In this document: positions 1 through 32,000 of the stretch, piece after piece | Position numbering within the stretch: position 1 is the first letter of the stretch | Layout of the letters: each line of letters starts with the position of its first letter | Source of the DNA: Candidatus Saccharimonadota bacterium | GTDB lineage: Bacteria; Patescibacteriota; Saccharimonadia; Saccharimonadales; Saccharimonadaceae | Length of the DNA: 32,000 nt | Assembly: GCA_020160975.1 (NCBI GenBank) | Contig: JAIUPJ010000001.1 | Location: 840,001 to 872,000 of the forward strand | Reading direction: 5' to 3' | Notes under the pieces: generated by a model | Told to the model about the DNA's origin: nothing | The model's database searches: none | Seen by the model: the letters and a program-made list of their open reading frames with translations, nothing else | Translations under genes and position numbers: made by a program

Positions 1-380
1 TCAAAGATATTGTTGTACCGCTGCGCAAGCTAGTGCTAGTCGATAAGACAGCGCTGCTCTCGGATATCGAGGATGCTTCACGCGCGACAAACTTTTCTCG
101 GTTTCCTGTTTCGGGAGAGTCGGGCGAGTTGCTCGGGTATGTCCATATCAAAGACATTCTGATGGATAGCACTGTGTCAAATCAAAAACCATTACCTATA
201 CGAGATATCAGGCCACTTGGGTTGGTCAAAGAATCAATCACGTTGATGCAAGCATTGAGCGAGATGAGAAAGAGCGAGAGCCACATGTTGCAGGTGACGA
301 GAAATAGCAAGACGATTGGTGTCATCATGCTCGAAGATGTGCTCGAAGAGTTGGTCGGTCCGATCACTCGTTCACTCTAG
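1..380 (+). CDS. CBS-domain pair protein, C-terminal part (5' end lies outside the window)
   Basis: The frame is open from nt 3 with no upstream stop (KDIVVPLRKLVLVDK...) and ends at TAG 378-380. SRFPVSGESGELLGYVHIKDIL and IGVIMLEDVLEELVG match the tandem CBS pattern of DUF21/CorC-HlyC type proteins. Confidence 0.7.
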   Translation, partial: KDIVVPLRKLVLVDKTALLSDIEDASRATNFSRFPVSGESGELLGYVHIKDILMDSTVSNQKPLPIRDIRPLGLVKESITLMQALSEMRKSESHMLQVTRNSKTIGVIMLEDVLEELVGPITRSL

Positions 381-463
381 GCGGCACACTACATCGACCG
401 GGCACACCTCGCCTTATGCATCTTGAAATTCACTTACAAATCCGCTATACTTCTTGAGTGTAT

Positions 464-539
464 GCGGGTATAGCTCAGTTGTTAGAGCGCGTCCTTGCCA
501 AGGACGAGGCCAGGGGTTAGAGTCCCCTTACCCGCACCA
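464..539 (+). tRNA. tRNA-Gly (anticodon GCC), CCA encoded
   Basis: The cloverleaf folds by eye. Acceptor GCGGGTA/TACCCGC, D stem GCTC/GAGC, anticodon stem CGTCC/GGACG with loop TTGCCAA, T stem AGGGG/CCCCT, A73, CCA; 76 nt. Confidence 0.93.
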
Positions 540-2076
540 AAATCGGACTTTCGAGGAAATTGTCGCCCGTTTGGGCGATTTTTTCTTTGGCCAAAGCGAA
601 GCGAGGCCAGATGTTTCCAGAGGGAGAAAAAGAAATTGCTGGCGCGCGCAGGCGCGCTTTTTTGTTTTCTAAAACGAGGTTAGAGCCAAAGATTTCGAGG
701 CAAAGCGACTTTTTGGCAAGTAAGTCGGTGCTTTTTGTTATCTCACAGATAGAAACGGCAGTTTCTATCCACTTTTTCAGCGGTTCGAGCCAAAGATTTT
801 GACCAAGCGTTAGCTTGGATAGTGTTTCTTCAAAACTCTTCTTTTGGCTCATAATCTCCGTCTTTTTGTCGGTGTATATTTCTCGATCAATGTCTTGGTC
901 GAGATAACTATCGAGTAAGCGTTGGAGCTTTGCGGTTAGTTGCGCGATGTTTGTCTGTAAATCTGACGTTTTCGATTGGTTTCGGCTTTGTTCATTGGCT
1001 TGGTCGGTTTCCATAAGCTCGCGCAACTTGTTCGCCCATGCCTTCGGCATGGCGTACTCTCGCAGTAGTTCGGTCAGTTGTGCGTCTAGCAACTCCTCGC
1101 GGATGTGTGGTTCAGGACAACGCGGAGTGTTCTTGCACTTTTTCGTGCAGTGGTAGTAGGTGTAGTGGTGAACATTACCATTTTTCTGCCGTTTAGTTTG
1201 GCTCTCGCCAGTAACCATCATGTTGCACGACCCGCAGCGGAGTAATCCGCAGAGTGGTTTTGGCTCGTTGGTTTTACTGACGCGCTTATGTCGACGTTTT
1301 TCAAACACCGCTTGCACCGTGTCAAAGAGTTTCTTTGACACAATTGGAGTGTGTTTACCCTCAAATACCTCGCCAGCGTAGCGAAAATGCCCGTAATAAA
1401 ACGGATTCGTGAGCATTTTGGCTACCTGGTCTTTTTTGAGTGGTTTGTTGCCTTTGGTTTTTATACCTTTACTGGCGAAAAAGTCGGCGATATCTTGTAG
1501 TCGCTGGTCGCCTCGCGCGTACAACTCAAACGCTTCAACGACAAGCGGAGCTTGTTGCTTGTCCACGATGACCGTCTTGGTGCGAACATCATTTATGTAG
1601 CCAAGCGGGGCACGACCAGGCATTTCGCCTCGCCGGACTTTTTGGCGCAAGCCCCGTTTGGTGTTTTCGGACAAATTGTCTACATAATATTTGCTCTGCC
1701 CAAACGCGATAGACAGCATGAACTTACCTTGCGATGTGTTCTCAAACCAAAAAGTCGGGAACTTCAGATTTGCGAGATGGGTTTGGTCGAGCAAATAGAC
1801 GATTTGTCCGCCGTCTATACTGTTTCGTGCCAGTCGGTCTGGATGCCACGCGATGATGCCATTGGCTTCGCCACGTTCAATTCGCTTTAGTAACTCGGCA
1901 AAGATAGGGCGACCAGGAGTTTTGGCGGATTTCTTCTCAATAAGTTCATCGACAATTTGCAAGTTTTCGTTTCGCGCATAAGCGCGAAGCTCGACTAACT
2001 GCGCCTCAATAGACAGGACTTGTTTGTCCTCTACGTCTGTACTTTTGCGCGTGTATAAGATATATTTTTCGTTCAT
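517..2076 (-). CDS. Large serine recombinase (integrase)
   Basis: 520 aa from ATG 2076, preceded by GGAGGTGAAA; the longer ORF to 2160 has no RBS. It has a resolvase-type catalytic N-terminus (YILYTRKSTDVEDKQ, WHPDRLARN), a Cys-rich zinc ribbon (CGLLRCGSC...YYHCTKKC) and a coiled-coil tail. The 3' end runs through IR1 and 23 nt into the antisense of tRNA-Gly. Confidence 0.9.
   Translation of the reverse strand: MNEKYILYTRKSTDVEDKQVLSIEAQLVELRAYARNENLQIVDELIEKKSAKTPGRPIFAELLKRIERGEANGIIAWHPDRLARNSIDGGQIVYLLDQTHLANLKFPTFWFENTSQGKFMLSIAFGQSKYYVDNLSENTKRGLRQKVRRGEMPGRAPLGYINDVRTKTVIVDKQQAPLVVEAFELYARGDQRLQDIADFFASKGIKTKGNKPLKKDQVAKMLTNPFYYGHFRYAGEVFEGKHTPIVSKKLFDTVQAVFEKRRHKRVSKTNEPKPLCGLLRCGSCNMMVTGESQTKRQKNGNVHHYTYYHCTKKCKNTPRCPEPHIREELLDAQLTELLREYAMPKAWANKLRELMETDQANEQSRNQSKTSDLQTNIAQLTAKLQRLLDSYLDQDIDREIYTDKKTEIMSQKKSFEETLSKLTLGQNLWLEPLKKWIETAVSICEITKSTDLLAKKSLCLEIFGSNLVLENKKARLRAPAISFSPSGNIWPRFALAKEKIAQTGDNFLESPILVRVRGL
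535..664. repeat. IR1 left copy (arm Y, starts with the CACCAA core)
   Basis: Reverse complement of 2219-2348, 129/130 identical (mismatch at 651 vs 2232), compared base by base. Confidence 0.95.
563..585 (+). terminator. Rho-independent terminator-like hairpin 3' of tRNA-Gly
   Basis: TCGCCC-GTTT-GGGCGA is followed by TTTTTT. It lies inside IR1 and inside the antisense tail of the recombinase ORF. A second GC hairpin plus T-run sits at about 643-667. Confidence 0.5.
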
Positions 2077-2218
2077 TTTCACCTCCAACTTAAATAGCCG
2101 CCTCGTTGCACACAATCCGGTATAACCAAATTGTACGAGACGGCTATCTAAGCCATACAAAAAGTCATACCGATTTGATTGTGTGCATTTCTATTTTACC
2201 AAAAACCGCCCATGGCGG

Positions 2219-2348
2219 CAAAAAAGCGCGCTTGCGCGCGCCAGCAATTTCTTTTTCTCCCTCTGGAAACATCTGGCCTCGCTTCGCTTTGGCCAAAGAA
2301 AAAATCGCCCAAACGGGCGACAATTTCCTCGAAAGTCCGATTTTGGTG
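2219..2348. repeat. IR1 right copy (arm Y inverted)
   Basis: Reverse complement of 535-664. It overlaps IR2-left by the 6-bp core TTGGTG (2343-2348). Confidence 0.95.
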
Positions 2349-2493
2349 GAGTTTTACGACTTTGCTCGAACCAATTTTGAGAATTGAAGCTCAGCCCCAA
2401 CGCCCGCGCGCCCCACCAGAAAAACCCTTTAACTGATTTTTCATTTCTCCCGCCGAGATTTCTTTTTAGTTGAAAAGGGTGTTTTCTGGTGGT
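2343..2493. repeat. IR2 left copy (arm X inverted)
   Basis: Exact reverse complement of 4606-4756 (151/151), checked segment by segment. Confidence 0.95.
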
Positions 2494-2499
2494 AGTATG

Positions 2500-4470
2500 T
2501 CAGGCTGCGACGCTTTTTTTACCTGTTAGCGCAAGATGAGCGAGATTGTCTGCCGTTCGCTGCAAGAGAGCTTGCTTCTCTGCGTACTCTCGTGGATCAA
2601 CCAAATACACTGCACCTTTGTAACCATCAGAGACAATTCGAAGCATTGGTTCATTGGCTCCACTTCGTCTTAGTTCGCGCAGAACATCACCGATCTTCAT
2701 CTCAACCCCAACATCGGGGAACAAGCAAATCAAGCCTTTCTCACGGCAAAGCATTTGTGCGTGTCCGCTGTAACCGTCGTTATTTACGATAATGACAGCT
2801 CCTTCACGCGGTAGCGCGTCTTCTCCCTGATGATTACCCATTACTCCTGCAATCGTAAACTTGTTTTCACTCCAAAAAATTACAACTCCTGCATCATCAC
2901 CATTGTGGTGATACTCGTCTAGCAGCTTGAGCGTGACATCGCCAACCCCAGTTGCTCGACACCAGTCGATCGGCTCTATATGTGAAGGAAACTCAACCTG
3001 TCTCCCACTACTTTCTAAAGATTTTTTGGGTAATGGTCGAACTTGCAAGATATTGTTGCCGTAGAACTCGACCTGAACGGGTTTGCCAAAAAACTGCTCT
3101 GCTAGTAAAGCGGCATGTACTGCGCTGTGGGTATTGCGCGTCGAATGACCGCCGATGCCATCAACAGTATGATCGGGTATGCTATGTAGTATTTTTGCGG
3201 ACTCAACACTTGTGAACAGATGTTCTGTGACTTTCGTTTTATCAAATAATAACCCGCCATGCTGGGTTTCAACAACCATCAAGTTTGGATGAGAGGCTTG
3301 GCTATCAACAGTACCGATAGGCGTTTTGTCTTCCCAGTGATCGCTAAGCGAATCGCAATATTGCTGGATTACTAATCCCATTTGCTCACCGTCTATACCA
3401 TGCTGCTTCCTATATTGAACTGCACGAGGACTATTGGTAGAGGCAAACACCTTTTCTATAGCCTGTCGAAAAGCTACCGGGTCACGCGGGTCTGCCGCTA
3501 CCGAATCATACACTCCCGCTCCTGTCATATCCTCTCCGTCTTCGGAACGTACTGCGCTGCTTCGTATCGCGACTACTCGCGGTATTTCTGCGATAGGATA
3601 CCCATCCTCATCGAACTTGCTCTCATTTGTAACGAGTTTTAGTGCTGCCGCATTTAGTTCAGCTAATTGCTCCTCAAACATGGCAGTATTATGTTGCCAT
3701 AGTTCGTACAGGCTAGTGTCTACAGGTATGAAAGGTGGAATATCTATCTCCTGTTGGTAATATTTTTCACCCGCAGTATTTCTTAACAACTCAAGATGTT
3801 CGGCAAACACCATTAAGTTAGCGGCTTTAGCTCCGTACGATTGACGTAGGCCCTCAAGTCGATCCATATCACCCCGTGGAGCTTCTAGTGCTCTTTGGGT
3901 AATTTGATGACGTGCTACAACCGCACGATACCCACTTTCGATAAACTTGGTTAGTGCCTCTGGAGCTTCCGTGTCATCTGAGCCAAGACGAATAACCCTT
4001 TCTGCTTTGTAGGGGATGCTGACCTGCTCATCCCGATAGTCAATCGGCGCATAAACTGTTCTCCCCTCAGGATATAACGGACTACGCACAAACCGTAATC
4101 TCATAGAAGCTGGCCACCTATCAAAGAACGAGCGAGCCGTTTCTAGGGCACTACCTGGTGGACTAGTATCAAAGTTTTCAGCTGTATTCTCAACATCGAT
4201 GTTAAAGGCCGTACGTCTTGCGATATCTGTGGCTCGTTCTAAGCGTGAACCCTTGGATGCGTATCTTAAAGACCGAAGTGCATCATAAAGTGTCTTTTCT
4301 TCTGGCGTTCTTTCTGGCCATTTATCGTCTAGCTCTTGGTGAAGTTCATCGGGAAAGTGCCCAGCTGCATGAAAAAGAAATCTACGAAGAGCTTGCTGGT
4401 TTCCTTCAGCAACTCCAGGCCAACGCGCAGATGCTTCATCAACTGAAGCAATGGGTTTTAACTCCGACAT
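2500..4470 (-). CDS. PEP-utilising-enzyme-like protein: novel N-terminal region, PPDK_N-type ATP-grasp and C-terminal phosphohistidine swivel domain, no TIM-barrel domain
   Basis: 656 aa. YGAKAANLMVF, VVAIRSSAVRSEDGEDMTGAGVYDS and AIEKVFASTNSPRAVQYR match the PEP/pyruvate-binding ATP-grasp domain. AVIIVNNDGYSGHAQMLCREKGLICLF matches the mobile His domain. The first ~200 aa have no motif I recognise. Confidence 0.75.
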   Translation of the reverse strand: MSELKPIASVDEASARWPGVAEGNQQALRRFLFHAAGHFPDELHQELDDKWPERTPEEKTLYDALRSLRYASKGSRLERATDIARRTAFNIDVENTAENFDTSPPGSALETARSFFDRWPASMRLRFVRSPLYPEGRTVYAPIDYRDEQVSIPYKAERVIRLGSDDTEAPEALTKFIESGYRAVVARHQITQRALEAPRGDMDRLEGLRQSYGAKAANLMVFAEHLELLRNTAGEKYYQQEIDIPPFIPVDTSLYELWQHNTAMFEEQLAELNAAALKLVTNESKFDEDGYPIAEIPRVVAIRSSAVRSEDGEDMTGAGVYDSVAADPRDPVAFRQAIEKVFASTNSPRAVQYRKQHGIDGEQMGLVIQQYCDSLSDHWEDKTPIGTVDSQASHPNLMVVETQHGGLLFDKTKVTEHLFTSVESAKILHSIPDHTVDGIGGHSTRNTHSAVHAALLAEQFFGKPVQVEFYGNNILQVRPLPKKSLESSGRQVEFPSHIEPIDWCRATGVGDVTLKLLDEYHHNGDDAGVVIFWSENKFTIAGVMGNHQGEDALPREGAVIIVNNDGYSGHAQMLCREKGLICLFPDVGVEMKIGDVLRELRRSGANEPMLRIVSDGYKGAVYLVDPREYAEKQALLQRTADNLAHLALTGKKSVAA

Positions 4471-4605
4471 AATTAACTAAACATAATACAATAAAAGCTC
4501 ATCGTTCGCAATGATTTGATAAATTCGTCGCGCTGGAGCGCATAGCGCGGCGGCTTTGCCGCCTGTGCGAAGCCCCAGCGCCTCTACTGCTTATGCAGTA
4601 GTCGA

Positions 4606-4756
4606 ACCACCAGAAAACACCCTTTTCAACTAAAAAGAAATCTCGGCGGGAGAAATGAAAAATCAGTTAAAGGGTTTTTCTGGTGGGGCGCGCGGGCGTT
4701 GGGGCTGAGCTTCAATTCTCAAAATTGGTTCGAGCAAAGTCGTAAAACTCCACCAA
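4606..4756. repeat. IR2 right copy (arm X, ends in CTCCACCAA)
   Basis: Exact reverse complement of 2343-2493. Homologous, at an estimated 75-80 percent by eye, to 27256-27434 in direct orientation. Confidence 0.95.
4701..4755 (+). pseudogene. tRNA-Ala-like remnant forming the end of arm X
   Basis: GGGGCTGAGCT..GGTTCGAGC..AACTCCACCA resembles the 5' end, T-loop and 3' end of bacterial tRNA-Ala (GGGGCTATAGCT..GGTTCGATCC..AGCTCCACCA, recalled from memory). It is only 55 nt and has no anticodon arm. Confidence 0.4.
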
Positions 4757-4780
4757 GATAATTTTGAATAATTACCCCTG

Positions 4781-4808
4781 TAAAACGTCGAGTATAATCG
4801 GCGTTTTT
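4781..4808 (+). terminator. Rho-independent terminator-like hairpin just outside element 1
   Basis: AAAACGTCGA / TCGGCGTTTT forms a 10-bp stem (one G-T pair) with a 6-nt loop, followed by a T-run. Confidence 0.5.
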
Positions 4809-5105
4809 TAGTTTGACACAAAAAAGACTCTAATTTTATTTAAATTGCTATATATCAGTTAGAAGTTCAAACTCGGTGAAGCTATTGGTTAGCAGCTCAC
4901 TTATGAGAGACCAGCGAGAATATGAAGTAGCAGAAATATTGCCTTAACTAATCTTCAATTTTGTATAGACACAACTCCGACGCCTTCTCTCTGCTACTTT
5001 CCGTTGCATGTCATGTAAATAAAATTTGCTAGCGATGTTAGGATAGATACTATAAGGTGTGTTAGGGCAGAAGGATCAAGACATCAACCACACGAAAGGG
5101 TGACT

Positions 5106-5669
5106 ATGACATTTCCACAAAAACTCAAAAAAATTCGTAGCGAGCTTGGTTTTTCGCAAGAGCAACTTGCGGAAAAATTAAGAGTTTCACGCCAAGCAGT
5201 AACAAAATGGGAATCGGGCGATGGCATGCCCGACACTCTTAACATGAAAGAACTCTCAAAACTAAGCGGTCACTCACTCGATTATCTACTGGGCAATAAC
5301 GCAGCGCACCAGCCAAAGTTAGGGTTTTTCGAATCGGTGAGTTACGCGTTTAGGCACTTTTCCGACTTTGAAGGGACGACGCGTCGGAGAGTATTTGGAT
5401 GGTATGCTGTGTTTTATGTGCTTGTACTGGCGATTTGTAGTGTATTTGACTTTATCAAGTTCAGCGAAGGCATCAGCCTGTCGCATGTTCTTAGTTCTGT
5501 CTTTGTCATCGCAACTCTTGTCCCATCGCTCTCAATTGGTGTGCGACGTCTTAGAGATGCGGGAGAGAACTGGCAACAGATGCTGTGGATACTGGTGCCG
5601 TTTTTCGGCTTCTTCTACCAATGCTACTTGTGGCTGCAACCTAGCATAGGAGAAAAGCGTCAGCACTAA
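5106..5669 (+). CDS. XRE-family HTH protein fused to a DUF805-like membrane domain
   Basis: ATG 5106 follows AAAGGG; the ORF track starts at GTG 5100. The HTH is LKKIRSELGFSQEQLAEKLRVSRQAVTKWESG. The C-terminal half has TM segments and the RRLRDAGENWQQMLWILVP motif typical of DUF805. Confidence 0.8.
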   Translation: MTFPQKLKKIRSELGFSQEQLAEKLRVSRQAVTKWESGDGMPDTLNMKELSKLSGHSLDYLLGNNAAHQPKLGFFESVSYAFRHFSDFEGTTRRRVFGWYAVFYVLVLAICSVFDFIKFSEGISLSHVLSSVFVIATLVPSLSIGVRRLRDAGENWQQMLWILVPFFGFFYQCYLWLQPSIGEKRQH

Positions 5670-5917
5670 ACTTCATAAACTAAATTCTGCCCGTCTAGTT
5701 AACGAAAATACTCCACCAACCATGTCGAGGCTCGCTAAGGCCTCCATGGCTTGGCGGGTTTCGCTTTTGATGATAAGTTCAGTGGTTTAATAAATCACTG
5801 GATAATATTAAATACTCTGCAATATACATTAGCTTAAAGCAGTCTATCTTCTCTGAATCAAAAGTTAGAAATATGTCTACTATGCGGCACCAAGAAATTA
5901 TCACATCATCACCCCTG

Positions 5918-5944
5918 TAAAACGTCGATTGAATCGACGTTTTA
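5918..5944. terminator. Perfect 13-bp-arm palindrome (bidirectional terminator or protein-binding site)
   Basis: TAAAACGTCGATT-G-AATCGACGTTTTA. It is homologous to the hairpin at 4781-4808. Confidence 0.4.
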
Positions 5945-6076
5945 CTTATTAGCCCAAAATATACTCTAATTTATTTTGCCTGATGTGAACCTAACTATGG
6001 GTCGACGCAACCGCTAGTTTCTTGTTAAATAGAGCTTTTAAGGATACTATCGCTAGTGTAAATCGAAAGGAACACT

Positions 6077-6490
6077 ATGAATATAGGCCAGAGAATATAT
6101 AAAATACGACAGCAGAAAAATATCACACAGGAACAACTAGCGAAAGATTTAGCTATCTCGCGCCAGGCAGTATCCAAATGGGAAAGCGGCAAGGCTATCC
6201 CTGATATCGAGAACCTCATGTATATAAGTAGCCTGTATGATGTGTCGCTCGACGAGCTTATTAAGGGAGATAATAAGGTTGGTCAAAAGATTATTGCTGA
6301 TGCAAGTGCAAAGAAATGGCATAAGCTTAGCATTTTATTTTTTGCTACACTTCTTGTTTATATTATGTGGTTTGGTTCAGCGCATGGCATATGGCAACTC
6401 GGTCTGGGAATCGCCACTCTTAGCATGATTATTATCGACACTCGAATACTCCTACGAAATCGCGTTTCGAAGCCTCTCAAAAGACAATAG
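6077..6490 (+). CDS. XRE-family HTH protein with C-terminal transmembrane segments
   Basis: RBS AAAGGAAC lies upstream. The HTH is IYKIRQQKNITQEQLAKDLAISRQAVSKWESG. Two hydrophobic segments follow (LSILFFATLLVYIMWF, LGLGIATLSMIIID). It is a paralog of the 5106-5669 N-terminus. Confidence 0.8.
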   Translation: MNIGQRIYKIRQQKNITQEQLAKDLAISRQAVSKWESGKAIPDIENLMYISSLYDVSLDELIKGDNKVGQKIIADASAKKWHKLSILFFATLLVYIMWFGSAHGIWQLGLGIATLSMIIIDTRILLRNRVSKPLKRQ

Positions 6491-6721
6491 GCCAGAGACA
6501 ATCAAGTCTTAAGATTAGCTACGAAAAAAGCGTGTCGGATAAATTAAATTGCGATACCAGCTGATTTAGCTTATAAGTCTCGCAGTTCTCATGATTGAGG
6601 GTTAGAAATACGTCGGTTATCCGGCACCAAATCAGGACGAAATTGCAAATTCGGGCGCGAAAGTGCCTATCTTGTTTAAGGTGTCCTATGAGCTGAAGAT
6701 ACGATCCATCTGTCTTGAAGC

Positions 6722-7738
6722 TTACTCTTCACGCCTAGGTGCTATTGTTCTCTGAATATATTGAGATGAAGAAAAAATATTCCCTGCCATCGCCAGCCCT
6801 TTGACTAGTTTATCTGTGCCATACAAATTCCCATAGCTATCCCTCAGACTTACAGTCTGATCAATCCCACCTTCGCGGCAAAATTGTATGTGGCCATCCG
6901 CAGCAATGACGATGTTGCAAAGCCCATCCTGGCACGGATATTTTGGGCAGTCGCCACATAATTCTTTAGAATAATGTGCTGCAACCGAAGTATCTCTTAG
7001 TTCTATCTTCGTACCCTCAGGTGTGGTGAAGACTTTTTTCGCGTGGCCGACTCCGCCAACTGCATATTTAATGGAGGGCGGTCCATACTCACTTTCTAAG
7101 TCAAGAGCGATACTATCAAGCCTTACATAATTATCATCCGCAAAGTTACGTGATCCCGATAACGCATTATCGTAGCTACTTAGGTCAAACAATTTAATAT
7201 CGAGGCCATTCTGAACGCAAAATTCAATTATCGTGCTAACTTCGTCCTTATTGTACTCTCCGACAACGGTCTGAAGTCGTACTGGTACCTTGTCTTTTAT
7301 TTTTAGTATACCTTCAATTGTGTTTTCGAAGATGCTTTCGTTGCGGTGTGCGATACGCCGAAAGACCTCTGAGCGCAGCGTATCGAGGCTAATTTTTAAT
7401 TCATCAAAACCTGTCTCGACTATTCCGTCAAAATACCGTAAGATATTAGCCCCATTCGTGTTAAGTTTTGTATATCCAGGACCTTTTGGACGTCTATCAT
7501 TAACAAATCGCGCCAATTCAAACGTTGTTTGTGCGCTATTGTCTGTCAGAAGAGGTTCACCACCCGTAAAGCTAAAGTCTTGGAAGCCAACATCAATTGC
7601 TGCACTGAGCAGTGTCTTGAAATCATCAAGATTTAGCCTCGTTGATTGCATCTCAACACTATCGCCAGCTATCGGGCAATAATCACAACTTAAATTGCAC
7701 TGCTCAGTAACAGCCACACGCACAGAAGGCTTATCCAT
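6722..7738 (-). CDS. Radical SAM enzyme, MoaA-like
   Basis: VTEQCNLSCDYCP carries the Cx3Cx2C motif; FTGGEPLL and KLNTNG are also present. The C-terminal CGDCPKYPCQDGLCNIVIAADGHIQFC resembles the MoaA C-terminal Cys cluster region. Confidence 0.75.
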   Translation of the reverse strand: MDKPSVRVAVTEQCNLSCDYCPIAGDSVEMQSTRLNLDDFKTLLSAAIDVGFQDFSFTGGEPLLTDNSAQTTFELARFVNDRRPKGPGYTKLNTNGANILRYFDGIVETGFDELKISLDTLRSEVFRRIAHRNESIFENTIEGILKIKDKVPVRLQTVVGEYNKDEVSTIIEFCVQNGLDIKLFDLSSYDNALSGSRNFADDNYVRLDSIALDLESEYGPPSIKYAVGGVGHAKKVFTTPEGTKIELRDTSVAAHYSKELCGDCPKYPCQDGLCNIVIAADGHIQFCREGGIDQTVSLRDSYGNLYGTDKLVKGLAMAGNIFSSSQYIQRTIAPRREE

Positions 7739-7760
7739 AAAACATATTATAACATAAAAT

Positions 7761-7787
7761 TAGGCAATTATACGCTTAACACACCCA
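7761..7787. repeat. Solo IS1595-type terminal fragment
   Basis: TAGGCAATTATACGCTTAACACACCCA equals the reverse complement of 21696-21722 (26/27), which is the transposase-proximal end of the IS at 20682-21721. Confidence 0.6.
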
Positions 7788-7824
7788 ACTTTATAGAGAT
7801 AGCTAACAATGCCATGCTTTAGCC

Positions 7825-8004
7825 CTATTTATTCTTGGGCTTTTTGGGTGGCTTTGTCGCTTTGAGGAGCTTGTCTACTGCTTTATCAAACGTAGTGTTG
7901 AGCTTGAGCGGTTGTTCGTTTGTGCGAACTGGCTTTGCCTCGTACTCGTCGATTTGCTTTTGCAATTCCTCGGCCTCTTTTTTCGTTGTCTTAGTCTTCG
8001 CCAT
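7825..8004 (-). CDS. Small Lys/Glu-rich hypothetical protein (59 aa, below the ORF-track cutoff)
   Basis: My own translation is MAKTKTTKKEAEELQKQIDEYEAKPVRTNEQPLKLNTTFDKAVDKLLKATKPPKKPKNK. A TATAAT lies just upstream. No homology was recognised. Confidence 0.3.
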   Translation of the reverse strand: MAKTKTTKKEAEELQKQIDEYEAKPVRTNEQPLKLNTTFDKAVDKLLKATKPPKKPKNK

Positions 8005-8039
8005 ATCTTGATTATATCAAAAAAGTTGTCTAGTTAGTT

Positions 8040-10634
8040 TTAGTCGCCTAGAACTTTTGTTGCCTTTCGTTTTCTAGCTTGTCGCTTTGGCTTTGTTTTC
8101 GTAGGTTTTGGCTCTGGTTTCTTTTCGGCTGGCTTTTCTTCTGGCTCGACATGCTTTGTGGCAAATACGGCGCGTGAGTGTTCTATGACTGCTATTACTA
8201 CCTCATCACTACCAGCACTATCAAGCAGGAGTGTTTGGCCTGATAGCGGCTCTTGAGCATGGACAGCCGATAGCTTGGCGTAAAAGTTAAAGGCTGGCAA
8301 GTTGCTTATCTCGCCCTGTTCGATAAATGGGCTAAACAGCGGTAATAGCATACGTTCGTCTTGTGGGTTGCCAGTTCTAAAGCAAACCACCGTACCGACG
8401 TTAGCTAAAATCACATTGACCATTTGTTGATCGTCCTGCTGTGAGGTCGATTGTTCGGCAATCGTGAGGAACAAGCGGTATTTTCGTGCCTCGCTAAGTA
8501 GCTGCACAAACGACGGTGTAGCAAAGTTTTGGAACTCATCGACGTAGAGGTAGAAAGGGCGACGCTCCGACTGGTTCAGTCGGGCGCGTCGCAGACTTGC
8601 CAGTTGTAACTTGGCAAGTACGGCTATACCAAACAGCTCTGATACGTCTTCGCCGAGCAGTCCTTTTGAGAAGTTACAAATCAGTATCTTGCCACTGTTC
8701 ATAATGTCTTCAAAATCTATCGTGGACTTCTTCTGGCTTAAAATCAGGCGTGCCGAGGCGTTAGCGTTAAAGCGGCCAATCTTGGCGGTAATACCAGCCG
8801 CCATTTTGACTTTCTGCATGTCGCCAGCTTTACCGAGTTCGTTTTTCCAAAAGTCTATCAAGTCTTCATCTTCGAGTTTTTTGATAACTTCTTTGCGGAA
8901 CTTGTCATTTTGTAGCAGCTTGAGAATAGTAAACAAGGTTGCACCCTCGACGGTAAGCGCGGTATGTATAGCGTTACGTAGCACGTATTCGATACGGTGG
9001 CCGCCGCTATCGTCCTCTGAAAATAGCTTGCGAAATACCGATACAACGCTCTCTGTGATGATGTCTTTTTCGCGTAGCAGCTCGTTGCCTTTGAGGTCTG
9101 GTGTAAGTTCAAGCAAGTTTAACCCTATCGGGTACTCTAAGTCGTCGGGATTGAAGTAGACAACATCTTTGACGCGCTCTGGCGGCACATGACGCAAAAG
9201 CGTTTCGGCCATATCACCGTGAGGGTCGATAATGGCCACGCCTTTGCCGTTTTTCATATCTTGTACAATCTCGTATTGCAACATGGTTGTTTTGCCACTA
9301 CCTGTACCACCAATGACGTACTGGTGGCGTTCACGTTCGGCCTCGATAAGTCCGATAGGTGTAATCGTGTCATGGTGGTGGTTTTCGCCAATCACAACGG
9401 CCAATTCTTTGCCAGACTTTAGCGACACTGGCGCTGGCAGCGTTCGGCTAAGTGAAGTTATGAGGTTGTCGGTTTTGCTGACTTGGCTTGAGGGAAAGTG
9501 ATATAAGCTCGCAAGCTCCGACACACCCAAAACAACGGCAGATCGTCGCGTTAATGAGGGCAAGCGACGAATAGCCGCCCTGTGCCGCAGAGTATCGAGA
9601 AGTGGTATATGTGCCTTTGCCTTGAGCGACTGATACGGCGGCACACTATAACCGTCGAGTGCAGATTTTAGCGCCGATATGTGTGCTGCCACTTCGGGGC
9701 TTTTGACGAGAATACGCAAGTTTGTTTGAAATAGCGGCTGCGTAACTTTGTGGTGCATAGTTTCCATGAGTTCGAGTTCAAAAGCACTCAATACGCGCGA
9801 CGGACGGTCGCGTTTGGTAATATGCGCCTGTTGCTGTGTGCTGCGGTTCTTTGCGTAGTAGTAATCACGATAGCCAGAAGTCGTACCCATATATACCTCG
9901 CCAGCAAGGTCTGTTAGCCCTGATGAGGCTTTGCCAAACACATTAGCGATACGACCAAATACAGAAAGTTGTTTGCCACTGACTTGCTGTAAGATATTTT
10001 CGTTGCCTAAGATTTTATGCGACAGTATCTCGGCCTCGCGCAAACGTATAGGCGTAGCAACAATCTGTAAAGTTATCTGCTCGTCGTCGGCCAGTTTTGT
10101 CATAGCTCCTGTAACGTAACCGAGTGGGTCGTGCTGTTCAAATGCTGATGTGAGCGTAAGCGGCAGCACATAATGGCCGACTTCCTTAAACTCTATGACG
10201 CTATCTGCGCCTGTGTCCTCGCGCTCGACCTCTTTTACTTTAGAATCTGGTATGTACGATGTGATAGTTTTCTGTATGTTCTTTGAGCGGTCTTTTTCTA
10301 CTTGCAGCAAGTATCGTATGCCGTCCTTGCGCGTCGATACAATTTCAAAACTCATCACTGGCGAGCGGTCGAATAGCCGCTCTTTGAGTTGCCGTGCAGC
10401 ACGCGCACCGTGTATCACTGAAAACAGTTGCTCGGTGGCTTGTGGTGTCTTGGCGATACTGCTTGGCGGTGTAATTTCCAGCCACACCATATCACGGTGT
10501 AGTAAGTAGCGACGGTTGGCGATTGTTCGTATCAGCATGAATACAAACCACGCCACCACGAGCGAGCCGACGGCGAGCGCAGCTAAAGGCCAGAATTGTA
10601 AGGCGGTATCGGCAATAGCGGTGTTGGTGTCCAC
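8040..10634 (-). CDS. Type IV secretion coupling protein (VirD4/TraG/TcpA-like ATPase)
   Basis: 864 aa with GTG start after AGGAG. It has an N-terminal TM segment, Walker A VIGGTGSGKTT, Walker B FYLYVDEFQNF and a Lys/Pro-rich C-terminal tail. Confidence 0.85.
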   Translation of the reverse strand: MDTNTAIADTALQFWPLAALAVGSLVVAWFVFMLIRTIANRRYLLHRDMVWLEITPPSSIAKTPQATEQLFSVIHGARAARQLKERLFDRSPVMSFEIVSTRKDGIRYLLQVEKDRSKNIQKTITSYIPDSKVKEVEREDTGADSVIEFKEVGHYVLPLTLTSAFEQHDPLGYVTGAMTKLADDEQITLQIVATPIRLREAEILSHKILGNENILQQVSGKQLSVFGRIANVFGKASSGLTDLAGEVYMGTTSGYRDYYYAKNRSTQQQAHITKRDRPSRVLSAFELELMETMHHKVTQPLFQTNLRILVKSPEVAAHISALKSALDGYSVPPYQSLKAKAHIPLLDTLRHRAAIRRLPSLTRRSAVVLGVSELASLYHFPSSQVSKTDNLITSLSRTLPAPVSLKSGKELAVVIGENHHHDTITPIGLIEAERERHQYVIGGTGSGKTTMLQYEIVQDMKNGKGVAIIDPHGDMAETLLRHVPPERVKDVVYFNPDDLEYPIGLNLLELTPDLKGNELLREKDIITESVVSVFRKLFSEDDSGGHRIEYVLRNAIHTALTVEGATLFTILKLLQNDKFRKEVIKKLEDEDLIDFWKNELGKAGDMQKVKMAAGITAKIGRFNANASARLILSQKKSTIDFEDIMNSGKILICNFSKGLLGEDVSELFGIAVLAKLQLASLRRARLNQSERRPFYLYVDEFQNFATPSFVQLLSEARKYRLFLTIAEQSTSQQDDQQMVNVILANVGTVVCFRTGNPQDERMLLPLFSPFIEQGEISNLPAFNFYAKLSAVHAQEPLSGQTLLLDSAGSDEVVIAVIEHSRAVFATKHVEPEEKPAEKKPEPKPTKTKPKRQARKRKATKVLGD

Positions 10635-11185
10635 TCTGGCGCTCCTATTTTTCCATGAATAAACTTGTAGCTACTGGCGGCCTCTTTTGAAAATGTACGC
10701 GTTGATACGACATTGAGTGTCGGCGCGTTCATCTCTGATATTGTCCAGTCGCCAGTTAGTTCGTTGACGCTAATAACGTATGCCACATGCCCCCAATCAC
10801 CGCTATCAGTCTGAAAGACAGCACCGACAGCAGGAGTATGATTTACAAGATAGCCGTCGGCCTCGGCGCGGTCGTCCCATGTGTTTGCGTTACCCCATGT
10901 GGTCGGTATCGGACTGCCAGCCCATTTACGCATAGCGTATGACCACCATGTACAGTTACCCCACGCATAAGTATTGTCTGGCATGGGTGCGCCCATATAA
11001 AAGCCGCGTGTTTCGGCAGATTTAGCGTCTGGCGTATTTGCCAGCCAGCTAAGAGTTGGCGTGCCAAGCGACATTATAGCCACAACTGGCAACGATATGA
11101 TGATAGTTACCACTATCAACACCAGCGCGAGTATGCGCTTTGGCTTAAAGCCGCCGACGCTAAACACTACAACCGCTGGATTCAC
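10583..11185 (-). CDS. Membrane-anchored CHAP-domain peptidoglycan hydrolase (T4SS-associated)
   Basis: An N-terminal TM segment is followed by the catalytic Cys context GNCTWWSYAMRKW and His context WGHVAYV. Confidence 0.8.
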   Translation of the reverse strand: MNPAVVVFSVGGFKPKRILALVLIVVTIIISLPVVAIMSLGTPTLSWLANTPDAKSAETRGFYMGAPMPDNTYAWGNCTWWSYAMRKWAGSPIPTTWGNANTWDDRAEADGYLVNHTPAVGAVFQTDSGDWGHVAYVISVNELTGDWTISEMNAPTLNVVSTRTFSKEAASSYKFIHGKIGAPEWTPTPLLPIPPYNSGL

Positions 11186-12963
11186 GAGGCGTACAACTCC
11201 GCAGGGTTAGTCGTGATGAGTGGGTGTTCTTTGTCGCTGGCAACAACTTTTACTGCTACGTGGTTTTGGTCGGCGATCAGTAGCGCGTCGCCGCGTTCAC
11301 ACGTTAGCAAAAAGCTCTGTTCGTATTCGCTTAGATTAAACTCGCTTACCACACCCTTGATAGTTGTAGTATCTTGGCGCATGAGAATACGTAAAGCCGA
11401 CTGCGACGCAATAGCACGGCCATAGTCGCTTTTCAGAAAGTCGCGTGCTTGTTGCGAGATGATTGACACGCCGAGATAGTATTTTCGGGCGCGGCGTACC
11501 AATCCAGCGACAAAGCGTGCCGATTCTTCGTGTTCAAGCAGTAGCCAGCCCTCGTCAATGATGAGTAACCGTTTTTCTGGCTTGGCCATGACCTGATTTT
11601 TTACAAAGTTTGAGATAATCAACATCATTATTTTGCGTAGGCTCTCTGGCAAGTCTTTGATGTCAAAAACAACTAGCCGATTATCGAGCTTGATATTTGT
11701 TTGTGAGTTAAACACTTCGGCAAGCGAGCCAGAGATATATCGTTCTAGCCGTTCGCATAGTTTCATCTGGCCGAGGTCTTTGAGTTCAACATACAAGTCT
11801 TCGAGGAGTGGTTGTTGTTTCTTGGCTTTTTTGTAGATTTTGAGTATGGCTTTATCGACTGCCGCTTTTTCGCGCGAGTTTAGCCCCTCTGCCATAAGGC
11901 CAATGACTTCTGTAAGGTCTTGGGTATGCTCCGACAGGTCGCTAATTTTGTGAAATGTCGTTGCAAGGTCAAAGGGGTTTATCTTTTGCTTGCTCTTGGC
12001 CGATACTTTGATGTATGTACCGCCGACAGATTTTGTCAGTCGCTCATATTCACGTTCTGGGTCAATGACGATAACTTTTGTGCCTTGCATAAGCTGGCGT
12101 AGTATCTCGACTTTGGTTGTGTAGCTTTTACCAGCGCCAGAGCTTGCAAACGTGATTGAGTTTGCATTGTGCAAGCTAAAGCGATCAAGAATAACCAGCG
12201 AGTTATTTGATTTGTTTACGCCATACAATATGCCAGTTTCTTGCACTAGCTCGGACGACATAAACGGAAAAGTAAGCGCCGCGCTGGAACTGTCGAGGTT
12301 GCGTTTTTGTGCCAGTTGGTCTTCGCCGCGAGGTAGGATTGACTGCAAAGCCTCAAGTTGTTGGTAGCGTGCCACTTTGGAGTAAAACAGCCGTGCCGAC
12401 ATAGTAGCCTCAAGCAGTTTTGTGATTTTGTTTAGCTCCTCTAAAGTTTCGGCGCGAATACTGACATAGATTGCCATTTGAAACAGTTTTTCTTGGCCAC
12501 GCTGGATTTTATCGCGTAGCTCGATAGCCGATTCTAAGGGGTCGGTAATTTCAGAACCGACAATTTTACCAGCCCTCATCATAGCCCTCTTGGTACTCTC
12601 TAGCTCGGTAATTTTGCGGTGCAGTTTTGGTAAGGCTGACATGGCGCTGACTTCGTGTACGTGATAGCTTATGTCGGTATCGTGGTTAAAGTTAATCAGA
12701 CTATCAAGCCAGCCAGAGTTTGCCACAAATGGGTAGCCAGAGATGTACAAGGTACGCATGTACACGCCGTCGATACACAAATGGTCGATATTTTCTTCTA
12801 GCCCAGAGTATGACAATACGTCGATAGCGTCTTGTTCGCCAAACGTGATATTGAGTTCTTGTTGTCGCTCTATACGCGCCTGTCGTCGCTTGCGAGCAGG
12901 GGCGGCGATTGGCTCTATGAGTTTACGCCTTACGTTTTCGAGCTTTTTTAGCTGTGTTTTCAT
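11182..12963 (-). CDS. virB4: VirB4-family T4SS ATPase, C-terminal ATPase portion
   Basis: Walker A FASSGAGKSYTTK, Walker B RLLIIDEGWLLL, and ISQQARDF. At 593 aa it lacks the usual N-terminal domain. Confidence 0.88.
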   Translation of the reverse strand: MKTQLKKLENVRRKLIEPIAAPARKRRQARIERQQELNITFGEQDAIDVLSYSGLEENIDHLCIDGVYMRTLYISGYPFVANSGWLDSLINFNHDTDISYHVHEVSAMSALPKLHRKITELESTKRAMMRAGKIVGSEITDPLESAIELRDKIQRGQEKLFQMAIYVSIRAETLEELNKITKLLEATMSARLFYSKVARYQQLEALQSILPRGEDQLAQKRNLDSSSAALTFPFMSSELVQETGILYGVNKSNNSLVILDRFSLHNANSITFASSGAGKSYTTKVEILRQLMQGTKVIVIDPEREYERLTKSVGGTYIKVSAKSKQKINPFDLATTFHKISDLSEHTQDLTEVIGLMAEGLNSREKAAVDKAILKIYKKAKKQQPLLEDLYVELKDLGQMKLCERLERYISGSLAEVFNSQTNIKLDNRLVVFDIKDLPESLRKIMMLIISNFVKNQVMAKPEKRLLIIDEGWLLLEHEESARFVAGLVRRARKYYLGVSIISQQARDFLKSDYGRAIASQSALRILMRQDTTTIKGVVSEFNLSEYEQSFLLTCERGDALLIADQNHVAVKVVASDKEHPLITTNPAELYAS

Positions 12964-13600
12964 CTGCTGTTCCTTTCTGCTCGCTCTTGACGAGGGCGGT
13001 ATGAATTATCTGCAAAGCCTGTTCGGTGAGTGGCTGTATTTTGGCTTGCGTCGGACTGTAAAAGCTATAAAACAGGTCTAGCACTTCGAGGCTGTCGAGT
13101 TGATCGGCGTGCATACCGAGCCGCCCCATACCTTTGTTGATAATGTCGAGCTTGATTTTTATTTGCTCCGAGATGAGGTCAAAATCTGCCTTGCCAGATT
13201 GTCGGTACGGCACGACGATATAGAAATGACGCGTTAAAATCTTGTTGTTGCTAATGAGCGAGCGTATAAACTCGTCGTAGTTTTGTAGCTGCGTGCGGTA
13301 GATCGGCACAGTTTCACTATCTAGCCGTTCGCGTAGGTCTTCGAGGTATTTGTCCATATCTATCTCGCGCGTCCGTATCAGGATTTGCAAGCTCGTACCG
13401 ACAGAGTTTAGAAAACTCTCGTAGGTTTCAATGATAGCGTCTTGTTCTTCTTCGCTGCGTAGTTCAAAGTTAAGCGACGATACTTGCAAGATTGCGCGGT
13501 ACTCATTGTTTGGCAACATCAAGATACCGTCGCGCACGCCACGTATGGCAATTTGATGACGCGAGCTAGTTTTACTTTTCGATTTCTGTAAGGCGAACAT
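12923..13600 (-). CDS. VirB4 N-terminal domain encoded as a separate ORF
   Basis: Start ATG 13600 follows AAAGGAAA. IRGVRDGILMLPNNEYRAILQVSSLNFELRSEEEQDAIIETYESFLN matches the N-terminal region of Gram-positive VirB4/TrsE/Orf16-type proteins. It overlaps the ATPase ORF by 41 nt in a different frame. Confidence 0.65.
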   Translation of the reverse strand: MFALQKSKSKTSSRHQIAIRGVRDGILMLPNNEYRAILQVSSLNFELRSEEEQDAIIETYESFLNSVGTSLQILIRTREIDMDKYLEDLRERLDSETVPIYRTQLQNYDEFIRSLISNNKILTRHFYIVVPYRQSGKADFDLISEQIKIKLDIINKGMGRLGMHADQLDSLEVLDLFYSFYSPTQAKIQPLTEQALQIIHTALVKSEQKGTADENTAKKARKRKA

Positions 13601-14078
13601 GCAGATTTCCTTTCTTTCCAGTTTCAAAACGGACTTTTGCCGCAGGGTTTTCTATGGTGGCAAGAACTCTGGCGGTAGCTGGTATGTCGAGCTGTGGTCG
13701 GGCGGTGTGTCTTTGCGTTTTTGTGGTGGTGGCCTTTTCTGGTTCTTCTTTTTTAGTTGGGTAGGTTTCGCGTAGGCTCTCGGTGTTTTTGTTGTAGAGA
13801 TAGTATTTTGGTCGCAAATTGTAGCGTAGGATTGTTACCAGCCAAAAGGCCAATATCTTGCCCTTGATACGAATAGCCAAAACACCAAAGAACATAAAGA
13901 CAGCGCCGATGATAACGTACTTATAGATCGCGCTACCCATGAACGGCGGCACAAGGGCAAAAACACCAGCACTGACAAAAATCGGTATCACGAGCAGGAG
14001 TATTTGCGAAAAGCCAAGACTACCGATGATACGGTCTTCAACAGTTGTAACTTGTGCTGGTACGACGGTCATTTTCAT
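13572..14078 (-). CDS. PrgI/VirB3-like small T4SS membrane protein
   Basis: VPAQVTTVEDRIIGSLGFSQILLL is followed by two TM helices, in the position between the VirB6-like and VirB4 genes. Confidence 0.55.
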   Translation of the reverse strand: MKMTVVPAQVTTVEDRIIGSLGFSQILLLVIPIFVSAGVFALVPPFMGSAIYKYVIIGAVFMFFGVLAIRIKGKILAFWLVTILRYNLRPKYYLYNKNTESLRETYPTKKEEPEKATTTKTQRHTARPQLDIPATARVLATIENPAAKVRFETGKKGNLHVRLTEIEK

Positions 14079-15520
14079 GCGGCTTTGTCCTCGTCGCTAC
14101 TCTTGCGCGTTACCTTTGGCCTCGGTGCGCTTTTTGGTATCGCGGTATGTGTAATCTCGGCCGTGCCTTTCTTGTTTTCAAAACTGACACTTTGTATCTT
14201 GCCAGTCCGAACGGCCTTTGATTCAACGCCCCTCATCATGCGCGTCTTCTTTGCGGTATCAGTCTTTGAGCTGATAGCACTTGAGGCAGCGCGGCCTTTG
14301 CCAGTCATGTAACTTACACCGTTTATAAACTGGCTGCCGAGTTTTTTGATGTTGCGCGACCCCATACTGACATAGCTAAATTGCATCATCGTACCTTGTG
14401 CCCTGAGCAGCATAAGTACCGTTGCGATACCTGTTACCATAGCCATGAGCGTATCGGGCATAGCATTGTCGCCAGAGGCCGTCGCCATACCAGCAAACAG
14501 CGAGGCGGCAAGCTGGAGTATCACGACATGCACGAACAATACAAAGATTGTCGTAATGTAGGTCTTAAATGCAGTTTCGGCAAAATCACGAAAGCCCGGA
14601 ATTAGCCAGACGAGCGCAACCAGCGGCGATAGCACCGCGCCAATATACAGCGTTACTAGACGCATGACGTAGTACACCACCAGCACAATCGAGCAAATCA
14701 CAAAGGCCAGCATGATAAACAGCGCCGCAATACCGAGGCCTGACGTTTCCTCGACAACTTTCATCAGCGTTTCCCAGACGGACGTAGTACCAGACACGAG
14801 GCCAACGGCTTTAATGAGCGCGTTCGATAGCGCGATAATGCCGTCAATCAAGAATATCGACGTATTCATTAGCACGAATATCAGCGCCAGCCGAGGTAGC
14901 AAGTGCTTAAACTCTATCTCATCAAATCCAAACGTGGACGCACTCATAACATGAAAACCAATCAGCACCACGACCAGAATAAACAGCACATCGGCAATAC
15001 CCACCATAGCCAGCCAGAAGTTGAAGACGCTTTGATTGCTTGCCATAGTCGGCGTTGCTTTGGTGAAGAAGTCAAGCGCCGAGAGGAACGGCGTAGCCAC
15101 TCCGTTGATAACTTTGACGAGCAAGCCAGTGATCGCCTTGATTATCATGTCAAGCAAACCGTTGCTGTCGTCCTTTGATTCTATGGCCTCAAGACTTGGC
15201 ATAGTAGCGCTGCTTGGGTCATGTGGCGTACCGTAAGAGTTCGTTAGAATTGTCGTGAGGGTTACGGCGGCCAGCACAATCACAAGGCCTAGCACCGCCT
15301 TTTTTAGCACCTCTTTGGCATGTTCCATTTGCTCTGGCTTGCCGCTGCTTGTGATGTAGAGGTAGCCAGCGTTTGCGATAAAAAACACACAGGCCACACT
15401 TGCAAGACCAGCCAGCAGTTGCACCACTGGCATGACATATTCGCGCATGGCCGTGATAGCCGATGAAGTGTCGCCAAAGATTGTTAGCCCTGACAGTAGG
15501 GCGTTCTCAAGACCCCACAT
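14075..15520 (-). CDS. VirB6/TrbL-like polytopic T4SS membrane protein with an N-terminal pilin-like module
   Basis: 481 aa with many hydrophobic helices. Its N-terminus is paralogous to the upstream pilin-like protein (GYLYITSSGKPEQMEHAKEVL vs GFTYITSSGNPEQLDKAKRTL). Confidence 0.65.
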   Translation of the reverse strand: MWGLENALLSGLTIFGDTSSAITAMREYVMPVVQLLAGLASVACVFFIANAGYLYITSSGKPEQMEHAKEVLKKAVLGLVIVLAAVTLTTILTNSYGTPHDPSSATMPSLEAIESKDDSNGLLDMIIKAITGLLVKVINGVATPFLSALDFFTKATPTMASNQSVFNFWLAMVGIADVLFILVVVLIGFHVMSASTFGFDEIEFKHLLPRLALIFVLMNTSIFLIDGIIALSNALIKAVGLVSGTTSVWETLMKVVEETSGLGIAALFIMLAFVICSIVLVVYYVMRLVTLYIGAVLSPLVALVWLIPGFRDFAETAFKTYITTIFVLFVHVVILQLAASLFAGMATASGDNAMPDTLMAMVTGIATVLMLLRAQGTMMQFSYVSMGSRNIKKLGSQFINGVSYMTGKGRAASSAISSKTDTAKKTRMMRGVESKAVRTGKIQSVSFENKKGTAEITHTAIPKSAPRPKVTRKSSDEDKAA

Positions 15521-15529
15521 AGCTTATAC

Positions 15530-15871
15530 CTAGCCCCCGAACGCCTGTTTTGCCAGAGTTGTTACGATGTTTGCCAGCACAAACGCCGCGATGACGATAG
15601 CGAGGCCGATAGCCGACCATGTGAGCGTGCGTTTTGCTTTGTCTAGCTGTTCAGGATTGCCCGAACTCGTGATGTAGGTAAACCCACCAGCAACAAAAAA
15701 GCCAGTCGCAACCAGACCAGCCAAACCTGCAAGCACCGTGATGACGTTGCGTATAAAGTTTTCGACGTTGCTAACGCCCCCAGGCGTTTGCGCCAACGCT
15801 GGCTCTGCCAGCACAAAAGGCAAACCAGCCGCAACGACCAGCGCCACAATAGATAATGTTTTTAACCTCAT
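15530..15871 (-). CDS. VirB2/TrbC-type pilin-like protein
   Basis: Start ATG 15871 follows GAGGGG. It has a signal peptide ending in ALAQ and two hydrophobic helices flanking the TSSGNPEQ motif. Confidence 0.6.
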   Translation of the reverse strand: MRLKTLSIVALVVAAGLPFVLAEPALAQTPGGVSNVENFIRNVITVLAGLAGLVATGFFVAGGFTYITSSGNPEQLDKAKRTLTWSAIGLAIVIAAFVLANIVTTLAKQAFGG

Positions 15872-16190
15872 ACAGTGTTCCCCTCGTTTCATTGTTTTAC
15901 AAGGTTCCCACCAACCATTAGCATTTTGTGTAAGAATAAAACGGTCGCCTCTTGGCGACGCCTGTTACTCCCACTTACTACAAACTATTCACGACACCGA
16001 AACAATTTACAAGAACCGAAAAATAGTATACTTGCAACACTTTATGTCAGTAAGTATACAAAAGTATTGTTCGTTTTTCAGAGGTGAAACGCGCGGCAAA
16101 TGGCAAGTATAAGTTTTTTGCAAAAATCTTTAGAAAATATAGGGCTTGCAACTTCGTTTTACAGGTGTAGCGCGGTGATATAATGGCAGT

Positions 16191-16613
16191 ATGAGCAGCG
16201 AACAGACCAAGCCCGATCTAGCCAAAAACCGCACGGTACTTTTTGCGGTTGGTGGCGTGGTACTTCTCGTCATTATCATACTCGCAGCCATGCTATTTAC
16301 AAGGCCAGCGCGGTCAGTCGAGGCGTTTTGCAGCACGTTCAAGCAAGAAAACACCCGACTTGCCGACAGTCAAGGCGACACGTACAGCGTCAAGCCCTTT
16401 ACCAATAGTTCTAGCAATCCGCGCGATTTTGCAGACGCTCTTGGCAAGCTAGAACGTGTTGCACCAGACAACATACAGCCAGATGTTAAGACCCTCAAGC
16501 AACTCTTTGAAAAGATAGACAAAGACCCCTCGCAAGCGTTCTCTGCCAGCATGAGCGGCCTCGGTGCAGAAGATAGCGTCAATAAGTACACAGCCCAGCA
16601 CTGTAAAGAATAG
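16191..16613 (+). CDS. Membrane-anchored hypothetical protein
   Basis: 140 aa with a single N-terminal TM segment (VLFAVGGVVLLVIIILAAMLF). An extended -10 (TGATATAAT, 16176-16184) lies 6 nt before the ATG, which suggests a leaderless transcript. Confidence 0.55.
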   Translation: MSSEQTKPDLAKNRTVLFAVGGVVLLVIIILAAMLFTRPARSVEAFCSTFKQENTRLADSQGDTYSVKPFTNSSSNPRDFADALGKLERVAPDNIQPDVKTLKQLFEKIDKDPSQAFSASMSGLGAEDSVNKYTAQHCKE

Positions 16614-16699
16614 GCTACAATGCTACTTTTCCTATCAGAAAAGCAGCCAACTCCCCAAACGGCTAAAGCCGTTTACGGAGTTCTTAGATAAAGACAGAA

Positions 16700-17059
16700 C
16701 TAACGTGAGCGTCTAGCGTAAGACCTGCGAGCGCGTTGCATATCCGTTTCACGCTCTTTAGCCCAAGTGTTCATAGTTTCACAAAATTGAAGTAGCTCTA
16801 ATCCGAGAGGCGTTAGCTTGTATTCTACTTGTGGCGGCACAGCGGGGTAAACAAGGCGATCGAGCATGCCGTTACGCTCCAGCTTTCGCAGAGTTAAAGT
16901 GAGCGCTCTTTGAGTAATAGAAGATAACGCTTTTTCAATCTCGCTAAAACGTAAAGTATTCCCTTGTAAAATGCAAACAACGGGTATAGTCCACTTGCCA
17001 GAAATGACATTAGATGTAGATACCATGGAAGCGTTATTGTTGGTTATCGGCTTAGTCAT
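16700..17059 (-). CDS. HxlR-family winged-helix transcriptional regulator
   Basis: RFSEIEKALSSITQRALTLTLRKLERNGMLDRLVYPAVPPQVEYKLTPLG is present. Start ATG 17059 overlaps the MFS stop codon (CATGACTAA), consistent with translational coupling. Confidence 0.8.
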   Translation of the reverse strand: MTKPITNNNASMVSTSNVISGKWTIPVVCILQGNTLRFSEIEKALSSITQRALTLTLRKLERNGMLDRLVYPAVPPQVEYKLTPLGLELLQFCETMNTWAKERETDMQRARRSYARRSR

Positions 17060-18608
17060 GACGCTGGCTGGTGATATCAAGTCCTTTTGGAATAAGCGCG
17101 AACACGATGATTGCTATGGTCACTAAAATAATGCCGCCAACTAAGCCTATCCCTAAGATGGAATCATCAAATGCGCTTGTCGCTTTGGTAGCGAGGTCGA
17201 AAACGCCAGTCTGTGCAGACACAGCTAACGCATCTACGATGGACTTATTCGCTTGATCGGCGAGCGCGCCACTGATACCCTGTCCGGCAAATGAAGCGAT
17301 ATCGAGATATTGCCTGTAGAACGCCGCTGCAATACTTCCAATCACTGCCACTCCAAATACATTACCAAGGTCGTACATCGATTCCTCTATAGCGGCAGAA
17401 TTACCAGCTTTGTCTTGCGGGGTGCTTGACATAATGAGTGATGACGCAACTGCTAAGGATGCTGTACTAATACCAATTAATACAAGCGCAGGGACTAACA
17501 CGCCGTAGGTAAGCGGATGTCCAAACAGGAAAATATACAAAAAGCCAATACCCGCCATAGCTAAACCACTCGCAAGTACTGTTCGCGCGCCAATTCGTGC
17601 GGCTATTGCTGGTGCCAATGGCGTAAAAAGTAGCGCACCCACCGCAGTTGGCAATGTTGCTATGCCCGCTTTGAGCGGCGACCACTCAAGTACGACCTGA
17701 AGCCACTGAGCAATCAATAACATTATGCCCGTCATCGCAAACATTGAGAAGAATGCTGTTATCGCGCCAGCGGCAATTGGGCGGCGCTTAAAGAGGCGAA
17801 CATCGAGCATTGGTTTTGCCTGACGAAGACAGCGCACTACAAAACCGATGAGGAGCAGCGCAGAAATCGCAAATACTATCAGCGCAGTCGTATCATCCCA
17901 ACCTTCTTTTGCAAAATGTTTAATACTCCACACCAACGTGGACATACCACCAATAGAAAGTATCGTTGCTAGCATGTCCCAGCGCGGAGGTTGAGTGCTG
18001 CGAGCTTCGGGCAGTAAGAATAAACCGGCAATCACCGCGAACAGTGCGAATGGTGCGTTTATAATGAACACTGAATGCCACGAGAAATGCTCAAGTAATA
18101 GACCGCCCCCCACGGGGCCAGCAATTGCACCGAGACTGGCGATTGAAGCCCATATCGCAAGTGCGGTTGCCCGCTCTTTAGGGTTGCTAAATATAGTTCG
18201 TATCATAGAAAGCGTTGTTGGCATGATCATCGCGCCAGCCAATCCGAGTAGTGCGCGCAGTGCGATCACATGATTGGCGGTTGTTACGAATAGCACTAGC
18301 ACTGAGGCAACGCTAAATATGAAAAAGCCAGTCAACAGTAACTTTTTGCGTCCCCAGCGATCGGCCAGTGCGCTCATTGGGATAAGCAGCCCGGCCAGTA
18401 TGAGCGAATAGACGTCAACGATCCATAACTGTTGTGCCGTCGTCGGACTAAGGTCGATAATCAATTTTGGGAGCGCCATGAGCAAAATCATCATATCCAT
18501 CGTGACGACAAATAAACTCAACGACAGCACGCCAAGCGCAGTCCAGCGCTTAGCTGGTGACATTGTGTCGGCAGACATCGAAAATAGTGCTTGTAACAGT
18601 TTTTTCAT
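17052..18608 (-). CDS. MFS transporter, 14-TMS drug:H+ antiporter (EmrB/QacA-like)
   Basis: 518 aa and highly hydrophobic. LADRWGRKKLLL matches the MFS motif A. It lies next to a TetR regulator gene. Confidence 0.85.
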   Translation of the reverse strand: MKKLLQALFSMSADTMSPAKRWTALGVLSLSLFVVTMDMMILLMALPKLIIDLSPTTAQQLWIVDVYSLILAGLLIPMSALADRWGRKKLLLTGFFIFSVASVLVLFVTTANHVIALRALLGLAGAMIMPTTLSMIRTIFSNPKERATALAIWASIASLGAIAGPVGGGLLLEHFSWHSVFIINAPFALFAVIAGLFLLPEARSTQPPRWDMLATILSIGGMSTLVWSIKHFAKEGWDDTTALIVFAISALLLIGFVVRCLRQAKPMLDVRLFKRRPIAAGAITAFFSMFAMTGIMLLIAQWLQVVLEWSPLKAGIATLPTAVGALLFTPLAPAIAARIGARTVLASGLAMAGIGFLYIFLFGHPLTYGVLVPALVLIGISTASLAVASSLIMSSTPQDKAGNSAAIEESMYDLGNVFGVAVIGSIAAAFYRQYLDIASFAGQGISGALADQANKSIVDALAVSAQTGVFDLATKATSAFDDSILGIGLVGGIILVTIAIIVFALIPKGLDITSQRHD

Positions 18609-19168
18609 GATTCTTTCCCTCCAGACTTCATGAGATTAGCAAATATATTTGTCATCATCGCCTCGCTAAATGGCTCGTTGTGTAGGATGGTATATACCAA
18701 CGCACCGTCACTAAATACAGCAATAGCTTGTGCCGCTTCCTTGTCGGTGTGCTTTGACAAGACCGCCACGAGACCATCAAACCAGCGCGTTGCCAACGGG
18801 CGGAGCGAGGGGTCATCTGTACTAGCGACAAAAAACGCGACATCGGCATGTATTCTGACTGTATCTTGTAGGTATTCATAAAGTAGTTGAGCTAGTTTTG
18901 CAGGGCTACTGTTACGGGCAAGTTCCACATCTATTTCCTGTAAGATATCGTCGAGCATATCAGCGAGATAAGTCAGTGCTTGAGCTTTGAGGTCATCGAG
19001 CGAACTAAAATGTTGCGTAGTTGAGCCAAGCGGTACTTTTGCTTTAGCGGCAATCTCGCGATGCGTCAGATTATTGACGCCATTTTCAATAATGAGGTCA
19101 GCAGTCGCCTTGATAATACTATGTTTACGCGCAGCCGATTTTTTCTCAAACTTTGTTATATTAGTCAT
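18605..19168 (-). CDS. TetR/AcrR-family transcriptional regulator
   Basis: The HTH is NNLTHREIAAKAKVPLGSTTQHFSSLDDL. ATG 19168 is preferred over the TTG at 19177 used by the ORF track. Confidence 0.85.
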   Translation of the reverse strand: MTNITKFEKKSAARKHSIIKATADLIIENGVNNLTHREIAAKAKVPLGSTTQHFSSLDDLKAQALTYLADMLDDILQEIDVELARNSSPAKLAQLLYEYLQDTVRIHADVAFFVASTDDPSLRPLATRWFDGLVAVLSKHTDKEAAQAIAVFSDGALVYTILHNEPFSEAMMTNIFANLMKSGGKES

Positions 19169-19188
19169 TATGTACAAATGTACATAAT
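19167..19188. promoter_or_regulatory. Putative TetR operator (perfect palindrome)
   Basis: ATTATGTACA-AA-TGTACATAAT has 10-bp arms and overlaps the TetR start codon. Confidence 0.5.
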
Positions 19189-19452
19189 TAGACTAAGTGT
19201 GTCAATACAATTGCTTGGAGATTGCGATAGTGACCATTGTTCGCAGCTTGAATTAGGAGTAAGACCTATTCTGTTTAGGCGCTTACAAATCAAGCAAGAC
19301 CCTTACTTCACGTACTGTTCAATTATACGGGTCGAGCAAACGTATCAAGGTCGTTCGTCCCATTGGTAAACGTCAAGGGGCGCTCCACCTTGACACCTTT
19401 GCCATGCGACCCCGTGCGGTAACTCCGTTACGTAAAGTAAAGGAGTAAAGAA

Positions 19453-19740
19453 ATGCACGACGTAGCAGAACTACAAACTATCACTACCTACAATGGGTGG
19501 AGTAATCGAGAAACATGGGTTGTAAACCTGTGGCTCACGAACGAACCCTACGCCTATGATGTGTTGCAGCACATCATTAAAGCGTTCGATACCGTCGGCG
19601 AACAGGCCGAGGAATTAGAACGTCGTATCAGGCAAGACGATAACGCCCTGTCTGACGAGGCCTCGATGTGGAGCGACTTGCTAAGTACATCACTTGGCCG
19701 AGTAAACTGGTACGAGATTGTCGAGAACAATCAAGAGTAG
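19453..19740 (+). CDS. Hypothetical protein (95 aa)
   Basis: A strong RBS AAAGGAG lies 8 nt upstream. No motif was recognised (NGWSNRETWVVNLWLTNEPYAYD). Confidence 0.55.
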   Translation: MHDVAELQTITTYNGWSNRETWVVNLWLTNEPYAYDVLQHIIKAFDTVGEQAEELERRIRQDDNALSDEASMWSDLLSTSLGRVNWYEIVENNQE

Positions 19741-19807
19741 TACCTGTACCGTCCTGGGTATGACGTAAAACTGCCCCTAAAGCTATGCTGTACGGAAAGT
19801 AGACGGT

Positions 19808-20608
19808 TTACAAGCCTATACGTGCTGGCTCTTGCTCCTCGTCTATTTTCTGCCATAGCTTGCTAGTAGTGGTGGCTTTTTGTAGCTGCTCCTGTGTAAT
19901 GGTAGCAAAGGCTATATCTTCTGTATCGTCGAGGGCGTAGCGTATCTGCTTATTGAGTTTCTTTTGGGTTGGTTCGTCTTGGCAAATGCAAAGAATTGTC
20001 GGCAGATCGCCAGCGTCTTCTGGCCAGTCGCCGTCTGCTGCGTAGTTGATATAGTTGCGGACTTTGCGAACGCCGACGAAGAACGGTTTTGTATCGTCGA
20101 GTACATCAAGGAAGTAGCGGCGGCGGTTTGCGCCAGCTTTTAAGTTGAGGAATAGGTCGGGTGTCCACGACGGGAAGTAGTCATAGGCGGCCATATGGCT
20201 TTTGGTAAATATGCCGAGCTTGTCGCTATATATGGCTTGTAATGTGAGGACGGTATCGGCCACGTTTAGACAATGCGTAATAAAGTCGGGCGATACGGTT
20301 TTGTTTTTGTAGAGGGCTTTTATAGCCCACTCGTTTGTATTATCTGCTGGTAATTGTCGTGCGCCTTTTGGTGTCAAAAAGTATTCTGCTGGTCGCCCTG
20401 CGAGCTTGTATGACTTGTCGTAATGCTTACCAATAAAGCCGCGTTCTTCGAGTATTTGTAGCTTGTTTTGTGTAGTCTTCTGGTTCGGTTTAAGTAAGTG
20501 TTTAGCTATTTGTTTACTACTACTGAAACGTACTTTATACAGCCAGTCTAATACTGCTACTTGTTCGGGGTTTAAGGGTCTTCTATACTTTGGTTCTGCT
20601 GCTGTCAT
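19808..20608 (-). CDS. Replication-relaxation (Replic_Relax)-family protein
   Basis: 266 aa. The N-terminal winged-helix-like LNPEQVAVLDWLYKVRFSSSKQIAKHL pattern is typical of this plasmid/ICE family. Assigned from memory of the family, not a search. Confidence 0.5.
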   Translation of the reverse strand: MTAAEPKYRRPLNPEQVAVLDWLYKVRFSSSKQIAKHLLKPNQKTTQNKLQILEERGFIGKHYDKSYKLAGRPAEYFLTPKGARQLPADNTNEWAIKALYKNKTVSPDFITHCLNVADTVLTLQAIYSDKLGIFTKSHMAAYDYFPSWTPDLFLNLKAGANRRRYFLDVLDDTKPFFVGVRKVRNYINYAADGDWPEDAGDLPTILCICQDEPTQKKLNKQIRYALDDTEDIAFATITQEQLQKATTTSKLWQKIDEEQEPARIGL

Positions 20609-20681
20609 ACGTCAATCACTTTCTTCTTTATATTTATATATAAAAAGAGAGGAAAAGAAAAGAGGAAAAAACAGATAAAAT

Positions 20682-21721
20682 GGGTAATTATAGGTTGGGT
20701 ATCGGTAACTAAGTTTTAAGAACGCTTGTTAGTAAGGCTTTTGTACATCAGGCGCTTGCCGTTGATGTTATCAAACCAAGCCTCAAAACGCTCGCCGTCA
20801 GTCATGCCGCGTGTGTTCCAACGGAACGTGTACTCGTCGCAGTAGAGCTGCAAATGCTTTGCGCTTACGTGGTGGTAAATGCCGTCAATACCGCGCTTTA
20901 GGTGCGACCAAAAACTTTCTGCTGTGTTCGTACTAGCCATGCCGTTTACAAACTCTTTTGCGCCGTGATTAACGCTTGCGTGCTTGAAACCGATTTTAGG
21001 TAGGGTGCGATACGGCATGTGTTCGTCTGTGTAGATCGTAGCGTCAATGTCGATGTTCTTACGAGCTAGGGTCATAAGCGTGTTGCTGCCTGTGTCTTTA
21101 GTTGCGACTGCACGGAGCTTGCCGCCACGTTCAACCATACCGACAACTGGCGTTTTGCTATTCTTGCTGCCGTGTCCTTGAGCGCCTTTACCAGTTAGTT
21201 GCTTTAGTCGTTTGTGATAGTGCTTGTTGCTGTCCTTGCCGCCTATATACGCCTCGTCCATTTCAACCTCGCCAGTTAGCTTTTCAAAGCTGCCAGTTTC
21301 AAATACGTGGCGTATGCGCTGGAGCATAAACCATGCAGTTGCTTGACGTACCTTTATGAACTTAGAGAGCTGGATTGAAGATACGCCCTTTTTGATACTT
21401 GTACATAGATAGATTGCTAGTAGCCATTTACGCAGAGGTATTTTGCTGTCTTCAAAGATACTGCCGACACGGACGGTGAATTGCTGCCGACATGAGGCAC
21501 ATTTGAATAGCTTGCCAGCGTTTTTACCGCTCGTGTACTTATACGCCTTGCCGATAACGCCACATTGAGGGCAAGTTATCTCGTCTGGCCAACGACGCTC
21601 TTGTATGAAATCCCGACAAGACTGCTCGTCAGGGAATCTGTCTAGTAGTTCGATGAGGTTCATATCTTCCATACTTCCATTGTACACCTCTGTTGTGGGT
21701 GTGTCAAGCGTATAATTGCCT
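20682..21721. mobile_element. IS1595-family insertion sequence (ISXO2-like), approximate ends
   Basis: Imperfect terminal inverted repeats: GGGTAATTATAGGTTGGG (left) vs the reverse complement AGGCAATTATACGCTTGA (right). AAAAT flanks both ends (20677-20681 and 22-26 after 21700, i.e. 21722-21726). A single transposase gene lies inside. Confidence 0.5.
20716..21672 (-). CDS. IS1595-family transposase
   Basis: Start MEDMNLIELLDRFPDEQSCRDF. It has an N-terminal zinc ribbon (CPQCG...CASCRQQFT) and an ISXO2-like DDE region (EVEMDEAYIGGK...YTDEH...NTAESFWSHLKR). Confidence 0.88.
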   Translation of the reverse strand: MEDMNLIELLDRFPDEQSCRDFIQERRWPDEITCPQCGVIGKAYKYTSGKNAGKLFKCASCRQQFTVRVGSIFEDSKIPLRKWLLAIYLCTSIKKGVSSIQLSKFIKVRQATAWFMLQRIRHVFETGSFEKLTGEVEMDEAYIGGKDSNKHYHKRLKQLTGKGAQGHGSKNSKTPVVGMVERGGKLRAVATKDTGSNTLMTLARKNIDIDATIYTDEHMPYRTLPKIGFKHASVNHGAKEFVNGMASTNTAESFWSHLKRGIDGIYHHVSAKHLQLYCDEYTFRWNTRGMTDGERFEAWFDNINGKRLMYKSLTNKRS

Positions 21722-21968
21722 AAAATTATTACACACCTTATATAATGCGGCGGCCATTCGAGCGGGCCGTCCCCGACCCGACCCGCCGGGCCAATCACAT
21801 TCTTGCTCAAAATCGGTACGACTTAGTTGTATAAATCCACCATGCGATCATTCTTAGACGCACCGGCATCTTTTTTTGATTGGCTTGCACGTTGATGAAA
21901 GTGCTTATTTGTGGGGTGTAAACATAGTTTCTGGGTCGAGATAAACCCCAGAAGGAAATAGAACCTGT

Positions 21969-22725
21969 TTGCACTCGAGTCTATCCTGTAGTGACAGATT
22001 GAGAAATATGAGCGAAGAAGAGCAAAGAGGCGTTGCGCTAGCGGGGTTCTTTGCGGAACTATCCATAACTCCGACAACCTCAGCTATAGTTTTTGATGAC
22101 CCAGTTACATCATTGGACCACCTCAATGTGGAATGGATCCTAAGCGTGTTGCTCTCGAGGCGCTAACCAGGCAGGTAATTGTTTTTACGCATAATGCACT
22201 ATTTGCAAGTGAGCTTGAAAGGGCTATTGATGAGCTTAGCGGAAAATATACAGTTAGATCAATTGAAAAATCTGCAAGCCCTGGTGTCGTGCGCGAAAGC
22301 CTTCCCTTTGACACTATGAAAACTGGTCAACGAATTGATTTTCTTGAAAAGCGCACACCTCCAGTTAAGCTAAGTTTGAATATAATGAAGATGATTACAA
22401 GTCCGAAACAGAAAGTTTTTACAAGGATTGAAGGAGAACCTGGGAAAGAGCTATAGAGGAAGTTCTATTGAACGGGATCGCAATTCGCTATCGCAGAGCT
22501 GTAAAACCAGGCAATGTTAATGACATATTTATCAATGATACCGACAAACAGCTAATAGCCGATAATATGCATACCTGCTCAAAGTATATGCACGATCCTG
22601 CGGATGAAACGGGCGGTACTGAAACGCCTAAGCCAGATAATATGAAAGATGATTTACAGATTATAAAAGATTGGGTTACTGATATTAAGCAGCGAGTTAA
22701 GGCGGCAAAAACTGCAAAGTCTTAG
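21969..22725 (+). pseudogene. 3' remnant of an AAA_13-type (PrrC/RloA-like ABC-fold) ATPase gene, frameshifted and 5'-truncated
   Basis: Three consecutive ORFs lie in different frames. MSEEEQRGVALAGFFAEL (signature-like), IVFDDPVTSLDH (Walker B/D-loop) and RQVIVFTHNALF are present. No Walker A part remains, and the IS sits immediately upstream. Confidence 0.6.
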
Positions 22726-22750
22726 GGCTTATTTTGCTATGATATAAGAT

Positions 22751-23314
22751 ATGAAAACAGCAATTACTCTTCACGGCACATTTGGTTCGCCACACGGGAA
22801 CTGGTTTCAGTGGCTAAAGAATGAGCTTGAAGAAAAAGGTTTCGCTGTGTGGTTGCCACAATTGCCCCACGCCGAACAACCCAGTCTTAGAAAATGGCAA
22901 CTATTTGTAAAAGAAAAATGTCCATTTCCTATCAACGAACAGACACTTATTGTCGGACATTCTAGCGGCGCAATACTAGCGCTAGTATTAGCAGAGAATA
23001 ATATGGAAAAGATTGGAGCAATAGTTGATGTGTCGGTCTTCCACGATAACTCATTGCAGTGGCAACCAAATGACAAACTCTTTGATGTTCAATTTAACTG
23101 GACCGCTATCCGGGAGGGTGTGAAAGAGCTGCTATTTATTCATTCGGACAATGACCCTTATGTGCCGCTTAATCAAGCACAGTTCGTATCAACAAATACA
23201 GGTGCTGAGATGATAGTTGTTCCCGGCGAAGGTCATTTCAACTTAGAACGAAGCGATGAGTATAAGCAATTCCATAAACTACTAGAGATATTAGAGGATA
23301 GAAAGCTGGTTTAA
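22751..23314 (+). CDS. RBBP9/YdeN-family alpha/beta serine hydrolase
   Basis: 187 aa with LHGTFGSPHGNWF, the nucleophile elbow GHSSG, and SDNDPYVP...GHF. Confidence 0.75.
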   Translation: MKTAITLHGTFGSPHGNWFQWLKNELEEKGFAVWLPQLPHAEQPSLRKWQLFVKEKCPFPINEQTLIVGHSSGAILALVLAENNMEKIGAIVDVSVFHDNSLQWQPNDKLFDVQFNWTAIREGVKELLFIHSDNDPYVPLNQAQFVSTNTGAEMIVVPGEGHFNLERSDEYKQFHKLLEILEDRKLV

Positions 23315-23315
23315 A

Positions 23316-23642
23316 ATGAGTACCTACAAGATTGTTGTAACTGTTCCCGAAAATGAAGCCGATAAACTTCGCGAGGCTATTGGTAATGTCGGAGGCGGTA
23401 AAGTCGGCAATTACTCTCATTGCAGCTTTTCAGTAAAAGGCACTGGACGATTTTTGCCCGTTGATGGTGCTAATCCTGCTATTGGGCAGGTTGGTCAGCT
23501 TGAAGAAGTCGCAGAAGAGCAGATTGAAATTACCTGTGATAGCGAAAGTGTTAAAGCAGTTTTAGTTGCAATTCGTGAAGCACATTCGTACGAAGAGCCT
23601 GCTATAGATGTGTACGAATTAGCGGAATTATCTGATGTCTGA
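23316..23642 (+). CDS. PII-like small protein (COG3323 / NIF3-insert-like domain)
   Basis: KIVVTVPENEADKLREAIGNVGGGKVGNYSHCSF...GRFLPVDGANPAIGQVG...AHSYEEPAIDVYEL matches this family as I remember it. Confidence 0.6.
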   Translation: MSTYKIVVTVPENEADKLREAIGNVGGGKVGNYSHCSFSVKGTGRFLPVDGANPAIGQVGQLEEVAEEQIEITCDSESVKAVLVAIREAHSYEEPAIDVYELAELSDV

Positions 23643-24591
23643 ACTTCAAACACCAGCGGACCGACTAAATTACACAGGTGACCTTACGCCAGTCATTGAG
23701 CGTGTCTGTGAAACTTATGGCGTTGGTCAGTTGAGCGCAAGTAGTATCGTTGAAGTCGGTTATGAGGATTGTAATGTCGTCATAGAAACCGACCAAGCAA
23801 AGTTTGTCGCCAAGATGTTTGCTAAGACACGAACACCAGTAGACATTACTCGCTATGCCACCACAATGGAGAAGGTCGTACAGGCGGGGGTACATCACCC
23901 AGAACTATTAACAACTGATACTGGCGAAACGACATATAGCGATAGTGGCGTTACGCTCGTTTTAATGCGATTTGTTGAAGGTAAGAGTTTCTTGGAGCTA
24001 GACCGCTCCCCGTCAGACGAAGAGCGTAAAGCCGTACTGGAACAGGCAGCTACGGTAAACAGTATTGATTATGAACCACCCTATCTATTTGATAGCTGGG
24101 CTATTCCAAACATTCACGCGATGCTTGAAAAGGTAGAGCAGTATATTGCGCCAGAAGACCTACCATTAGTTGAGCAAGCGATTGCAGGCTATGATGCTAT
24201 CCCTACAGACGACCTGCCACACTGTTTTGTACACGGCGACTTCACCAAAGCTAATGTCATTAAAGGCGAAGATGGCAAAATATATATTCTAGACTTTTCG
24301 GTTGCTAATCGTTATCCACGGATACAAGAGCTGGCAGTAATTGTTGCCAACCTACTGCACGATGACGGCGAAGAAACGCTAGAGCAGAAATGCAAGCGAG
24401 TAGCAGATGAATACAGTGAATTTAATCCATTGAATGACCAGGAGCGCAAGCATCTACCTGCCTACGCACTGGCTGGCATAGCTATGGAATTTATGGGCGC
24501 ACATCAAGAGAAGTATATAAACGGCAACGACACAGAGGAGACCGACTATTGGCTCAGCCTGGGGCGTGAGGGCTTGCGCAAGGCTCAGTAG
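23635..24591 (+). CDS. APH-family phosphotransferase (aminoglycoside/homoserine-kinase-II-like)
   Basis: Catalytic loop CFVHGDFTKANVI and metal-binding YILDFS are present. The start overlaps the upstream stop (ATGTCTGA). Confidence 0.75.
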   Translation: MSELQTPADRLNYTGDLTPVIERVCETYGVGQLSASSIVEVGYEDCNVVIETDQAKFVAKMFAKTRTPVDITRYATTMEKVVQAGVHHPELLTTDTGETTYSDSGVTLVLMRFVEGKSFLELDRSPSDEERKAVLEQAATVNSIDYEPPYLFDSWAIPNIHAMLEKVEQYIAPEDLPLVEQAIAGYDAIPTDDLPHCFVHGDFTKANVIKGEDGKIYILDFSVANRYPRIQELAVIVANLLHDDGEETLEQKCKRVADEYSEFNPLNDQERKHLPAYALAGIAMEFMGAHQEKYINGNDTEETDYWLSLGREGLRKAQ

Positions 24592-26250
24592 ATAACAAGC
24601 TCCCTGCTTTTAAGTGAAGCTGGGATGCGCGGTGCGCTTGATAGACTACCGTCAACCAACGCTCCAAAAAGTTTAAGTAAATTCTGTAGCTCCGCACCAA
24701 TTCGGAACTGAAACGGAAATTGTCGCCCTCTGGGGCGATTTTTTCGCTTGCGGCGCGTAGCGCCTGCCAGCGGTTTTTCAGGGGGGAGGTTAGAAATTGG
24801 TCGTCATTTATGACGACTTCTTTTTGTCGCATTTTGAGGTTCGACCCGAAGATTTCGAGTAATAGCGACTTTTTGGCTCGTAAATCATCACTCTTGGCGA
24901 CTTTACAGATAGAAACGGCAGTTTCTATCCATGTTTTCATCGGTTCGACCCAGGTCGAAACGCCCAGCGTTGCCTGCTCGATTTGTTCATGCAAAAGTTT
25001 CTTTTTGCCCAATATCTCCGCTCGTTTGTCTTGGTATAGTTCACGCTCTACGTCGCCGTCTAAGTAGCCGTCGAGTAGACGCGCCAGCTTGTCGGACAAC
25101 TGCGCGATAGCTTCTTTATCGTTTCCAGTAATACACTCAAAGTCGGCTTTTTCACTCATCTCGTCGTTACGTATCAGCTCGCGCAGTTTGTCCGCCCATG
25201 CCGTAGGCATGGCATACTTCTGTAATAATGCAGATAGTTGTTTGTCCAGCTCCTCAGCTCTGATGTGCGGCTCTCGACAGACAACCGTCTTACTCTTGCG
25301 AGTGCAGCGGTAATACACATAAGTATGTATGTTGCCGTTCTTTTGCCGCTTTACATGCTTTTCTGCGGTATACATCATGCCGCATGAACAATACACCAAG
25401 CCGCATAGCGGCATTGGGTCATTTGTTTTTGGGTGCGGCTTACCACGCCGCTCTAAAACAACTTGCACTTGGTCAAATAAGCGCTTCGAGATAATGCCTT
25501 TATGCTTGCCCTCATGGACTTCGCCAAGATAGCAAAAATGCCCATAATAAAAGGGATTAGCCAGCATGCGTTTGATACGATTTTTATGATATGGCTTTTT
25601 ACCTGTCGTCTTTTTGCCGTTTACTTTGCCGCTGCGCGTTTGTATGCCTTTGGCATGTAGGAAATCAGCGATCTCATCGAGTCGTTGATCGCCTTTGGCA
25701 TATAACTCAAAAACTTCGCGCACAATTGGGGCAGTTTTCTTGTCTACTTTGGCTGTTTTGGTGCGCAGATCGTTATAATAACCGACTGGCGCAACGCCTG
25801 GCATTTCGCCACGCCGCACTTTCTGCCGTAGTCCACGCTTAGTGTTTACCGACAAATTATCGACATACTGTTTAGATGAATTAAACTCATTTGCCAACAT
25901 ATACTTGCCTTGTGGTGTATTTTCAAACCAAAAATGTGGGAACTTCAAATCAAGCAATACATGCTAATCGAGCATGTAAATAATCTGTCCACTATCTATA
26001 CTATTGCGCGAGAGTCTGTCGGGTAGCCATGCCAGTATTCCGTTTGCCTCACCAGTCGCAATATCAGCCAGCATCTTGTTGAACTTTTTGCGCCCTGGCT
26101 TTTTCGCCGTTTGTTTTTCTACAATTATGCCCGCGATACGCAAGCCCGTACGCCCGGAAAACTCCTTTAGCTCAATTATCTGCGCCGCCACAGATAATAT
26201 TTGCTTGTCCTCTACATCGGTGGCTCGTATATCCTCGGTGATGCTATACT
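24554..26250 (-). pseudogene. Decayed large serine recombinase (paralog of 517-2076)
   Basis: It is colinear with recombinase 1 along its length. There is an in-frame TAG where recombinase 1 has Gln (YMLD*HVLLDLKFP vs YLLDQTHLANLKFP, about 25961-25963). The catalytic YTRKST is replaced by ITEDIRAT, and there is no start codon. Confidence 0.85.
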
Positions 26251-26256
26251 CGAACT

Positions 26257-27174
26257 ATGGCAAAACATCTTTCAATTCTTCTTATCGGTAGTGGCGTCAT
26301 CGGCTCCGTGTATGCTGGTCAGTTTACACTAGAAGGTCATGGCGTTTCGGTTCTGGCGTTTGGAGAGCGTGAACGTAAGCTCGCAAAAGATGGGATTCGA
26401 CTCAAAAACGTACAAACTGGTAAAACAGAGGTTGCTAAGGTACAAGTGGCGGGCACGTCATCAGGCCAGCAGTTCGATCTTGTTATCGTCGCGCTGCGCG
26501 CTAATCAACTGGCGAGTGCTTTCCCGGCATTACGGAAGTTAAAAGGCTCGCCGCATATCGTATTTTTTGGTAACAATCCTGACGGGCATAAGATAATTCC
26601 TAGCGACCTACCCGGTACTGTCCAACTCGCTTTTCCGGGCATCGGCGGCAGTATCGTTGATGATGTTGTTGAGTATATTCCGGTCGATCAGCAGCCAACC
26701 TCGCTCGAAGTATCCGACTCGCCGACAAGCCAAGTAATTCATGACGTCCTAAGCGCGCGAAGGTTTACACTACAAGACATCGCTGATATGGACGGCTGGC
26801 TAGCGCATCACACAGTATTTATCAGTTGTATATCGGTTGCTATTTTGCGCAAGAACGGCCTGCCGGCCGATCTTGCGAATGACCGCGAGGCGATGCGCAC
26901 GCTATGTCGTGCGATCGAGGAAGGCTTCGCTATGTTAAAGGCGCAACACCTTGGCGGTGCACCAAAGAACCTCGTCACACTCCATAGTCGCTGGCTCCGT
27001 CCGATTGCTGTAATGTACTGGAGCAAGCTACTACGCTCACCAAAAGGCGAACTTTATTTTGGTGCTCACGCTCGGCACGCTCCGGATGAAGTCTACCAGC
27101 TGGCTACGTGGACGCTAGCGCGCTGCCCAAAGAATTACGACGCACCACGCCTTAAACATCTATTAGAGCAGTGA
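26257..27174 (+). CDS. Ketopantoate-reductase (ApbA/PanE)-family NAD(P)-binding oxidoreductase
   Basis: It has an N-terminal Rossmann motif LLIGSGVIGSVYAG and the DLVIVALRANQL pattern. The substrate is not inferable. Confidence 0.6.
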   Translation: MAKHLSILLIGSGVIGSVYAGQFTLEGHGVSVLAFGERERKLAKDGIRLKNVQTGKTEVAKVQVAGTSSGQQFDLVIVALRANQLASAFPALRKLKGSPHIVFFGNNPDGHKIIPSDLPGTVQLAFPGIGGSIVDDVVEYIPVDQQPTSLEVSDSPTSQVIHDVLSARRFTLQDIADMDGWLAHHTVFISCISVAILRKNGLPADLANDREAMRTLCRAIEEGFAMLKAQHLGGAPKNLVTLHSRWLRPIAVMYWSKLLRSPKGELYFGAHARHAPDEVYQLATWTLARCPKNYDAPRLKHLLEQ

Positions 27175-27194
27175 TCAGACGTTTAGAGAGGGCG

Positions 27195-27366
27195 CAAAGC
27201 ACGTCGGCTTTAGCCGACTAGAGACACGCAGTCTCTGCCACAAGTGGCAAGGCGGACCACCAGAAACCCCCTTTCAACTAAAAAAGAAATTCCGCGGGGG
27301 AAATCTCAAAATAATGCAAAGGGTTTTTCTGGCGGGGCGAGCGGGCGTGAAACGCTCGCAGGTGTC
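27195..27366 (+). ncRNA. Candidate structured RNA / structured DNA module of arm X (copy 2; copy 1 at about 4530-4700)
   Basis: The module is a series of hairpins shared with copy 1, with compensatory changes: GTCGGC/GCCGAC vs GGCGGC/GCCGCC, and TTCC/GGAA vs TCTC/GAGA. It is intergenic, with a terminator downstream at 27437-27466. It belongs to no RNA family I recognise. Confidence 0.3.
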
Positions 27367-27433
27367 GGGGCTGAGCTTGCGCTTCAGCCCTCACACTCAA
27401 ATTCGGTTCGAACTTGGTCATAAAACTCCACCA
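27367..27433 (+). pseudogene. tRNA-Ala-like remnant at the end of arm X2
   Basis: GGGGCTGAGCTT...GGTTCGAAC...AAACTCCACCA. It is 67 nt and does not fold into a cloverleaf. Confidence 0.35.
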
Positions 27434-27436
27434 AAG

Positions 27437-27466
27437 TAAAAACCAGGCTCTGAGTCTGGTTTTTTA
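27437..27466 (+). terminator. Rho-independent terminator (possibly the original tRNA-Gly terminator)
   Basis: AAAAACCAGGCTC-TGA-GTCTGGTTTTTT: a 7-bp stem flanked by an A-run and a T-run, directly after the last CACCAA junction. Confidence 0.65.
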
Positions 27467-27524
27467 CTTTGACTATTATGATAGCTTGCCTCCATCAAAT
27501 AGTTGGCGTACAGTAGCATAAACA

Positions 27525-28286
27525 ATGACTGTCAGGGAAACAATCGAGGCGAAACAAGCGGGGTGGGATTTTCATCATGCCGACATCGAGGAGCTGGTGC
27601 AGAAAGGTCTCACGCATGGCTATGAGATCGAGAAATTTCCTGAGAGCGTGCAGCGTGCCTTGATGCTGGCTGCCTATGCTCACGAAGGCCAACGTCGCAA
27701 GTTGGCCGACATGCCTTTCTTGGCACATCCATTTGAAACAATGTTGATTGTGGCGGAGGTTCAAGGCATCAATATCGAGACAGTTGGACCAGGCACCGAA
27801 GGAGAGGCAGCGCTTATCATGGCATTGCTTCATGATGTCGATGAGGATTCCGAAGGCAGGGTGGATATAGCTATGATTGAAGCGTTTTTTGACGCACGGA
27901 TTGCAGCGGGAGTAGCGCTCGCAACGAGGGACAAGCAGTTGCCGTTTAGCGCCTACATGGAAAAGGTGCAGTCTTCGCATGACGTCATGGCGCTGCGCGT
28001 CGTAGCGACAGACAAGAGCCATGCGCTAACCTGTAGGATTCAAGAGCTCTACCGGCTTGAATCCGATCCAGTCGACAAATTTAGTGTGACAATCGCTGAA
28101 AAAATGGCGTACTATACGGAGATTTACAATGCGCTGCTCACTACACTTAATCGAAATGATCGAACAATGCTGATGTACCGATCGCTCATCGAAGAGTATG
28201 CGGAGCAGGTCGAGACGATATTGCACATTCCAATCGATCTCAGTAACTTAGGTGCTCACCAAGTAGTCAACAGTGTAGTAAACTAA
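27525..28286 (+). CDS. HD-domain hydrolase, RelA/SpoT-hydrolase-like (small alarmone hydrolase type)
   Basis: AAYAHEGQRRKLADMPFLAHPFETMLIVAE and ALLHDVDEDSE match the HD_4 / (p)ppGpp-hydrolase motifs. Confidence 0.7.
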   Translation: MTVRETIEAKQAGWDFHHADIEELVQKGLTHGYEIEKFPESVQRALMLAAYAHEGQRRKLADMPFLAHPFETMLIVAEVQGINIETVGPGTEGEAALIMALLHDVDEDSEGRVDIAMIEAFFDARIAAGVALATRDKQLPFSAYMEKVQSSHDVMALRVVATDKSHALTCRIQELYRLESDPVDKFSVTIAEKMAYYTEIYNALLTTLNRNDRTMLMYRSLIEEYAEQVETILHIPIDLSNLGAHQVVNSVVN

Positions 28287-29606
28287 GTGTATATGTTTAA
28301 GTCGTATATCCAGAAAAAACTTGAAACAAGAGTCCGACAATACTTTGCGAAGCACCCAGAAGTAAGACTGATAGTAGTGGCTGGGAGTGTCGGCAAGACC
28401 AGCACCAAACGCGCCTTGGGTGATTTGCTGGTGCAGCGCTATAGAGTTCGCATGAACGATGGCAATCTCAATACCGAACTTGGCGTCCCCGTGGCAATAC
28501 TTGGTATCGACTATCCATCGAATCCGCGCAGTATTATGGCGTGGTGGCAAGTGCTGCGAGCGGCAAAATCCCGCGTCAAGAGCCCGACCGATTGCGATGT
28601 GATTATCCAAGAGCTCGGCACTGACCATCCGGGCGATATTGCAAGTTTTGCTCGCTATCTAGCGCCAGACCTCGCGCTTGTTACGGCAGTTACGCCAGAG
28701 CATATGGAGTTTTTTGGGACTATCGAAGCGGTAGCGCAAGAAGAACTATCGGTGGCAGGGTATAGCAAGTTTGTGCTGATCAACCGCGACGATGTTGAGG
28801 GGCGGTTCTCGGAGTTTGCTACCAACCCAAACTTCAGTACCTATGGCACGAGCGGAGCAGCCGAACATCGATTTGAGCAACAGAATTTTGATATCGACAA
28901 AGGCTATCGAGGCAAAATTATTGCGCCGGAATATCCCGAGGCATTTGATGCCACAATTCGCGTGGTTGGCGAGCACAGCCTGAGGCCGATTATTGGTGCA
29001 GTTGCTGCAGCAGCAACAATGGGTCTAACGCCTGCCGAAATTGTAGCAGGGCTGGCACTGGTGCGGCCGGTACCGGGACGCATGAATATCCTAAAAGGCA
29101 TTGGTGGTACGACAATTATCGACGACAGCTACAACTCTAGTCCGGCAGCCGTGGCAGGCGCGCTACAGGCGCTGTACTCGTTTGATTCCGAGGACGTCCC
29201 GCAGCGCATCGCCGTGCTAGGTGATATGCGTGAGCTCGGCGCCACAAGCCAGGTAGAGCACGAAAAGGTGGGTAATCTTTGTGACCCAAATCTTTTGTCG
29301 TGGGTAGTCATGGTTGGGCCTGATATGGAGAAATACGCCGCACCCATCGCTCGGCAACGTGGTTGCCAGGTGTATATCGCCCGGTACGCCATCGAGGCAG
29401 GTGAGTTTGTCCGATCGGTTTCCGAGCCAGGTTCAGTGATTCTTGTCAAAGGCTCGCAAAATACGATTTTTCTCGAAGAGTGCGTCAAAGTACTGTGCGA
29501 CATATCGGAGGATCACGAGTTGGTTCGCCAATCGCCAGAATGGCTTGCCACAAAGGACAAGTATTTTGCGCAGTTTCAGGCCACCATTTCACCACAAGAG
29601 GTATAG
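28287..29606 (+). CDS. murF: UDP-N-acetylmuramoyl-tripeptide--D-alanyl-D-alanine ligase
   Basis: It has the Mur-ligase P-loop VAGSVGKTSTKRAL and the MurF-typical IIDDSYNSSP. The true start may be ATG 28293 rather than GTG 28287. Confidence 0.85.
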   Translation: MYMFKSYIQKKLETRVRQYFAKHPEVRLIVVAGSVGKTSTKRALGDLLVQRYRVRMNDGNLNTELGVPVAILGIDYPSNPRSIMAWWQVLRAAKSRVKSPTDCDVIIQELGTDHPGDIASFARYLAPDLALVTAVTPEHMEFFGTIEAVAQEELSVAGYSKFVLINRDDVEGRFSEFATNPNFSTYGTSGAAEHRFEQQNFDIDKGYRGKIIAPEYPEAFDATIRVVGEHSLRPIIGAVAAAATMGLTPAEIVAGLALVRPVPGRMNILKGIGGTTIIDDSYNSSPAAVAGALQALYSFDSEDVPQRIAVLGDMRELGATSQVEHEKVGNLCDPNLLSWVVMVGPDMEKYAAPIARQRGCQVYIARYAIEAGEFVRSVSEPGSVILVKGSQNTIFLEECVKVLCDISEDHELVRQSPEWLATKDKYFAQFQATISPQEV

Positions 29607-29646
29607 CTCTGGTCGCGCACTCTCACCTCTGGTACAATAGAGGGTA

Positions 29647-32000
29647 ATGAAACGATATAATCCATCTGAAATCGAGCCGAAATGGCAGCAAATCTGGGAC
29701 AACGAGCAGGTCTACAGGGCTGACCTCATGTCGGACAAGCAAAAATACATCGCCATGAGTATGTTCAACTACCCGAGCGGAGCTGGGATTCATATTGGCC
29801 ATGCGATGAATTACACCATCTCTGATGTGATGGCGCGCTACAAGCGCCAAAACGGCTATGAGAGCTACCACCCTGTTGGCTGGGATGCTTTTGGACTGCC
29901 AGCAGAAAACTTTGCTATCAAAAGTGGCGTCTCGCCACAGGCAAGCATGGCCAAAATTATTCCAAGCTACCACAAACAGTACAAAGCCATGGGCTGGAGT
30001 AACGATTGGAGCAAGGAAGTTTCGACGCACTTGCCGATCTATTACAAATGGACACAGTGGATTTTCTCAGAGATGTACCGTGCAGGACTTGCCTACCAAG
30101 AACCACGCATGCAATGGTGGTGCACCAAGTGCCAAACGGTGCTCGCGAATGAGCAAGTAATCGACGGTAAATGTTGGCGCCACGACGCTCCTGATGACCC
30201 GGAAGTCGCCAAAAAAGAAGTCAAACAGTGGTTTTTCAAAGTGACAGAATATGCCGATGAGATGCTCGAAGCCACCGATGCGCTCGACTGGAGCGAGGTA
30301 GTAAAGGCTGCCCAGAAGAACTGGATAGGCAAGAGTGAGGGTGCGGAGGTACAGTTTGAAGTTCTGAGCTCTACTTTCTTAGAGAAAAAGGAGTCTAAAG
30401 ATTCGCTGAAGTTTACCCCAGAGCTGACCAAAATGATCATCGACGGTAGCAAGACGTCCACTATTCGTCTTGAGCCAAAAAATGTAAACGTCGGGGACAC
30501 AGTGGAGCTACTGACGCGCGATGGGGAAAGCGTTGACGCATTTGGATATGCGAAAATTACAAATATTCGCGCCATGAAGCTTGTTGATATTCCTAATGAC
30601 CTGGCAGGTCACGAGCCGCTTAAAGATGATGCAGATAAACTGGCGCGATACCGTGGATATTATACGGACAACGTAACGCTTGAGACTGAATTTACCATTT
30701 ACGACTTTGATAACTTAGAACTCAGATCTCAGAACGTAGAGCTCGATCCCATCACTGTCTTTACCACTCGTCCCGATACCATTTTTGGCGCGACGTTTTT
30801 GGTGCTGGCGCCGGAGCACGAGTTGGTCAAACAAATTGTGACAGATGATGCGCGTGATGTCGTAGAGCAATATGTCAAGGATTCACTGAAAAAGTCAGAA
30901 CTCGAGCGTCAAGAGACTAAAGAAAAGACCGGTGTGCCGACAGGCGCGCATGCCATCAATCCCGCAACGGGCGAGAAAATCCCTATCTGGGTGGCTGACT
31001 ATGTATTGGGTGGCTATGGCACTGGGGCTATCATGGCGGTGCCGGCACACGACGAGCGAGACCGGGAATTTGCGGAGAAGTTTGATTTGCCAGTAGTGCA
31101 AGTTGTGGCCGAAACGCTGCTTGATCAAGAAAATCCGCCTCGTGACGACAAGAAAAATACTCGGCGCAACGTAGCGATGTGCATTATCGACCATCCAACC
31201 GATGGGACGTTTTTGACGCTCAAATGGCATAAGCAACCATGGCATAATTTCGTGATGGGTGGCATCGAAGAAGGCGAGTCGCTCGAGGCCGCCGCGCGCC
31301 GAGAAATCACCGAAGAAACCGGCTATGTCGACATGTCGTTTGTCGAAAGTATGCCAGTCCCCCTCAATAGTAAGTTTTACGCAGCGCATAAAGACGTCAA
31401 CCGCGACATTATCACGCATGTCGTCCGGTTCAAACTCAATAGTCTCGATACGGTTGCGACTGCACGCGAGGAGCATGAGGATTTCGAGCCAATGTGGGTA
31501 GAGAAGTCAGCACTTTCTCAGTTGCAACCAGTCGCCGAGCTCGGGCATATTCTTCGTTGGCTCGACGGTGAAACACCGATTTATCATGGAGAAGGCGTAC
31601 TGGTAAATTCCGGCAAATTCGATGGTATGAGTAGTAGCGAGGCGCGCGAACAGATCGTGGCGTGGCTCGAGCAGCAAGGTGTCGGCAAAGCCAAAATAAC
31701 GTATAAAATCCGAGACTGGAGTGTCAGCCGCCAGCGCTATTGGGGCGCGCCGATTCCGGTCGTTCACTGCGACAAGGATGGTATCGTACTGGTGCCCGAT
31801 GACCTATTGCCAGTGATTTTGCCGGAGCTCGAAGATTTTGCCCCGAGCGGTGATGGTCGCAGCGCCCTGGCGCGCGCGACAGAGTGGCTCAACACGACCT
31901 GCCCAACATGTGGTGGCCCGTCAACCCGCGAGACCGATACGCTCGACACCTACATTTGTAGTAGTTGGTATTTCCTCAGGTATTTCGATGGTGCCAATGA
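29647..32000 (+). CDS. leuS: Leucyl-tRNA synthetase, N-terminal 784 codons (continues beyond the window), with two inserted domains
   Basis: This ORF is not in the ORF track because it has no stop in the window. I translated 29647-32000 codon by codon and found no stop. Motifs seen: YPSGAGIHIGHAMNY (HIGH), GWDAFGLPAEN, TTRPDTIFGATF, AVPAHDERDREFA, RDWSVSRQRYWGAPIP. Confidence 0.92.
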   Translation, partial: MKRYNPSEIEPKWQQIWDNEQVYRADLMSDKQKYIAMSMFNYPSGAGIHIGHAMNYTISDVMARYKRQNGYESYHPVGWDAFGLPAENFAIKSGVSPQASMAKIIPSYHKQYKAMGWSNDWSKEVSTHLPIYYKWTQWIFSEMYRAGLAYQEPRMQWWCTKCQTVLANEQVIDGKCWRHDAPDDPEVAKKEVKQWFFKVTEYADEMLEATDALDWSEVVKAAQKNWIGKSEGAEVQFEVLSSTFLEKKESKDSLKFTPELTKMIIDGSKTSTIRLEPKNVNVGDTVELLTRDGESVDAFGYAKITNIRAMKLVDIPNDLAGHEPLKDDADKLARYRGYYTDNVTLETEFTIYDFDNLELRSQNVELDPITVFTTRPDTIFGATFLVLAPEHELVKQIVTDDARDVVEQYVKDSLKKSELERQETKEKTGVPTGAHAINPATGEKIPIWVADYVLGGYGTGAIMAVPAHDERDREFAEKFDLPVVQVVAETLLDQENPPRDDKKNTRRNVAMCIIDHPTDGTFLTLKWHKQPWHNFVMGGIEEGESLEAAARREITEETGYVDMSFVESMPVPLNSKFYAAHKDVNRDIITHVVRFKLNSLDTVATAREEHEDFEPMWVEKSALSQLQPVAELGHILRWLDGETPIYHGEGVLVNSGKFDGMSSSEAREQIVAWLEQQGVGKAKITYKIRDWSVSRQRYWGAPIPVVHCDKDGIVLVPDDLLPVILPELEDFAPSGDGRSALARATEWLNTTCPTCGGPSTRETDTLDTYICSSWYFLRYFDGAN

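Follow-up and report, generated by a model that had tools for sequence, protein, structure and literature searches.

A tRNA-targeting serine-recombinase cassette in Patescibacteria keeps an inverted attP that carries a spare 3' end for its integrase gene

A tRNA-Gly gene of Candidatus Saccharimonadota bacterium (GCA_020160975.1 JAIUPJ010000001.1:840001-872000) is followed at its very 3' end by a small mobile element. The stretch of 32,000 nt that was analysed is called the window here, and all coordinates count from its first letter. This cassette, integrated at positions 541-4750, is 4.2 kb long, carries cargo and owes its mobility to a large serine recombinase (LSR); its genes are only the integrase gene (int) and one PPDK_N-like gene. 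The identity and layout of the element, in which our confidence is high, rest on the following features.

423-451: promoter-like site of the tRNA gene
464-539, plus strand: tRNA-Gly(GCC), the integration target and B arm of attB (ARAGORN; Rfam RF00005, 71.7 bits)
520-2076, minus strand: int in its integrated form, a 519-aa LSR (Pfam Resolvase/Recombinase/Zn_ribbon_recom)
535-540, plus strand: attL core S1, CACCAA, equal to tRNA positions 72-76 plus 1
535-664, plus strand: outer arm of inverted repeat IR1, made of core and Y, the P' arm of attP (repeat search)
562-579 and 641-658, plus strand: terminators behind the tRNA, in the IR1 outer arm
665-2218: int segment (I), 1554 bp of unique sequence enclosed by the IR1 arms, with the int body
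2193-2221, minus strand: promoter-like site of int
2205-2219, minus strand: third terminator, in the int segment
2219-2348, plus strand: inner arm of IR1, Y' and core (repeat search and direct comparison)
2343-2348, minus strand: core of the internal site S2, reading X-CACCAA-Y on the minus strand
2343-2493, plus strand: inner arm of IR2, core and X', holding part of the structured element (SE)
2349-2387, plus strand: spare in-frame copy of the Int tail, EFYDFARTNFEN with its stop, running on without a break from the copy of the Int C-terminus in Y' (P0123)
2494-4605: cargo segment (C), 2112 bp between the IR2 arms
2500-4470, minus strand: cargo gene, a 656-aa protein with a PPDK_N-like ATP-grasp domain
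4483-4511, minus strand: promoter-like site of the cargo gene
4537-4712, plus strand: SE, a conserved structured element of ~190 nt beside attR (alignment A2, nhmmer)
4606-4756, plus strand: outer arm of IR2, X and core, the P arm of attP
4751-4756, plus strand: attR core S3, followed by flank (B'); contig L104 joins 4756 to 541
4782-4807, plus strand: terminator-like hairpin in the flank

Two pairs of inverted repeats were defined by repeat search and direct comparison. The arms of IR1, 535-664 and 2219-2348, are reverse complements at 129 of 130 positions, the sole mismatch being G at 651 against A at 2232; those of IR2, 2343-2493 and 4606-4756, are so at every position (151/151). Repeats of 130 and 151 nt are too long to have originated by chance. 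Their inner arms share TTGGTG at 2343-2348, and CACCAA is identical at three junctions, S1 (535-540), S2 (2343-2348, minus strand) and S3 (4751-4756). The unique segments measure 1554 bp (int) and 2112 bp (cargo), giving a predicted circle of 4216 bp. An earlier note on this DNA had given the same coordinates, lengths and match counts for IR1, IR2 and the hexamer, all of which were reproduced, and its reading of the three sites as attL, inverted attP and attR holds both here and across the family described below.

The target of this LSR is the extreme 3' end of tRNA genes, with the crossover around the discriminator base; where a relative's core is 3 bp long, the bases in common lie at tRNA positions about 72-74. 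Here the 3' end CACCA of tRNA-Gly is restored by element sequence. Read on the minus strand, S2 is a complete attP in inverted orientation, an arrangement also present in 26 fully resolved relatives. The hairpin at 4782-4807 is probably the original terminator of the tRNA gene, displaced by the insertion. A second element in the window has an equivalent hairpin after its own attR, at 27440-27470.

The integrase combines a resolvase catalytic domain (PF00239, residues 6-151, E=1.7e-23), in which the YxRxS serine motif reads YTRKS (residues 8-12), with a C-terminal recombinase domain (PF07508) and a zinc ribbon (PF13408). Residues 198-423 align to the C-terminal domain of the A118 integrase (4KIS/6DNW, E=4e-10), and an AlphaFold2 model has a long helix at 345-424, as expected of the coiled coil. 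The best NCBIfam neighbours are CcrB, CcrA and XisF, all under cut-off (129.6 bits against 900 for CcrB and 102.9 against 375 for XisF), and by these scores Int does not qualify for the named LSR subfamilies.

The end of this protein depends on the state of the element. The int body reads into the 3' end of the tRNA gene, and its last five codons (RVRGL) are antisense tRNA, while Int residues ~472-514 are encoded on the minus strand of the IR1 outer arm, through which the ORF runs. The full-length ORF spans the attP core; in the excised circle, int is joined to the minus strand of 4712-4750 in the IR2 outer arm, and the protein ends ...LV-EFYDFARTNFEN. Integration via that attP exchanges the tail for antisense-tRNA codons (...LV-EFYDFARTNFEN becomes ...LV-RVRGL), and RVRGL stands where a conserved tail of 12-13 aa with the motif LYxxxRTYF had been. 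In essentially all elements of the family, the core leads in frame into (L/F/I)Y-x3-RT(Y/H/F)F. Among 50 distinct sequences, the tail uses five codons for Arg, three for Thr, two for Y and two for F, with zero non-synonymous changes at the invariant Y, R, T and F. AlphaFold2 prediction of full-length Int (P0004, 40-sequence alignment) gave a mean pLDDT of 72 and a tail helix at 514-530 of low confidence. Because the int ORF crosses the attP core, the internal site also duplicates the 3' end of the integrase gene, a point that the earlier note overlooked. The internal inverted site preserves both an intact attP and an intact in-frame 3' end of int.

Two other candidates in these arms were rejected. 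A 68-aa mirror ORF at 2181-2387, annotated in public genomes, was considered as a real gene, but the open frame upstream of Y' is short in relatives (median 18 codons, no start codon in 12 of 46), and the ORF probably just mirrors the C-terminus of Int. A conserved GGTTCGA towards the end of X was considered as a mimic of the tRNA T-arm, with a 4-bp offset like that of attP and attB half-sites. It was dropped as the main explanation because GGTTCGA, read as CGA-ACC, encodes the Arg-Thr of the Int tail, and these two codons vary synonymously (AGA, CGT, CGC and CGG; ACT and ACA).

The same structure occurs in about 60 of 80 related loci of Saccharibacteria and other Patescibacteria, the 80 having been retained out of 546 relatives in species-representative genomes, and database homologues of Int number more than 8,000 as a lower bound. 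This very large and apparently undescribed Patescibacteria family shares one canonical layout: the tRNA joined to Y, int running into the tRNA, an inverted attP copy (Y' joined to X'), cargo, SE, and X joined to the flank. It is held in nearly all of the ~60 informative loci across phylum-level divergence, with Int identities of 45-80%. IR1 measures 110-147 bp at 95% identity or more in 46 loci, with lower identity in further loci; the abutting IR2 is resolved in 26, with shared cores of 3-12 bp; and the int ORF terminates in tRNA genes of 17 amino-acid types. Conservation of the inverted attP copy in relatives, a check proposed in the earlier note, is found in most of the 80 loci. Variants also exist: L038 has a chain of three repeat-bounded segments, and L067 has an apparently intact int without the Y' copy. 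The decayed second element in the window has lost its spare attP site.

Such conservation bears directly on whether the repeats are an artefact of assembly or amplification, and in particular a fold-back chimera, which the earlier note had named as its refuter. MDA chimeras typically give inverted duplications, and many assemblies do break at these repeats, about a third of related contigs ending within the X' arm. However, the same arrangement is recovered in independent NCBI, ENA, JGI and Logan assemblies and on 0.97-Mb contigs, the layout recurs across dozens of diverged genomes, in some cases on contigs of 445-614 kb, and its junctions are precise at the tRNA discriminator position. This cross-assembly and cross-species conservation leaves the artefact practically no probability. 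The long inverted repeats account for a systematic assembly break point in metagenome-assembled CPR genomes.

Evidence of mobility comes from circle-type forms. The 4,180-bp contig L104, from an independent sample, consists of window positions 2360 to 535 joined to 4756 to 2397 and matches the predicted 4,216-bp circle, and it contains the junction of 4756 and 541 that had been predicted. It encodes a 526-aa full-length Int (P0127) and has X-Y junctions on both sides of the int segment. The junction fits a circle, although a head-to-tail tandem copy would produce it as well. L103 and L107 are likewise circle-type. In addition, near-identical Int bodies (P0010-P0021) carry at least five different antisense-tRNA tails as well as the attP tail, and an attP-type tail is present in 10 of 120 Int clusters, all 10 on contigs of 1.7-3.6 kb. 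Hybrid attL and attR sites with short shared cores, together with an attP-bearing form, are the marks of LSR recombination. No empty attB was found, contigs with the neighbouring XRE gene showing an occupied site or a break at 4606, and the circle junction had no match in viral contigs.

How free are the two segments to invert? As in an inversion switch, the element has a segment bounded by inverted recombination sites beside a recombinase gene, and the earlier note held that either segment could flip. Examples were found for both, but the orientations are strongly biased. Among 56 assembled loci, about 55 share a single orientation of the int segment; the segment is inverted only in the relative L023, and L105 is compatible with inversion. 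In the present element, inversion would turn the Int C-terminus from RVRGL to EFYDFARTNFEN, a state seen among relatives only in L023 and possibly in L105. For the cargo segment, the asymmetric SE was used as marker in place of cargo gene direction, which was tried first as flip indicator and dropped: it is about 50:50 and uninformative because the cargoes are unrelated. By this marker about 13 loci are canonical and 3 flipped, counts in which some orientations may be arbitrary assembler choices because they come from short-read assemblies and IR2 (151 bp) is longer than k=141 and most reads. Within the population of this element, where orientations are subject to the same limit, cargo reads as flipped in 5 contigs (L004 with 3 similar ones, and L005) and canonical cargo in ~11 (L093 with 6 more, L006, L007, L001 and L008). 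Cargo inversion leaves the linkage of promoter and gene unaltered.

These counts weigh on a model that builds on the resemblance, pointed out in the earlier note, to the yeast 2-micron plasmid: two equivalent inverted attP copies would flip freely through the recombinase or homologous recombination and give isomers, possibly for copy-number amplification, with either attP serving for integration. Two 281-bp inverted copies do divide the circle into segments of 1554 and 2112 bp, both segments are occasionally inverted, and the repeats are homogenised like those of 2-micron or of plastids. Nevertheless, free flipping and use of both attP sites predict int orientations of ~50:50, against ~55:1 found and ~13:3 for the cargo marker, and such bias argues against a free flip-flop. 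Neither a replication origin protein nor Rep or partition genes were found in the element by domain and family profile searches, in which the cargo of the family was metabolic (ProRS, ProB, queuosine salvage, NUDIX, IMPase and others). To our knowledge, moreover, LSRs such as those of phiC31, Bxb1 and A118 do not normally synapse attP with attP. The 2-micron-like reading is accordingly very improbable.

The repeats themselves seem to be kept alike by recurrent events. Within the family, a pair of 100% identity can occur beside one of 77-93%; mismatches gather at core-distal ends, with the core-proximal 45-107 bp identical; and near-identity persists in elements whose integrases are only 45-80% identical. 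This decay of identity away from the core points to recurrent gene conversion. Of the two origins previously offered for the near-identity, ongoing homogenisation is thus favoured and a recent origin is not, since repeats remain identical despite diverged integrases and decay independently at their core-distal ends. The core-outward pattern would stem from core-polarised gene conversion, probably by RecA repair and possibly seeded by recombinase cleavage.

The cargo end of the element carries a further conserved feature. SE straddles two regions, its 5' part (4538-4605) belonging to the cargo segment and its 3' part to arm X, and it is complete at the attR end only. RNAalifold predicts 52 pairs, 26 of them with compensatory changes, and the DNA fold has z = -6.3; the comparison of G:U with A:C pairs (20 against 12) is too close to assign a strand. 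Rfam contains no family for SE or the repeat arms, giving sub-threshold chance hits only. A type IV secretion cluster adjoins the element.

Covarying stems like those of single-strand origins raise the thought of a folded single strand, in which X-core-Y pairs with Y'-core'-X' into a 281-bp double-stranded attP stem that is used before second-strand synthesis, int and cargo being loops and the adjacent SE an oriT or single-strand origin. CTXphi attP(+) and integron attC are folded single-strand recombination sites of this kind. The geometry permits the stem, the neighbouring secretion cluster is in keeping with it, and a strand-specific intermediate would fix segment orientation. On the other hand, cutting of a stem-loop by a serine recombinase leaves hairpin-capped chromosome ends, to be rescued by replication and a second attL x attR reaction; transcription of int would be impossible in a single-stranded loop; and the element has no relaxase or rolling-circle Rep gene. 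This wholly speculative scheme is a long shot.

The spare site might also have no dedicated function, being an inherited duplicated attP kept by gene conversion and serving at most as a homology platform for cargo swaps between related elements, through double crossover in their conserved X arms. Arm X and SE are 72-90% identical between elements with unrelated cargo and different tRNA targets, cargo direction relative to int is evenly divided, as fits entry in either orientation, L067 copes without Y', and the three-segment chain of L038 agrees with swapping. Retention of the layout in nearly all informative loci nevertheless argues for selection, and a neutral duplicate would be deleted in streamlined genomes, as it has been in the decayed element of the window. 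We regard the absence of a dedicated function as unlikely.

Alternatively, the internal attP may be a cis-acting protein-binding or regulatory site and no substrate for recombination, either an Int decoy or architectural substitute for a directionality factor in attL x attR, or an insulator whose terminators protect int against transcription of the cargo. No candidate recombination directionality factor was recognised among the genes of this element, nor is one obvious in these tiny elements generally. The IR1 inner arm mirrors both terminators, which there oppose transcription arriving from the cargo gene; inward-facing terminators are kept in both IR1 arms even when diverged, the distal hairpin in L032 being swapped for a different one; and the core-proximal parts, predicted to bind the recombinase, are the best conserved. 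Yet 100% identity across 130-290 bp would be superfluous for an insulator or decoy, as would a copy of the Int tail in frame. The nearest NCBIfam neighbours, serine recombinases of the Ccr and TnpX types, excise without a directionality factor, and we know of no precedent for an att site acting as its own. A purely regulatory role does not appear likely either.

We prefer, at a probability of about 0.4, to read the element as a cassette that truncates its own integrase and preserves the 3' end of int in an inverted spare attP; the function thus given to the spare site is itself tentative and somewhat short of even odds. The canonical arrangement would be a quiescent 'clipped-integrase' state, from which the spare inverted attP would let an integrated element regain full-length integrase. 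This could happen by inversion of the int segment across IR1, which would put int before Y'-core-X' and restore the tail, or by integration through the other attP, with the same result. Copies with full-length Int would go on recombining and hence be transient, which would account for the clipped orientation of ~55 of 56 loci; cargo inversion would arise incidentally from the same repeats. Circle-type forms of this very element exist although every integrated copy seen carries clipped Int, which implies that either clipped Int excises or rare flipped cells supply the activity. L067 indicates that the spare site is not indispensable, and a spare tail needs only ~45 bp of X', yet IR2 measures 150-290 bp.

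Integrases with an att site inside their own gene lose activity upon integration, as in the 'suicidal' SSV type (PMC8371274). The present element might be a bacterial serine-recombinase counterpart of these archaeal enzymes with a built-in undo, a possibility that we find rather doubtful. Insertion would then clip the integrase and lock the element, and rare inversion or insertion by the alternative attP would yield the full-length enzyme and re-arm mobility, the arrangement of the DNA rather than a directionality factor setting recombinase activity and directionality.

The family delivers metabolic genes at tRNA genes into the reduced genomes of Patescibacteria and so bears on how symbionts acquire functions, and SE offers a new covariation-supported structured element to study. 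If the alternation of clipped and full-length integrase is real, it would be a new directionality control for large serine integrases that needs no accessory protein. This would be of direct interest because large serine integrases are major genome-engineering tools. An undo of this kind, if true, would operate in thousands of CPR genomes, beside a new structured element at the attachment site.

The closest relatives in mechanism are other LSR elements. A118/phiC31-type integrases and SCC Ccr have the same architecture of Resolvase, Recombinase and zinc ribbon, and the coiled-coil region matches A118 Int; LSR elements also use a short shared core, hybrid attL and attR and a circular intermediate, and SCC at rlmH is likewise a small cargo cassette at the 3' end of a conserved gene. 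In contrast, the present element targets many different tRNA 3' ends, its int ORF extends across the attP core, the integrated form retains a complete inverted attP inside it, a conserved SE lies beside attR, and Int falls below every curated NCBIfam family cut-off. In the literature on A118, phiC31, Bxb1, SPbeta, TnpX and Ccr elements we found none of these distinguishing features described.

Other systems share parts of the plan. The yeast 2-micron circle (FLP/FRT) has two unique segments, one with the recombinase gene, between long identical inverted repeats, each holding a target of the recombinase, whereas here the recombinase is of the serine and not the tyrosine type, replication and partition functions are lacking, isomers are far from equimolar and the element is mainly integrated. 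Gin/Cin/Min and the R64 shufflon, which the L038 chain resembles, also have adjacent segments with alternating site orientation in which inversion changes a fused 3' end. Here, however, it is the body of the gene that the invertible segment contains, whereas the alternative 3' ends (antisense tRNA or X' tail) lie beyond it; the repeats are of 130-290 bp and not 26-31-bp sites; an LSR takes the place of a small invertase with enhancer (Gin/Cin/Min) or the tyrosine recombinase Rci (R64); and the inversion frequency appears low. The tycheposons of Prochlorococcus are likewise tRNA-targeting, integrase-driven cassettes with metabolic cargo in streamlined genomes. They are 10-20 kb long with replication modules, 910 of 937 use tyrosine recombinases, any one integrase targets a single tRNA out of seven, and circular and tandem forms were detected (bioRxiv 10.1101/2020.12.28.424599). 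An internal inverted attachment site, present here, has not been reported for them.

The SSV-type elements (SSV1, pTN3 and pT26-2) come nearest in having the recombination site inside the integrase ORF, the gene being disrupted by integration. Their excision after integration requires an intact gene copy (PMC8371274, PMC7253208), and a review terms suicidal integration exclusive to archaea (PMC8371274). Those integrases are tyrosine recombinases whose gene is split into two large halves, whereas the element described here belongs to a serine recombinase in bacteria, loses only the last 12-13 residues of its integrase and carries a spare 3' end in inverted orientation.

The cassette at tRNA-Gly is built from two adjoining pairs of inverted repeats, and all the features in its earlier description were found again in the sequence. 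In the first pair, IR1, 2219-2348 (arm Y') is the reverse complement of 535-664 (arm Y) with one mismatch (G at 651, A at 2232); in the second, IR2, 4606-4756 (arm X) is the exact reverse complement of 2343-2493 (arm X'). The inner arms have TTGGTG in common, which recurs as CACCAA at 535-540 and 4751-4756, and the unique segments between arms measure 1554 and 2112 bp. The main features are:

464-539: tRNA-Gly(GCC) gene
2076 to 520, minus strand: int, the ORF of a large serine recombinase (LSR) with Resolvase, Recombinase and Zn_ribbon_recom domains
2219-2387: spare int 3' end, made of Y', the core and the tail
4537-4712, plus strand: structured element of about 190 nt, spanning the boundary between cargo segment and X

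The A118 integrase C-terminal domain matches Int residues 198-423, and Int is nearest to Ccr/XisF but scores far under the cut-offs of those families. The second segment carries a single cargo gene, whose 656-aa product has an ATP-grasp domain of the PPDK_N type. Arm Y holds two terminators behind the tRNA; in Y' the mirrored terminators face the cargo gene, and a third terminator and a promoter-like site for int come next. A cis-acting role of the retained copy, as a directionality or insulator site, is an unlikely but serious alternative to the mechanism proposed below.

The arrangement is not an assembly artefact, being identical in independent assemblies from NCBI (metagenome-assembled genome L001), ENA (MEGAHIT contigs L002 and L007) and JGI (contigs L006, L008 and L093). 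The same Int also lies on contigs of 971,550 and 972,972 bp. Many contigs break within the repeats or consist of the cargo segment with partial arms only (L009-L012, L095), as expected where real repeats are longer than the k-mer. About one third of related contigs (loci L020-L092) end in the X' arm, 50-600 bp upstream of int, and many Int homologues come from contigs 1.7-2.5 kb long, so that these elements form a systematic break point in short-read CPR genome assemblies.

The layout is more general than could be known from the window. A scan of one genome per species gave 546 integrase relatives, and the best 80, from Saccharibacteria and many other Patescibacteria, were fetched for self-comparison. 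Inverted repeats of 110-147 bp, mostly 99-100% identical, surround int in about 60 of these loci, and the int ORF and the downstream IR1 arm always overlap at the ORF's 3' end. In all 26 loci with enough upstream DNA, this pair is directly adjoined by a second one, of 150-290 bp, with which it shares a core of 3-12 bp. The cargo within this second pair is unrelated among loci, spans 1.0-6.2 kb and is metabolic or housekeeping-like where sampled (glyoxalase, HD, methyltransferase, GDSL hydrolase, NUDIX, queuosine salvage, ProB-like kinase, prolyl-tRNA synthetase, inositol monophosphatase). That the duplicate site is neutral, or serves as a platform for cargo exchange, is rather improbable in our estimate. 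One locus, L038 (3250-9518), contains three consecutive repeat-bounded segments with alternating site orientation (3250-3460/4852-5062, 5059-5241/7530-7713 and 7709-7835/9394-9518); this shufflon-like chain suggests that arrays can grow by addition of cargo modules. A natural simple variant is found at L067 (5900-9660 of a 445-kb contig), where int enters tRNA-Arg, an attR-like X end and structured element are present, and a Y' copy upstream of int is not detectable. A literature search for this family or layout found no description.

In about 55 loci the int ORF enters an oppositely oriented tRNA gene from its 3' end. Seventeen specificities are targeted: Gly, Leu, Asn, Ser, Met, Gln, Phe, Val, Arg, Tyr, Thr, His, Glu, Lys, Ala, Cys and Ile. 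Elements with a 3-bp core show three-way identity at tRNA positions ~72-74, which places the crossover at the discriminator base, with the CCA end supplied by the element. A group of relatives 81-84% identical to the window's Int (P0010-P0021) has near-identical bodies with at least five different antisense-tRNA tails, and an attP-type tail in P0018. One element type has thus entered several tRNA genes ending ...CACCA, which suggests low target specificity. These cassettes are integrative LSR elements aimed at tRNA 3' ends.

What does insertion do to the recombinase itself? Read through Y, the core and X', int acquires a conserved C-terminal tail, (L/F/I)Y-x3-R-T-(Y/H/F)-F-x2-N. The Int of the window ends ...ESPILV-EFYDFARTNFEN in this attP reading and ...ESPILV-RVRGL in the 519-aa integrated form, where the last residues come from antisense tRNA; integrated relatives end in tails such as GIEP or GFEP, the T-arm read backwards. 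Among 50 distinct sequences the tail residues Y, R, T and F are invariant and the codons vary (CGA, AGA, CGT, CGC and CGG for Arg; ACC, ACT and ACA for Thr). Fixed residues with varying codons show the tail to be under protein-level constraint. Synonymous variation of the same codons also overturned the idea that GGTTCGA in X mimics a tRNA T-arm. Integration through the ORF-spanning attP therefore clips the conserved tail of Int, and the inverted site kept inside the integrated element combines a full attP with an int 3' end that is intact and in frame. Public annotations list a 68-aa hypothetical protein at 2181-2387 on the plus strand (P0122/P0123, LCH21_04575); this ORF mirrors the Int C-terminus with its tail within the internal attP copy, clusters with Int at 90% identity and is probably not an independent gene.

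The reading of the three cores as attL, inverted attP and attR, and the circle predicted from it, both gained support. Among the 120 closest Int clusters, the tail is tRNA-derived in at least 72 and of attP type in 10, and these 10 are all on contigs of 1.7-3.6 kb. The cluster member for the window's own element, P0127, has 526 aa, ends in EFYDFARTNFEN and lies on ENA contig k141_709999 (L104, 4,180 bp). This contig equals window positions 2360 to 535 joined at the core to 4756 to 2397, and so corresponds to the 4,216-bp circle that was predicted, 36 nt short and broken within the X' repeat. It shows an X|Y junction on either side of the int segment, and these junctions are backed by real k-mers, since k=141 exceeds the 130 bp of IR1. 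From its sequence the contig could be a circle or a head-to-tail tandem copy, either of which should yield an identical contig. Two relatives (L103, L107) are likewise of circle type, and L105 can be read as having its int segment inverted or as a circle whose cargo is flipped.

The earlier note had compared the geometry with the FLP/FRT layout of the 2-micron plasmid. The geometry holds, but free flip-flop does not, since orientation is strongly biased toward the canonical form. About 55 loci have the int segment pointing toward the tRNA; L023 alone has it pointing away, in the order tRNA-Val(+), Y, int(+) and a contig end in Y'. Cargo orientation was scored by the asymmetric 5' part of the structured element, which lies at the attR side in the window, L013, L019, L028, L031, L032, L035, L037, L039, L041, L055 and L079; L017/L018 and L034 have it at the internal site. 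Within the window's own population the cargo is canonical in L093 (and six similar contigs), L001, L006, L007 and L008, and inverted in L004 (and three similar contigs) and L005. Single cargo orientations from short reads may lack read support, as the 151 bp of IR2 are longer than typical reads and than k=141; a family-wide bias of about 13:3 nevertheless means that assemblers are not merely choosing at random. Free flip-flop, or equal use of two identical attP copies, would give about 50:50, and 2-micron-like flipping is accordingly very unlikely.

The repeat arms are identical inside one element and 72-90% identical between elements, and the two pairs decay independently: IR2 is 100% and IR1, owing to a 31-bp indel, 77% identical in L041, IR1 100% and IR2 88% in L063, and IR1 at least 98.5% and IR2 89-93% in L047 and L050. 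Site-specific exchange at the core swaps arms and cannot homogenise them, so gene conversion is required. In imperfect pairs the mismatches gather away from the core, and the core-proximal 45-107 bp are identical (L029, L078, L081, L047, L050, L038). This polarity suggests initiation at the core, or core-proximal selection combined with homologous recombination. L032 has a different hairpin and T-run in place of the distal terminator hairpin in one arm, so a terminator is kept in both. That the inverted copies serve as a folded single-strand attP is very unlikely in our estimate.

The structured element is conserved among elements with unrelated cargo and different tRNA targets, and always adjoins the attR-side arm. 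Its DNA fold has z = -6.3, and RNAalifold on a 13-sequence alignment predicted 52 pairs, with compensatory double changes in 26; a search of Rfam returned no family match. In the circle its start, on the strand opposite to int, directly follows the stop codon of full-length int. Candidate roles are a structure at an mRNA 3' end, an antisense transcript, an origin (oriT or single-strand) and an accessory site. A second, complete copy lies within a decayed element of the same family at 24692-27435:

24692-24700: core CCGCACCAA, beside a tRNA 3' end fragment only
Y-like arm: present
minus strand: int pseudogene, N-terminus lost, internal stop
26257-27174: PanE-like ORF
27191-27378, plus strand: second structured element copy
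27396-27435: X end and CACCAA, then a terminator

No inverted repeats are left in this decayed element; the orthologous one in L014, a different genome, retains IR1. The right flank of attR (4751-4841) recurs at 5888-5977, 1137 bp downstream, with 72-80% identity; the repeat begins exactly at (G)CACCAAGA, includes the palindromic terminator-like AAAACGTCGA...TCGNCGTTTT, and may be what remains of an earlier insertion at this tRNA, or else a segmental duplication. An XRE-family HTH gene follows each copy (5100-5669, with DUF805; 6077-6490). Directly downstream of the element and these genes lies a type IV secretion cluster (genes 8040-~21700: a VirD4/TraG-like 864-aa protein, CHAP hydrolase, and VirB4-, TraC-, PrgI- and TrbL-like proteins), bracketed by a 34-nt inverted repeat (7754-7787/21696-21729, 91% identical) that includes TATAAT-like sequence and is possibly a promoter pair.

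Why is an intact site kept? We tentatively propose, at a probability of roughly 35-40%, that the clipped arrangement would be a quiescent state, from which full-length int could be rebuilt while integrated, using the spare site, by IR1 inversion or by insertion through the other attP. Copies with full-length Int would stay recombination-active and hence be transient, and the clipped arrangement would accumulate. Weak points of this mechanism are that circles occur yet every integrated copy seen is clipped, that int in L067 is apparently intact without a Y' copy, and that IR2 is longer than the mechanism needs.

LSR integrative elements are a known kind, and this family adds several features for which no earlier report was found: the serine integrase clips itself, a spare attP is kept in inverted orientation, the repeats are homogenised in a core-polarised manner, and a structured element accompanies them. 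A precedent for an att site within the integrase's own gene is given by the archaeal SSV-type 'suicidal' integrases, an arrangement that a review describes as exclusive to archaea (PMC8371274); theirs are tyrosine recombinases, whereas the enzyme here is a serine recombinase.

Follow-up and report, generated by a model that had tools for sequence, protein, structure and literature searches.

A probable serial stack of integrative units at a tRNA-Gly 3' end, and its serine-integrase family with a spare inverted attachment site

The window, a 32,000-nucleotide stretch of a Patescibacteria (Saccharibacteria-type) genome, in all probability carries at 541-27434 at least six integrative units, stacked serially at the 3' end of a tRNA-Gly(GCC) gene. 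The two units with a gene for a large serine recombinase (LSR), E1 next to the tRNA and E2 farthest from it, are part of what is apparently an undescribed, large family of tRNA-3'-end serine-integrase elements with a spare inverted attachment site. The features are as follows, where P and P' denote the element-side left and right attachment arms.

464-539, plus strand: tRNA-Gly(GCC), the anchor (ARAGORN; Rfam, 71.7 bits)
517-2076, minus strand: int of E1, a 519-aa large serine recombinase (Pfam Resolvase, Recombinase and Zn_ribbon_recom)
535-540, plus strand: junction 1, attL of E1 (tRNA / CACCAA / Y), start of inverted repeat I2; P' rank 2 of 1021
541-664, plus strand: Y arm, the right-hand attachment arm of E1
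2219-2493, minus strand: internal inverted attP (rcY 2219-2342, core 2343-2348, rcX 2349-2493), where I1 and I2 abut
2494-4605, no strand assigned: invertible cargo segment
4606-4756, plus strand: X arm (left-hand, P type) with the core of junction 3, attR of E1; 151/151 identical to 2343-2493; P score 33.0, rank 2
4757-5893, plus strand: unit UA, with a Z-type left end with terminator and a right end ...GCGGCACCAA at junction 5 (repeats D8 and D11)
5894-6630, plus strand: unit UB, a paralogue of UA, with a Z' left end and a right end ...CCGGCACCAA at junction 6
6631-21842, plus strand: E3, a remnant of 15 kb in which the recombinase gene is lacking (blastn-short, nhmmer and Pfam)
21843-24700, plus strand: unit U5, with hydrolase, CutA-like and APH-type kinase genes and a right end AAAAAGTTTAAGTAAATTCTGTAGCTCCGCACCAA at junction 7
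24701-27434, plus strand: E2, a decayed element (Y2 24701-24769, X2 27250-27428, core 27429-27434)
27435-27467, plus strand: chromosomal right flank B', a hairpin with T-run

Junctions and units of the stack

Serial insertion at the tRNA-Gly 3' end had been proposed in an earlier note, and related genomes agree with it. In two close strains (L106 and L107), homology to the window starts exactly at 27429, at 98% identity; the longer contig, L106, holds a different, restriction-modification unit at this position, preceded by a family P arm. More distant relatives have tRNA-Gly(GCC) at a distance of 115-450 nt from HD-murF-leuS, and the genes 3' of the tRNA are variable. The comparison with an empty locus was answered in part: relatives indeed keep the tRNA beside HD-murF-leuS, but neither an empty tRNA/flank site nor an E1-free tRNA/Z junction for this organism was present in either of the two metagenome scans. 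The hairpin and T-run of B' are probably the original tRNA terminator, and AGTAA...hairpin flanks resembling it follow attR in L030 and L064.

Using the attachment arms that related elements have in other genomes, we derived profiles and position weight matrices, and scored all 1021 CCA sites of the window with the arm matrices. The earlier list comprised nine sites, here numbered 1 to 8 from the tRNA outward plus a candidate at 15909. P-type ranks 1-4 are taken by sites 2, 3 and 8 and by a new site at 21799-21842, while sites 1, 2 and 7 occupy P'-type ranks 1-3 and site 6 rank 5; site 2 has the highest score of both kinds. Sites 1, 2, 3, 6, 7 and 8 are thereby upheld, their arms matching a profile built from related elements elsewhere. 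Congruent with this, 535-664 and 2219-2348 form an inverted repeat of 130 nt with 1 mismatch, 2343-2493 and 4606-4756 a second one that is fully identical, and Y2 (24692-24745) and X2 (27250-27435) match Y and X at 74-84% identity. The right flank of site 6 (6625-6659) is 94% identical to core plus Y of another family locus, L022 (E 2e-10, blastn-short). Site 5 is intermediate, as its flanks recur within the window (27/35 between its right flank and that of site 3, 23/35 between its left flank and that of site 6, against a background of 8.8 +/- 2.7 of 35), yet the family profile lends it no support. Site 4 (P rank 354) and the 15909 candidate (P rank 159) score like chance, and the 11-mer that they share is uninformative, shared 11-mers being frequent in the window (777 pairs). 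Two of the nine are thus chance sites, and one real junction had been overlooked, at 21838-21842, with core CACCAT and a degenerate P arm (nhmmer E 3.8e-6).

The core of junction 1 consists of the terminal bases of tRNA-Gly (C72, A73, CCA), the T-loop of which reads GTTAGAG. An expectation of about 15 CACCAA hexamers was accurate (15.0 +/- 4.2), but the actual count is 34, an excess, with at least 34 in 0 of 100 shuffles. Searches of the window with Rfam (E<=1) and ARAGORN returned no tRNA-like sequence besides the real tRNA-Gly; the tRNA-like remnants postulated at the junctions, including the left arms of sites 5 and 6, are accordingly not detectable as tRNA.

The units between E1 and the flank are diverse. 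UA encodes an HTH-DUF805 protein (5106-5669) and no recombinase, and its Z-type flank directly follows tRNA-Gly in L112 and L113; UB carries an HTH-membrane gene (6077-6490). E3 begins with a 29-nt Y remnant of the L022 type (6631-6659), ends with a degenerate P arm (21799-21837) and core CACCA(T) (21838-21842), and has genes for radical SAM, T4SS/conjugation, relaxase, MFS, TetR and HxlR proteins and an IS1595 transposase. The right-end sequence of U5 also adjoins family elements in L023 and L051, and in L051 a second LSR (33% identity) is located between the U5-type right end and tRNA-Gly. Since the ends of UA, UB and U5 fall off the family profile, other recombinases or decay are needed for them; no tyrosine recombinase was found among the island ORFs. 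E2 has simple attL/attR ends, no internal attP and an intact ApbA/PanE-like gene (26257-27174). Its dead int (minus strand, to ~26260) contains an internal stop, and RKST has become RAT (motif now IRATDVEDKQ). The intact serine recombinase is hence nearest to the tRNA and the dead one farthest, as had been noted, and this decay suggests that E1 would be the newest and E2 the oldest insertion.

Element E1 and its integrase family

E1 is ordered, as is usual in the family, tRNA / core / Y - int - inverted(X / core / Y) - cargo - X / core. Its recombinase is an LSR, with resolvase catalytic, recombinase and zinc-ribbon domains (PF00239, PF07508 and PF13408; Pfam), and the identical protein is present on 4 contigs. 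In the AF2 model, helices 345-463 are inserted between zinc-ribbon strands (coiled coil), and the best Foldseek matches are the SPbeta, LI, PhiC31 and Bxb1 integrases; PDB relatives are 4kis (phmmer) and 9dxh. Within the catalytic motif YTRKSTDVEDKQ, R10, K11 and S12 are invariant in alignments of 18 and 53 homologues. The int stop codon lies inside the tRNA-Gly gene, antisense, and the core together with the tRNA acceptor/T arm codes for the C-terminal LVRVRGL. The opposite strand of the Y arm, which also contains two terminators ending the tRNA transcript, codes for the final ~41 residues. The reading frame consequently spans the attachment site, yielding 519 aa when integrated (tRNA-coded tail) and 526 aa in the attP configuration (P-arm-coded tail); because int crosses attP, integration would replace its final ~15 codons by tRNA-encoded ones. 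The gene content of E1 is completed by one cargo gene (2500-4470, minus strand), for a 656-aa protein with a PPDK_N / PEP-utilising-type domain (Pfam), and no RDF candidate was seen; a 68-aa ORF within the internal repeat shows no conservation.

A single scan of genome contigs from bacteria and archaea recovered 587 confirmed family loci, nearly all in Patescibacteria, and among 2.9 million viral contigs the family was found only 3 times. Of 81 int copies, 57 extend into the 3' end of a convergently oriented tRNA gene, and the tRNAs involved represent 27 anticodons and 13 amino acids. The stretch common to attL, internal attP and attR in the window and 27 related loci is only 3-11 nt around N72-N73-C74 (no stretch was resolved at 2 of the 27), and each attP core agrees with the discriminator of the tRNA concerned. 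Crossover may lie at N72-N73 or at N73-C74, and L067 would place it elsewhere. In a column alignment of ~50 loci, the T-loop-like GGTTCGAGC of the P arm is displaced outward from the crossover by 4 nt relative to the GGTTCGA in the tRNA T-loop. This register shift resembles the attP/attB shift known for LSRs, which for the LI integrase is 5 bp (PMC3783163); the zinc-ribbon domain may read the GGTTCGAGC/T-loop motif. The P' arm, on the other side, has low information content and no mirrored motif, and P' and B' are not mirrors of P and B, in contrast to the quasi-symmetric sites of canonical LSRs. Far-side (B') flanks are unrelated among loci and mostly terminators, whereas the tRNA-side arm and core are conserved. 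At the level of the family, this agrees with the relaxed target rules suggested previously, and stacking is possible because the far-side chromosomal flank is not conserved.

The internal attP and segment inversion

Site 2 had been read as X|Y on the minus strand, correctly so, as both inverted repeats abut there; moreover, it is a full inverted attP, which creates two invertible segments in E1. An inverted repeat flanks int at 69 int copies in related loci (100% identical in 41), and a second pair around the cargo, in the same layout as in E1, is present in 25 of the 35 loci having >3 kb of upstream sequence.

Natural sequences show the two segments in more than one arrangement. L013 and L014 carry the cargo segment inverted, and L010/L012, L015, L016 and L017 carry it in the orientation of the window; int is flipped, with the tRNA upstream, at 4 genome loci versus 57 in the usual orientation. 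The only gene end altered by inversion is int's own tail. A 526-aa Int (P0127) on L102 has an X/core/Y junction at the int stop side, which would fit either an excised circle or an int segment in flipped orientation; L102, L133 and L134 fit both alike because the contigs end inside repeats. The P-arm-coded Int tail was detected in 10 of 120 listed cluster representatives, all on contigs of <=3.6 kb. The inversions could be driven by RecA between the 130-151 bp perfect repeats instead of by Int.

It is possible, if somewhat doubtful, that the spare inverted attP is a tolerated duplication without function of its own, kept identical by gene conversion and inverted by RecA; this would bear on the importance of the internal site alone. 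The promoter-like sites of both genes are inside their own segments (that of the cargo gene at 4511-4483), and inversion should therefore leave expression unswitched. E2 does without an internal site, orientation is uniform in two other family members (10 and 7 contigs), and repeat identity drops to 82-93% at some loci, which fits passive decay. However, the layout is kept across different target tRNAs and diverged arms, the two attP copies co-vary within each element, the repeat boundaries join precisely at the core, and the skew in int orientation is unlike free neutral flipping.

That the recombinase is mainly a DNA invertase, with the repeats as a phase-variation switch (inverton/shufflon) beside the tRNA, is very unlikely, despite the observed segment inversion and the inverted repeats around both genes. 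The protein is a full-length LSR and not a Hin/Gin-type invertase, the repeat arms are the same sequences as at the outer junctions with tRNA and flank, and the promoters lie within the segments; furthermore, cargo is extremely varied across the family, and E2, with its simple ends, is missing in a close strain exactly at the core. Even less credible is a single large conjugative element of 27 kb, rearranged inside and with incidental CACCAA sites. A T4SS and relaxase module in the middle, the general CACCAA enrichment and a GC content without sharp difference between island and flanks would suit it, but seven junctions have arms matching independent elements in other genomes, two recombinase genes each have their own end pair, and one close strain departs from the window by an entire unit at a core. 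Artefacts of metagenome assembly are a negligible concern, as many related contigs do break at repeats but independent NCBI, ENA, JGI and Logan assemblies give the same junctions at 100% identity, and the same architecture recurs in dozens of unrelated assemblies from different assemblers.

Known systems and a proposed mechanism

The ssrA genomic islands of Dehalococcoides, with serine recombinase DsiB (McMurdie et al. 2011, PMC3146451), are alike in having the LSR gene on the reverse strand beside attL, insertion in the 3' part of a tRNA-like gene, and tandem islands that pile up downstream, some without an integration module (PMC3146451). Their target is however the tmRNA within the T-loop, with a 20-bp direct repeat, whereas here many tRNAs are used at the discriminator/CCA with a 3-11 nt core. 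They also have a small recombinase, DsiA, no counterpart of which is found among the ORFs of the window island (Pfam), and an internal inverted attP is not reported for them ('inverted' occurs 0 times in the text of PMC3146451). A CcrB-type module was rejected (129.6 bits against the CcrB model, cutoff 900; no DsiA, a tRNA target and a 6 bp core). Prochlorococcus tycheposons mostly rely on a tyrosine recombinase specific to the lineage, and partial copies of the tRNA are left behind (10.1101/2020.12.28.424599). They too are tRNA-anchored islands of a small streamlined host genome, where newcomers displace older cargo elements and degenerate remnants persist (10.1101/2020.12.28.424599). A tycheposon was rejected on account of the LSR, with no tyrosine recombinase ORF and no partial tRNA (Rfam, ARAGORN), and a Hin/Gin-type inverton on account of the 519-aa LSR and of promoter-like sites inside their own segments.

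The LI/A118, Bxb1, PhiC31 and SPbeta integrases share with Int the domain set, the predicted fold, a short core and one DNA motif in attP and attB in shifted register. Unlike for canonical phage serine integrases, the sites here are strongly one-armed, the target is a gene class (tRNAs) rather than a single locus, int crosses attP and a second, inverted attP resides inside the element; the two-gene element moreover has no visible RDF candidate, and the family is nearly absent from viral contigs. Two unique segments bounded by inverted repeats, with up to four isomers, are also known from the yeast 2-micron plasmid and herpes simplex (class E), which are replicons recombined by the tyrosine enzyme Flp and by host/viral recombination, respectively. 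The likeness is in layout only, the internal joint being an inverted copy of the circularisation junction; the recombinase is unrelated, and no replication function is evident in E1. In myxophage Mx8 (intP/intX), attP is inside the integrase gene and integration alters the enzyme C-terminus. E1 shares this location of attP, but the Mx8 enzyme is a tyrosine integrase, the tail exchanged in it is long, and a spare inverted attP is lacking.

In the serial stack, E1 and E2 carry recombinases of one LSR family, E3 having kept the family arms and lost the gene. We propose that crossover would take place in the short core, composed of the last acceptor base pair, the discriminator and the first C of CCA. 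Recognition by the enzyme seems to rest on a single strong half-site in each partner. On the chromosome this would be the tRNA T arm and acceptor stem, and on the element the P arm, ...AAAATAGGTTCGAGC-N15-core, with the T-loop-like motif 4 nt farther out. Every insertion would regenerate an intact tRNA end, with newcomers pushing older units outward; the end being regenerated and the far-side flank unconserved, the target would remain usable. Stacking does not require an integrase to re-use its own attL: adjacent units visible in the window have different right arms, and the regenerated tRNA end likely stays a target whatever sequence follows. Excision would yield a 4216-bp circle with two inverted attP copies, integration may proceed via either of them, and the segments may be flipped by Int or by homologous recombination.

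More speculatively, and we consider it unlikely, the spare inverted attP may represent a directionality switch for an RDF-less serine integrase and, separately, the universal tRNA T arm and acceptor end one dominant half-site. If true, inversion of the int segment across the spare attP would rebuild full-length int within the integrated element, which could then switch back and forth between locked and mobile states, and the integrase family would be retargetable to any tRNA gene via core and acceptor-reading contacts.

The island at tRNA-Gly and its repeats

The only tRNA that ARAGORN and Rfam detect in the window is tRNA-Gly(GCC) at 464-539, in which A stands in place of C56 (T-loop TTAGAGT). 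Position 56 is C in nearly all tRNAs. The D-loop, AGTTGTTA, has T at the G19 position, and U19:A56 may form a compensating tertiary pair. The same unusual T-loop is found in tRNA-Gly of four related loci from other assemblies (L022, L024, L108 and L112). The island follows the tRNA directly, with E1, the intact element, nearest to it and E2, a decayed element, outermost.

Features of the island, in window positions
517-2076, minus strand: intact large serine recombinase (LSR), int of E1
2500-4470, minus strand: 656-aa protein with PPDK_N domain
5106-5669 and 6077-6490: two small HTH-membrane genes
6722-20608: radical SAM gene, then conjugation block (coupling protein, CHAP, VirB4, PrgI, VirB6, pilins, relaxase); HxlR, MFS and TetR genes within the same range
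20716-21810: IS1595 transposase
22751-24591: hydrolase and APH-type kinase
24554-26260, minus strand: dead LSR of E2, with an internal stop and RKST changed to RAT
26257-27174: ApbA/PanE-like gene
from 27525: HD protein, MurF and further core genes

Repeat searches recovered long copies of the attachment arms on either side of the CACCAA core, the short shared crossover region. Core and Y (the right-hand or P' arm), at 535-664, recur inverted at 2219-2348, the two 130-nt copies differing at a single hairpin-loop position, and 2343-2493, with X (the left-hand or P arm), recurs inverted and identical over 151 nt at 4606-4756; in a 154-nt version of the X repeat the apparent mismatch falls outside the core. 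The X and Y flanks of the earlier note are thus genuine long repeats. A diverged second end pair, Y2 (24692-24769) and X2 (27250-27435), retains 74-84% identity to Y and X. The hexamer itself occurs 34 times on both strands against 15.0 +/- 4.2 in shuffles, a count reached in 0 of 100; the roughly 15 chance copies expected previously agree with the shuffles, and the motif is actually enriched. About 8 of the 34 copies are junctions, and the excess goes beyond junctions.

Several further features were observed. The conjugation-type set (coupling protein, VirB4, VirB6-like, PrgI, two pilins, CHAP hydrolase and Replic_Relax relaxase) has a Y remnant on one side and a degenerate P arm on the other, its own recombinase being absent. 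A 34-nt inverted repeat (7754-7787 and 21696-21729, 91% complementary, 13.9 kb apart) brackets the conjugation block; its right copy holds a promoter-like TTGACA...TACAAT just upstream of the probable true start of the IS1595 transposase (21672), and the left is a solo copy adjoining the coupling-protein gene. In E2, the ApbA/PanE-like cargo gene is intact, its start coinciding with the truncation on the 5' side of the dead int, and no internal attP region is left; E2 may have been fixed by a deletion that retained cargo. Lastly, a conserved long hairpin (CCACCAGAAAACACCCTTT ... AAAGGGTTTTTCTGGTGG) occupies the outer parts of X and X2 (4606-4690 and 27250-27340), beyond the P arm of about 50 nt, and matches no Rfam family.

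Junctions, relatives and stacking of units

To assess the junctions against independent arms, we extracted attachment arms from 80 loci encoding LSR relatives in other genomes, converted these to nhmmer profiles and ungapped weight matrices, and scored every CCA in the window (1021 sites) with the matrices. The four best P-type sites are 2346(-), 4753(+), 27431(+) and 21840(+), and the three best P'-type sites are 537(+), 2346(-) and 24697(+). The junctions proposed at 535, 2343 (minus strand), 4751, 24695 and 27429 therefore carry top-ranked P or P' arms, and X2 and Y2 match arms of L024 (P arm, 91% over 56 nt) and L033 (89% over 72 nt), respectively. The site at 6625 ranks fifth as P' (6627), with 94% identity of 6625-6659 to core and Y of L022 (E 2e-10); its left arm fails the P-arm matrix (rank 513). 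The site at 5888 is borne out by repeats within the window: its right flank agrees with that of 4751 at 27/35 positions and its left flank with that of 6625 at 23/35, against a background of 8.8 +/- 2.7; exact patterns gave no match outside this organism, and its left arm ranks 145 as P.

Six junctions of the earlier note thus have matching arms and a seventh is upheld by flank identity. The sites at 5714 (P rank 354/1021) and 15909 (159/1021) are at chance level, and the 11-mer they share is uninformative, given 777 position pairs with a common 11-mer in this stretch; the junction at 21840(+) is new and had been missed. The tRNA-like remnants suggested for the array are not supported: Rfam at E<=1 and ARAGORN detect only the true tRNA-Gly and no partial tRNA at 5888, 6625 or 24695, and the left arms at 5888 and 6625 are likewise rejected as family P arms by their matrix ranks.

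Two units behind E1, UA (from 4757) and UB (from 5894), have left ends of types Z and Z' and right ends of type W. An exact-pattern search for Z and W in the loci fetched by then returned only contigs of the same organism. A diverged Z-type flank, like those at 4757 and 5894, lies directly 3' of tRNA-Gly in L112 and L113; thus, Z is either a widespread element end or an ancestral tRNA trailer.

Relatives reached through homologues of the HD protein allowed the island to be compared between genomes. All contigs with an identical HD protein have E2 upstream, and hence there is no empty site in that population; two metagenome scans, an exact one for the tRNA 3' end and a protein-based one with the HD protein, returned nothing. 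Homology between the window and a close strain (L106 and L107, 98% nucleotide identity) starts exactly at 27429, the first core base. Upstream of this point the longer contig, L106, has a HIT gene and a restriction-modification pair (XhoI-type endonuclease and N6 methylase) replacing E2 (window 24701-27434; L106:1-3190), preceded by a family P arm (nhmmer E 1e-10), and therefore the outermost unit of the stack differs between close strains. In four more distant relatives (L108, L109, L112 and L113), the distance from HD-murF-leuS, the core-gene block after the island, to a tRNA-Gly(GCC) that shares the GTTAGAG T-loop is 115-450 nt, and accessory genes vary on the tRNA 3' side up to a Zincin_1 gene that is upstream of the tRNA in the window's genome. 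The tRNA strand is opposite relative to HD in these four, which indicates that the tRNA-plus-island block has been inverted between lineages. The variable region is at the tRNA 3' end in every case compared. In L024, murF is also on the 5' side of tRNA-Gly. Insertion is thus supported by the divergence at 27429 and by tRNA-Gly close to HD-murF-leuS; for this organism, neither an empty tRNA-flank site nor a tRNA-Z junction lacking E1 was found.

The breakpoint at 27429 and the matching arms in other genomes support the main reading of the earlier note, in which serine integrases that ask little of the far-side sequence inserted units one after another next to the tRNA. Formation of attL would restore tRNA end and core each time, and the integrase would make no demand on the flank beyond, so that the tRNA end would stay a target after each insertion. 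The successive right arms in the window all differ (Y1, Z, Z', Y3 of L022 type, the flank after 21842, and Y2 of L033 type); no integrase therefore need re-use an attL bearing its own P' arm, by which we infer that stacking is reconciled with canonical LSR rules. The right end of another unit, U5 (AAAAAGTTTAAGTAAATTCTGTAGCTCCGCACCA), recurs beside family elements at two loci, L023 and L051. At the latter, tRNA-Gly and the family element with the U5-type end are separated by a second, distant LSR (33% identity; 12628-13611), so at least two recombinase lineages share the tRNA-Gly hotspot. The most similar systems described are the Dehalococcoides ssrA islands, with an LSR beside attL and tandem islands behind the tmRNA gene (PMC3146451), and tycheposons, in which newcomers push older elements into the island (10.1101/2020.12.28.424599).

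A recombinase family at tRNA gene ends

Protein searches with the LSR gave at least 8000 matches, and a genome scan confirmed 587 loci, 80 of which were fetched. Nearly all of the latter are named Patescibacteria (Saccharibacteria, Parcubacteria-type groups and others); a viral contig collection held only three relatives, and a phage origin of the family was rejected on this count. Cargo is very diverse and includes restriction-modification systems, enzymes, transporters and a reverse transcriptase. One locus, L043, carries two family elements (6643-8187 and 11858-13399) at two different tRNA-Leu genes about 5 kb apart.

Surroundings of 81 int copies
57: convergent tRNA overlapping or abutting the int 3' end (27 anticodons, 13 amino acids)
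9: contig end right after int
4: tRNA upstream of int, same strand
11: sequence available, no tRNA; these include L023 and L051, with the element behind another unit, like E2 in the window

The earlier note barely touched the unusual content of the element: the T-arm-like P arm, the tRNA target range, int crossing attP and an inverted spare attP. Identity among attL, internal attP and attR, compared in the window and at 27 related loci, is confined to 3-11 nt that invariably lie around the final acceptor pair, discriminator and first C of CCA (2 of the 27 gave no resolved shared core). The attP core matches the discriminator of the host tRNA (CACCA, CTCCA, AGCCA, GCTCCA or TACCA). The chromosomal far-side flanks (B') have nothing in common in this set except frequent terminators, in agreement with the relaxed target rules suggested for stacking. 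The P arm is strongly conserved (AAAATAGGTTCGAGC-N15-core), and in a column alignment with tRNA arms its GGTTCGAGC lies 4 nt farther from the core than GGTTCGA of the tRNA. This shift is close to the geometry of the Listeria innocua integrase, for which the zinc-ribbon motif is 5 bp nearer the centre in attB than in attP (PMC3783163). We infer from these alignments that the enzyme probably reads the T arm as its outer motif. By weight matrix the P' arm has little information and lacks a mirrored motif, and the sites are thus one-armed.

The inverted spare attP and the int tail

The minus-strand X|Y site at 2343 proved to be more than a junction, as 2219-2493 is a complete inverted X, core and Y inside E1. 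The element thus reads tRNA, core, Y, int, reverse-complemented Y, core, reverse-complemented X, cargo, X, core and Z. An inverted repeat of about 100-150 nt surrounds int at 69 int copies in related loci, 100% identical in 41. Among 35 loci whose upstream sequence exceeds 3 kb, 25 have a second pair (about 105-360 nt) that abuts the first and bounds 1.2-8 kb of cargo. Overlap between the two pairs is limited to the core. About 30 of 80 contigs stop no more than 600 nt upstream of int, a pattern that assembly breaks at the repeat would produce.

Both segments occur in more than one arrangement among assemblies. In two JGI assemblies (L013 and L014) the cargo segment lies reversed between its two flanks, and four others have it in the window orientation; the flipped state, tRNA, core and Y directly upstream of int, occurs at four genome loci. 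The 90% cluster of the window Int includes a 526-aa form ending in ...SPILVEFYDFARTNFEN versus ...SPILVRVRGL. The contig encoding it, L102 (4180 nt), is window 2397-4756 joined at the core to 541-2360, which places X, core and Y beside the int stop side, as expected of a 4216-bp excised circle or of a flipped int segment. The P-arm-coded tail occurs in 10 of the 120 cluster representatives listed, all on contigs of at most 3.6 kb, and the two of these that were fetched, L133 and L134, have the layout of L102; all three contigs end inside repeats, and circle and flipped int are therefore not separable. Contigs of two other Int family proteins, P0088 and P0105 (10 and 7 contigs), show no orientation polymorphism, and it is rejected as a general family trait.

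The reading frame of int runs through the attachment site. For the attP configuration, a tail of 12-16 aa, (V/E/A)x(L/F)Y(N/D)xARTYFxxNx, with an in-frame stop at a conserved place, is found in 31 of 36 family members, and across these 36 members the other two reading frames behave unlike the int frame. Integration swaps this P-arm-coded tail for residues from the antisense strand of the tRNA, and inversion of the int segment across the internal attP would rebuild the full-length gene without excision.

What the spare attP does can be weighed against these data. That it is a passive by-product is possible, if doubtful: the 57:4 skew in int orientation implies that the two states are not equivalent and speaks against it, and the uniform orientation for P0088 and P0105 and the promoter-like sites inside both segments speak for it. 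A switch, as the reading frame and this skew would suggest, we consider unlikely. Besides the uniform orientation for P0088 and P0105, conservation of the tail may merely reflect constraint on the P-arm DNA, and an AF2 model is uninformative there (residues 481-531, pLDDT about 37-51). Both int and cargo have promoter-like sites within their own segment and three terminators shield int on the cargo side, making an ordinary promoter-flip switch unlikely, and inversion as a promoter switch was rejected. A 68-aa ORF of the internal repeat, considered as a trans-acting tail peptide or recombination directionality factor (RDF), is not conserved, with an in-frame ATG in only 14 of 70 loci and a median upstream open length of 20 codons, no longer than in control frames (23 and 16.5). 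Other putative roles, such as 2-micron-like circle amplification, would share the remaining weight.

Genomic islands at tRNA genes are the textbook case for tyrosine integrases. The literature searched does not describe this family or layout, which is weak evidence of absence given its incomplete coverage. Here, a serine integrase family achieves such targeting in another way, with few shared bases and with an attachment site that itself bears a copy of the T-arm motif. For directionality control without an RDF, the one-armed sites, an int gene running through its own attP and the conserved inverted spare attP are all relevant, and integrases that land on conserved tRNA gene ends are possible engineering tools. 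To our knowledge, few routes of gene exchange are known for the tiny genomes of Patescibacteria; the family is widespread there, and its elements could underlie a large part of the accessory gene flux at tRNA loci of these organisms.

Follow-up and report, generated by a model that had tools for sequence, protein, structure and literature searches.

The window, by which we mean the whole stretch of 32,000 nucleotides of Candidatus Saccharimonadota DNA analyzed here, contains a tRNA-Gly gene, genes for two large serine recombinases (LSR1 and LSR2) and two full copies of a conserved module. Between the tRNA and the second module copy these features form an array, made up of element 1 (540-4755), a junction remnant, a decayed fragment, and a module-tail-like stretch together with LSR2. 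In the list below, X is the segment that follows the tRNA CCA end and includes the 3' end of the LSR gene, Z is the outer flank that follows a full module, and M' is a partial inverted copy of the module.

464-539, + strand: tRNA-Gly(GCC) (ARAGORN; Rfam tRNA, 71.7 bits); its CCA end provides the B (chromosomal) arm of attL, junction ...CCCGCACCA/AAATCGG
517-2160, - strand: LSR1, large serine recombinase, 547 aa (Pfam Resolvase, Recombinase, Zn_ribbon_recom)
535-664: X, arm 1 of the inverted repeat IR-X, containing the CACCA core, the 3' end of the LSR1 coding sequence and a terminator hairpin now placed after the tRNA
2219-2348: X, arm 2 of IR-X, repeating the LSR1 3' end in inverted orientation and lying upstream of the promoter-like site of LSR1
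2344-2493, - strand: M', partial inverted module copy (Pb, 3' strand of P1, tail), model match 125.8 bits
2500-4470, - strand: cargo of element 1, PPDK_N-domain protein, 656 aa, between two inverted module copies
4541-4755, + strand: full module copy 1 (covariance model 196.6 bits, E = 1e-54); P0 4549-4554/4558-4563; P1 4571-4583/4694-4706; Pa 4584-4590/4595-4601; Pb 4602-4625/4669-4691; Pc deleted; tail 4707-4755
4727-4760, + strand: P half-site and attR core, from the GGTTCGA box (4727-4733) to ...CTCCACCA, by three-way junction comparison
4782-4807, + strand: terminator-like hairpin in Z, directly 3' of copy 1
5888-5943, + strand: junction remnant, GCGGCACCA and then an 80% copy of Z (the terminator region after copy 1)
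21741-21842, + strand: decayed module 3' fragment ending ...TTGTATAAATCCACCA, then TGCGATC (model match 34 bits)
24554-26227, - strand: LSR2, decayed recombinase (tblastn 57% identical to LSR1 aa 39-543; Pfam)
24660-24699: module-tail-like stretch abutting the 3' end of LSR2
24695-24745: LSR2 core and X'
26257-27174, + strand: cargo of element 2, ApbA/PanE-like reductase, reading towards copy 2
27195-27433, + strand: full module copy 2 (covariance model 214.8 bits, E = 6e-60); P0 27203-27208/27213-27218; P1 27222-27234/27360-27372 (weak here); Pa 27235-27241/27244-27251; Pb 27252-27273/27318-27340; Pc 27341-27347/27353-27359; optional tail hairpin, GGGCTGAGC with GCTTCAGCCC
27443-27465, + strand: hairpin CCAGGCTCTGAGTCTGG and T6, directly 3' of copy 2, aligned in an Rfam near-miss

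The last codons of LSR1 extend into the tRNA-Gly gene. Homologues of this protein number in the thousands, and precomputed Resolvase, Recombinase and zinc-ribbon domains are present in all of them. LSR2 is a pseudogene whose one frame (26227-24692) contains an internal in-frame stop and lacks the first 38 codons; the LSR2 region (24554-26330) overlaps the start of the ApbA gene. On the minus strand at 2193-2321, three terminator-like hairpins in a row are followed by a TG-extended -10 promoter-like site (2221-2193), and the LSR1 gene looks strongly insulated from upstream transcription. The internal module copy was also considered as a leader or attenuator of the LSR gene, a role that was rejected since the three terminators and the separate promoter-like site lie between this copy and the LSR1 start.

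An earlier note on this DNA had proposed that regions 4530-4756 and 27195-27434 are copies of one structured module, placed in the same orientation relative to each recombinase. The two regions do align, with 76% column identity over ~240 nt, one covariance model matches both, and copies 1 and 2 both lie on the strand opposite their own recombinase gene. Each copy ends ...AAAACTCCACCA and is followed by a hairpin and a T-run.

The layout of the fold was taken from recurrent single-sequence folds of a dozen diverse copies and drawn on a MAFFT alignment (A4), and a covariance model built from A4 was used to re-align the full copies (A6). The resulting structure is a four-way junction, ~190 nt in total, in which P1 closes Pa, a long helix Pb and a GC hairpin Pc, with a hairpin P0 lying outside. 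P1 is a 13-bp long-range helix in which GGGGCU pairs with an upstream AGCCCC and the partners are 110-170 nt apart. Pa has 7 bp, and Pb has 18-20 bp and an A-rich loop of ~40-50 nt with a nearly invariant CGGCGGG. Pc is a 7-bp GC hairpin that is deleted in copy 1 and in contig L076. A tail of ~50-70 nt follows P1 and ends in the half-site. An additional tail hairpin, P4 (GGGCUGAGC/GCUUCAGCCC), was rejected because it shows no covariation and is missing in half of the family.

Compensatory changes, the test for a structured RNA, are present in every helix. In a sample that is small (14 full copies from ~12 lineages), 91.5% of cells are paired in A6 as opposed to 75.1% in shuffles, and 85.2% as opposed to 73.7% in the sequence-only alignment A4; pairs changed on both sides number 37/54 in the model-fitted A6 and 30/54 in A4. 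The covariation score is 0.426 for A6 and 0.306 for A4, compared with 0.143 for the shuffles in each case, and 0/500 shuffles reached the observed score with either alignment. When the partners were slid by 1-3 columns, the top score was 0.095 (A6) and 0.087 (A4). RNAalifold on the plain MAFFT alignment recovered 14 pairs only, and the MFE z-score for copy 1 is -6.4. Thus the collection of homologues beside related recombinases revealed strong covariation in the module helices, and the proposal of a conserved, structured, element-borne unit is borne out by the family alignment and this covariation. Two of the helices first drawn from the window are also real: P0, GGCGGC-TTT-GCCGCC (4549-4563) versus GTCGGC-TTTA-GCCGAC (27203-27218), for which 4/6 pairs changed on both sides within the family, and the long helix formed by 4607-4625 with 4669-4686, which covaries. 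An inner hairpin that had been credited with compensated pairs, TCTC/GAGA versus TTCC/GGAA, did not survive, with 67.6% of cells paired versus 67.2% in shuffles and 0 two-sided changes among 28 family members.

The end of both copies had additionally been read as a tRNA-Ala-like arm. In its full form this reading makes the module an element-encoded tRNA-Ala- or tmRNA-like RNA, with GGGGCUG and ...CUCCACCA as an aminoacylatable acceptor stem. Such a stem can be drawn: the pairs G1-C, G2-C, G3-U and G4-C are available in most module copies, seven such pairs are available in L036, and the module ends in CCA and is then followed by a terminator. However, the stem has no covariation and pairs no better than shuffles (60.7% of cells versus 62.0%, with one changed cell), whereas GGGGCU covaries with the upstream strand of P1 instead, for instance as CCCUG/CAGGG in L078. 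Depending on the target tRNA, the 3' end becomes GAGCCA or GCGCCA, with GGGGCU unchanged, and inspection showed that a T stem cannot be drawn around GGTTCGA. Furthermore, no tag reading frame is conserved in the module, where indels of 17 and 12 nt occur and stop codons differ. ARAGORN and Rfam scans found only the tRNA-Gly gene at 464-539 in the window; no module copy contains a cloverleaf, a tRNA or a tmRNA by ARAGORN or the Rfam tRNA and tmRNA models, and the sole Rfam near-miss in the tmRNA test is on the wrong strand, with 12 bits. The acceptor-stem reading is therefore hardly credible. Identity as tRNA-Ala was rejected, GGGGCTGAGCT being part of the internal long-range helix and not an acceptor strand. 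A permuted two-piece tmRNA, seen by eye in TCGAACC-ACCA (4603-4612) with GGTTCGA (4727-4733), was likewise rejected, as the upstream strand varies, GGTTCGA is constant and no model matches.

Other classes were considered in the same manner. Protein coding was rejected because a 41-codon frame, open in copy 2, is interrupted in both copy 1 and L071, and the indels are not all multiples of three. An IS110-like guide RNA was rejected because the loops are constant across different tRNA targets and only the DNA core changes. The module does not fit an integron attC site either, given the serine recombinase and the four-way junction. A serine-integrase attP agrees with what was found, the adjacent recombinase having Resolvase, Recombinase and zinc-ribbon domains. 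The module has no match in Rfam 15, neither with gathering thresholds nor when the two regions were scanned permissively, in agreement with the earlier impression that it belongs to no known RNA family. In another Saccharibacteria MAG, we observed a stretch of 61 nt (L066:3421-3481; GGGGCTGAATGAGTTCGAC...CAGCTCCACCA) that passes the Rfam tmRNA threshold with 48.6 bits; this match covers the tRNA-like domain only, without any of the mRNA and pseudoknot part.

When one genome per species was scanned with a degenerate pattern, 70 matches were obtained, five of them module-like and all five from Candidatus Saccharimonadales/Saccharibacteria, and a tighter pattern applied to metagenomes gave five further modules. 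Across these pattern scans of genomes and metagenomes the module was found only in Saccharimonadales/Saccharibacteria, and it had no match in phage collections, plasmid collections or viral contigs. The copy-2 module is 98% identical in four assemblies (the window, L059, L020 and L074), and in L059, L020 and L074 the 98% identity takes in the cargo gene as well as the module, with different DNA downstream. The DNA directly after ...CCACCA is unrelated among the four, which argues for a site-specific recombination junction at the CCA end. At L020:995-2284 the ApbA gene is inverted relative to the module in comparison with the window and L059, and 46 C-terminal codons are duplicated as an inverted repeat.

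Contigs for comparison were fetched solely through protein homologues of LSR1 (62-92% identical) and were then scanned with the module profile and covariance model. Together with the window, they provided 12 elements (the window, L078, L079, L081, L091-L097 and L098, the last near-identical to L097). In 12/12 elements the strand of the LSR gene also carries a partial module, ~200-290 nt upstream of that gene. In 12/12 the LSR gene overlaps, at its 3' end, a tRNA gene on the opposite strand, and it always reads towards the tRNA. The target tRNAs are Gly-GCC, Gly-CCC, Gln-TTG, Gln-CTG, Asn and Ser. Beyond the cargo genes, a full module faces outward wherever the contig extends far enough. The cargo varies by element and includes reductases, hydrolases, NUDIX, MarR, acetyltransferase, restriction-modification genes and beta-lactamase. 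Two ~4-kb LSR contigs were examined as candidate free circles and proved to be ordinary integrated copies at tRNA-Gly(CCC). Many contigs with LSR homologues measure only 1.7-2.6 kb, which matches the LSR segment enclosed by the inverted repeats described below; assemblies thus break at this point, and MAGs probably understate how common the cassettes are.

Comparison of the 12 elements revealed three-way junctions: attL joins tRNA to X, attR joins module to Z, and an internal intact attP joins module to X. The X that follows the tRNA CCA is identical to the X that follows the internal module copy, and the module is likewise the same whether X or the outer flank Z comes after it. This is the pattern attL B-O-P', attP P-O-P' and attR P-O-B', in which the hybrids are reciprocal; no unoccupied attB was recovered. 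The module has only a core of 5-7 nt in common with the tRNA, and this core varies with the target: CACCA(A) for tRNA-Gly, AGCCA for tRNA-Gln, GAGCCAA for tRNA-Asn and CGCCA for tRNA-Ser. Because the last 5-7 nt of the module track the discriminator-CCA of the target, we take the "tRNA-like" end to be the P arm of attP, and GGTTCGA together with ...CCA would serve as a recombinase P half-site at the DNA level. The suggestion that the module is a tRNA mimic that defines the target thus holds in one respect, since its end is tied to target choice, and fails in another, since there is no tRNA-Ala or tmRNA acceptor stem.

By sequence comparison, attP consists of the last ~30 bp of the module and the initial ~25 bp of X, which is the LSR gene's 3' end, with an imperfect dyad symmetry seen by eye only. 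The module box, (G/A)GTTC(G/T)A, starts 29 nt from the module end, and the T-loop box of the tRNA, GGTT(A/C)GA, starts 25 nt from the tRNA end, which amounts to a shift of 4 bp. For an A118-type integrase, the zinc-ribbon-domain (ZD) motif of attB has been placed 5 bp nearer the centre than that of attP (PMC3783163). By analogy, the 4-bp box offset may correspond to this ZD-motif offset, to which it is close, though not equal. X and Z each carry a terminator after the module/tRNA junction. Since X carries one, the tRNA keeps a terminator after integration, and the module inherits the old terminator of the tRNA; the hairpin at 4782-4807 would then be the displaced downstream flank of the target.

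The window also holds features that the earlier note had not described, namely the inverted partial copy at 2340-2493, the inverted pair 535-664 / 2219-2348 and the decayed fragment at 21741-21842. The 3' 154 nt of copy 1 (4606-4759) recur in inverted orientation at 2340-2493 with 99% identity (I1), and the two arms of IR-X (I2; 535-664 and 2219-2348, 130 nt) are also 99% identical. I1 brackets the cargo gene at 2500-4470 and I2 brackets LSR1, and the two pairs meet at the pentamer CACCA. There, M' and X form an intact internal attP (core 2340-2348, junction ...CTCCACCA/AAATCGG), which is inverted and sits between the cargo and the LSR gene. Two abutting inverted-repeat pairs of this kind are present in 7 independent elements, with the same arm boundaries in all, a module pair of 154-199 nt, an X pair of 115-138 nt and arm identities of 97-100%. 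The boundary of the module repeat coincides with the 5' base of Pb, so that P0, Pa and the 5' strand of P1 are absent from the internal copy.

Inverted duplications of this kind could arise as assembly or amplification chimeras, and assemblers do struggle here, as many LSR contigs are only ~2 kb long. Nevertheless, the same repeat pairs occur in 7 independent elements from different projects and assemblers, one of them within a 764-kb contig, the arm boundaries are equal throughout, and arm identity is sometimes 97-99% and not always 100%. Based on this recurrence we conclude that the inverted repeats are not an assembly artefact, and a chimeric origin is exceedingly improbable. A single-event origin of the inverted internal attP was also set aside, since it could not be derived from canonical attP x attB recombination, from an inversion or from a tandem dimer. 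If excision took place by attL x attR recombination, it would yield a circle with two inverted ~300-bp repeats, an attP in each, flanking the recombinase gene. In L077 a full module lies directly upstream of the LSR gene; this arrangement is perhaps a flipped isomer, in which case the cargo segment may invert.

Several parts of the array appear to be remains of older insertions. The decayed fragment at 21741-21842 is probably the attR remnant of an older cassette. In L079 (6002-7669), a second LSR gene runs up to the CCA end of a full module and is not accompanied by inverted repeats of its own. Since it ends at the module as others end at tRNAs, we suggest that arrays grow by repeated insertion, and either modules serve as targets or elements stack at the tRNA. 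Two further observations concern the same region. The junction remnant at 5888-5943 lies 1.1 kb downstream of copy 1 and encloses only an HTH-DUF805 gene. A 34-nt inverted repeat (91%; 7754-7787 / 21696-21729) brackets ~14 kb of genes and ends just before the decayed fragment; these repeats may be the ends of another element.

The fold could act as RNA or as DNA. One alternative to a functional RNA is that it acts at the DNA level only, either as single-stranded DNA in replication, transformation or transfer, or as an accessory recombination or architectural site. Several results are in line with this proposal. The helices contain 16 G.U cells versus 17 A.C cells, which favours neither strand and is a low number of wobble pairs for an RNA. 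Folding of the reverse strand is nearly as good as that of the forward strand (z = -5.8), no conserved promoter was found upstream of full modules, and the module is always located at the recombination site and is kept as an inverted repeat. On the other hand, the partners of P1 lie 110-170 nt apart around three hairpins, an arrangement that is typical of RNA and hard to extrude from a duplex, and a terminator follows every module copy. In addition, serine integrases use duplex DNA substrates and no accessory sites are known for them (PMC3783163). Because of the long-range helix and the terminators, RNA is the better guess, and we hold an action at the DNA level only to be unlikely, though not negligibly so. 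Most likely, the folded part would be a transcribed, tRNA-gene-like RNA domain that travels with the cargo.

Together, the results lead us to propose that the module is probably the non-coding end of small integrative gene cassettes in Saccharibacteria, which are driven by an LSR and inserted at tRNA CCA ends. Recombination, excision and transcription of the cassettes are all predicted from sequence. In the proposed mechanism, the LSR would bind the module tail as a P half-site in which the GGTTCGA box copies the T-loop box of the tRNA, 4 bp further from the crossover, and strand exchange would occur inside the discriminator-CCA core. Integration would leave the tRNA intact with the terminator of X and place the module before the old terminator of the tRNA, and repeated insertions would produce arrays such as that at 540-27433 of the window. 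With the inverted pair in place, a cargo transcript in either orientation would meet the folded domain and then a terminator; candidate roles for the fold are insulation or stability, or that of a recombination accessory.

Some points weigh against the cassette proposal. Canonical serine integrases require an attP of no more than ~50 bp, and the module is far longer than an att arm, as had been remarked before; a requirement of ~50 bp gives the fold no job. The retention of an intact inverted attP and the constant direction of the LSR towards the tRNA are likewise left unaccounted for. It has also to be considered that the module might be a chromosomal housekeeping RNA gene that is merely used as an integration target, as tRNA and tmRNA genes are. 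Copy 2 adjoins ordinary-looking genes (HD domain, Mur-ligase family), and the second LSR gene of L079 ends against the CCA end of a module as others end against tRNAs, both of which would be expected of such a gene. However, the window holds two full copies that are only 76% alike, along with a partial copy and remnants. The module goes with the LSR to four kinds of tRNA, its end fits the tRNA that is targeted, and its neighbours are variable accessory genes. We consider a housekeeping gene very improbable on these grounds. A stronger version of the cassette proposal, in which the module is an active cofactor (for instance an RNA or ssDNA scaffold that sets directionality in place of a protein factor), the excised form is a flip-flop circle and the whole is an integron-like gene-capture system at tRNA genes in ultra-small CPR bacteria, seems to us distinctly unlikely. 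Overall, the original observation is real, lies far beyond chance and is partly confirmed; its interpretation is partly supported, as the reading as a structured module has been extended and the reading as tRNA-Ala has been refuted.

Little is known of the routes by which Saccharibacteria, a group of reduced epibiotic bacteria, exchange genes. The cassettes, each consisting of a recombinase and one to a few accessory genes and stacked at tRNAs, look like a main route of accessory-gene traffic in this group. The recombinase system is of an already known kind, and no description of the cassette element or of the module was present in the literature searched; the ~190-nt covarying fold and the conserved inverted internal attP are absent from Rfam and from that literature. 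About 190 extra covarying bases and an inverted attP have been kept across recombinases down to ~60% identity, which points to selection that is not described by the ~50-bp attP model. The module fold is thus a candidate for a new family in RNA databases. As tools, the elements offer matched attP/attB pairs for four kinds of tRNA (Gly, Gln, Asn and Ser) with a visible core rule.

Comparison with known systems places the cassettes between several of them. The tRNA-Ala/tmRNA tRNA-like domain shares with the module the strings GGGGCUGA..., GGUUCGA and ...CUCCACCA, and a G3-U70-like pair can be drawn. In contrast to that domain, the module has no acceptor stem, T arm or tag frame, and the strings belong to an internal helix and a DNA half-site. 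The likeness to the 2-micron FLP/FRT system is one of layout only, in that the predicted excised circle would be split by two long inverted repeats with a recombinase site in each, and the recombinase gene would lie on one of the segments. The tyrosine recombinase FLP recombines the two identical sites, and serine integrases normally do not recombine attP x attP. Furthermore, the cassettes, unlike the 2-micron circle, have no replication genes, and their circle is a prediction.

Integron cassettes and their attC sites are similar in that small accessory-gene units are stacked beside a recombinase and the structure of the site is better conserved than its sequence. The integron recombinase IntI, of the tyrosine family, acts on a folded single strand, and attC is an imperfect hairpin of 57-141 nt, whereas the present system has a serine recombinase, a four-way junction and a recombinase in each cassette. 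Genomic islands that target tRNA and tmRNA genes with tyrosine integrases, reportedly described by Williams in 2002-2003, similarly use the 3' ends of tRNA genes, form tandem arrays at one tRNA and carry an element-borne imitation of the target 3' end. Their recombinase belongs to another family, and they replace tens of bases of the 3' half of the tRNA, whereas the cassettes share 5-7 nt with the target and their mimic is not a tRNA fragment.

The serine integrases (A118/LI, phiC31 and Bxb1; Rutherford et al. 2013, PMC3783163) have the same Resolvase, Recombinase and zinc-ribbon domains, hybrid attL and attR sites with a short common core, an attP beside the integrase gene and a distal box that lies further out in attP than in attB. 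In the cassettes no directionality factor is evident, and the box offset is 4 bp and not 5 bp. In contrast to these integrases, the P arm of the cassettes is the 3' end of a 240-nt module conserved in structure, insertion is aimed at the very CCA end of several tRNA genes, and the integrated element retains an intact inverted attP flanked by ~300 bp of identical sequence.

Follow-up and report, generated by a model that had tools for sequence, protein, structure and literature searches.

A predicted YqfB-type ASCH domain inserted in the CP1 editing domain of leucyl-tRNA synthetase in Saccharibacteria

The leucyl-tRNA synthetase (LeuRS) encoded at the end of the window, the whole 32,000-nucleotide stretch of DNA analysed here, carries an in-frame insertion that is almost certainly of the ASCH fold. 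Profile searches and structure modelling indicate that this segment is a complete, folded ASCH domain of the YqfB type ("GKTR") situated within the CP1 editing domain, at a position that in close relatives is occupied by a short hairpin tip, by low-complexity sequence or by unrelated domains. The best overall explanation of the insert is that it acts as a tethered N4-acylcytidine amidohydrolase on tRNA held by LeuRS, an inference to which we assign a probability of roughly one half.

The leuS gene and the site of the insertion

The features of the gene are collected in Table 1. The leuS frame opens with an ATG and runs without interruption for 784 codons until it leaves the window, as the first-pass annotation had read it. 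Despite this truncation the product scores 643.7 bits against the equivalog profile TIGR00396 (leuS_bact, cutoff 548.4), and its full-length twin P0004 (1080 aa), whose protein cluster comprises 29 member sequences, is 99% identical to it. The HIGH motif is found at residues 49-52 (nt 29791-29802), the TTRPDT editing motif at residues 373-378 and AHDERD at residues 466-471; a KMSKS-like motif, MFSKS, lies beyond the window end and was seen only in P0004. The HIGH, KMSKS-like, TTRPDT and AHDxxD motifs are present across all LeuRS architectures compared, and the host enzyme retains both its synthetic and its editing motifs. The window encodes the orthologous LeuRS, at the sole locus, of a Saccharibacteria (TM7) genome, and synteny is unchanged in that a Mur ligase gene precedes leuS in ASCH-bearing and plain loci alike. 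The leucine-specific domain is absent from the ASCH-bearing LeuRS and from the plain LeuRS of the same clade. Some of these proteins are labelled by NCBI only as "NUDIX domain-containing protein", a naming that amounts to an annotation problem.

Table 1. Features of the window leuS gene and of its two CP1 insertions (positions in the window; residues of the window LeuRS).
Feature	Position	Strand	Residues	Basis or remark
leuS, 5' 784 codons, bacterial-type leucyl-tRNA synthetase	29647..32000	+		Translation, TIGR00396; continues past window end
NWIGKSEGAEVQF, left anchor: beta-strand linker into CP1 and first CP1 hairpin strand	30319..30357	+	225-237	
Whole inserted segment, 131 aa	30358..30750	+	238-368	Replaces a hairpin tip that is 8 aa long in plain relatives
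N-terminal linker EVLSSTFLEKKESKD	30358..30402	+		Alignment; length and sequence differ among relatives
ASCH fold proper, SLKF...IYDF, predicted beta-barrel and two helices	30403..30708	+	253-354	Pfam, AlphaFold2, Foldseek
ASCH octapeptide region DGSKTSTIR (GxKxxTxR, "GKTR" YqfB type)	30442..30468	+	266-274	Alignment
AGHEP, holding H322 and E323	30604..30618	+		Alignment to YqfB
RYRGYY, holding Y339	30646..30663	+		Alignment to YqfB
C-terminal linker DNLELRSQNVELDP, back into CP1	30709..30750	+		Alignment; AlphaFold2 pLDDT drops at model end
ITVFTTRPDT, right anchor: second hairpin strand and Thr-rich editing-site peptide	30751..30780	+	369-378	
NUDIX hydrolase domain, second in-frame CP1 insertion, 162 aa	31108..31593	+	488-649	Pfam, alignment
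Nudix box GGIEEGESLEAAARREITEETGY	31258-31326	+	538-560	Fits Gx5Ex7REUxEExGU

The interval between the anchors NWIGKSEGAEVQF and ITVFTTRPDT measures 131 residues here, 8-10 residues in 64 insert-free relatives and 6 residues (237-242) in the LeuRS of T. thermophilus, to which the left anchor is alignable up to residue 236 and the right anchor from residue 243 on. The net insertion of ~123 aa agrees with the ~125 residues estimated in the first-pass annotation, whose boundaries (30361-30745) were correct to within a few bases (30358-30750) and whose quoted peptide is present in the translation. The insertion falls at the tip of the first beta-hairpin in CP1 (T. thermophilus positions 236/243), directly ahead of the Thr-rich editing peptide. 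The earlier placement at the entrance to the CP1/editing domain is thereby refined to this hairpin tip. This hairpin is different from the "CP1 hairpin" of PMC4138327, a Zn-binding neck that precedes CP1. The GC content of the insert (0.46-0.50) and of its flanks (0.49-0.54) shows no compositional break, and the junctions have no visible repeats. No intein, Hint or homing-endonuclease domain was matched by Pfam in the window LeuRS, and the junctions (...VQF/EVLS... and ...ELDP/ITVF...) have no splice-type residues; together with the unbroken frame, this upholds the original view that the segment is neither a separate gene nor an intein.

Domain identity and predicted active site

Taken alone, the window segment matches Pfam ASCH (PF04266) with 26.4 bits (gathering cutoff 21.2, E 1e-5), and all 32 of 32 aligned homologous segments match the same family, with a best E of 7.7e-16. 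A search of the PDB with the insert profile recovered YqfB over its full length (1te7, E 4e-4; 9kyf, E 1e-3). The AlphaFold2 model of the insert (pLDDT 93.4, pTM 0.84) found ASCH structures exclusively among its top 20 Foldseek matches in the PDB, each with a probability of 1.00, and YqfB was the best of these by target-normalised TM-score (0.77-0.78, rmsd 2.6-2.8 Å over 104 columns). The first-pass assignment of an ASCH/PUA-like domain is thereby confirmed at the level of both profile and predicted structure.

E. coli YqfB is an N4-acetylcytidine amidohydrolase (PDB 1te7, 9kyf-9kyh) of the "GKTR" octapeptide group, and shares with the insert its fold, an end-to-end profile match, the GxKxxTxR octapeptide, counterparts of E74 and Y89, a similar size (~105 aa) and a similar acidity, the insert having a pI of 4.7 and a net charge of -6. 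The two are only ~20% identical, however, the insert has conserved motifs of its own (DSLKFTP, GHE and YxxYYG), and YqfB is a free protein whereas the insert is nested in the CP1 domain of LeuRS. Against the NCBIfam YqfB equivalog NF003443 the insert reaches 14.8 bits versus a cutoff of 93, and for this reason it is regarded as a separate subfamily and not as a YqfB orthologue.

Residues K269, T272 and R274 of the insert align with YqfB K21, T24 and R26, and each is present in 70 of 71 unique inserts. E323 is paired with the YqfB catalytic acid E74, and Y339 with Y89, by alignment alone; the former is conserved in 62 and replaced in 9 of the 71 unique inserts, the latter is conserved in 70, and H322 is conserved in 67. 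In YqfB, K21, T24, R26, E74 and Y89 are essential or important by mutagenesis, with the Lys serving as base, the Thr as nucleophile and the Arg as oxyanion hole (PMC6972931). As judged by these alignments, the insert retains every member of the YqfB catalytic set, the Lys, Thr and Arg just named together with the Glu acid and the Tyr. This conservation strengthens the hint in the first-pass annotation that it may be an N4-acetylcytidine amidohydrolase, and it is probably catalytically competent as an amidohydrolase.

Distribution, selection, and gain and loss

At least 43 species-level genomes (species representatives from independent studies), nearly all of them Saccharibacteria, carry the insert at this one position, as do 38 of the 120 nearest LeuRS sequences. 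Its recurrence at one site in many independent assemblies bears out the comparison within the lineage, and the insert is therefore no chimera. A divergent LeuRS that is not Saccharibacteria-like (P0130) has an ASCH domain at the identical site. The insert is under purifying selection, with a dN/dS of 0.10 against 0.02-0.03 in the flanking LeuRS. LeuRS cores that are 95-98% identical occur both with and without it; it is hence dispensable for LeuRS, any role that it has is therefore conditional, and it constitutes an accessory module, which one LeuRS allele may carry and a near-identical one lack. On a 119-tip tree, at least 18 changes of architecture state were counted, the identity of inserts is uncoupled from that of their LeuRS cores (Spearman 0.20), and in one pair the insert lies within a recombination tract.

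The NUDIX insertion and other CP1 domains

A second insertion begins 360 nt, or ~120 residues, downstream of the ASCH insert in the same CP1 domain, and was absent from the first-pass annotation. It comprises 162 aa where plain LeuRS forms have 13-14, matches the NUDIX profile PF00293 with 56.3 bits (cutoff 21.1), and has the Ap4A hydrolase 1f3y as its best PDB sequence match (E 3e-4). The stand-alone NUDIX gene located downstream of leuS (NusB-NUDIX-RNase III) was rejected as its source: only the Nudix box aligns between the two (41% over 49 aa), and at one locus the stand-alone gene is retained alongside a LeuRS with the NUDIX insert. The NUDIX proteins encoded next to free-standing ASCH genes were likewise rejected as its closest kin, as they score at most 45 bits versus 38 for a control.

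In other relatives the first CP1 hairpin holds a serine hydrolase (found in P0029), a domain designated "X", or low-complexity linkers. The window contains a stand-alone serine hydrolase (22751-23314) of the same Pfam family as the P0029 insert, but the two are only 24% identical and a direct link between them was discarded. Insert type X (AlphaFold2 pLDDT 79) matches no Pfam family, and no PDB fold with an E below 1e-3.

Free-standing ASCH relatives and their neighbourhoods

The insert originates in a family of free-standing ASCH proteins, ~110 aa long, that extends across the CPR. Its closest free-standing relatives are CPR/Patescibacteria-type proteins of this length encoded on metagenome contigs (e.g., P0129, P0131 and P0133), and near-identical free forms also occur (P0124, P0125 and P0128). 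These are the best non-LeuRS matches of the insert profile, with scores of no more than 101 bits for the general free family and of 143-160 bits for P0124, P0125 and P0128. The motifs K..T.R, VGD, GHE and YYG are common to free proteins and inserts, as is length; the free proteins differ in being encoded by separate genes, often in operon-like arrangements with NUDIX, ArgRS, Tag, MGMT-like and Ham1 genes, and in having the consensus TWRLFDDK where the inserts have TIRLExK.

In three contigs the gene for P0129 follows ArgRS at a distance of 5 bp, a Mur-ligase-ASCH fusion is located directly upstream of ArgRS, and ArgRS accounts for 4 of the 54 scorable upstream neighbours of free ASCH genes. 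The commonest immediate neighbour is NUDIX (6 upstream, 10 downstream). An enrichment of NUDIX in strict adjacency to free ASCH genes was considered and rejected, as the counts do not clearly differ (15 of 119 adjacent versus 18 of 235 other nearby ORFs), and the link between the two is a neighbourhood association, as judged without a genome-wide background. Genes for the Tag glycosylase, MGMT-like, Ham1 and HIT proteins are found nearby as well, and with such neighbours nucleotide or DNA sanitation fits at least as well as work on tRNA. The P0128 gene and a GNAT acetyltransferase gene downstream of it overlap in a toxin-antitoxin-like manner; this arrangement was seen only once, and acetyltransferases do not figure among the genes often found beside free ASCH genes.

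Proposed function

Under the favoured explanation, the insert would work as an N4-acylcytidine amidohydrolase (deacylase) tethered to LeuRS, removing N4-acetyl or N4-acyl groups from tRNA cytidines, primarily those of tRNA-Leu, as long as LeuRS keeps hold of its substrate, and it would probably act together with the inserted NUDIX hydrolase. LeuRS would supply the tRNA-binding platform that the ASCH domain lacks alone, by analogy with archaeal ASCH tRNA deacetylases, which have a fused HTH domain. To our knowledge, ac4C in bacteria is known only at C34 of elongator tRNA-Met and not in tRNA-Leu, which counts against a role on the latter. The archaeal ASCH-HTH (AAAD_HTH) proteins Afu3ASCH and Pku4ASCH likewise combine a GKTR-type ASCH domain and a tRNA-binding module in one polypeptide, and differ in that their partner is a small C-terminal HTH, whereas here it is an entire synthetase in which ASCH forms an internal loop; the ASCH domain of these tRNA ac4C deacetylases does not bind tRNA by itself, and YqfB-type enzymes have no nucleic-acid binding of their own (bioRxiv 10.64898/2026.02.27.708502). 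In the same study, 19 of 19 ASCH proteins assayed reduced tRNA ac4C, and the Lys plus Thr/Glu were essential. That the physiological substrate of the insert is tRNA rather than a free nucleoside or nucleotide is a tentative assignment. Beside the domain identity and the conserved active site, support for the favoured explanation comprises the purifying selection on the insert, its acidity, its recurrence in many genomes and in P0130, the intact host enzyme, and the links of free ASCH relatives to ArgRS and NUDIX genes. Counted against it are the dispensability of the insert, the replacement of the E74 equivalent in 9 of 71 inserts, the miss against NF003443 and the sanitation-type gene neighbours.

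These same neighbours (NUDIX, Ham1, HIT, Tag and MGMT-like genes) point to a somewhat unlikely alternative in which the ASCH and NUDIX domains would act in salvage or sanitation of free nucleosides and nucleotides, such as ac4C or other N4-acyl-cytidine compounds of RNA turnover, or damaged nucleotides, to the exclusion of tRNA-Leu, and LeuRS would be no more than their carrier, stably expressed from a genome of very small size. Counted in favour of this alternative are the dependence of Saccharibacteria on nucleotide salvage, the dispensability of the insert for LeuRS and its acidity, which makes RNA binding by the insert alone unlikely. The best-characterised substrate of YqfB, moreover, is the free ac4C nucleoside (PMC6972931). 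Salvage leaves unexplained, however, why the domain sits inside a loop of the tRNA-handling CP1 instead of being a terminal fusion or a free gene, why the same site is reused in the divergent LeuRS P0130, and why its relatives are repeatedly adjacent to ArgRS.

A non-catalytic role is unlikely. The ASCH barrel would then be a PUA-like binding or spacer domain that keeps its "catalytic" residues for ligand binding only, and that contacts tRNA-Leu (acceptor end, variable arm) or tunes CP1 as it swings from aminoacylation to editing and back. Membership of ASCH in the PUA-like superfamily, some members of which bind nucleic acids, is consistent with such a role, as are the proximity of the site to the editing-site peptide, the absence of the leucine-specific domain from these LeuRS and the fact that E323 is not universal. 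Yet the charge and pI of the insert are those of the non-binding YqfB enzymes, plain LeuRS of the same clade work without the insert although they likewise lack the leucine-specific domain, and the same site also accommodates low-complexity loops as well as the unrelated serine hydrolase and X domains. The Thr nucleophile and Lys base are also near-invariant (70 of 71), beyond the needs of binding.

In a broader interpretation, improbable as a whole, the first hairpin and the later CP1 loop of Saccharibacteria would be sockets for interchangeable hydrolase cassettes that make LeuRS an on-enzyme station for tRNA repair or detoxification. The cassettes (ASCH amidohydrolase, NUDIX, serine hydrolase and the unknown fold) would be shuffled among strains by recombination. 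The task of the ASCH cassette would be to clear tRNA-Leu cytidines of N4-acyl adducts, whether physiological ac4C or acylation inflicted by a toxin or by chemistry, for instance at the CCA end as it passes the editing site, and the variable repertoire would mirror an arms race between the epibionts and their hosts. The proposal that swappable CP1 hydrolases serve in conflict or detoxification, by reversing toxin-made acylation of tRNA or aminoacyl-tRNA or by inactivating antibiotics of the N4-acylcytosine or aminoacyl-nucleotide types from actinobacterial hosts, is very unlikely. It would accord with the very fast gain, loss and exchange of inserts, the recombination tract, the use of one socket by several unrelated hydrolases and the overlap of P0128 with a GNAT gene; that overlap is a single case and acetyltransferases are not frequent as neighbours, however, no fitting toxin or antibiotic is known, and the reading is wholly inferential. 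Finally, an artefact, be it a chimeric assembly, a separate gene wrongly joined to leuS, an intein or a mobile intervening sequence, has a negligible probability. No support was found for it, although presence and absence in close relatives might superficially look like mobility, and against it stand the unbroken frame, the 29-member P0004 cluster, the 43 species genomes, the dN/dS of 0.10, and the lack of a GC break, of intein or endonuclease matches and of repeats at the junctions.

Significance

The class Ia synthetases LeuRS, IleRS and ValRS are similarly built by nested insertions and sometimes gain enzymatic domains, known modules being the CP1 editing domain, the leucine-specific domain and the N-acetyltransferase joined to IleRS in NCBIfam NF040702 ("ileS_w_GNAT"). 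No description of ASCH or NUDIX inside LeuRS CP1 was found in the literature searched, and the ASCH-in-LeuRS architecture physically ties the ASCH family to a tRNA-handling enzyme. ASCH has been an orphan family for ~20 years, and a role as tRNA ac4C "eraser" was newly proposed from over-expression (bioRxiv 10.64898/2026.02.27.708502). An ASCH domain that looks catalytically intact inside a tRNA-proofreading domain provides independent genomic evidence for the family working on or next to tRNA, and the LeuRS-ASCH chimera offers a defined enzyme-substrate pair for testing. It also indicates that, in the reduced genomes of the CPR, an essential synthetase tolerates and rapidly swaps whole enzyme domains at two CP1 loops, which is of relevance to synthetase evolution, to the engineering of insertion-tolerant sites in LeuRS, and to how epibiotic bacteria of about 1000 genes package accessory functions.

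An ASCH domain nested in the editing domain of LeuRS

The leuS gene occupies a single open frame of 784 codons in our translation, beginning with ATG and running out of the window. Its product was identified as bacterial leucyl-tRNA synthetase (LeuRS) by TIGR00396 (643.7 bits, cutoff 548.4), and Pfam detected tRNA-synt_1 and the LeuRS editing domain (CP1) in it. Between the conserved NWIGKSEGAEVQF and ITVFTTRPDT lie 131 residues, an interval of only 8–10 residues, with a shared turn of the type x[VIL][DE]G[SHR]D, in 64 of the 120 closest proteins drawn from 5.8 billion sequences; in T. thermophilus LeuRS (1h3n) the stretch replaced corresponds by alignment to residues 237–242. The coordinates and size of the insert proposed in the first-pass annotation are therefore correct. 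Nor is the insert an assembly oddity, as P0004, a protein of 1080 aa with 99% identity to the window product, stands for 29 clustered sequences, and the insert-specific peptide D[ST]LKFTPxL[TA] has matches in 43 species-representative genomes, almost all labeled Saccharibacteria, Saccharimonadales or TM7 and including one human oral TM7 single-cell genome.

The ASCH identity suggested in the same annotation holds: the inserted segment alone scores 26.4 bits against Pfam ASCH (cutoff 21.2), and all 32 aligned homologous segments match (best E 8e-16). An insert-profile search of the PDB sequence set found YqfB, the E. coli N4-acetylcytidine (ac4C) amidohydrolase, end to end (1te7, E 4e-4; 9kyf, E 1e-3). 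With an AlphaFold2 model built from the homologous-segment alignment (mean pLDDT 93.4), every one of the 20 PDB structures ranked highest by Foldseek was of an ASCH domain, YqfB having the highest target-normalised TM-score (0.77–0.78; rmsd 2.6–2.8 Å).

The octapeptide, DGSKTSTIR, is of the "GKTR" YqfB type, and profile alignment pairs K269, T272, R274, E323 and Y339 of the insert with YqfB K21, T24, R26, E74 and Y89. For the first four of these, the roles proposed in YqfB are base, nucleophile, oxyanion hole and acid; activity is lost in K21A, T24A and R26A and falls 100- to 1000-fold in E74A (PMC6972931). Among 71 unique inserts, K269, T272, R274 and Y339 are each conserved in 70, H322 in 67 and E323 in 62. 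Pairwise dN/dS is 0.10 for the insert and 0.02–0.03 for the flanking LeuRS; the insert is under purifying selection, somewhat relaxed. What sits at the tip of the first CP1 hairpin, immediately ahead of the editing-site peptide, is a whole ASCH domain of YqfB type whose active-site constellation is conserved. The insert-bearing ORF falls far below the cutoff of the NCBIfam YqfB equivalog model, and identity as a YqfB orthologue was therefore rejected in favor of a separate ASCH subfamily; the domain is a new ASCH family member of the GKTR group.

Coordinates of features in the window
Feature	Nucleotides (strand)	Residues of LeuRS
tRNA-Gly(GCC)	464–539	
Serine recombinase	517–2160	
VirD4-like (type IV secretion)	8040–10634	
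CHAP (type IV secretion)	10583–11185	
VirB4/TraG-like (type IV secretion)	11182–12963	
PrgI (type IV secretion)	13572–14078	
TrbL/pilin (type IV secretion)	14075–15520	
MFS/TetR pair	17052–19177	
Relaxase-like gene	19808–20608	
IS1595 transposase	20716–21810	
PF06821 serine hydrolase, stand-alone	22751–23314 (+)	
APH phosphotransferase	23635–24591	
Serine recombinase	24554–25957	
leuS open frame	29647–32000 (+)	
Left anchor, NWIGKSEGAEVQF		225–237
Inserted ASCH segment	30358–30750 (+)	238–368
Right anchor, ITVFTTRPDT		369–378
NUDIX domain (162 aa, in-frame; Pfam 56 bits)	31108–31593 (+)	488–649
Canonical Nudix box	31258–31326 (+)	538–560

A second insertion and the range of LeuRS architectures

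The earlier annotation overlooked a second CP1 insertion, a NUDIX domain that replaces a 13–14-aa loop (T. thermophilus 364–376) in the C-terminal part of CP1. The domain is carried by 84 of the 120 nearest LeuRS and shares with ASCH a history of repeated gain or loss. Its closest solved relative by sequence is Ap4A hydrolase, at only E 3e-4; the separate NUDIX gene that follows leuS was considered as its origin and rejected.

Among the same 120 proteins, 19 carry both ASCH and NUDIX, 19 ASCH only, 48 NUDIX only and 16 neither. Other occupants of the ASCH site are low-complexity loops of 15–42 aa (14 proteins), a 191-aa PF06821 serine hydrolase (P0029) and, in three (P0085, P0095, P0106), an unrelated domain of ~130 aa with the pattern YRSYxMGQ...FPA...FEQLIxDKMEPGFWNEY...VFIFK, which gave no Pfam match and no PDB fold match with E <1e-3 (AlphaFold2 model pLDDT 79). 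Low-complexity hairpin extensions in P0047, P0075, P0091 and P0015 have a common "ETASR...AADVS" type motif, with ASCH behind it or absent, and may be what is left of the linkers of lost cassettes, or may have expanded independently. P0130, a LeuRS of greater divergence whose Zn-module region differs, bears ASCH at exactly the same point.

The HIGH, KMSKS-like, TTRPDT and AHDxxD motifs are kept in every one of these architectures, and the host enzyme appears to be fully functional. The leucine-specific domain is missing from these Saccharibacteria LeuRS, which recalls Mycoplasma mobile LeuRS: ~57 residues (T. thermophilus 580–636) are reduced to ~4 in the relative P0004 (aa 846–851), at a site beyond the end of the window; they do have the C-terminal tRNA-binding domain.

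Gain, loss and recombination

On a neighbor-joining tree of 783 core LeuRS columns, at least 18 state changes are needed for ASCH presence and at least 15 for NUDIX. Three pairs with and without the insert (P0012/P0057, P0023/P0115, P0014/P0071) have cores 95–98% identical, and insert and core identity are nearly uncoupled (Spearman 0.20), with 93% identical inserts found on 84% identical cores. The leuS genes of P0012 and P0057 (loci L044 and L045) are 99–100% identical at both ends and 78–88% around the ASCH insert, a pattern read as the signature of an imported recombination tract; a second internal block is also diverged, and this mosaic indicates that diverged leuS genes of Saccharibacteria have undergone allelic recombination. 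A clean 345-nt indel separates P0023 from P0115, whose genes are otherwise ~92% identical. ASCH-bearing and plain loci share their flanking genes (HD-domain gene, Mur ligase, leuS, NusB, NUDIX, RNase III), which identifies the two forms as alleles of a single orthologous gene; the Mur ligase is upstream of leuS in the window as well. ASCH is an accessory module of LeuRS.

Upstream of the leuS neighborhood, 464–25957 resembles an integrative conjugative element adjoining tRNA-Gly, with no apparent relation to the LeuRS insert save for its serine hydrolase, which belongs to the same family as the P0029 domain and is only 24% identical to it.

Free-standing relatives and possible function

An insert-profile search of 1.84 billion representatives gave 954 matches. 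Below the LeuRS forms and near-identical free ORFs (P0124, P0125, P0128), scores fall to a large free family whose ~110-aa members share the motif set of the insert. P0128, the free ASCH most like the LeuRS insert (L048, 108–452), overlaps a downstream GNAT acetyltransferase gene (449–991) by 4 bp, a single case of a deacylase and an acetyltransferase gene paired in the manner of a toxin-antitoxin system. Links of the subfamily to arginyl-tRNA synthetase genes recur: on three contigs the free ASCH P0129 lies 5 bp downstream of argS (L049, 2293–3996 and 4001–4345), and a Mur-ligase-ASCH fusion, P0153, is directly upstream of argS (L054, 173–1852 and 1845–3377).

Across the 77 metagenome loci of this family that could be used, immediate neighbors included NUDIX (6 upstream and 10 downstream, gaps mostly 4–15 bp), SecA (6), ArgRS (4; 4/54 upstream neighbors), Tag glycosylase (4), MGMT-type domain (4), Ham1 (2) and single cases of HIT, TsaE, B3/4, YbaK-type tRNA_edit and serine hydrolase. 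A NUDIX profile matched 15 of 119 adjacent ORFs vs. 18 of 235 other nearby ORFs; the neighborhood is NUDIX-rich, and adjacency itself is not separately enriched with nearby ORFs as the sole background. The sanitation-type neighbors favor the main rival explanation, that the substrates of ASCH are free nucleosides or nucleotides of N4-acyl-cytidine, with LeuRS no more than its carrier.

All 19 ASCH proteins tested lowered tRNA ac4C when expressed in E. coli, and the octapeptide Lys and Thr/Glu are essential; YqfB-type enzymes have no nucleic-acid binding of their own, and in archaeal members tRNA binding is conferred by a fused HTH (bioRxiv 10.64898/2026.02.27.708502). The LeuRS insert (pI 4.7, net charge −6) is as acidic as YqfB, which argues against a generic RNA-binding role. 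Database pipelines already tag its Pfam domains, and the protein is sometimes misnamed; no case of an enzyme domain lodged in the CP1 of LeuRS, where the socket also takes other domains, came up in the literature searched. We propose that LeuRS would be the tRNA-binding partner of the ASCH domain, which would act as a tethered N4-acylcytidine deacylase on the tRNA held by LeuRS, possibly together with the NUDIX module.

Follow-up and report, generated by a model that had tools for sequence, protein, structure and literature searches.

The leuS gene and its two inserts

The window, that is, the whole 32,000-nucleotide stretch analysed, ends within a gene for leucyl-tRNA synthetase (LeuRS). The frame that opens with the ATG at 29647 comprises 784 codons, with no stop up to the window end, and holds the following features:

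29647..32000, + strand: leuS (leucyl-tRNA synthetase), 5' 784 codons, running off the window end
30373..30741, + strand: ASCH-domain cassette (Pfam ASCH), aa 243-365, insert site 1, at the entry into CP1
30745..31122, + strand: CP1 editing domain, N-terminal part, by PF13603 and by alignment to T. thermophilus LeuRS 243-363
31123..31566, + strand: Nudix cassette, aa 493-640 (148 aa), insert site 2, replacing a short CP1 surface loop
31168..31560, + strand: Pfam NUDIX envelope, aa 508-638, PF00293 model positions 4-133 of 134
31258..31326, + strand: Nudix box GGIEEGESLEAAARREITEETGY, aa 538-560, read directly, with E544, R552, E553, E556 and E557
31375..31404, + strand: family-specific motif FYAAHKDVNR, aa 577-586, common to free-standing Saccharibacteria Nudix proteins
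31567..31704 (end approximate), + strand: CP1 editing domain, C-terminal part, after the Nudix cassette, aligning to T. thermophilus LeuRS from residue 377

The product scores 643.7 bits against TIGR00396 (leuS_bact; cutoff 548.4), although the window end truncates the ORF. The LeuRS motifs HIGH (aa 49), TTRPDT (aa 373) and AHDERD (aa 467) are intact; the Thr-rich TTRPDT (30763-30780) and AHDERD (31045-31062) are the editing-site motifs in the N-terminal part of CP1. The KMSKS-equivalent loop lies beyond the window and reads MFSKSKGN in P0079, a near-identical, full-length protein of 1080 aa that differs from the window ORF at 10 of 784 residues. PF13603 is matched in 3 separate stretches of this LeuRS; aa 367-492 correspond to HMM positions 21-145 of 185. 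Judged by its sequence, the host of the Nudix domain is a bona fide, functional LeuRS.

The cassette at site 1 matches Pfam ASCH (PF04266) marginally, with 23.0 bits against a gathering score of 21.2; P0111, a relative, scores higher (28.3 bits). With TIGR00396 and Pfam ASCH both above threshold in one protein, the Nudix domain does lie in the same LeuRS as an ASCH insert, as the earlier note had it. The ASCH block is missing from the P0132 LeuRS, is present or absent among LeuRS backbones that are 95-98% identical, and has a GC content (44.2%) below that of the rest of leuS. A free ASCH gene near thrS was considered as specific kin of this insert and was rejected, the likeness being marginal (E=0.002 over 34 residues).

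The second insert is a Nudix domain

The Nudix insertion falls about 20 residues after the catalytic AHDxRD, just past the AVPAHDxRD editing motif. We set its boundaries against P0132 (811 aa), the closest insert-free Saccharibacteria LeuRS, relative to which the block has 148 extra residues. In T. thermophilus LeuRS the counterparts of the flanks are residues 243-363 and 377-482, so that about 157 residues replace a 13-residue loop (Tth 364-376); in N. gonorrhoeae LeuRS the gap at this site is 19 residues. CP1 is the classic inserted editing hydrolase of a class Ia synthetase, and the Nudix domain, being nested in it, is thus an insert within an insert. The earlier note had located about 150 extra residues at 31105-31600; that interval encloses the block, the size is correct, and both of the flanking peptides it had quoted are present.

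PF00293 matches the domain in context with 51.4 bits (E=1.5e-13; gathering score 21.1) and the excised insert with 56.2 bits (E=4.8e-15), the latter again over model positions 4-133 of 134. The box matches GX5EX7REUXEEXGU at all defined positions, with Tyr, not Ile, Leu or Val, as the final U. The earlier note is therefore right on both counts: the Nudix domain is genuine and its box is intact. The FYAAHKDVNR motif is invariant in alignments A2 and A3, and its Lys is nearly invariant in the diverse alignment A1; a further acidic residue (E121/E122, alignment numbering) is also conserved in the family.

GC content is 51.6% in the cassette and 52.4% elsewhere in leuS, and GC3 likewise matches. 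The insert has neither direct nor inverted repeats at its flanks, and no Rfam family, an intron for example, matches there; a mobile-element footprint was rejected on these three grounds. Pfam gave no match for antisense or alternative-frame ORFs over the region, and those at 30895-31476 (-), 31507-31767 (-) and 31259-31501 (+) were treated as spurious.

Predicted fold and nearest known enzymes

Structure prediction gives the insert a Nudix fold, whether it is modelled by itself or in the full protein. AF2 modelled the isolated insert with a pLDDT of 86.3 and a pTM of 0.80, and full-length LeuRS with a pLDDT of 91.1 and a pTM of 0.76; in the latter model the insert reaches 90-97 per 10-residue block and its junctions exceed 90. 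Foldseek returned 545 PDB matches to the insert model at E<=0.001, and the best 50 listed are all Nudix enzymes. The top match is 2azw, an uncharacterised MutT/nudix protein of E. faecalis; numerous E. coli RppH structures come next (TM 0.65-0.68), among them 7sp3 with bound Ap4A.

Among characterised enzymes, RppH is the best structural match; by family model and by sequence, RppH and the ApnA hydrolases (lupin 1F3Y, Chlamydia CT771) come closest. In NCBIfam the highest-scoring model is that of RppH (PRK00714 equivalogs), at 34.0 bits and below the cutoff of 118, and the best PDB sequence match is a weak one to lupin Ap4A hydrolase 1f3y (E=2.8e-4). A Nudix profile run against the PDB found the AvrM14 effector, NUDT5, CT771 and 1f3y as its best matches, the CT771 structure being bound to Ap4A hydrolysis products. 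The MutT 8-oxo-dGTPase models TIGR00586 and NF008044 were far from reached (13.8 vs 97.9 and 19.6 vs 148 bits). Across the characterised subfamilies, PDB E values range from 1e-4 to 1e-6 at 18-25% identity; this similarity is weak, so the substrate class is only a lean.

The window Nudix shares with RppH/NudH (YgdP) and the ApnA hydrolases the fold, as predicted, the canonical box and a conserved acidic residue before a C-terminal Trp, and it may share with them an aromatic residue about 18 residues past the box. It differs from them in being embedded in LeuRS rather than free, in an identity of just 18-23%, and in lacking Q-x-P-Q-GG, the motif that leads into the Nudix box in RppH and plant ApnA hydrolases: 1f3y shows MPQGG before its box, the window reads NFVMGG and the family consensus is DFVMGG. 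By a rule attributed to Dunn et al. (1999), ApnA hydrolases conserve a Tyr some 16-18 residues downstream of the box. Tyr578 lies 18 residues past it, in a family column that holds Y or F, and the sequence resembles 1f3y and CT771 only weakly (E 3e-5 to 3e-4). AvrM14-A/B, a flax-rust Nudix effector (8DP8/8DP9) that reportedly decaps mRNA, is the best profile-to-PDB match of the family (E=2.4e-6 over about 110 residues), and its K-D-x-x-R-x-I-T-x-H stretch resembles the family's HKDVNRhIt; as a eukaryotic secreted effector of low similarity, it says little about the substrate of the window Nudix. On the best reading of these comparisons, the domain would be closest to RppH/ApnA-hydrolase-like enzymes, yet belong to no characterised subfamily.

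Distribution and authenticity of the fusion

A word-index search with the insert only had returned free Nudix proteins of about 160 aa and no LeuRS, as though the fusion were unique. This result was a sensitivity artefact: a whole-protein search and an exhaustive junction search overturned it and revealed LeuRS-Nudix proteins. More than 100 of the best 150 representatives at 50% identity matched the junction query as one stretch, and about 44 of the best 53 genome loci carry a Nudix embedded in LeuRS. The architecture occurs in Saccharibacteria, Parcubacteria/Paceibacterota and Taylor-, Nomura-, Berkel- and Moraniibacteria. The survey of Patescibacterial LeuS that the earlier note had called for thus finds the insert in more than 100 divergent clusters, and the fusion can no longer be taken for a singular case: public databases contain hundreds of Patescibacterial LeuRS with a Nudix, some of them auto-annotated as 'NUDIX domain-containing protein'. 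The earlier note knew of no description of a LeuS-Nudix fusion; our literature search likewise found no paper on one, and the architecture is apparently undescribed.

The source is probably a metagenome-assembled genome, which leaves room for an assembly chimera or for a decaying pseudogene fusing a Nudix gene to leuS. However, the frame is open throughout, the insert resembles the rest of leuS in GC and GC3, and 29 proteins near-identical to the window LeuRS come from NCBI, JGI, ENA and Logan, on contigs of up to 972,972 bp. The same architecture recurs, moreover, across over 100 divergent clusters and in the genomes of about 44 species. Recurrence in independent assemblies excludes the chimera by which, according to the earlier note, its claim could have fallen, and an artefact is effectively refuted.

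The strict Nudix box is kept in 98 of the 126 LeuRS inserts examined (about 80%), and 8 more are near-canonical. It is also present in distant Patescibacterial LeuRS whose cores are just 37-47% identical. Conservation of the catalytic motif across so large a family makes activity likely, and the window Nudix is probably catalytically active. In a subclade (16 of 126 inserts), the first Glu is replaced by Gln and the Arg mostly by Met or Ala (one each by Thr, Val and Gln), suggesting that catalysis is perhaps not always under selection.

Free-standing relatives

The closest relatives of the cassette are free Saccharibacteria Nudix proteins (P0001-P0078; for example P0012, P0059 and P0035), which are 40-46% identical to it across about 80-85% of its length. 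Like the cassette, they have an N-terminal R-x-D-K...T-x-R and FYAAHKDVNR, and they belong to the same phylum, but they are encoded by separate genes of about 160 aa, whereas the window cassette is embedded in LeuRS. NCBI names them 'NUDIX hydrolase [Candidatus Saccharibacteria bacterium]'. In three lineages a free homolog lies in the gene order ygjV-like, Nudix, thrS, miaA. The Nudix-thrS-miaA order is missing for P0039 and the other free copies examined, and we regard the synteny as a weak functional clue.

Exchange of cassettes among LeuRS backbones

LeuRS backbones that are 92-98% identical differ in the type of Nudix they carry, or in having a Nudix or an ASCH insert. P0081 and P0114 have flanks identical at 38-40 of 40 positions and Nudix blocks identical at 4 of 40 and 6 of 28; P0084 and P0085 similarly combine alike flanks with unlike Nudix blocks. 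Between the partners of the pairs P0103/P0121 and P0087/P0132, one insert is present or absent. Insert-free LeuRS are known at 82% core identity, pairs 89-98% identical differ by one insert, and the identity of the cores does not correlate with that of the inserts (Spearman -0.16). The Nudix in LeuRS is an exchangeable module that nearly identical backbones swap, gain and lose. An editing role or a special tie to LeuRS chemistry, which the earlier note had entertained, finds no positive support here, since near-identical backbones carry different Nudix domains or none.

Other Patescibacterial LeuRS host alpha/beta-hydrolase, HAD and Ham1/ITPase inserts, and the enzyme families found as LeuRS inserts occur free-standing too. 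That LeuRS also hosts these modules points to interchangeable accessory enzymes. The window also encodes a free Ser_hydrolase, homologous to the alpha/beta-hydrolase LeuRS inserts.

Several candidate sources of the inserts were rejected. At one locus with an insert-free leuS (L107), a free Nudix gene lies 1.2 kb from leuS; it belongs to another subfamily and aligns only in the box. An adjacent 101-aa gene is not ASCH. Viral contigs yielded just partial generic Nudix matches and PADLOC one weak generic match (22.5 bits), so that neither a phage nor a defence origin is supported.

Synthetases with accessory enzymes are known: NF040702 ('isoleucine--tRNA ligase, N-acetyltransferase domain-containing') joins a class Ia synthetase to an extra catalytic module, as does the window LeuRS. 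Unlike other accessory-domain synthetases, in the window LeuRS it is CP1 itself that hosts the further insert, and the Nudix is swapped cassette-wise among near-identical alleles. In a 2026 survey, the LeuRS editing domain was insertion-exclusive, with zero host events (PMC13114784).

Discussion

We favour, with a probability of roughly 0.45, the view that the insert is an independently folding, probably active pyrophosphohydrolase that is exchangeable and autonomous, though tethered to LeuRS, and that does the same job as its free relatives. It would belong to a Patescibacteria-specific Nudix family with two forms, a free-standing one of about 160 aa and a cassette at one exact LeuRS site, where it would join other small hydrolase cassettes (ASCH, alpha/beta serine hydrolase, HAD and Ham1/ITPase). 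Because the cassette is exchangeable and has a free-standing form, an autonomous, LeuRS-tethered enzyme seems most likely, and the Nudix probably takes no part in aminoacylation or amino-acid editing. Most likely it is a Mg2+-dependent enzyme that splits a pyrophosphate bond in some nucleoside-5'-polyphosphate derivative, with dinucleoside polyphosphates such as Ap4A, or polyphosphorylated or capped RNA 5' ends, as the leading candidate substrates. The suggestion of Ap4A in the earlier note is plausible in that RppH/ApnA hydrolases and a decapping-type Nudix are the domain's closest characterised kin, by matches that are weak and far below the family cut-offs. Aminoacyl-tRNA synthetases synthesise Ap3-5N, and the Nudix enzyme RppH/NudH degrades Ap4A (PMC7705103, PMC10148737). 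The weak similarity to characterised subfamilies, the missing Q-x-P-Q-GG and the altered box of the 16-insert subclade speak against this reading. The junction pLDDT above 90 suggests a rigidly docked rather than loosely tethered domain, and rigid docking could mean functional coupling with CP1. Autonomy alone, moreover, leaves insertion at one LeuRS loop across deep lineages unexplained.

A MutT-like enzyme that degrades damaged or non-canonical NTPs, and that sits on LeuRS just for co-expression or genome economy with no chemical link to synthetase by-products or RNA ends, is unlikely, although Ham1/ITPase and HAD, classic house-cleaning families, are inserted in other Patescibacterial LeuRS, JGI auto-names the free homologs 'MutT (NUDIX family)', and presence of the Nudix varies among near-identical backbones. 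The MutT models remain far under their cut-offs, among characterised structures and sequences it is RppH, ApnA hydrolases and AvrM14 that come nearest, not MutT, and strict fidelity to one site is left unexplained. Somewhat less likely still is an extension of quality control, in which the Nudix, beside the CCA-binding editing pocket, acts on misactivated aminoacyl-adenylate or on modified tRNA-Leu ends (a pyrophosphorylated 3'-CCA, or a capped or triphosphorylated 5' end). Its position inside CP1, so close to the catalytic AHDxRD, the junctions predicted to be rigid, the fact that every module found in LeuRS is a hydrolase, the thrS-miaA neighbourhood of the free homolog in three lineages and a rapid cassette turnover reminiscent of conflict-driven systems would all fit. 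Yet LeuRS without the insert at 82% core identity, and pairs at 89-98% that differ by an insert, indicate that the Nudix function is dispensable for LeuRS; the thrS synteny fails for P0039, PADLOC gives just a weak generic match, and aminoacyl-AMP is not known as a typical Nudix substrate.

Nudix folds can also serve as sensors or in structural or regulatory roles, as in CFIm25/NUDT21, and the insert might be a non-catalytic ligand sensor or a structural or regulatory module that modulates LeuRS or mediates interactions. The paired change of the first Glu and the Arg in the 16-insert subclade is consistent with this, and there are Nudix proteins that bind Ap4A but are catalytically dead (PMC7705103). 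We consider it improbable for the window protein, as its box is fully canonical, about 80% of inserts, very distant ones included, retain all catalytic residues, and the extra acidic residue (E121/E122) is kept as well. A more speculative proposal, to which we likewise give little credence, is that CP1 of Patescibacterial LeuRS is a docking platform for swappable hydrolase cassettes (Nudix types, ASCH, alpha/beta serine hydrolase, HAD, Ham1) that extend editing past amino-acid proofreading. The grip of CP1 on the tRNA acceptor end would then be used for the repair or detoxification of modified tRNA-Leu or aminoacyl-tRNA, and an arms race against phage or host toxins would account for the rapid swapping among 92-98%-identical backbones. 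A toxin-added pyrophosphate on 3'-CCA, N-acylated aminoacyl-tRNA and non-canonical caps are examples of targets under such a proposal.

The LeuRS-Nudix architecture bears on several questions. CP1, which synthetase specialists see as a dedicated, inserted proofreading hydrolase, is itself, phylum-wide, the host of another enzyme, unrelated to it and probably active. For a core enzyme of translation it is unusual to evolve by swapping cassettes, so that near-identical alleles of an essential gene carry different Nudix types or none. There is also a problem of mis-annotation, in that LeuRS-Nudix proteins go by 'class I tRNA ligase family protein' in some records and by 'NUDIX domain-containing protein' in others. 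Should the Nudix act on RNA caps or on by-products of the Ap4A type, it would be the first alarmone or cap hydrolase to be physically coupled to the class of enzymes that makes such compounds; should it act on tRNA, the concept of editing would be enlarged. On the most conservative reading, the cassettes still illustrate the packaging of housekeeping hydrolases in ultra-small genomes.

An ASCH and a Nudix domain within the LeuRS of the window

The last open reading frame of the window codes for a bacterial leucyl-tRNA synthetase (LeuRS), as it scored 643.7 bits against TIGR00396 (cutoff 548.4) despite being truncated. Pfam broke its editing domain (PF13603) into three stretches and found two foreign domains within the protein, ASCH (23 bits; gathering score 21.2) and NUDIX (51 bits; gathering score 21.1; E=1.5e-13). 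Three LeuRS motifs, HIGH, the Thr-rich TTRPDT and AHDxRD, were all intact, suggesting that the synthetase and its editing site are functional. The extra blocks were delimited by alignment with P0132 (811 aa), the closest insert-free Saccharibacteria LeuRS.

Features of the window
28287-29606: murF-like gene, directly before leuS
29647 to the window end, + strand: leuS, stop-free from its ATG (read directly)
30373-30741, + strand: ASCH cassette (extra block, residues 243-365; GC 44%, low-confidence junctions, present or absent between 95-98%-identical backbones)
Residues 254-320: ASCH domain
31123-31566, + strand: Nudix extra block (residues 493-640)
Residues 508-638: NUDIX domain
31258-31326, + strand: Nudix box GGIEEGESLEAAARREITEETGY (residues 538-560)

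An earlier note had read an intact Nudix box here from the sequence alone. GGIEEGESLEAAARREITEETGY indeed conforms to GX5EX7REUXEEXGU, with Tyr at the last hydrophobic position, and the excised insert matched almost the entire NUDIX model with 56 bits; both scores, in context and excised, lie above the gathering score. Open reading frames on the opposite strand and in the other frames over the Nudix region had no family match; a search for repeats flanking the insert and an Rfam search of the region were also negative.

We rejected an artefactual origin of the fusion, given the open frame, the matching base composition and the near-identical proteins from several sources. GC and GC3 are 51.6% and 55.9% in the Nudix insert, 52.4% and 59.8% in the rest of leuS, and lower in the ASCH block (44.2% and 47.2%). 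Of 784 residues in the window LeuRS, 10 differ from P0079 (1080 aa), whose 90% cluster has 29 members from NCBI, JGI, ENA and Logan, the largest contig being 972,972 bp; the records, from Saccharibacteria/Patescibacteria, carry the name 'class I tRNA ligase family protein' or 'leucyl-tRNA synthetase'.

The Nudix block is nested within CP1

The flanks of the Nudix insert aligned with residues 243-363 and 377-482 of Thermus thermophilus LeuRS and with residues 253-371 and 391-489 of the Neisseria gonorrhoeae enzyme. Thus, about 150 residues, the size estimated in the earlier note, stand in for a loop of 13-19 residues. The block starts about 20 residues past AVPAHDERD, the Asp of which (D347 in T. 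thermophilus) holds the amino acid under editing by its amino group, and corresponds to position ~145/146 in the editing-domain HMM of 185 positions. Because the editing domain, CP1, is itself an insertion within the Rossmann fold, the Nudix block is a nested insertion. In a survey from 2026 on domain insertions, the editing domain of LeuRS was classed as an insertion-exclusive module, and no host events were reported for it (PMC13114784); the window LeuRS contradicts this generalisation.

The insert is widespread in Patescibacteria

When 1.84 billion representatives were searched exhaustively by HMMER, with a junction-spanning query of 301 residues, more than 100 of the best 150 clusters at 50% identity gave contiguous matches. 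Scanning one genome per species with an alignment of the Nudix part alone placed the domain within LeuRS at about 44 of the best 53 loci, with record titles that include Saccharibacteria, Parcubacteria/Paceibacterota, Taylorbacteria, Nomurabacteria, Berkelbacteria and Moraniibacteriota. The insert is therefore common across Patescibacteria, where the earlier note had proposed to look for it. A whole-protein search recovered many LeuRS with PF00293, and four size classes were seen: ~811 aa (neither insert), ~920 aa (ASCH only), ~960 aa (Nudix only) and ~1070-1090 aa (both).

The canonical box was retained in LeuRS with cores down to 37-47% identity to that of the window. Among 126 extracted CP1-loop inserts, the box was strict in 98 and near-canonical in 8, and 4 inserts were non-Nudix or aberrant. 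The remaining 16 form a subclade with an altered box (GGIExGQTPEEAAxMEIxEEA), in which the first Glu is replaced by Gln and the Arg mostly by Met or Ala, and in which activity may be altered or lost. Its members are P0126, P0138, P0158, P0168, P0174, P0180, P0185, P0188, P0192, P0195, P0197, P0198, P0230, P0248, P0265 and P0279; the typical pattern is GGIExGQTPEEAAx[M/A]EIxEEA, with Lys for the GX5E Glu in P0265, with Thr, Val and Gln once each for the Arg of the RE pair, and with the EE pair retained. P0111 and P0133 (1087-1092 aa) carry a 141-residue non-Nudix insert without a Pfam match in the same loop.

Word-indexed surveys with the insert only under-report domain insertions; such a protein search returned short free-standing Nudix proteins and no LeuRS fusion, missing even the 99%-identical P0079. 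A full-text literature search found no paper on the LeuRS-Nudix architecture; the proteins are abundant in databases, under generic names.

LeuRS modules are exchanged as cassettes

We aligned 94 LeuRS, removed both inserts and compared the 810 columns of the core. All four insert states occurred among LeuRS at 80-83% core identity to the window LeuRS, and core identity was uncorrelated with Nudix identity (Spearman -0.16). P0081 and P0114 have 94% identical cores and share 38-40 of 40 residues in the stretches flanking the insert, and their Nudix blocks agree at 4/40 and 6/28 positions; P0084 and P0085 (92% core identity) repeat this pattern. The Nudix domain is present in one only of P0103 and P0121 (89%), and ASCH in one only of P0087 and P0132 (98%) and of P0098 and P0186 (95%). 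The insert-free P0132 shares the order HD-domain gene, murF, leuS with the window. Since each compared protein is represented by several contigs and sources, these pairs show that modules are swapped, acquired and lost over short evolutionary times, and that their boundaries are sharp.

Further modules were found in other LeuRS: an alpha/beta serine hydrolase (PF06821) in P0104 and at loci L025 and L046, a HAD phosphatase at the Taylorbacteria locus L030, and Ham1/ITPase at L050 and in P0232. The L030 enzyme has two canonical Nudix domains, an alpha/beta-hydrolase and HAD_2 at different points; this 1735-aa reading frame (L030:3205-8409; Candidatus Taylorbacteria MAG, PLXZ01000004.1) is the most decorated example found. 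In L050:4681-8760 and P0232 (1330 aa), a full Ham1p_like domain (E~1e-56) lies between the catalytic core and the anticodon-binding domain, besides the CP1 Nudix. Domain-specific phmmer searches of 270 LeuRS, a biased sample, gave 206 with Nudix, 40 with ASCH, ~25 with alpha/beta-hydrolase, 4 with HAD and 3 with Ham1. Each module found is a small hydrolase or has a hydrolase-like fold.

The window itself holds a free member of one of these families.

Free hydrolase and neighbouring genes of the window
22751-23314, + strand: Ser_hydrolase (PF06821, 187 aa)
8040-15892, - strand, and 19808-25957: type IV secretion gene cluster, mobile-element-like region

The Ser_hydrolase shares homology along its entire length with the modules embedded in the LeuRS P0294, P0309, P0265 and P0104 (25-33% identity, E down to 1e-22); the same family is therefore free here and embedded in LeuRS elsewhere. 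The mobile-element-like region lies a few kb upstream of murF-leuS and codes for a coupling-protein-like ATPase, a CHAP hydrolase, a VirB4/TraG-like ATPase, PrgI, VirB6/TrbL and TrbC pilins, followed by a relaxase, an IS1595 transposase, an APH-family kinase and a serine recombinase.

Type of Nudix domain and possible role

The excised insert was predicted confidently as a fold (pLDDT 86.3, pTM 0.80). When the full-length protein was modelled (pLDDT 91.1, pTM 0.76), pLDDT was 90-97 over the Nudix region with its junctions and 62-70 at the ASCH junctions. The top PDB match in Foldseek was an uncharacterised Enterococcus faecalis Nudix protein, followed by many entries of Escherichia coli RppH, including the Ap4A-bound 7SP3 (TM 0.65-0.68, 18-23% identity). 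RppH was also the best NCBIfam model, yet with 34 bits against a cutoff of 118; the MutT, NudC and ADP-ribose pyrophosphatase models scored lower. By sequence, the best PDB match was lupin Ap4A hydrolase (E=2.8e-4), and the family profile matched AvrM14, NUDT5, CT771 and 1F3Y (E 1e-6 to 1e-5). These matches indicate that the insert belongs to no characterised subfamily and, within the superfamily, leans towards RppH, ApnA hydrolases and decapping enzymes. Typical of its own family are the signature FYAAHKDVNR, which puts an aromatic residue 18 residues past the box, and a conserved acidic residue ahead of an invariant Trp.

The nearest homologs are stand-alone Saccharibacteria Nudix proteins of ~160 aa (40-46% identity) that share these family signatures. 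The gene order ygjV-like, Nudix, thrS, miaA around them was conserved in three lineages and absent from a fourth. It was seen at L001-L006 and L105-L106; at L001-L003, there is in addition a free ASCH/DUF3850 gene (101 aa) two genes upstream. A fusion of Nudix with RNase H (RVT_3), 262-312 aa long, lies a few kb downstream. At L107, the locus of P0132, a free Nudix gene of another subfamily (L107:13630-14118; order nusB, Nudix, rnc) lies 1.2 kb downstream of leuS, and a free Ham1 gene (L107:6527-7081) 3 kb upstream; the LeuRS of this genome is insert-free.

The reading that best fits these data is that the Nudix insert is an autonomous pyrophosphohydrolase, probably active, that is tethered to LeuRS and belongs to an interchangeable set of accessory hydrolases. 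It would have no part in activating leucine or in editing, because LeuRS that are nearly identical lack it or carry a very different version. Since aminoacyl-tRNA synthetases produce Ap3-5N, and RppH/NudH degrades Ap4A and Np4A caps (PMC7705103; PMC10148737), Ap4A, as the earlier note suggested, is the leading candidate substrate, drawn solely from weak similarity and context.

The company of Ham1 and HAD modules would suit sanitation of the NTP pool, which we regard as unlikely. Somewhat less probable still is direct action on tRNA-Leu ends or adenylates, for which the position in CP1, the junctions that the model predicts to be rigid and the rapid turnover of the modules may be cited. A non-catalytic sensor, to which the altered-box subclade alone points, seems the least likely.

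The window LeuRS falls into an already known group, the aminoacyl-tRNA synthetases that carry an accessory enzyme domain. Unexpected are the nesting inside CP1 and the exchange of cassettes across a phylum, and it is this cassette behaviour of the LeuRS modules that is the main new result.
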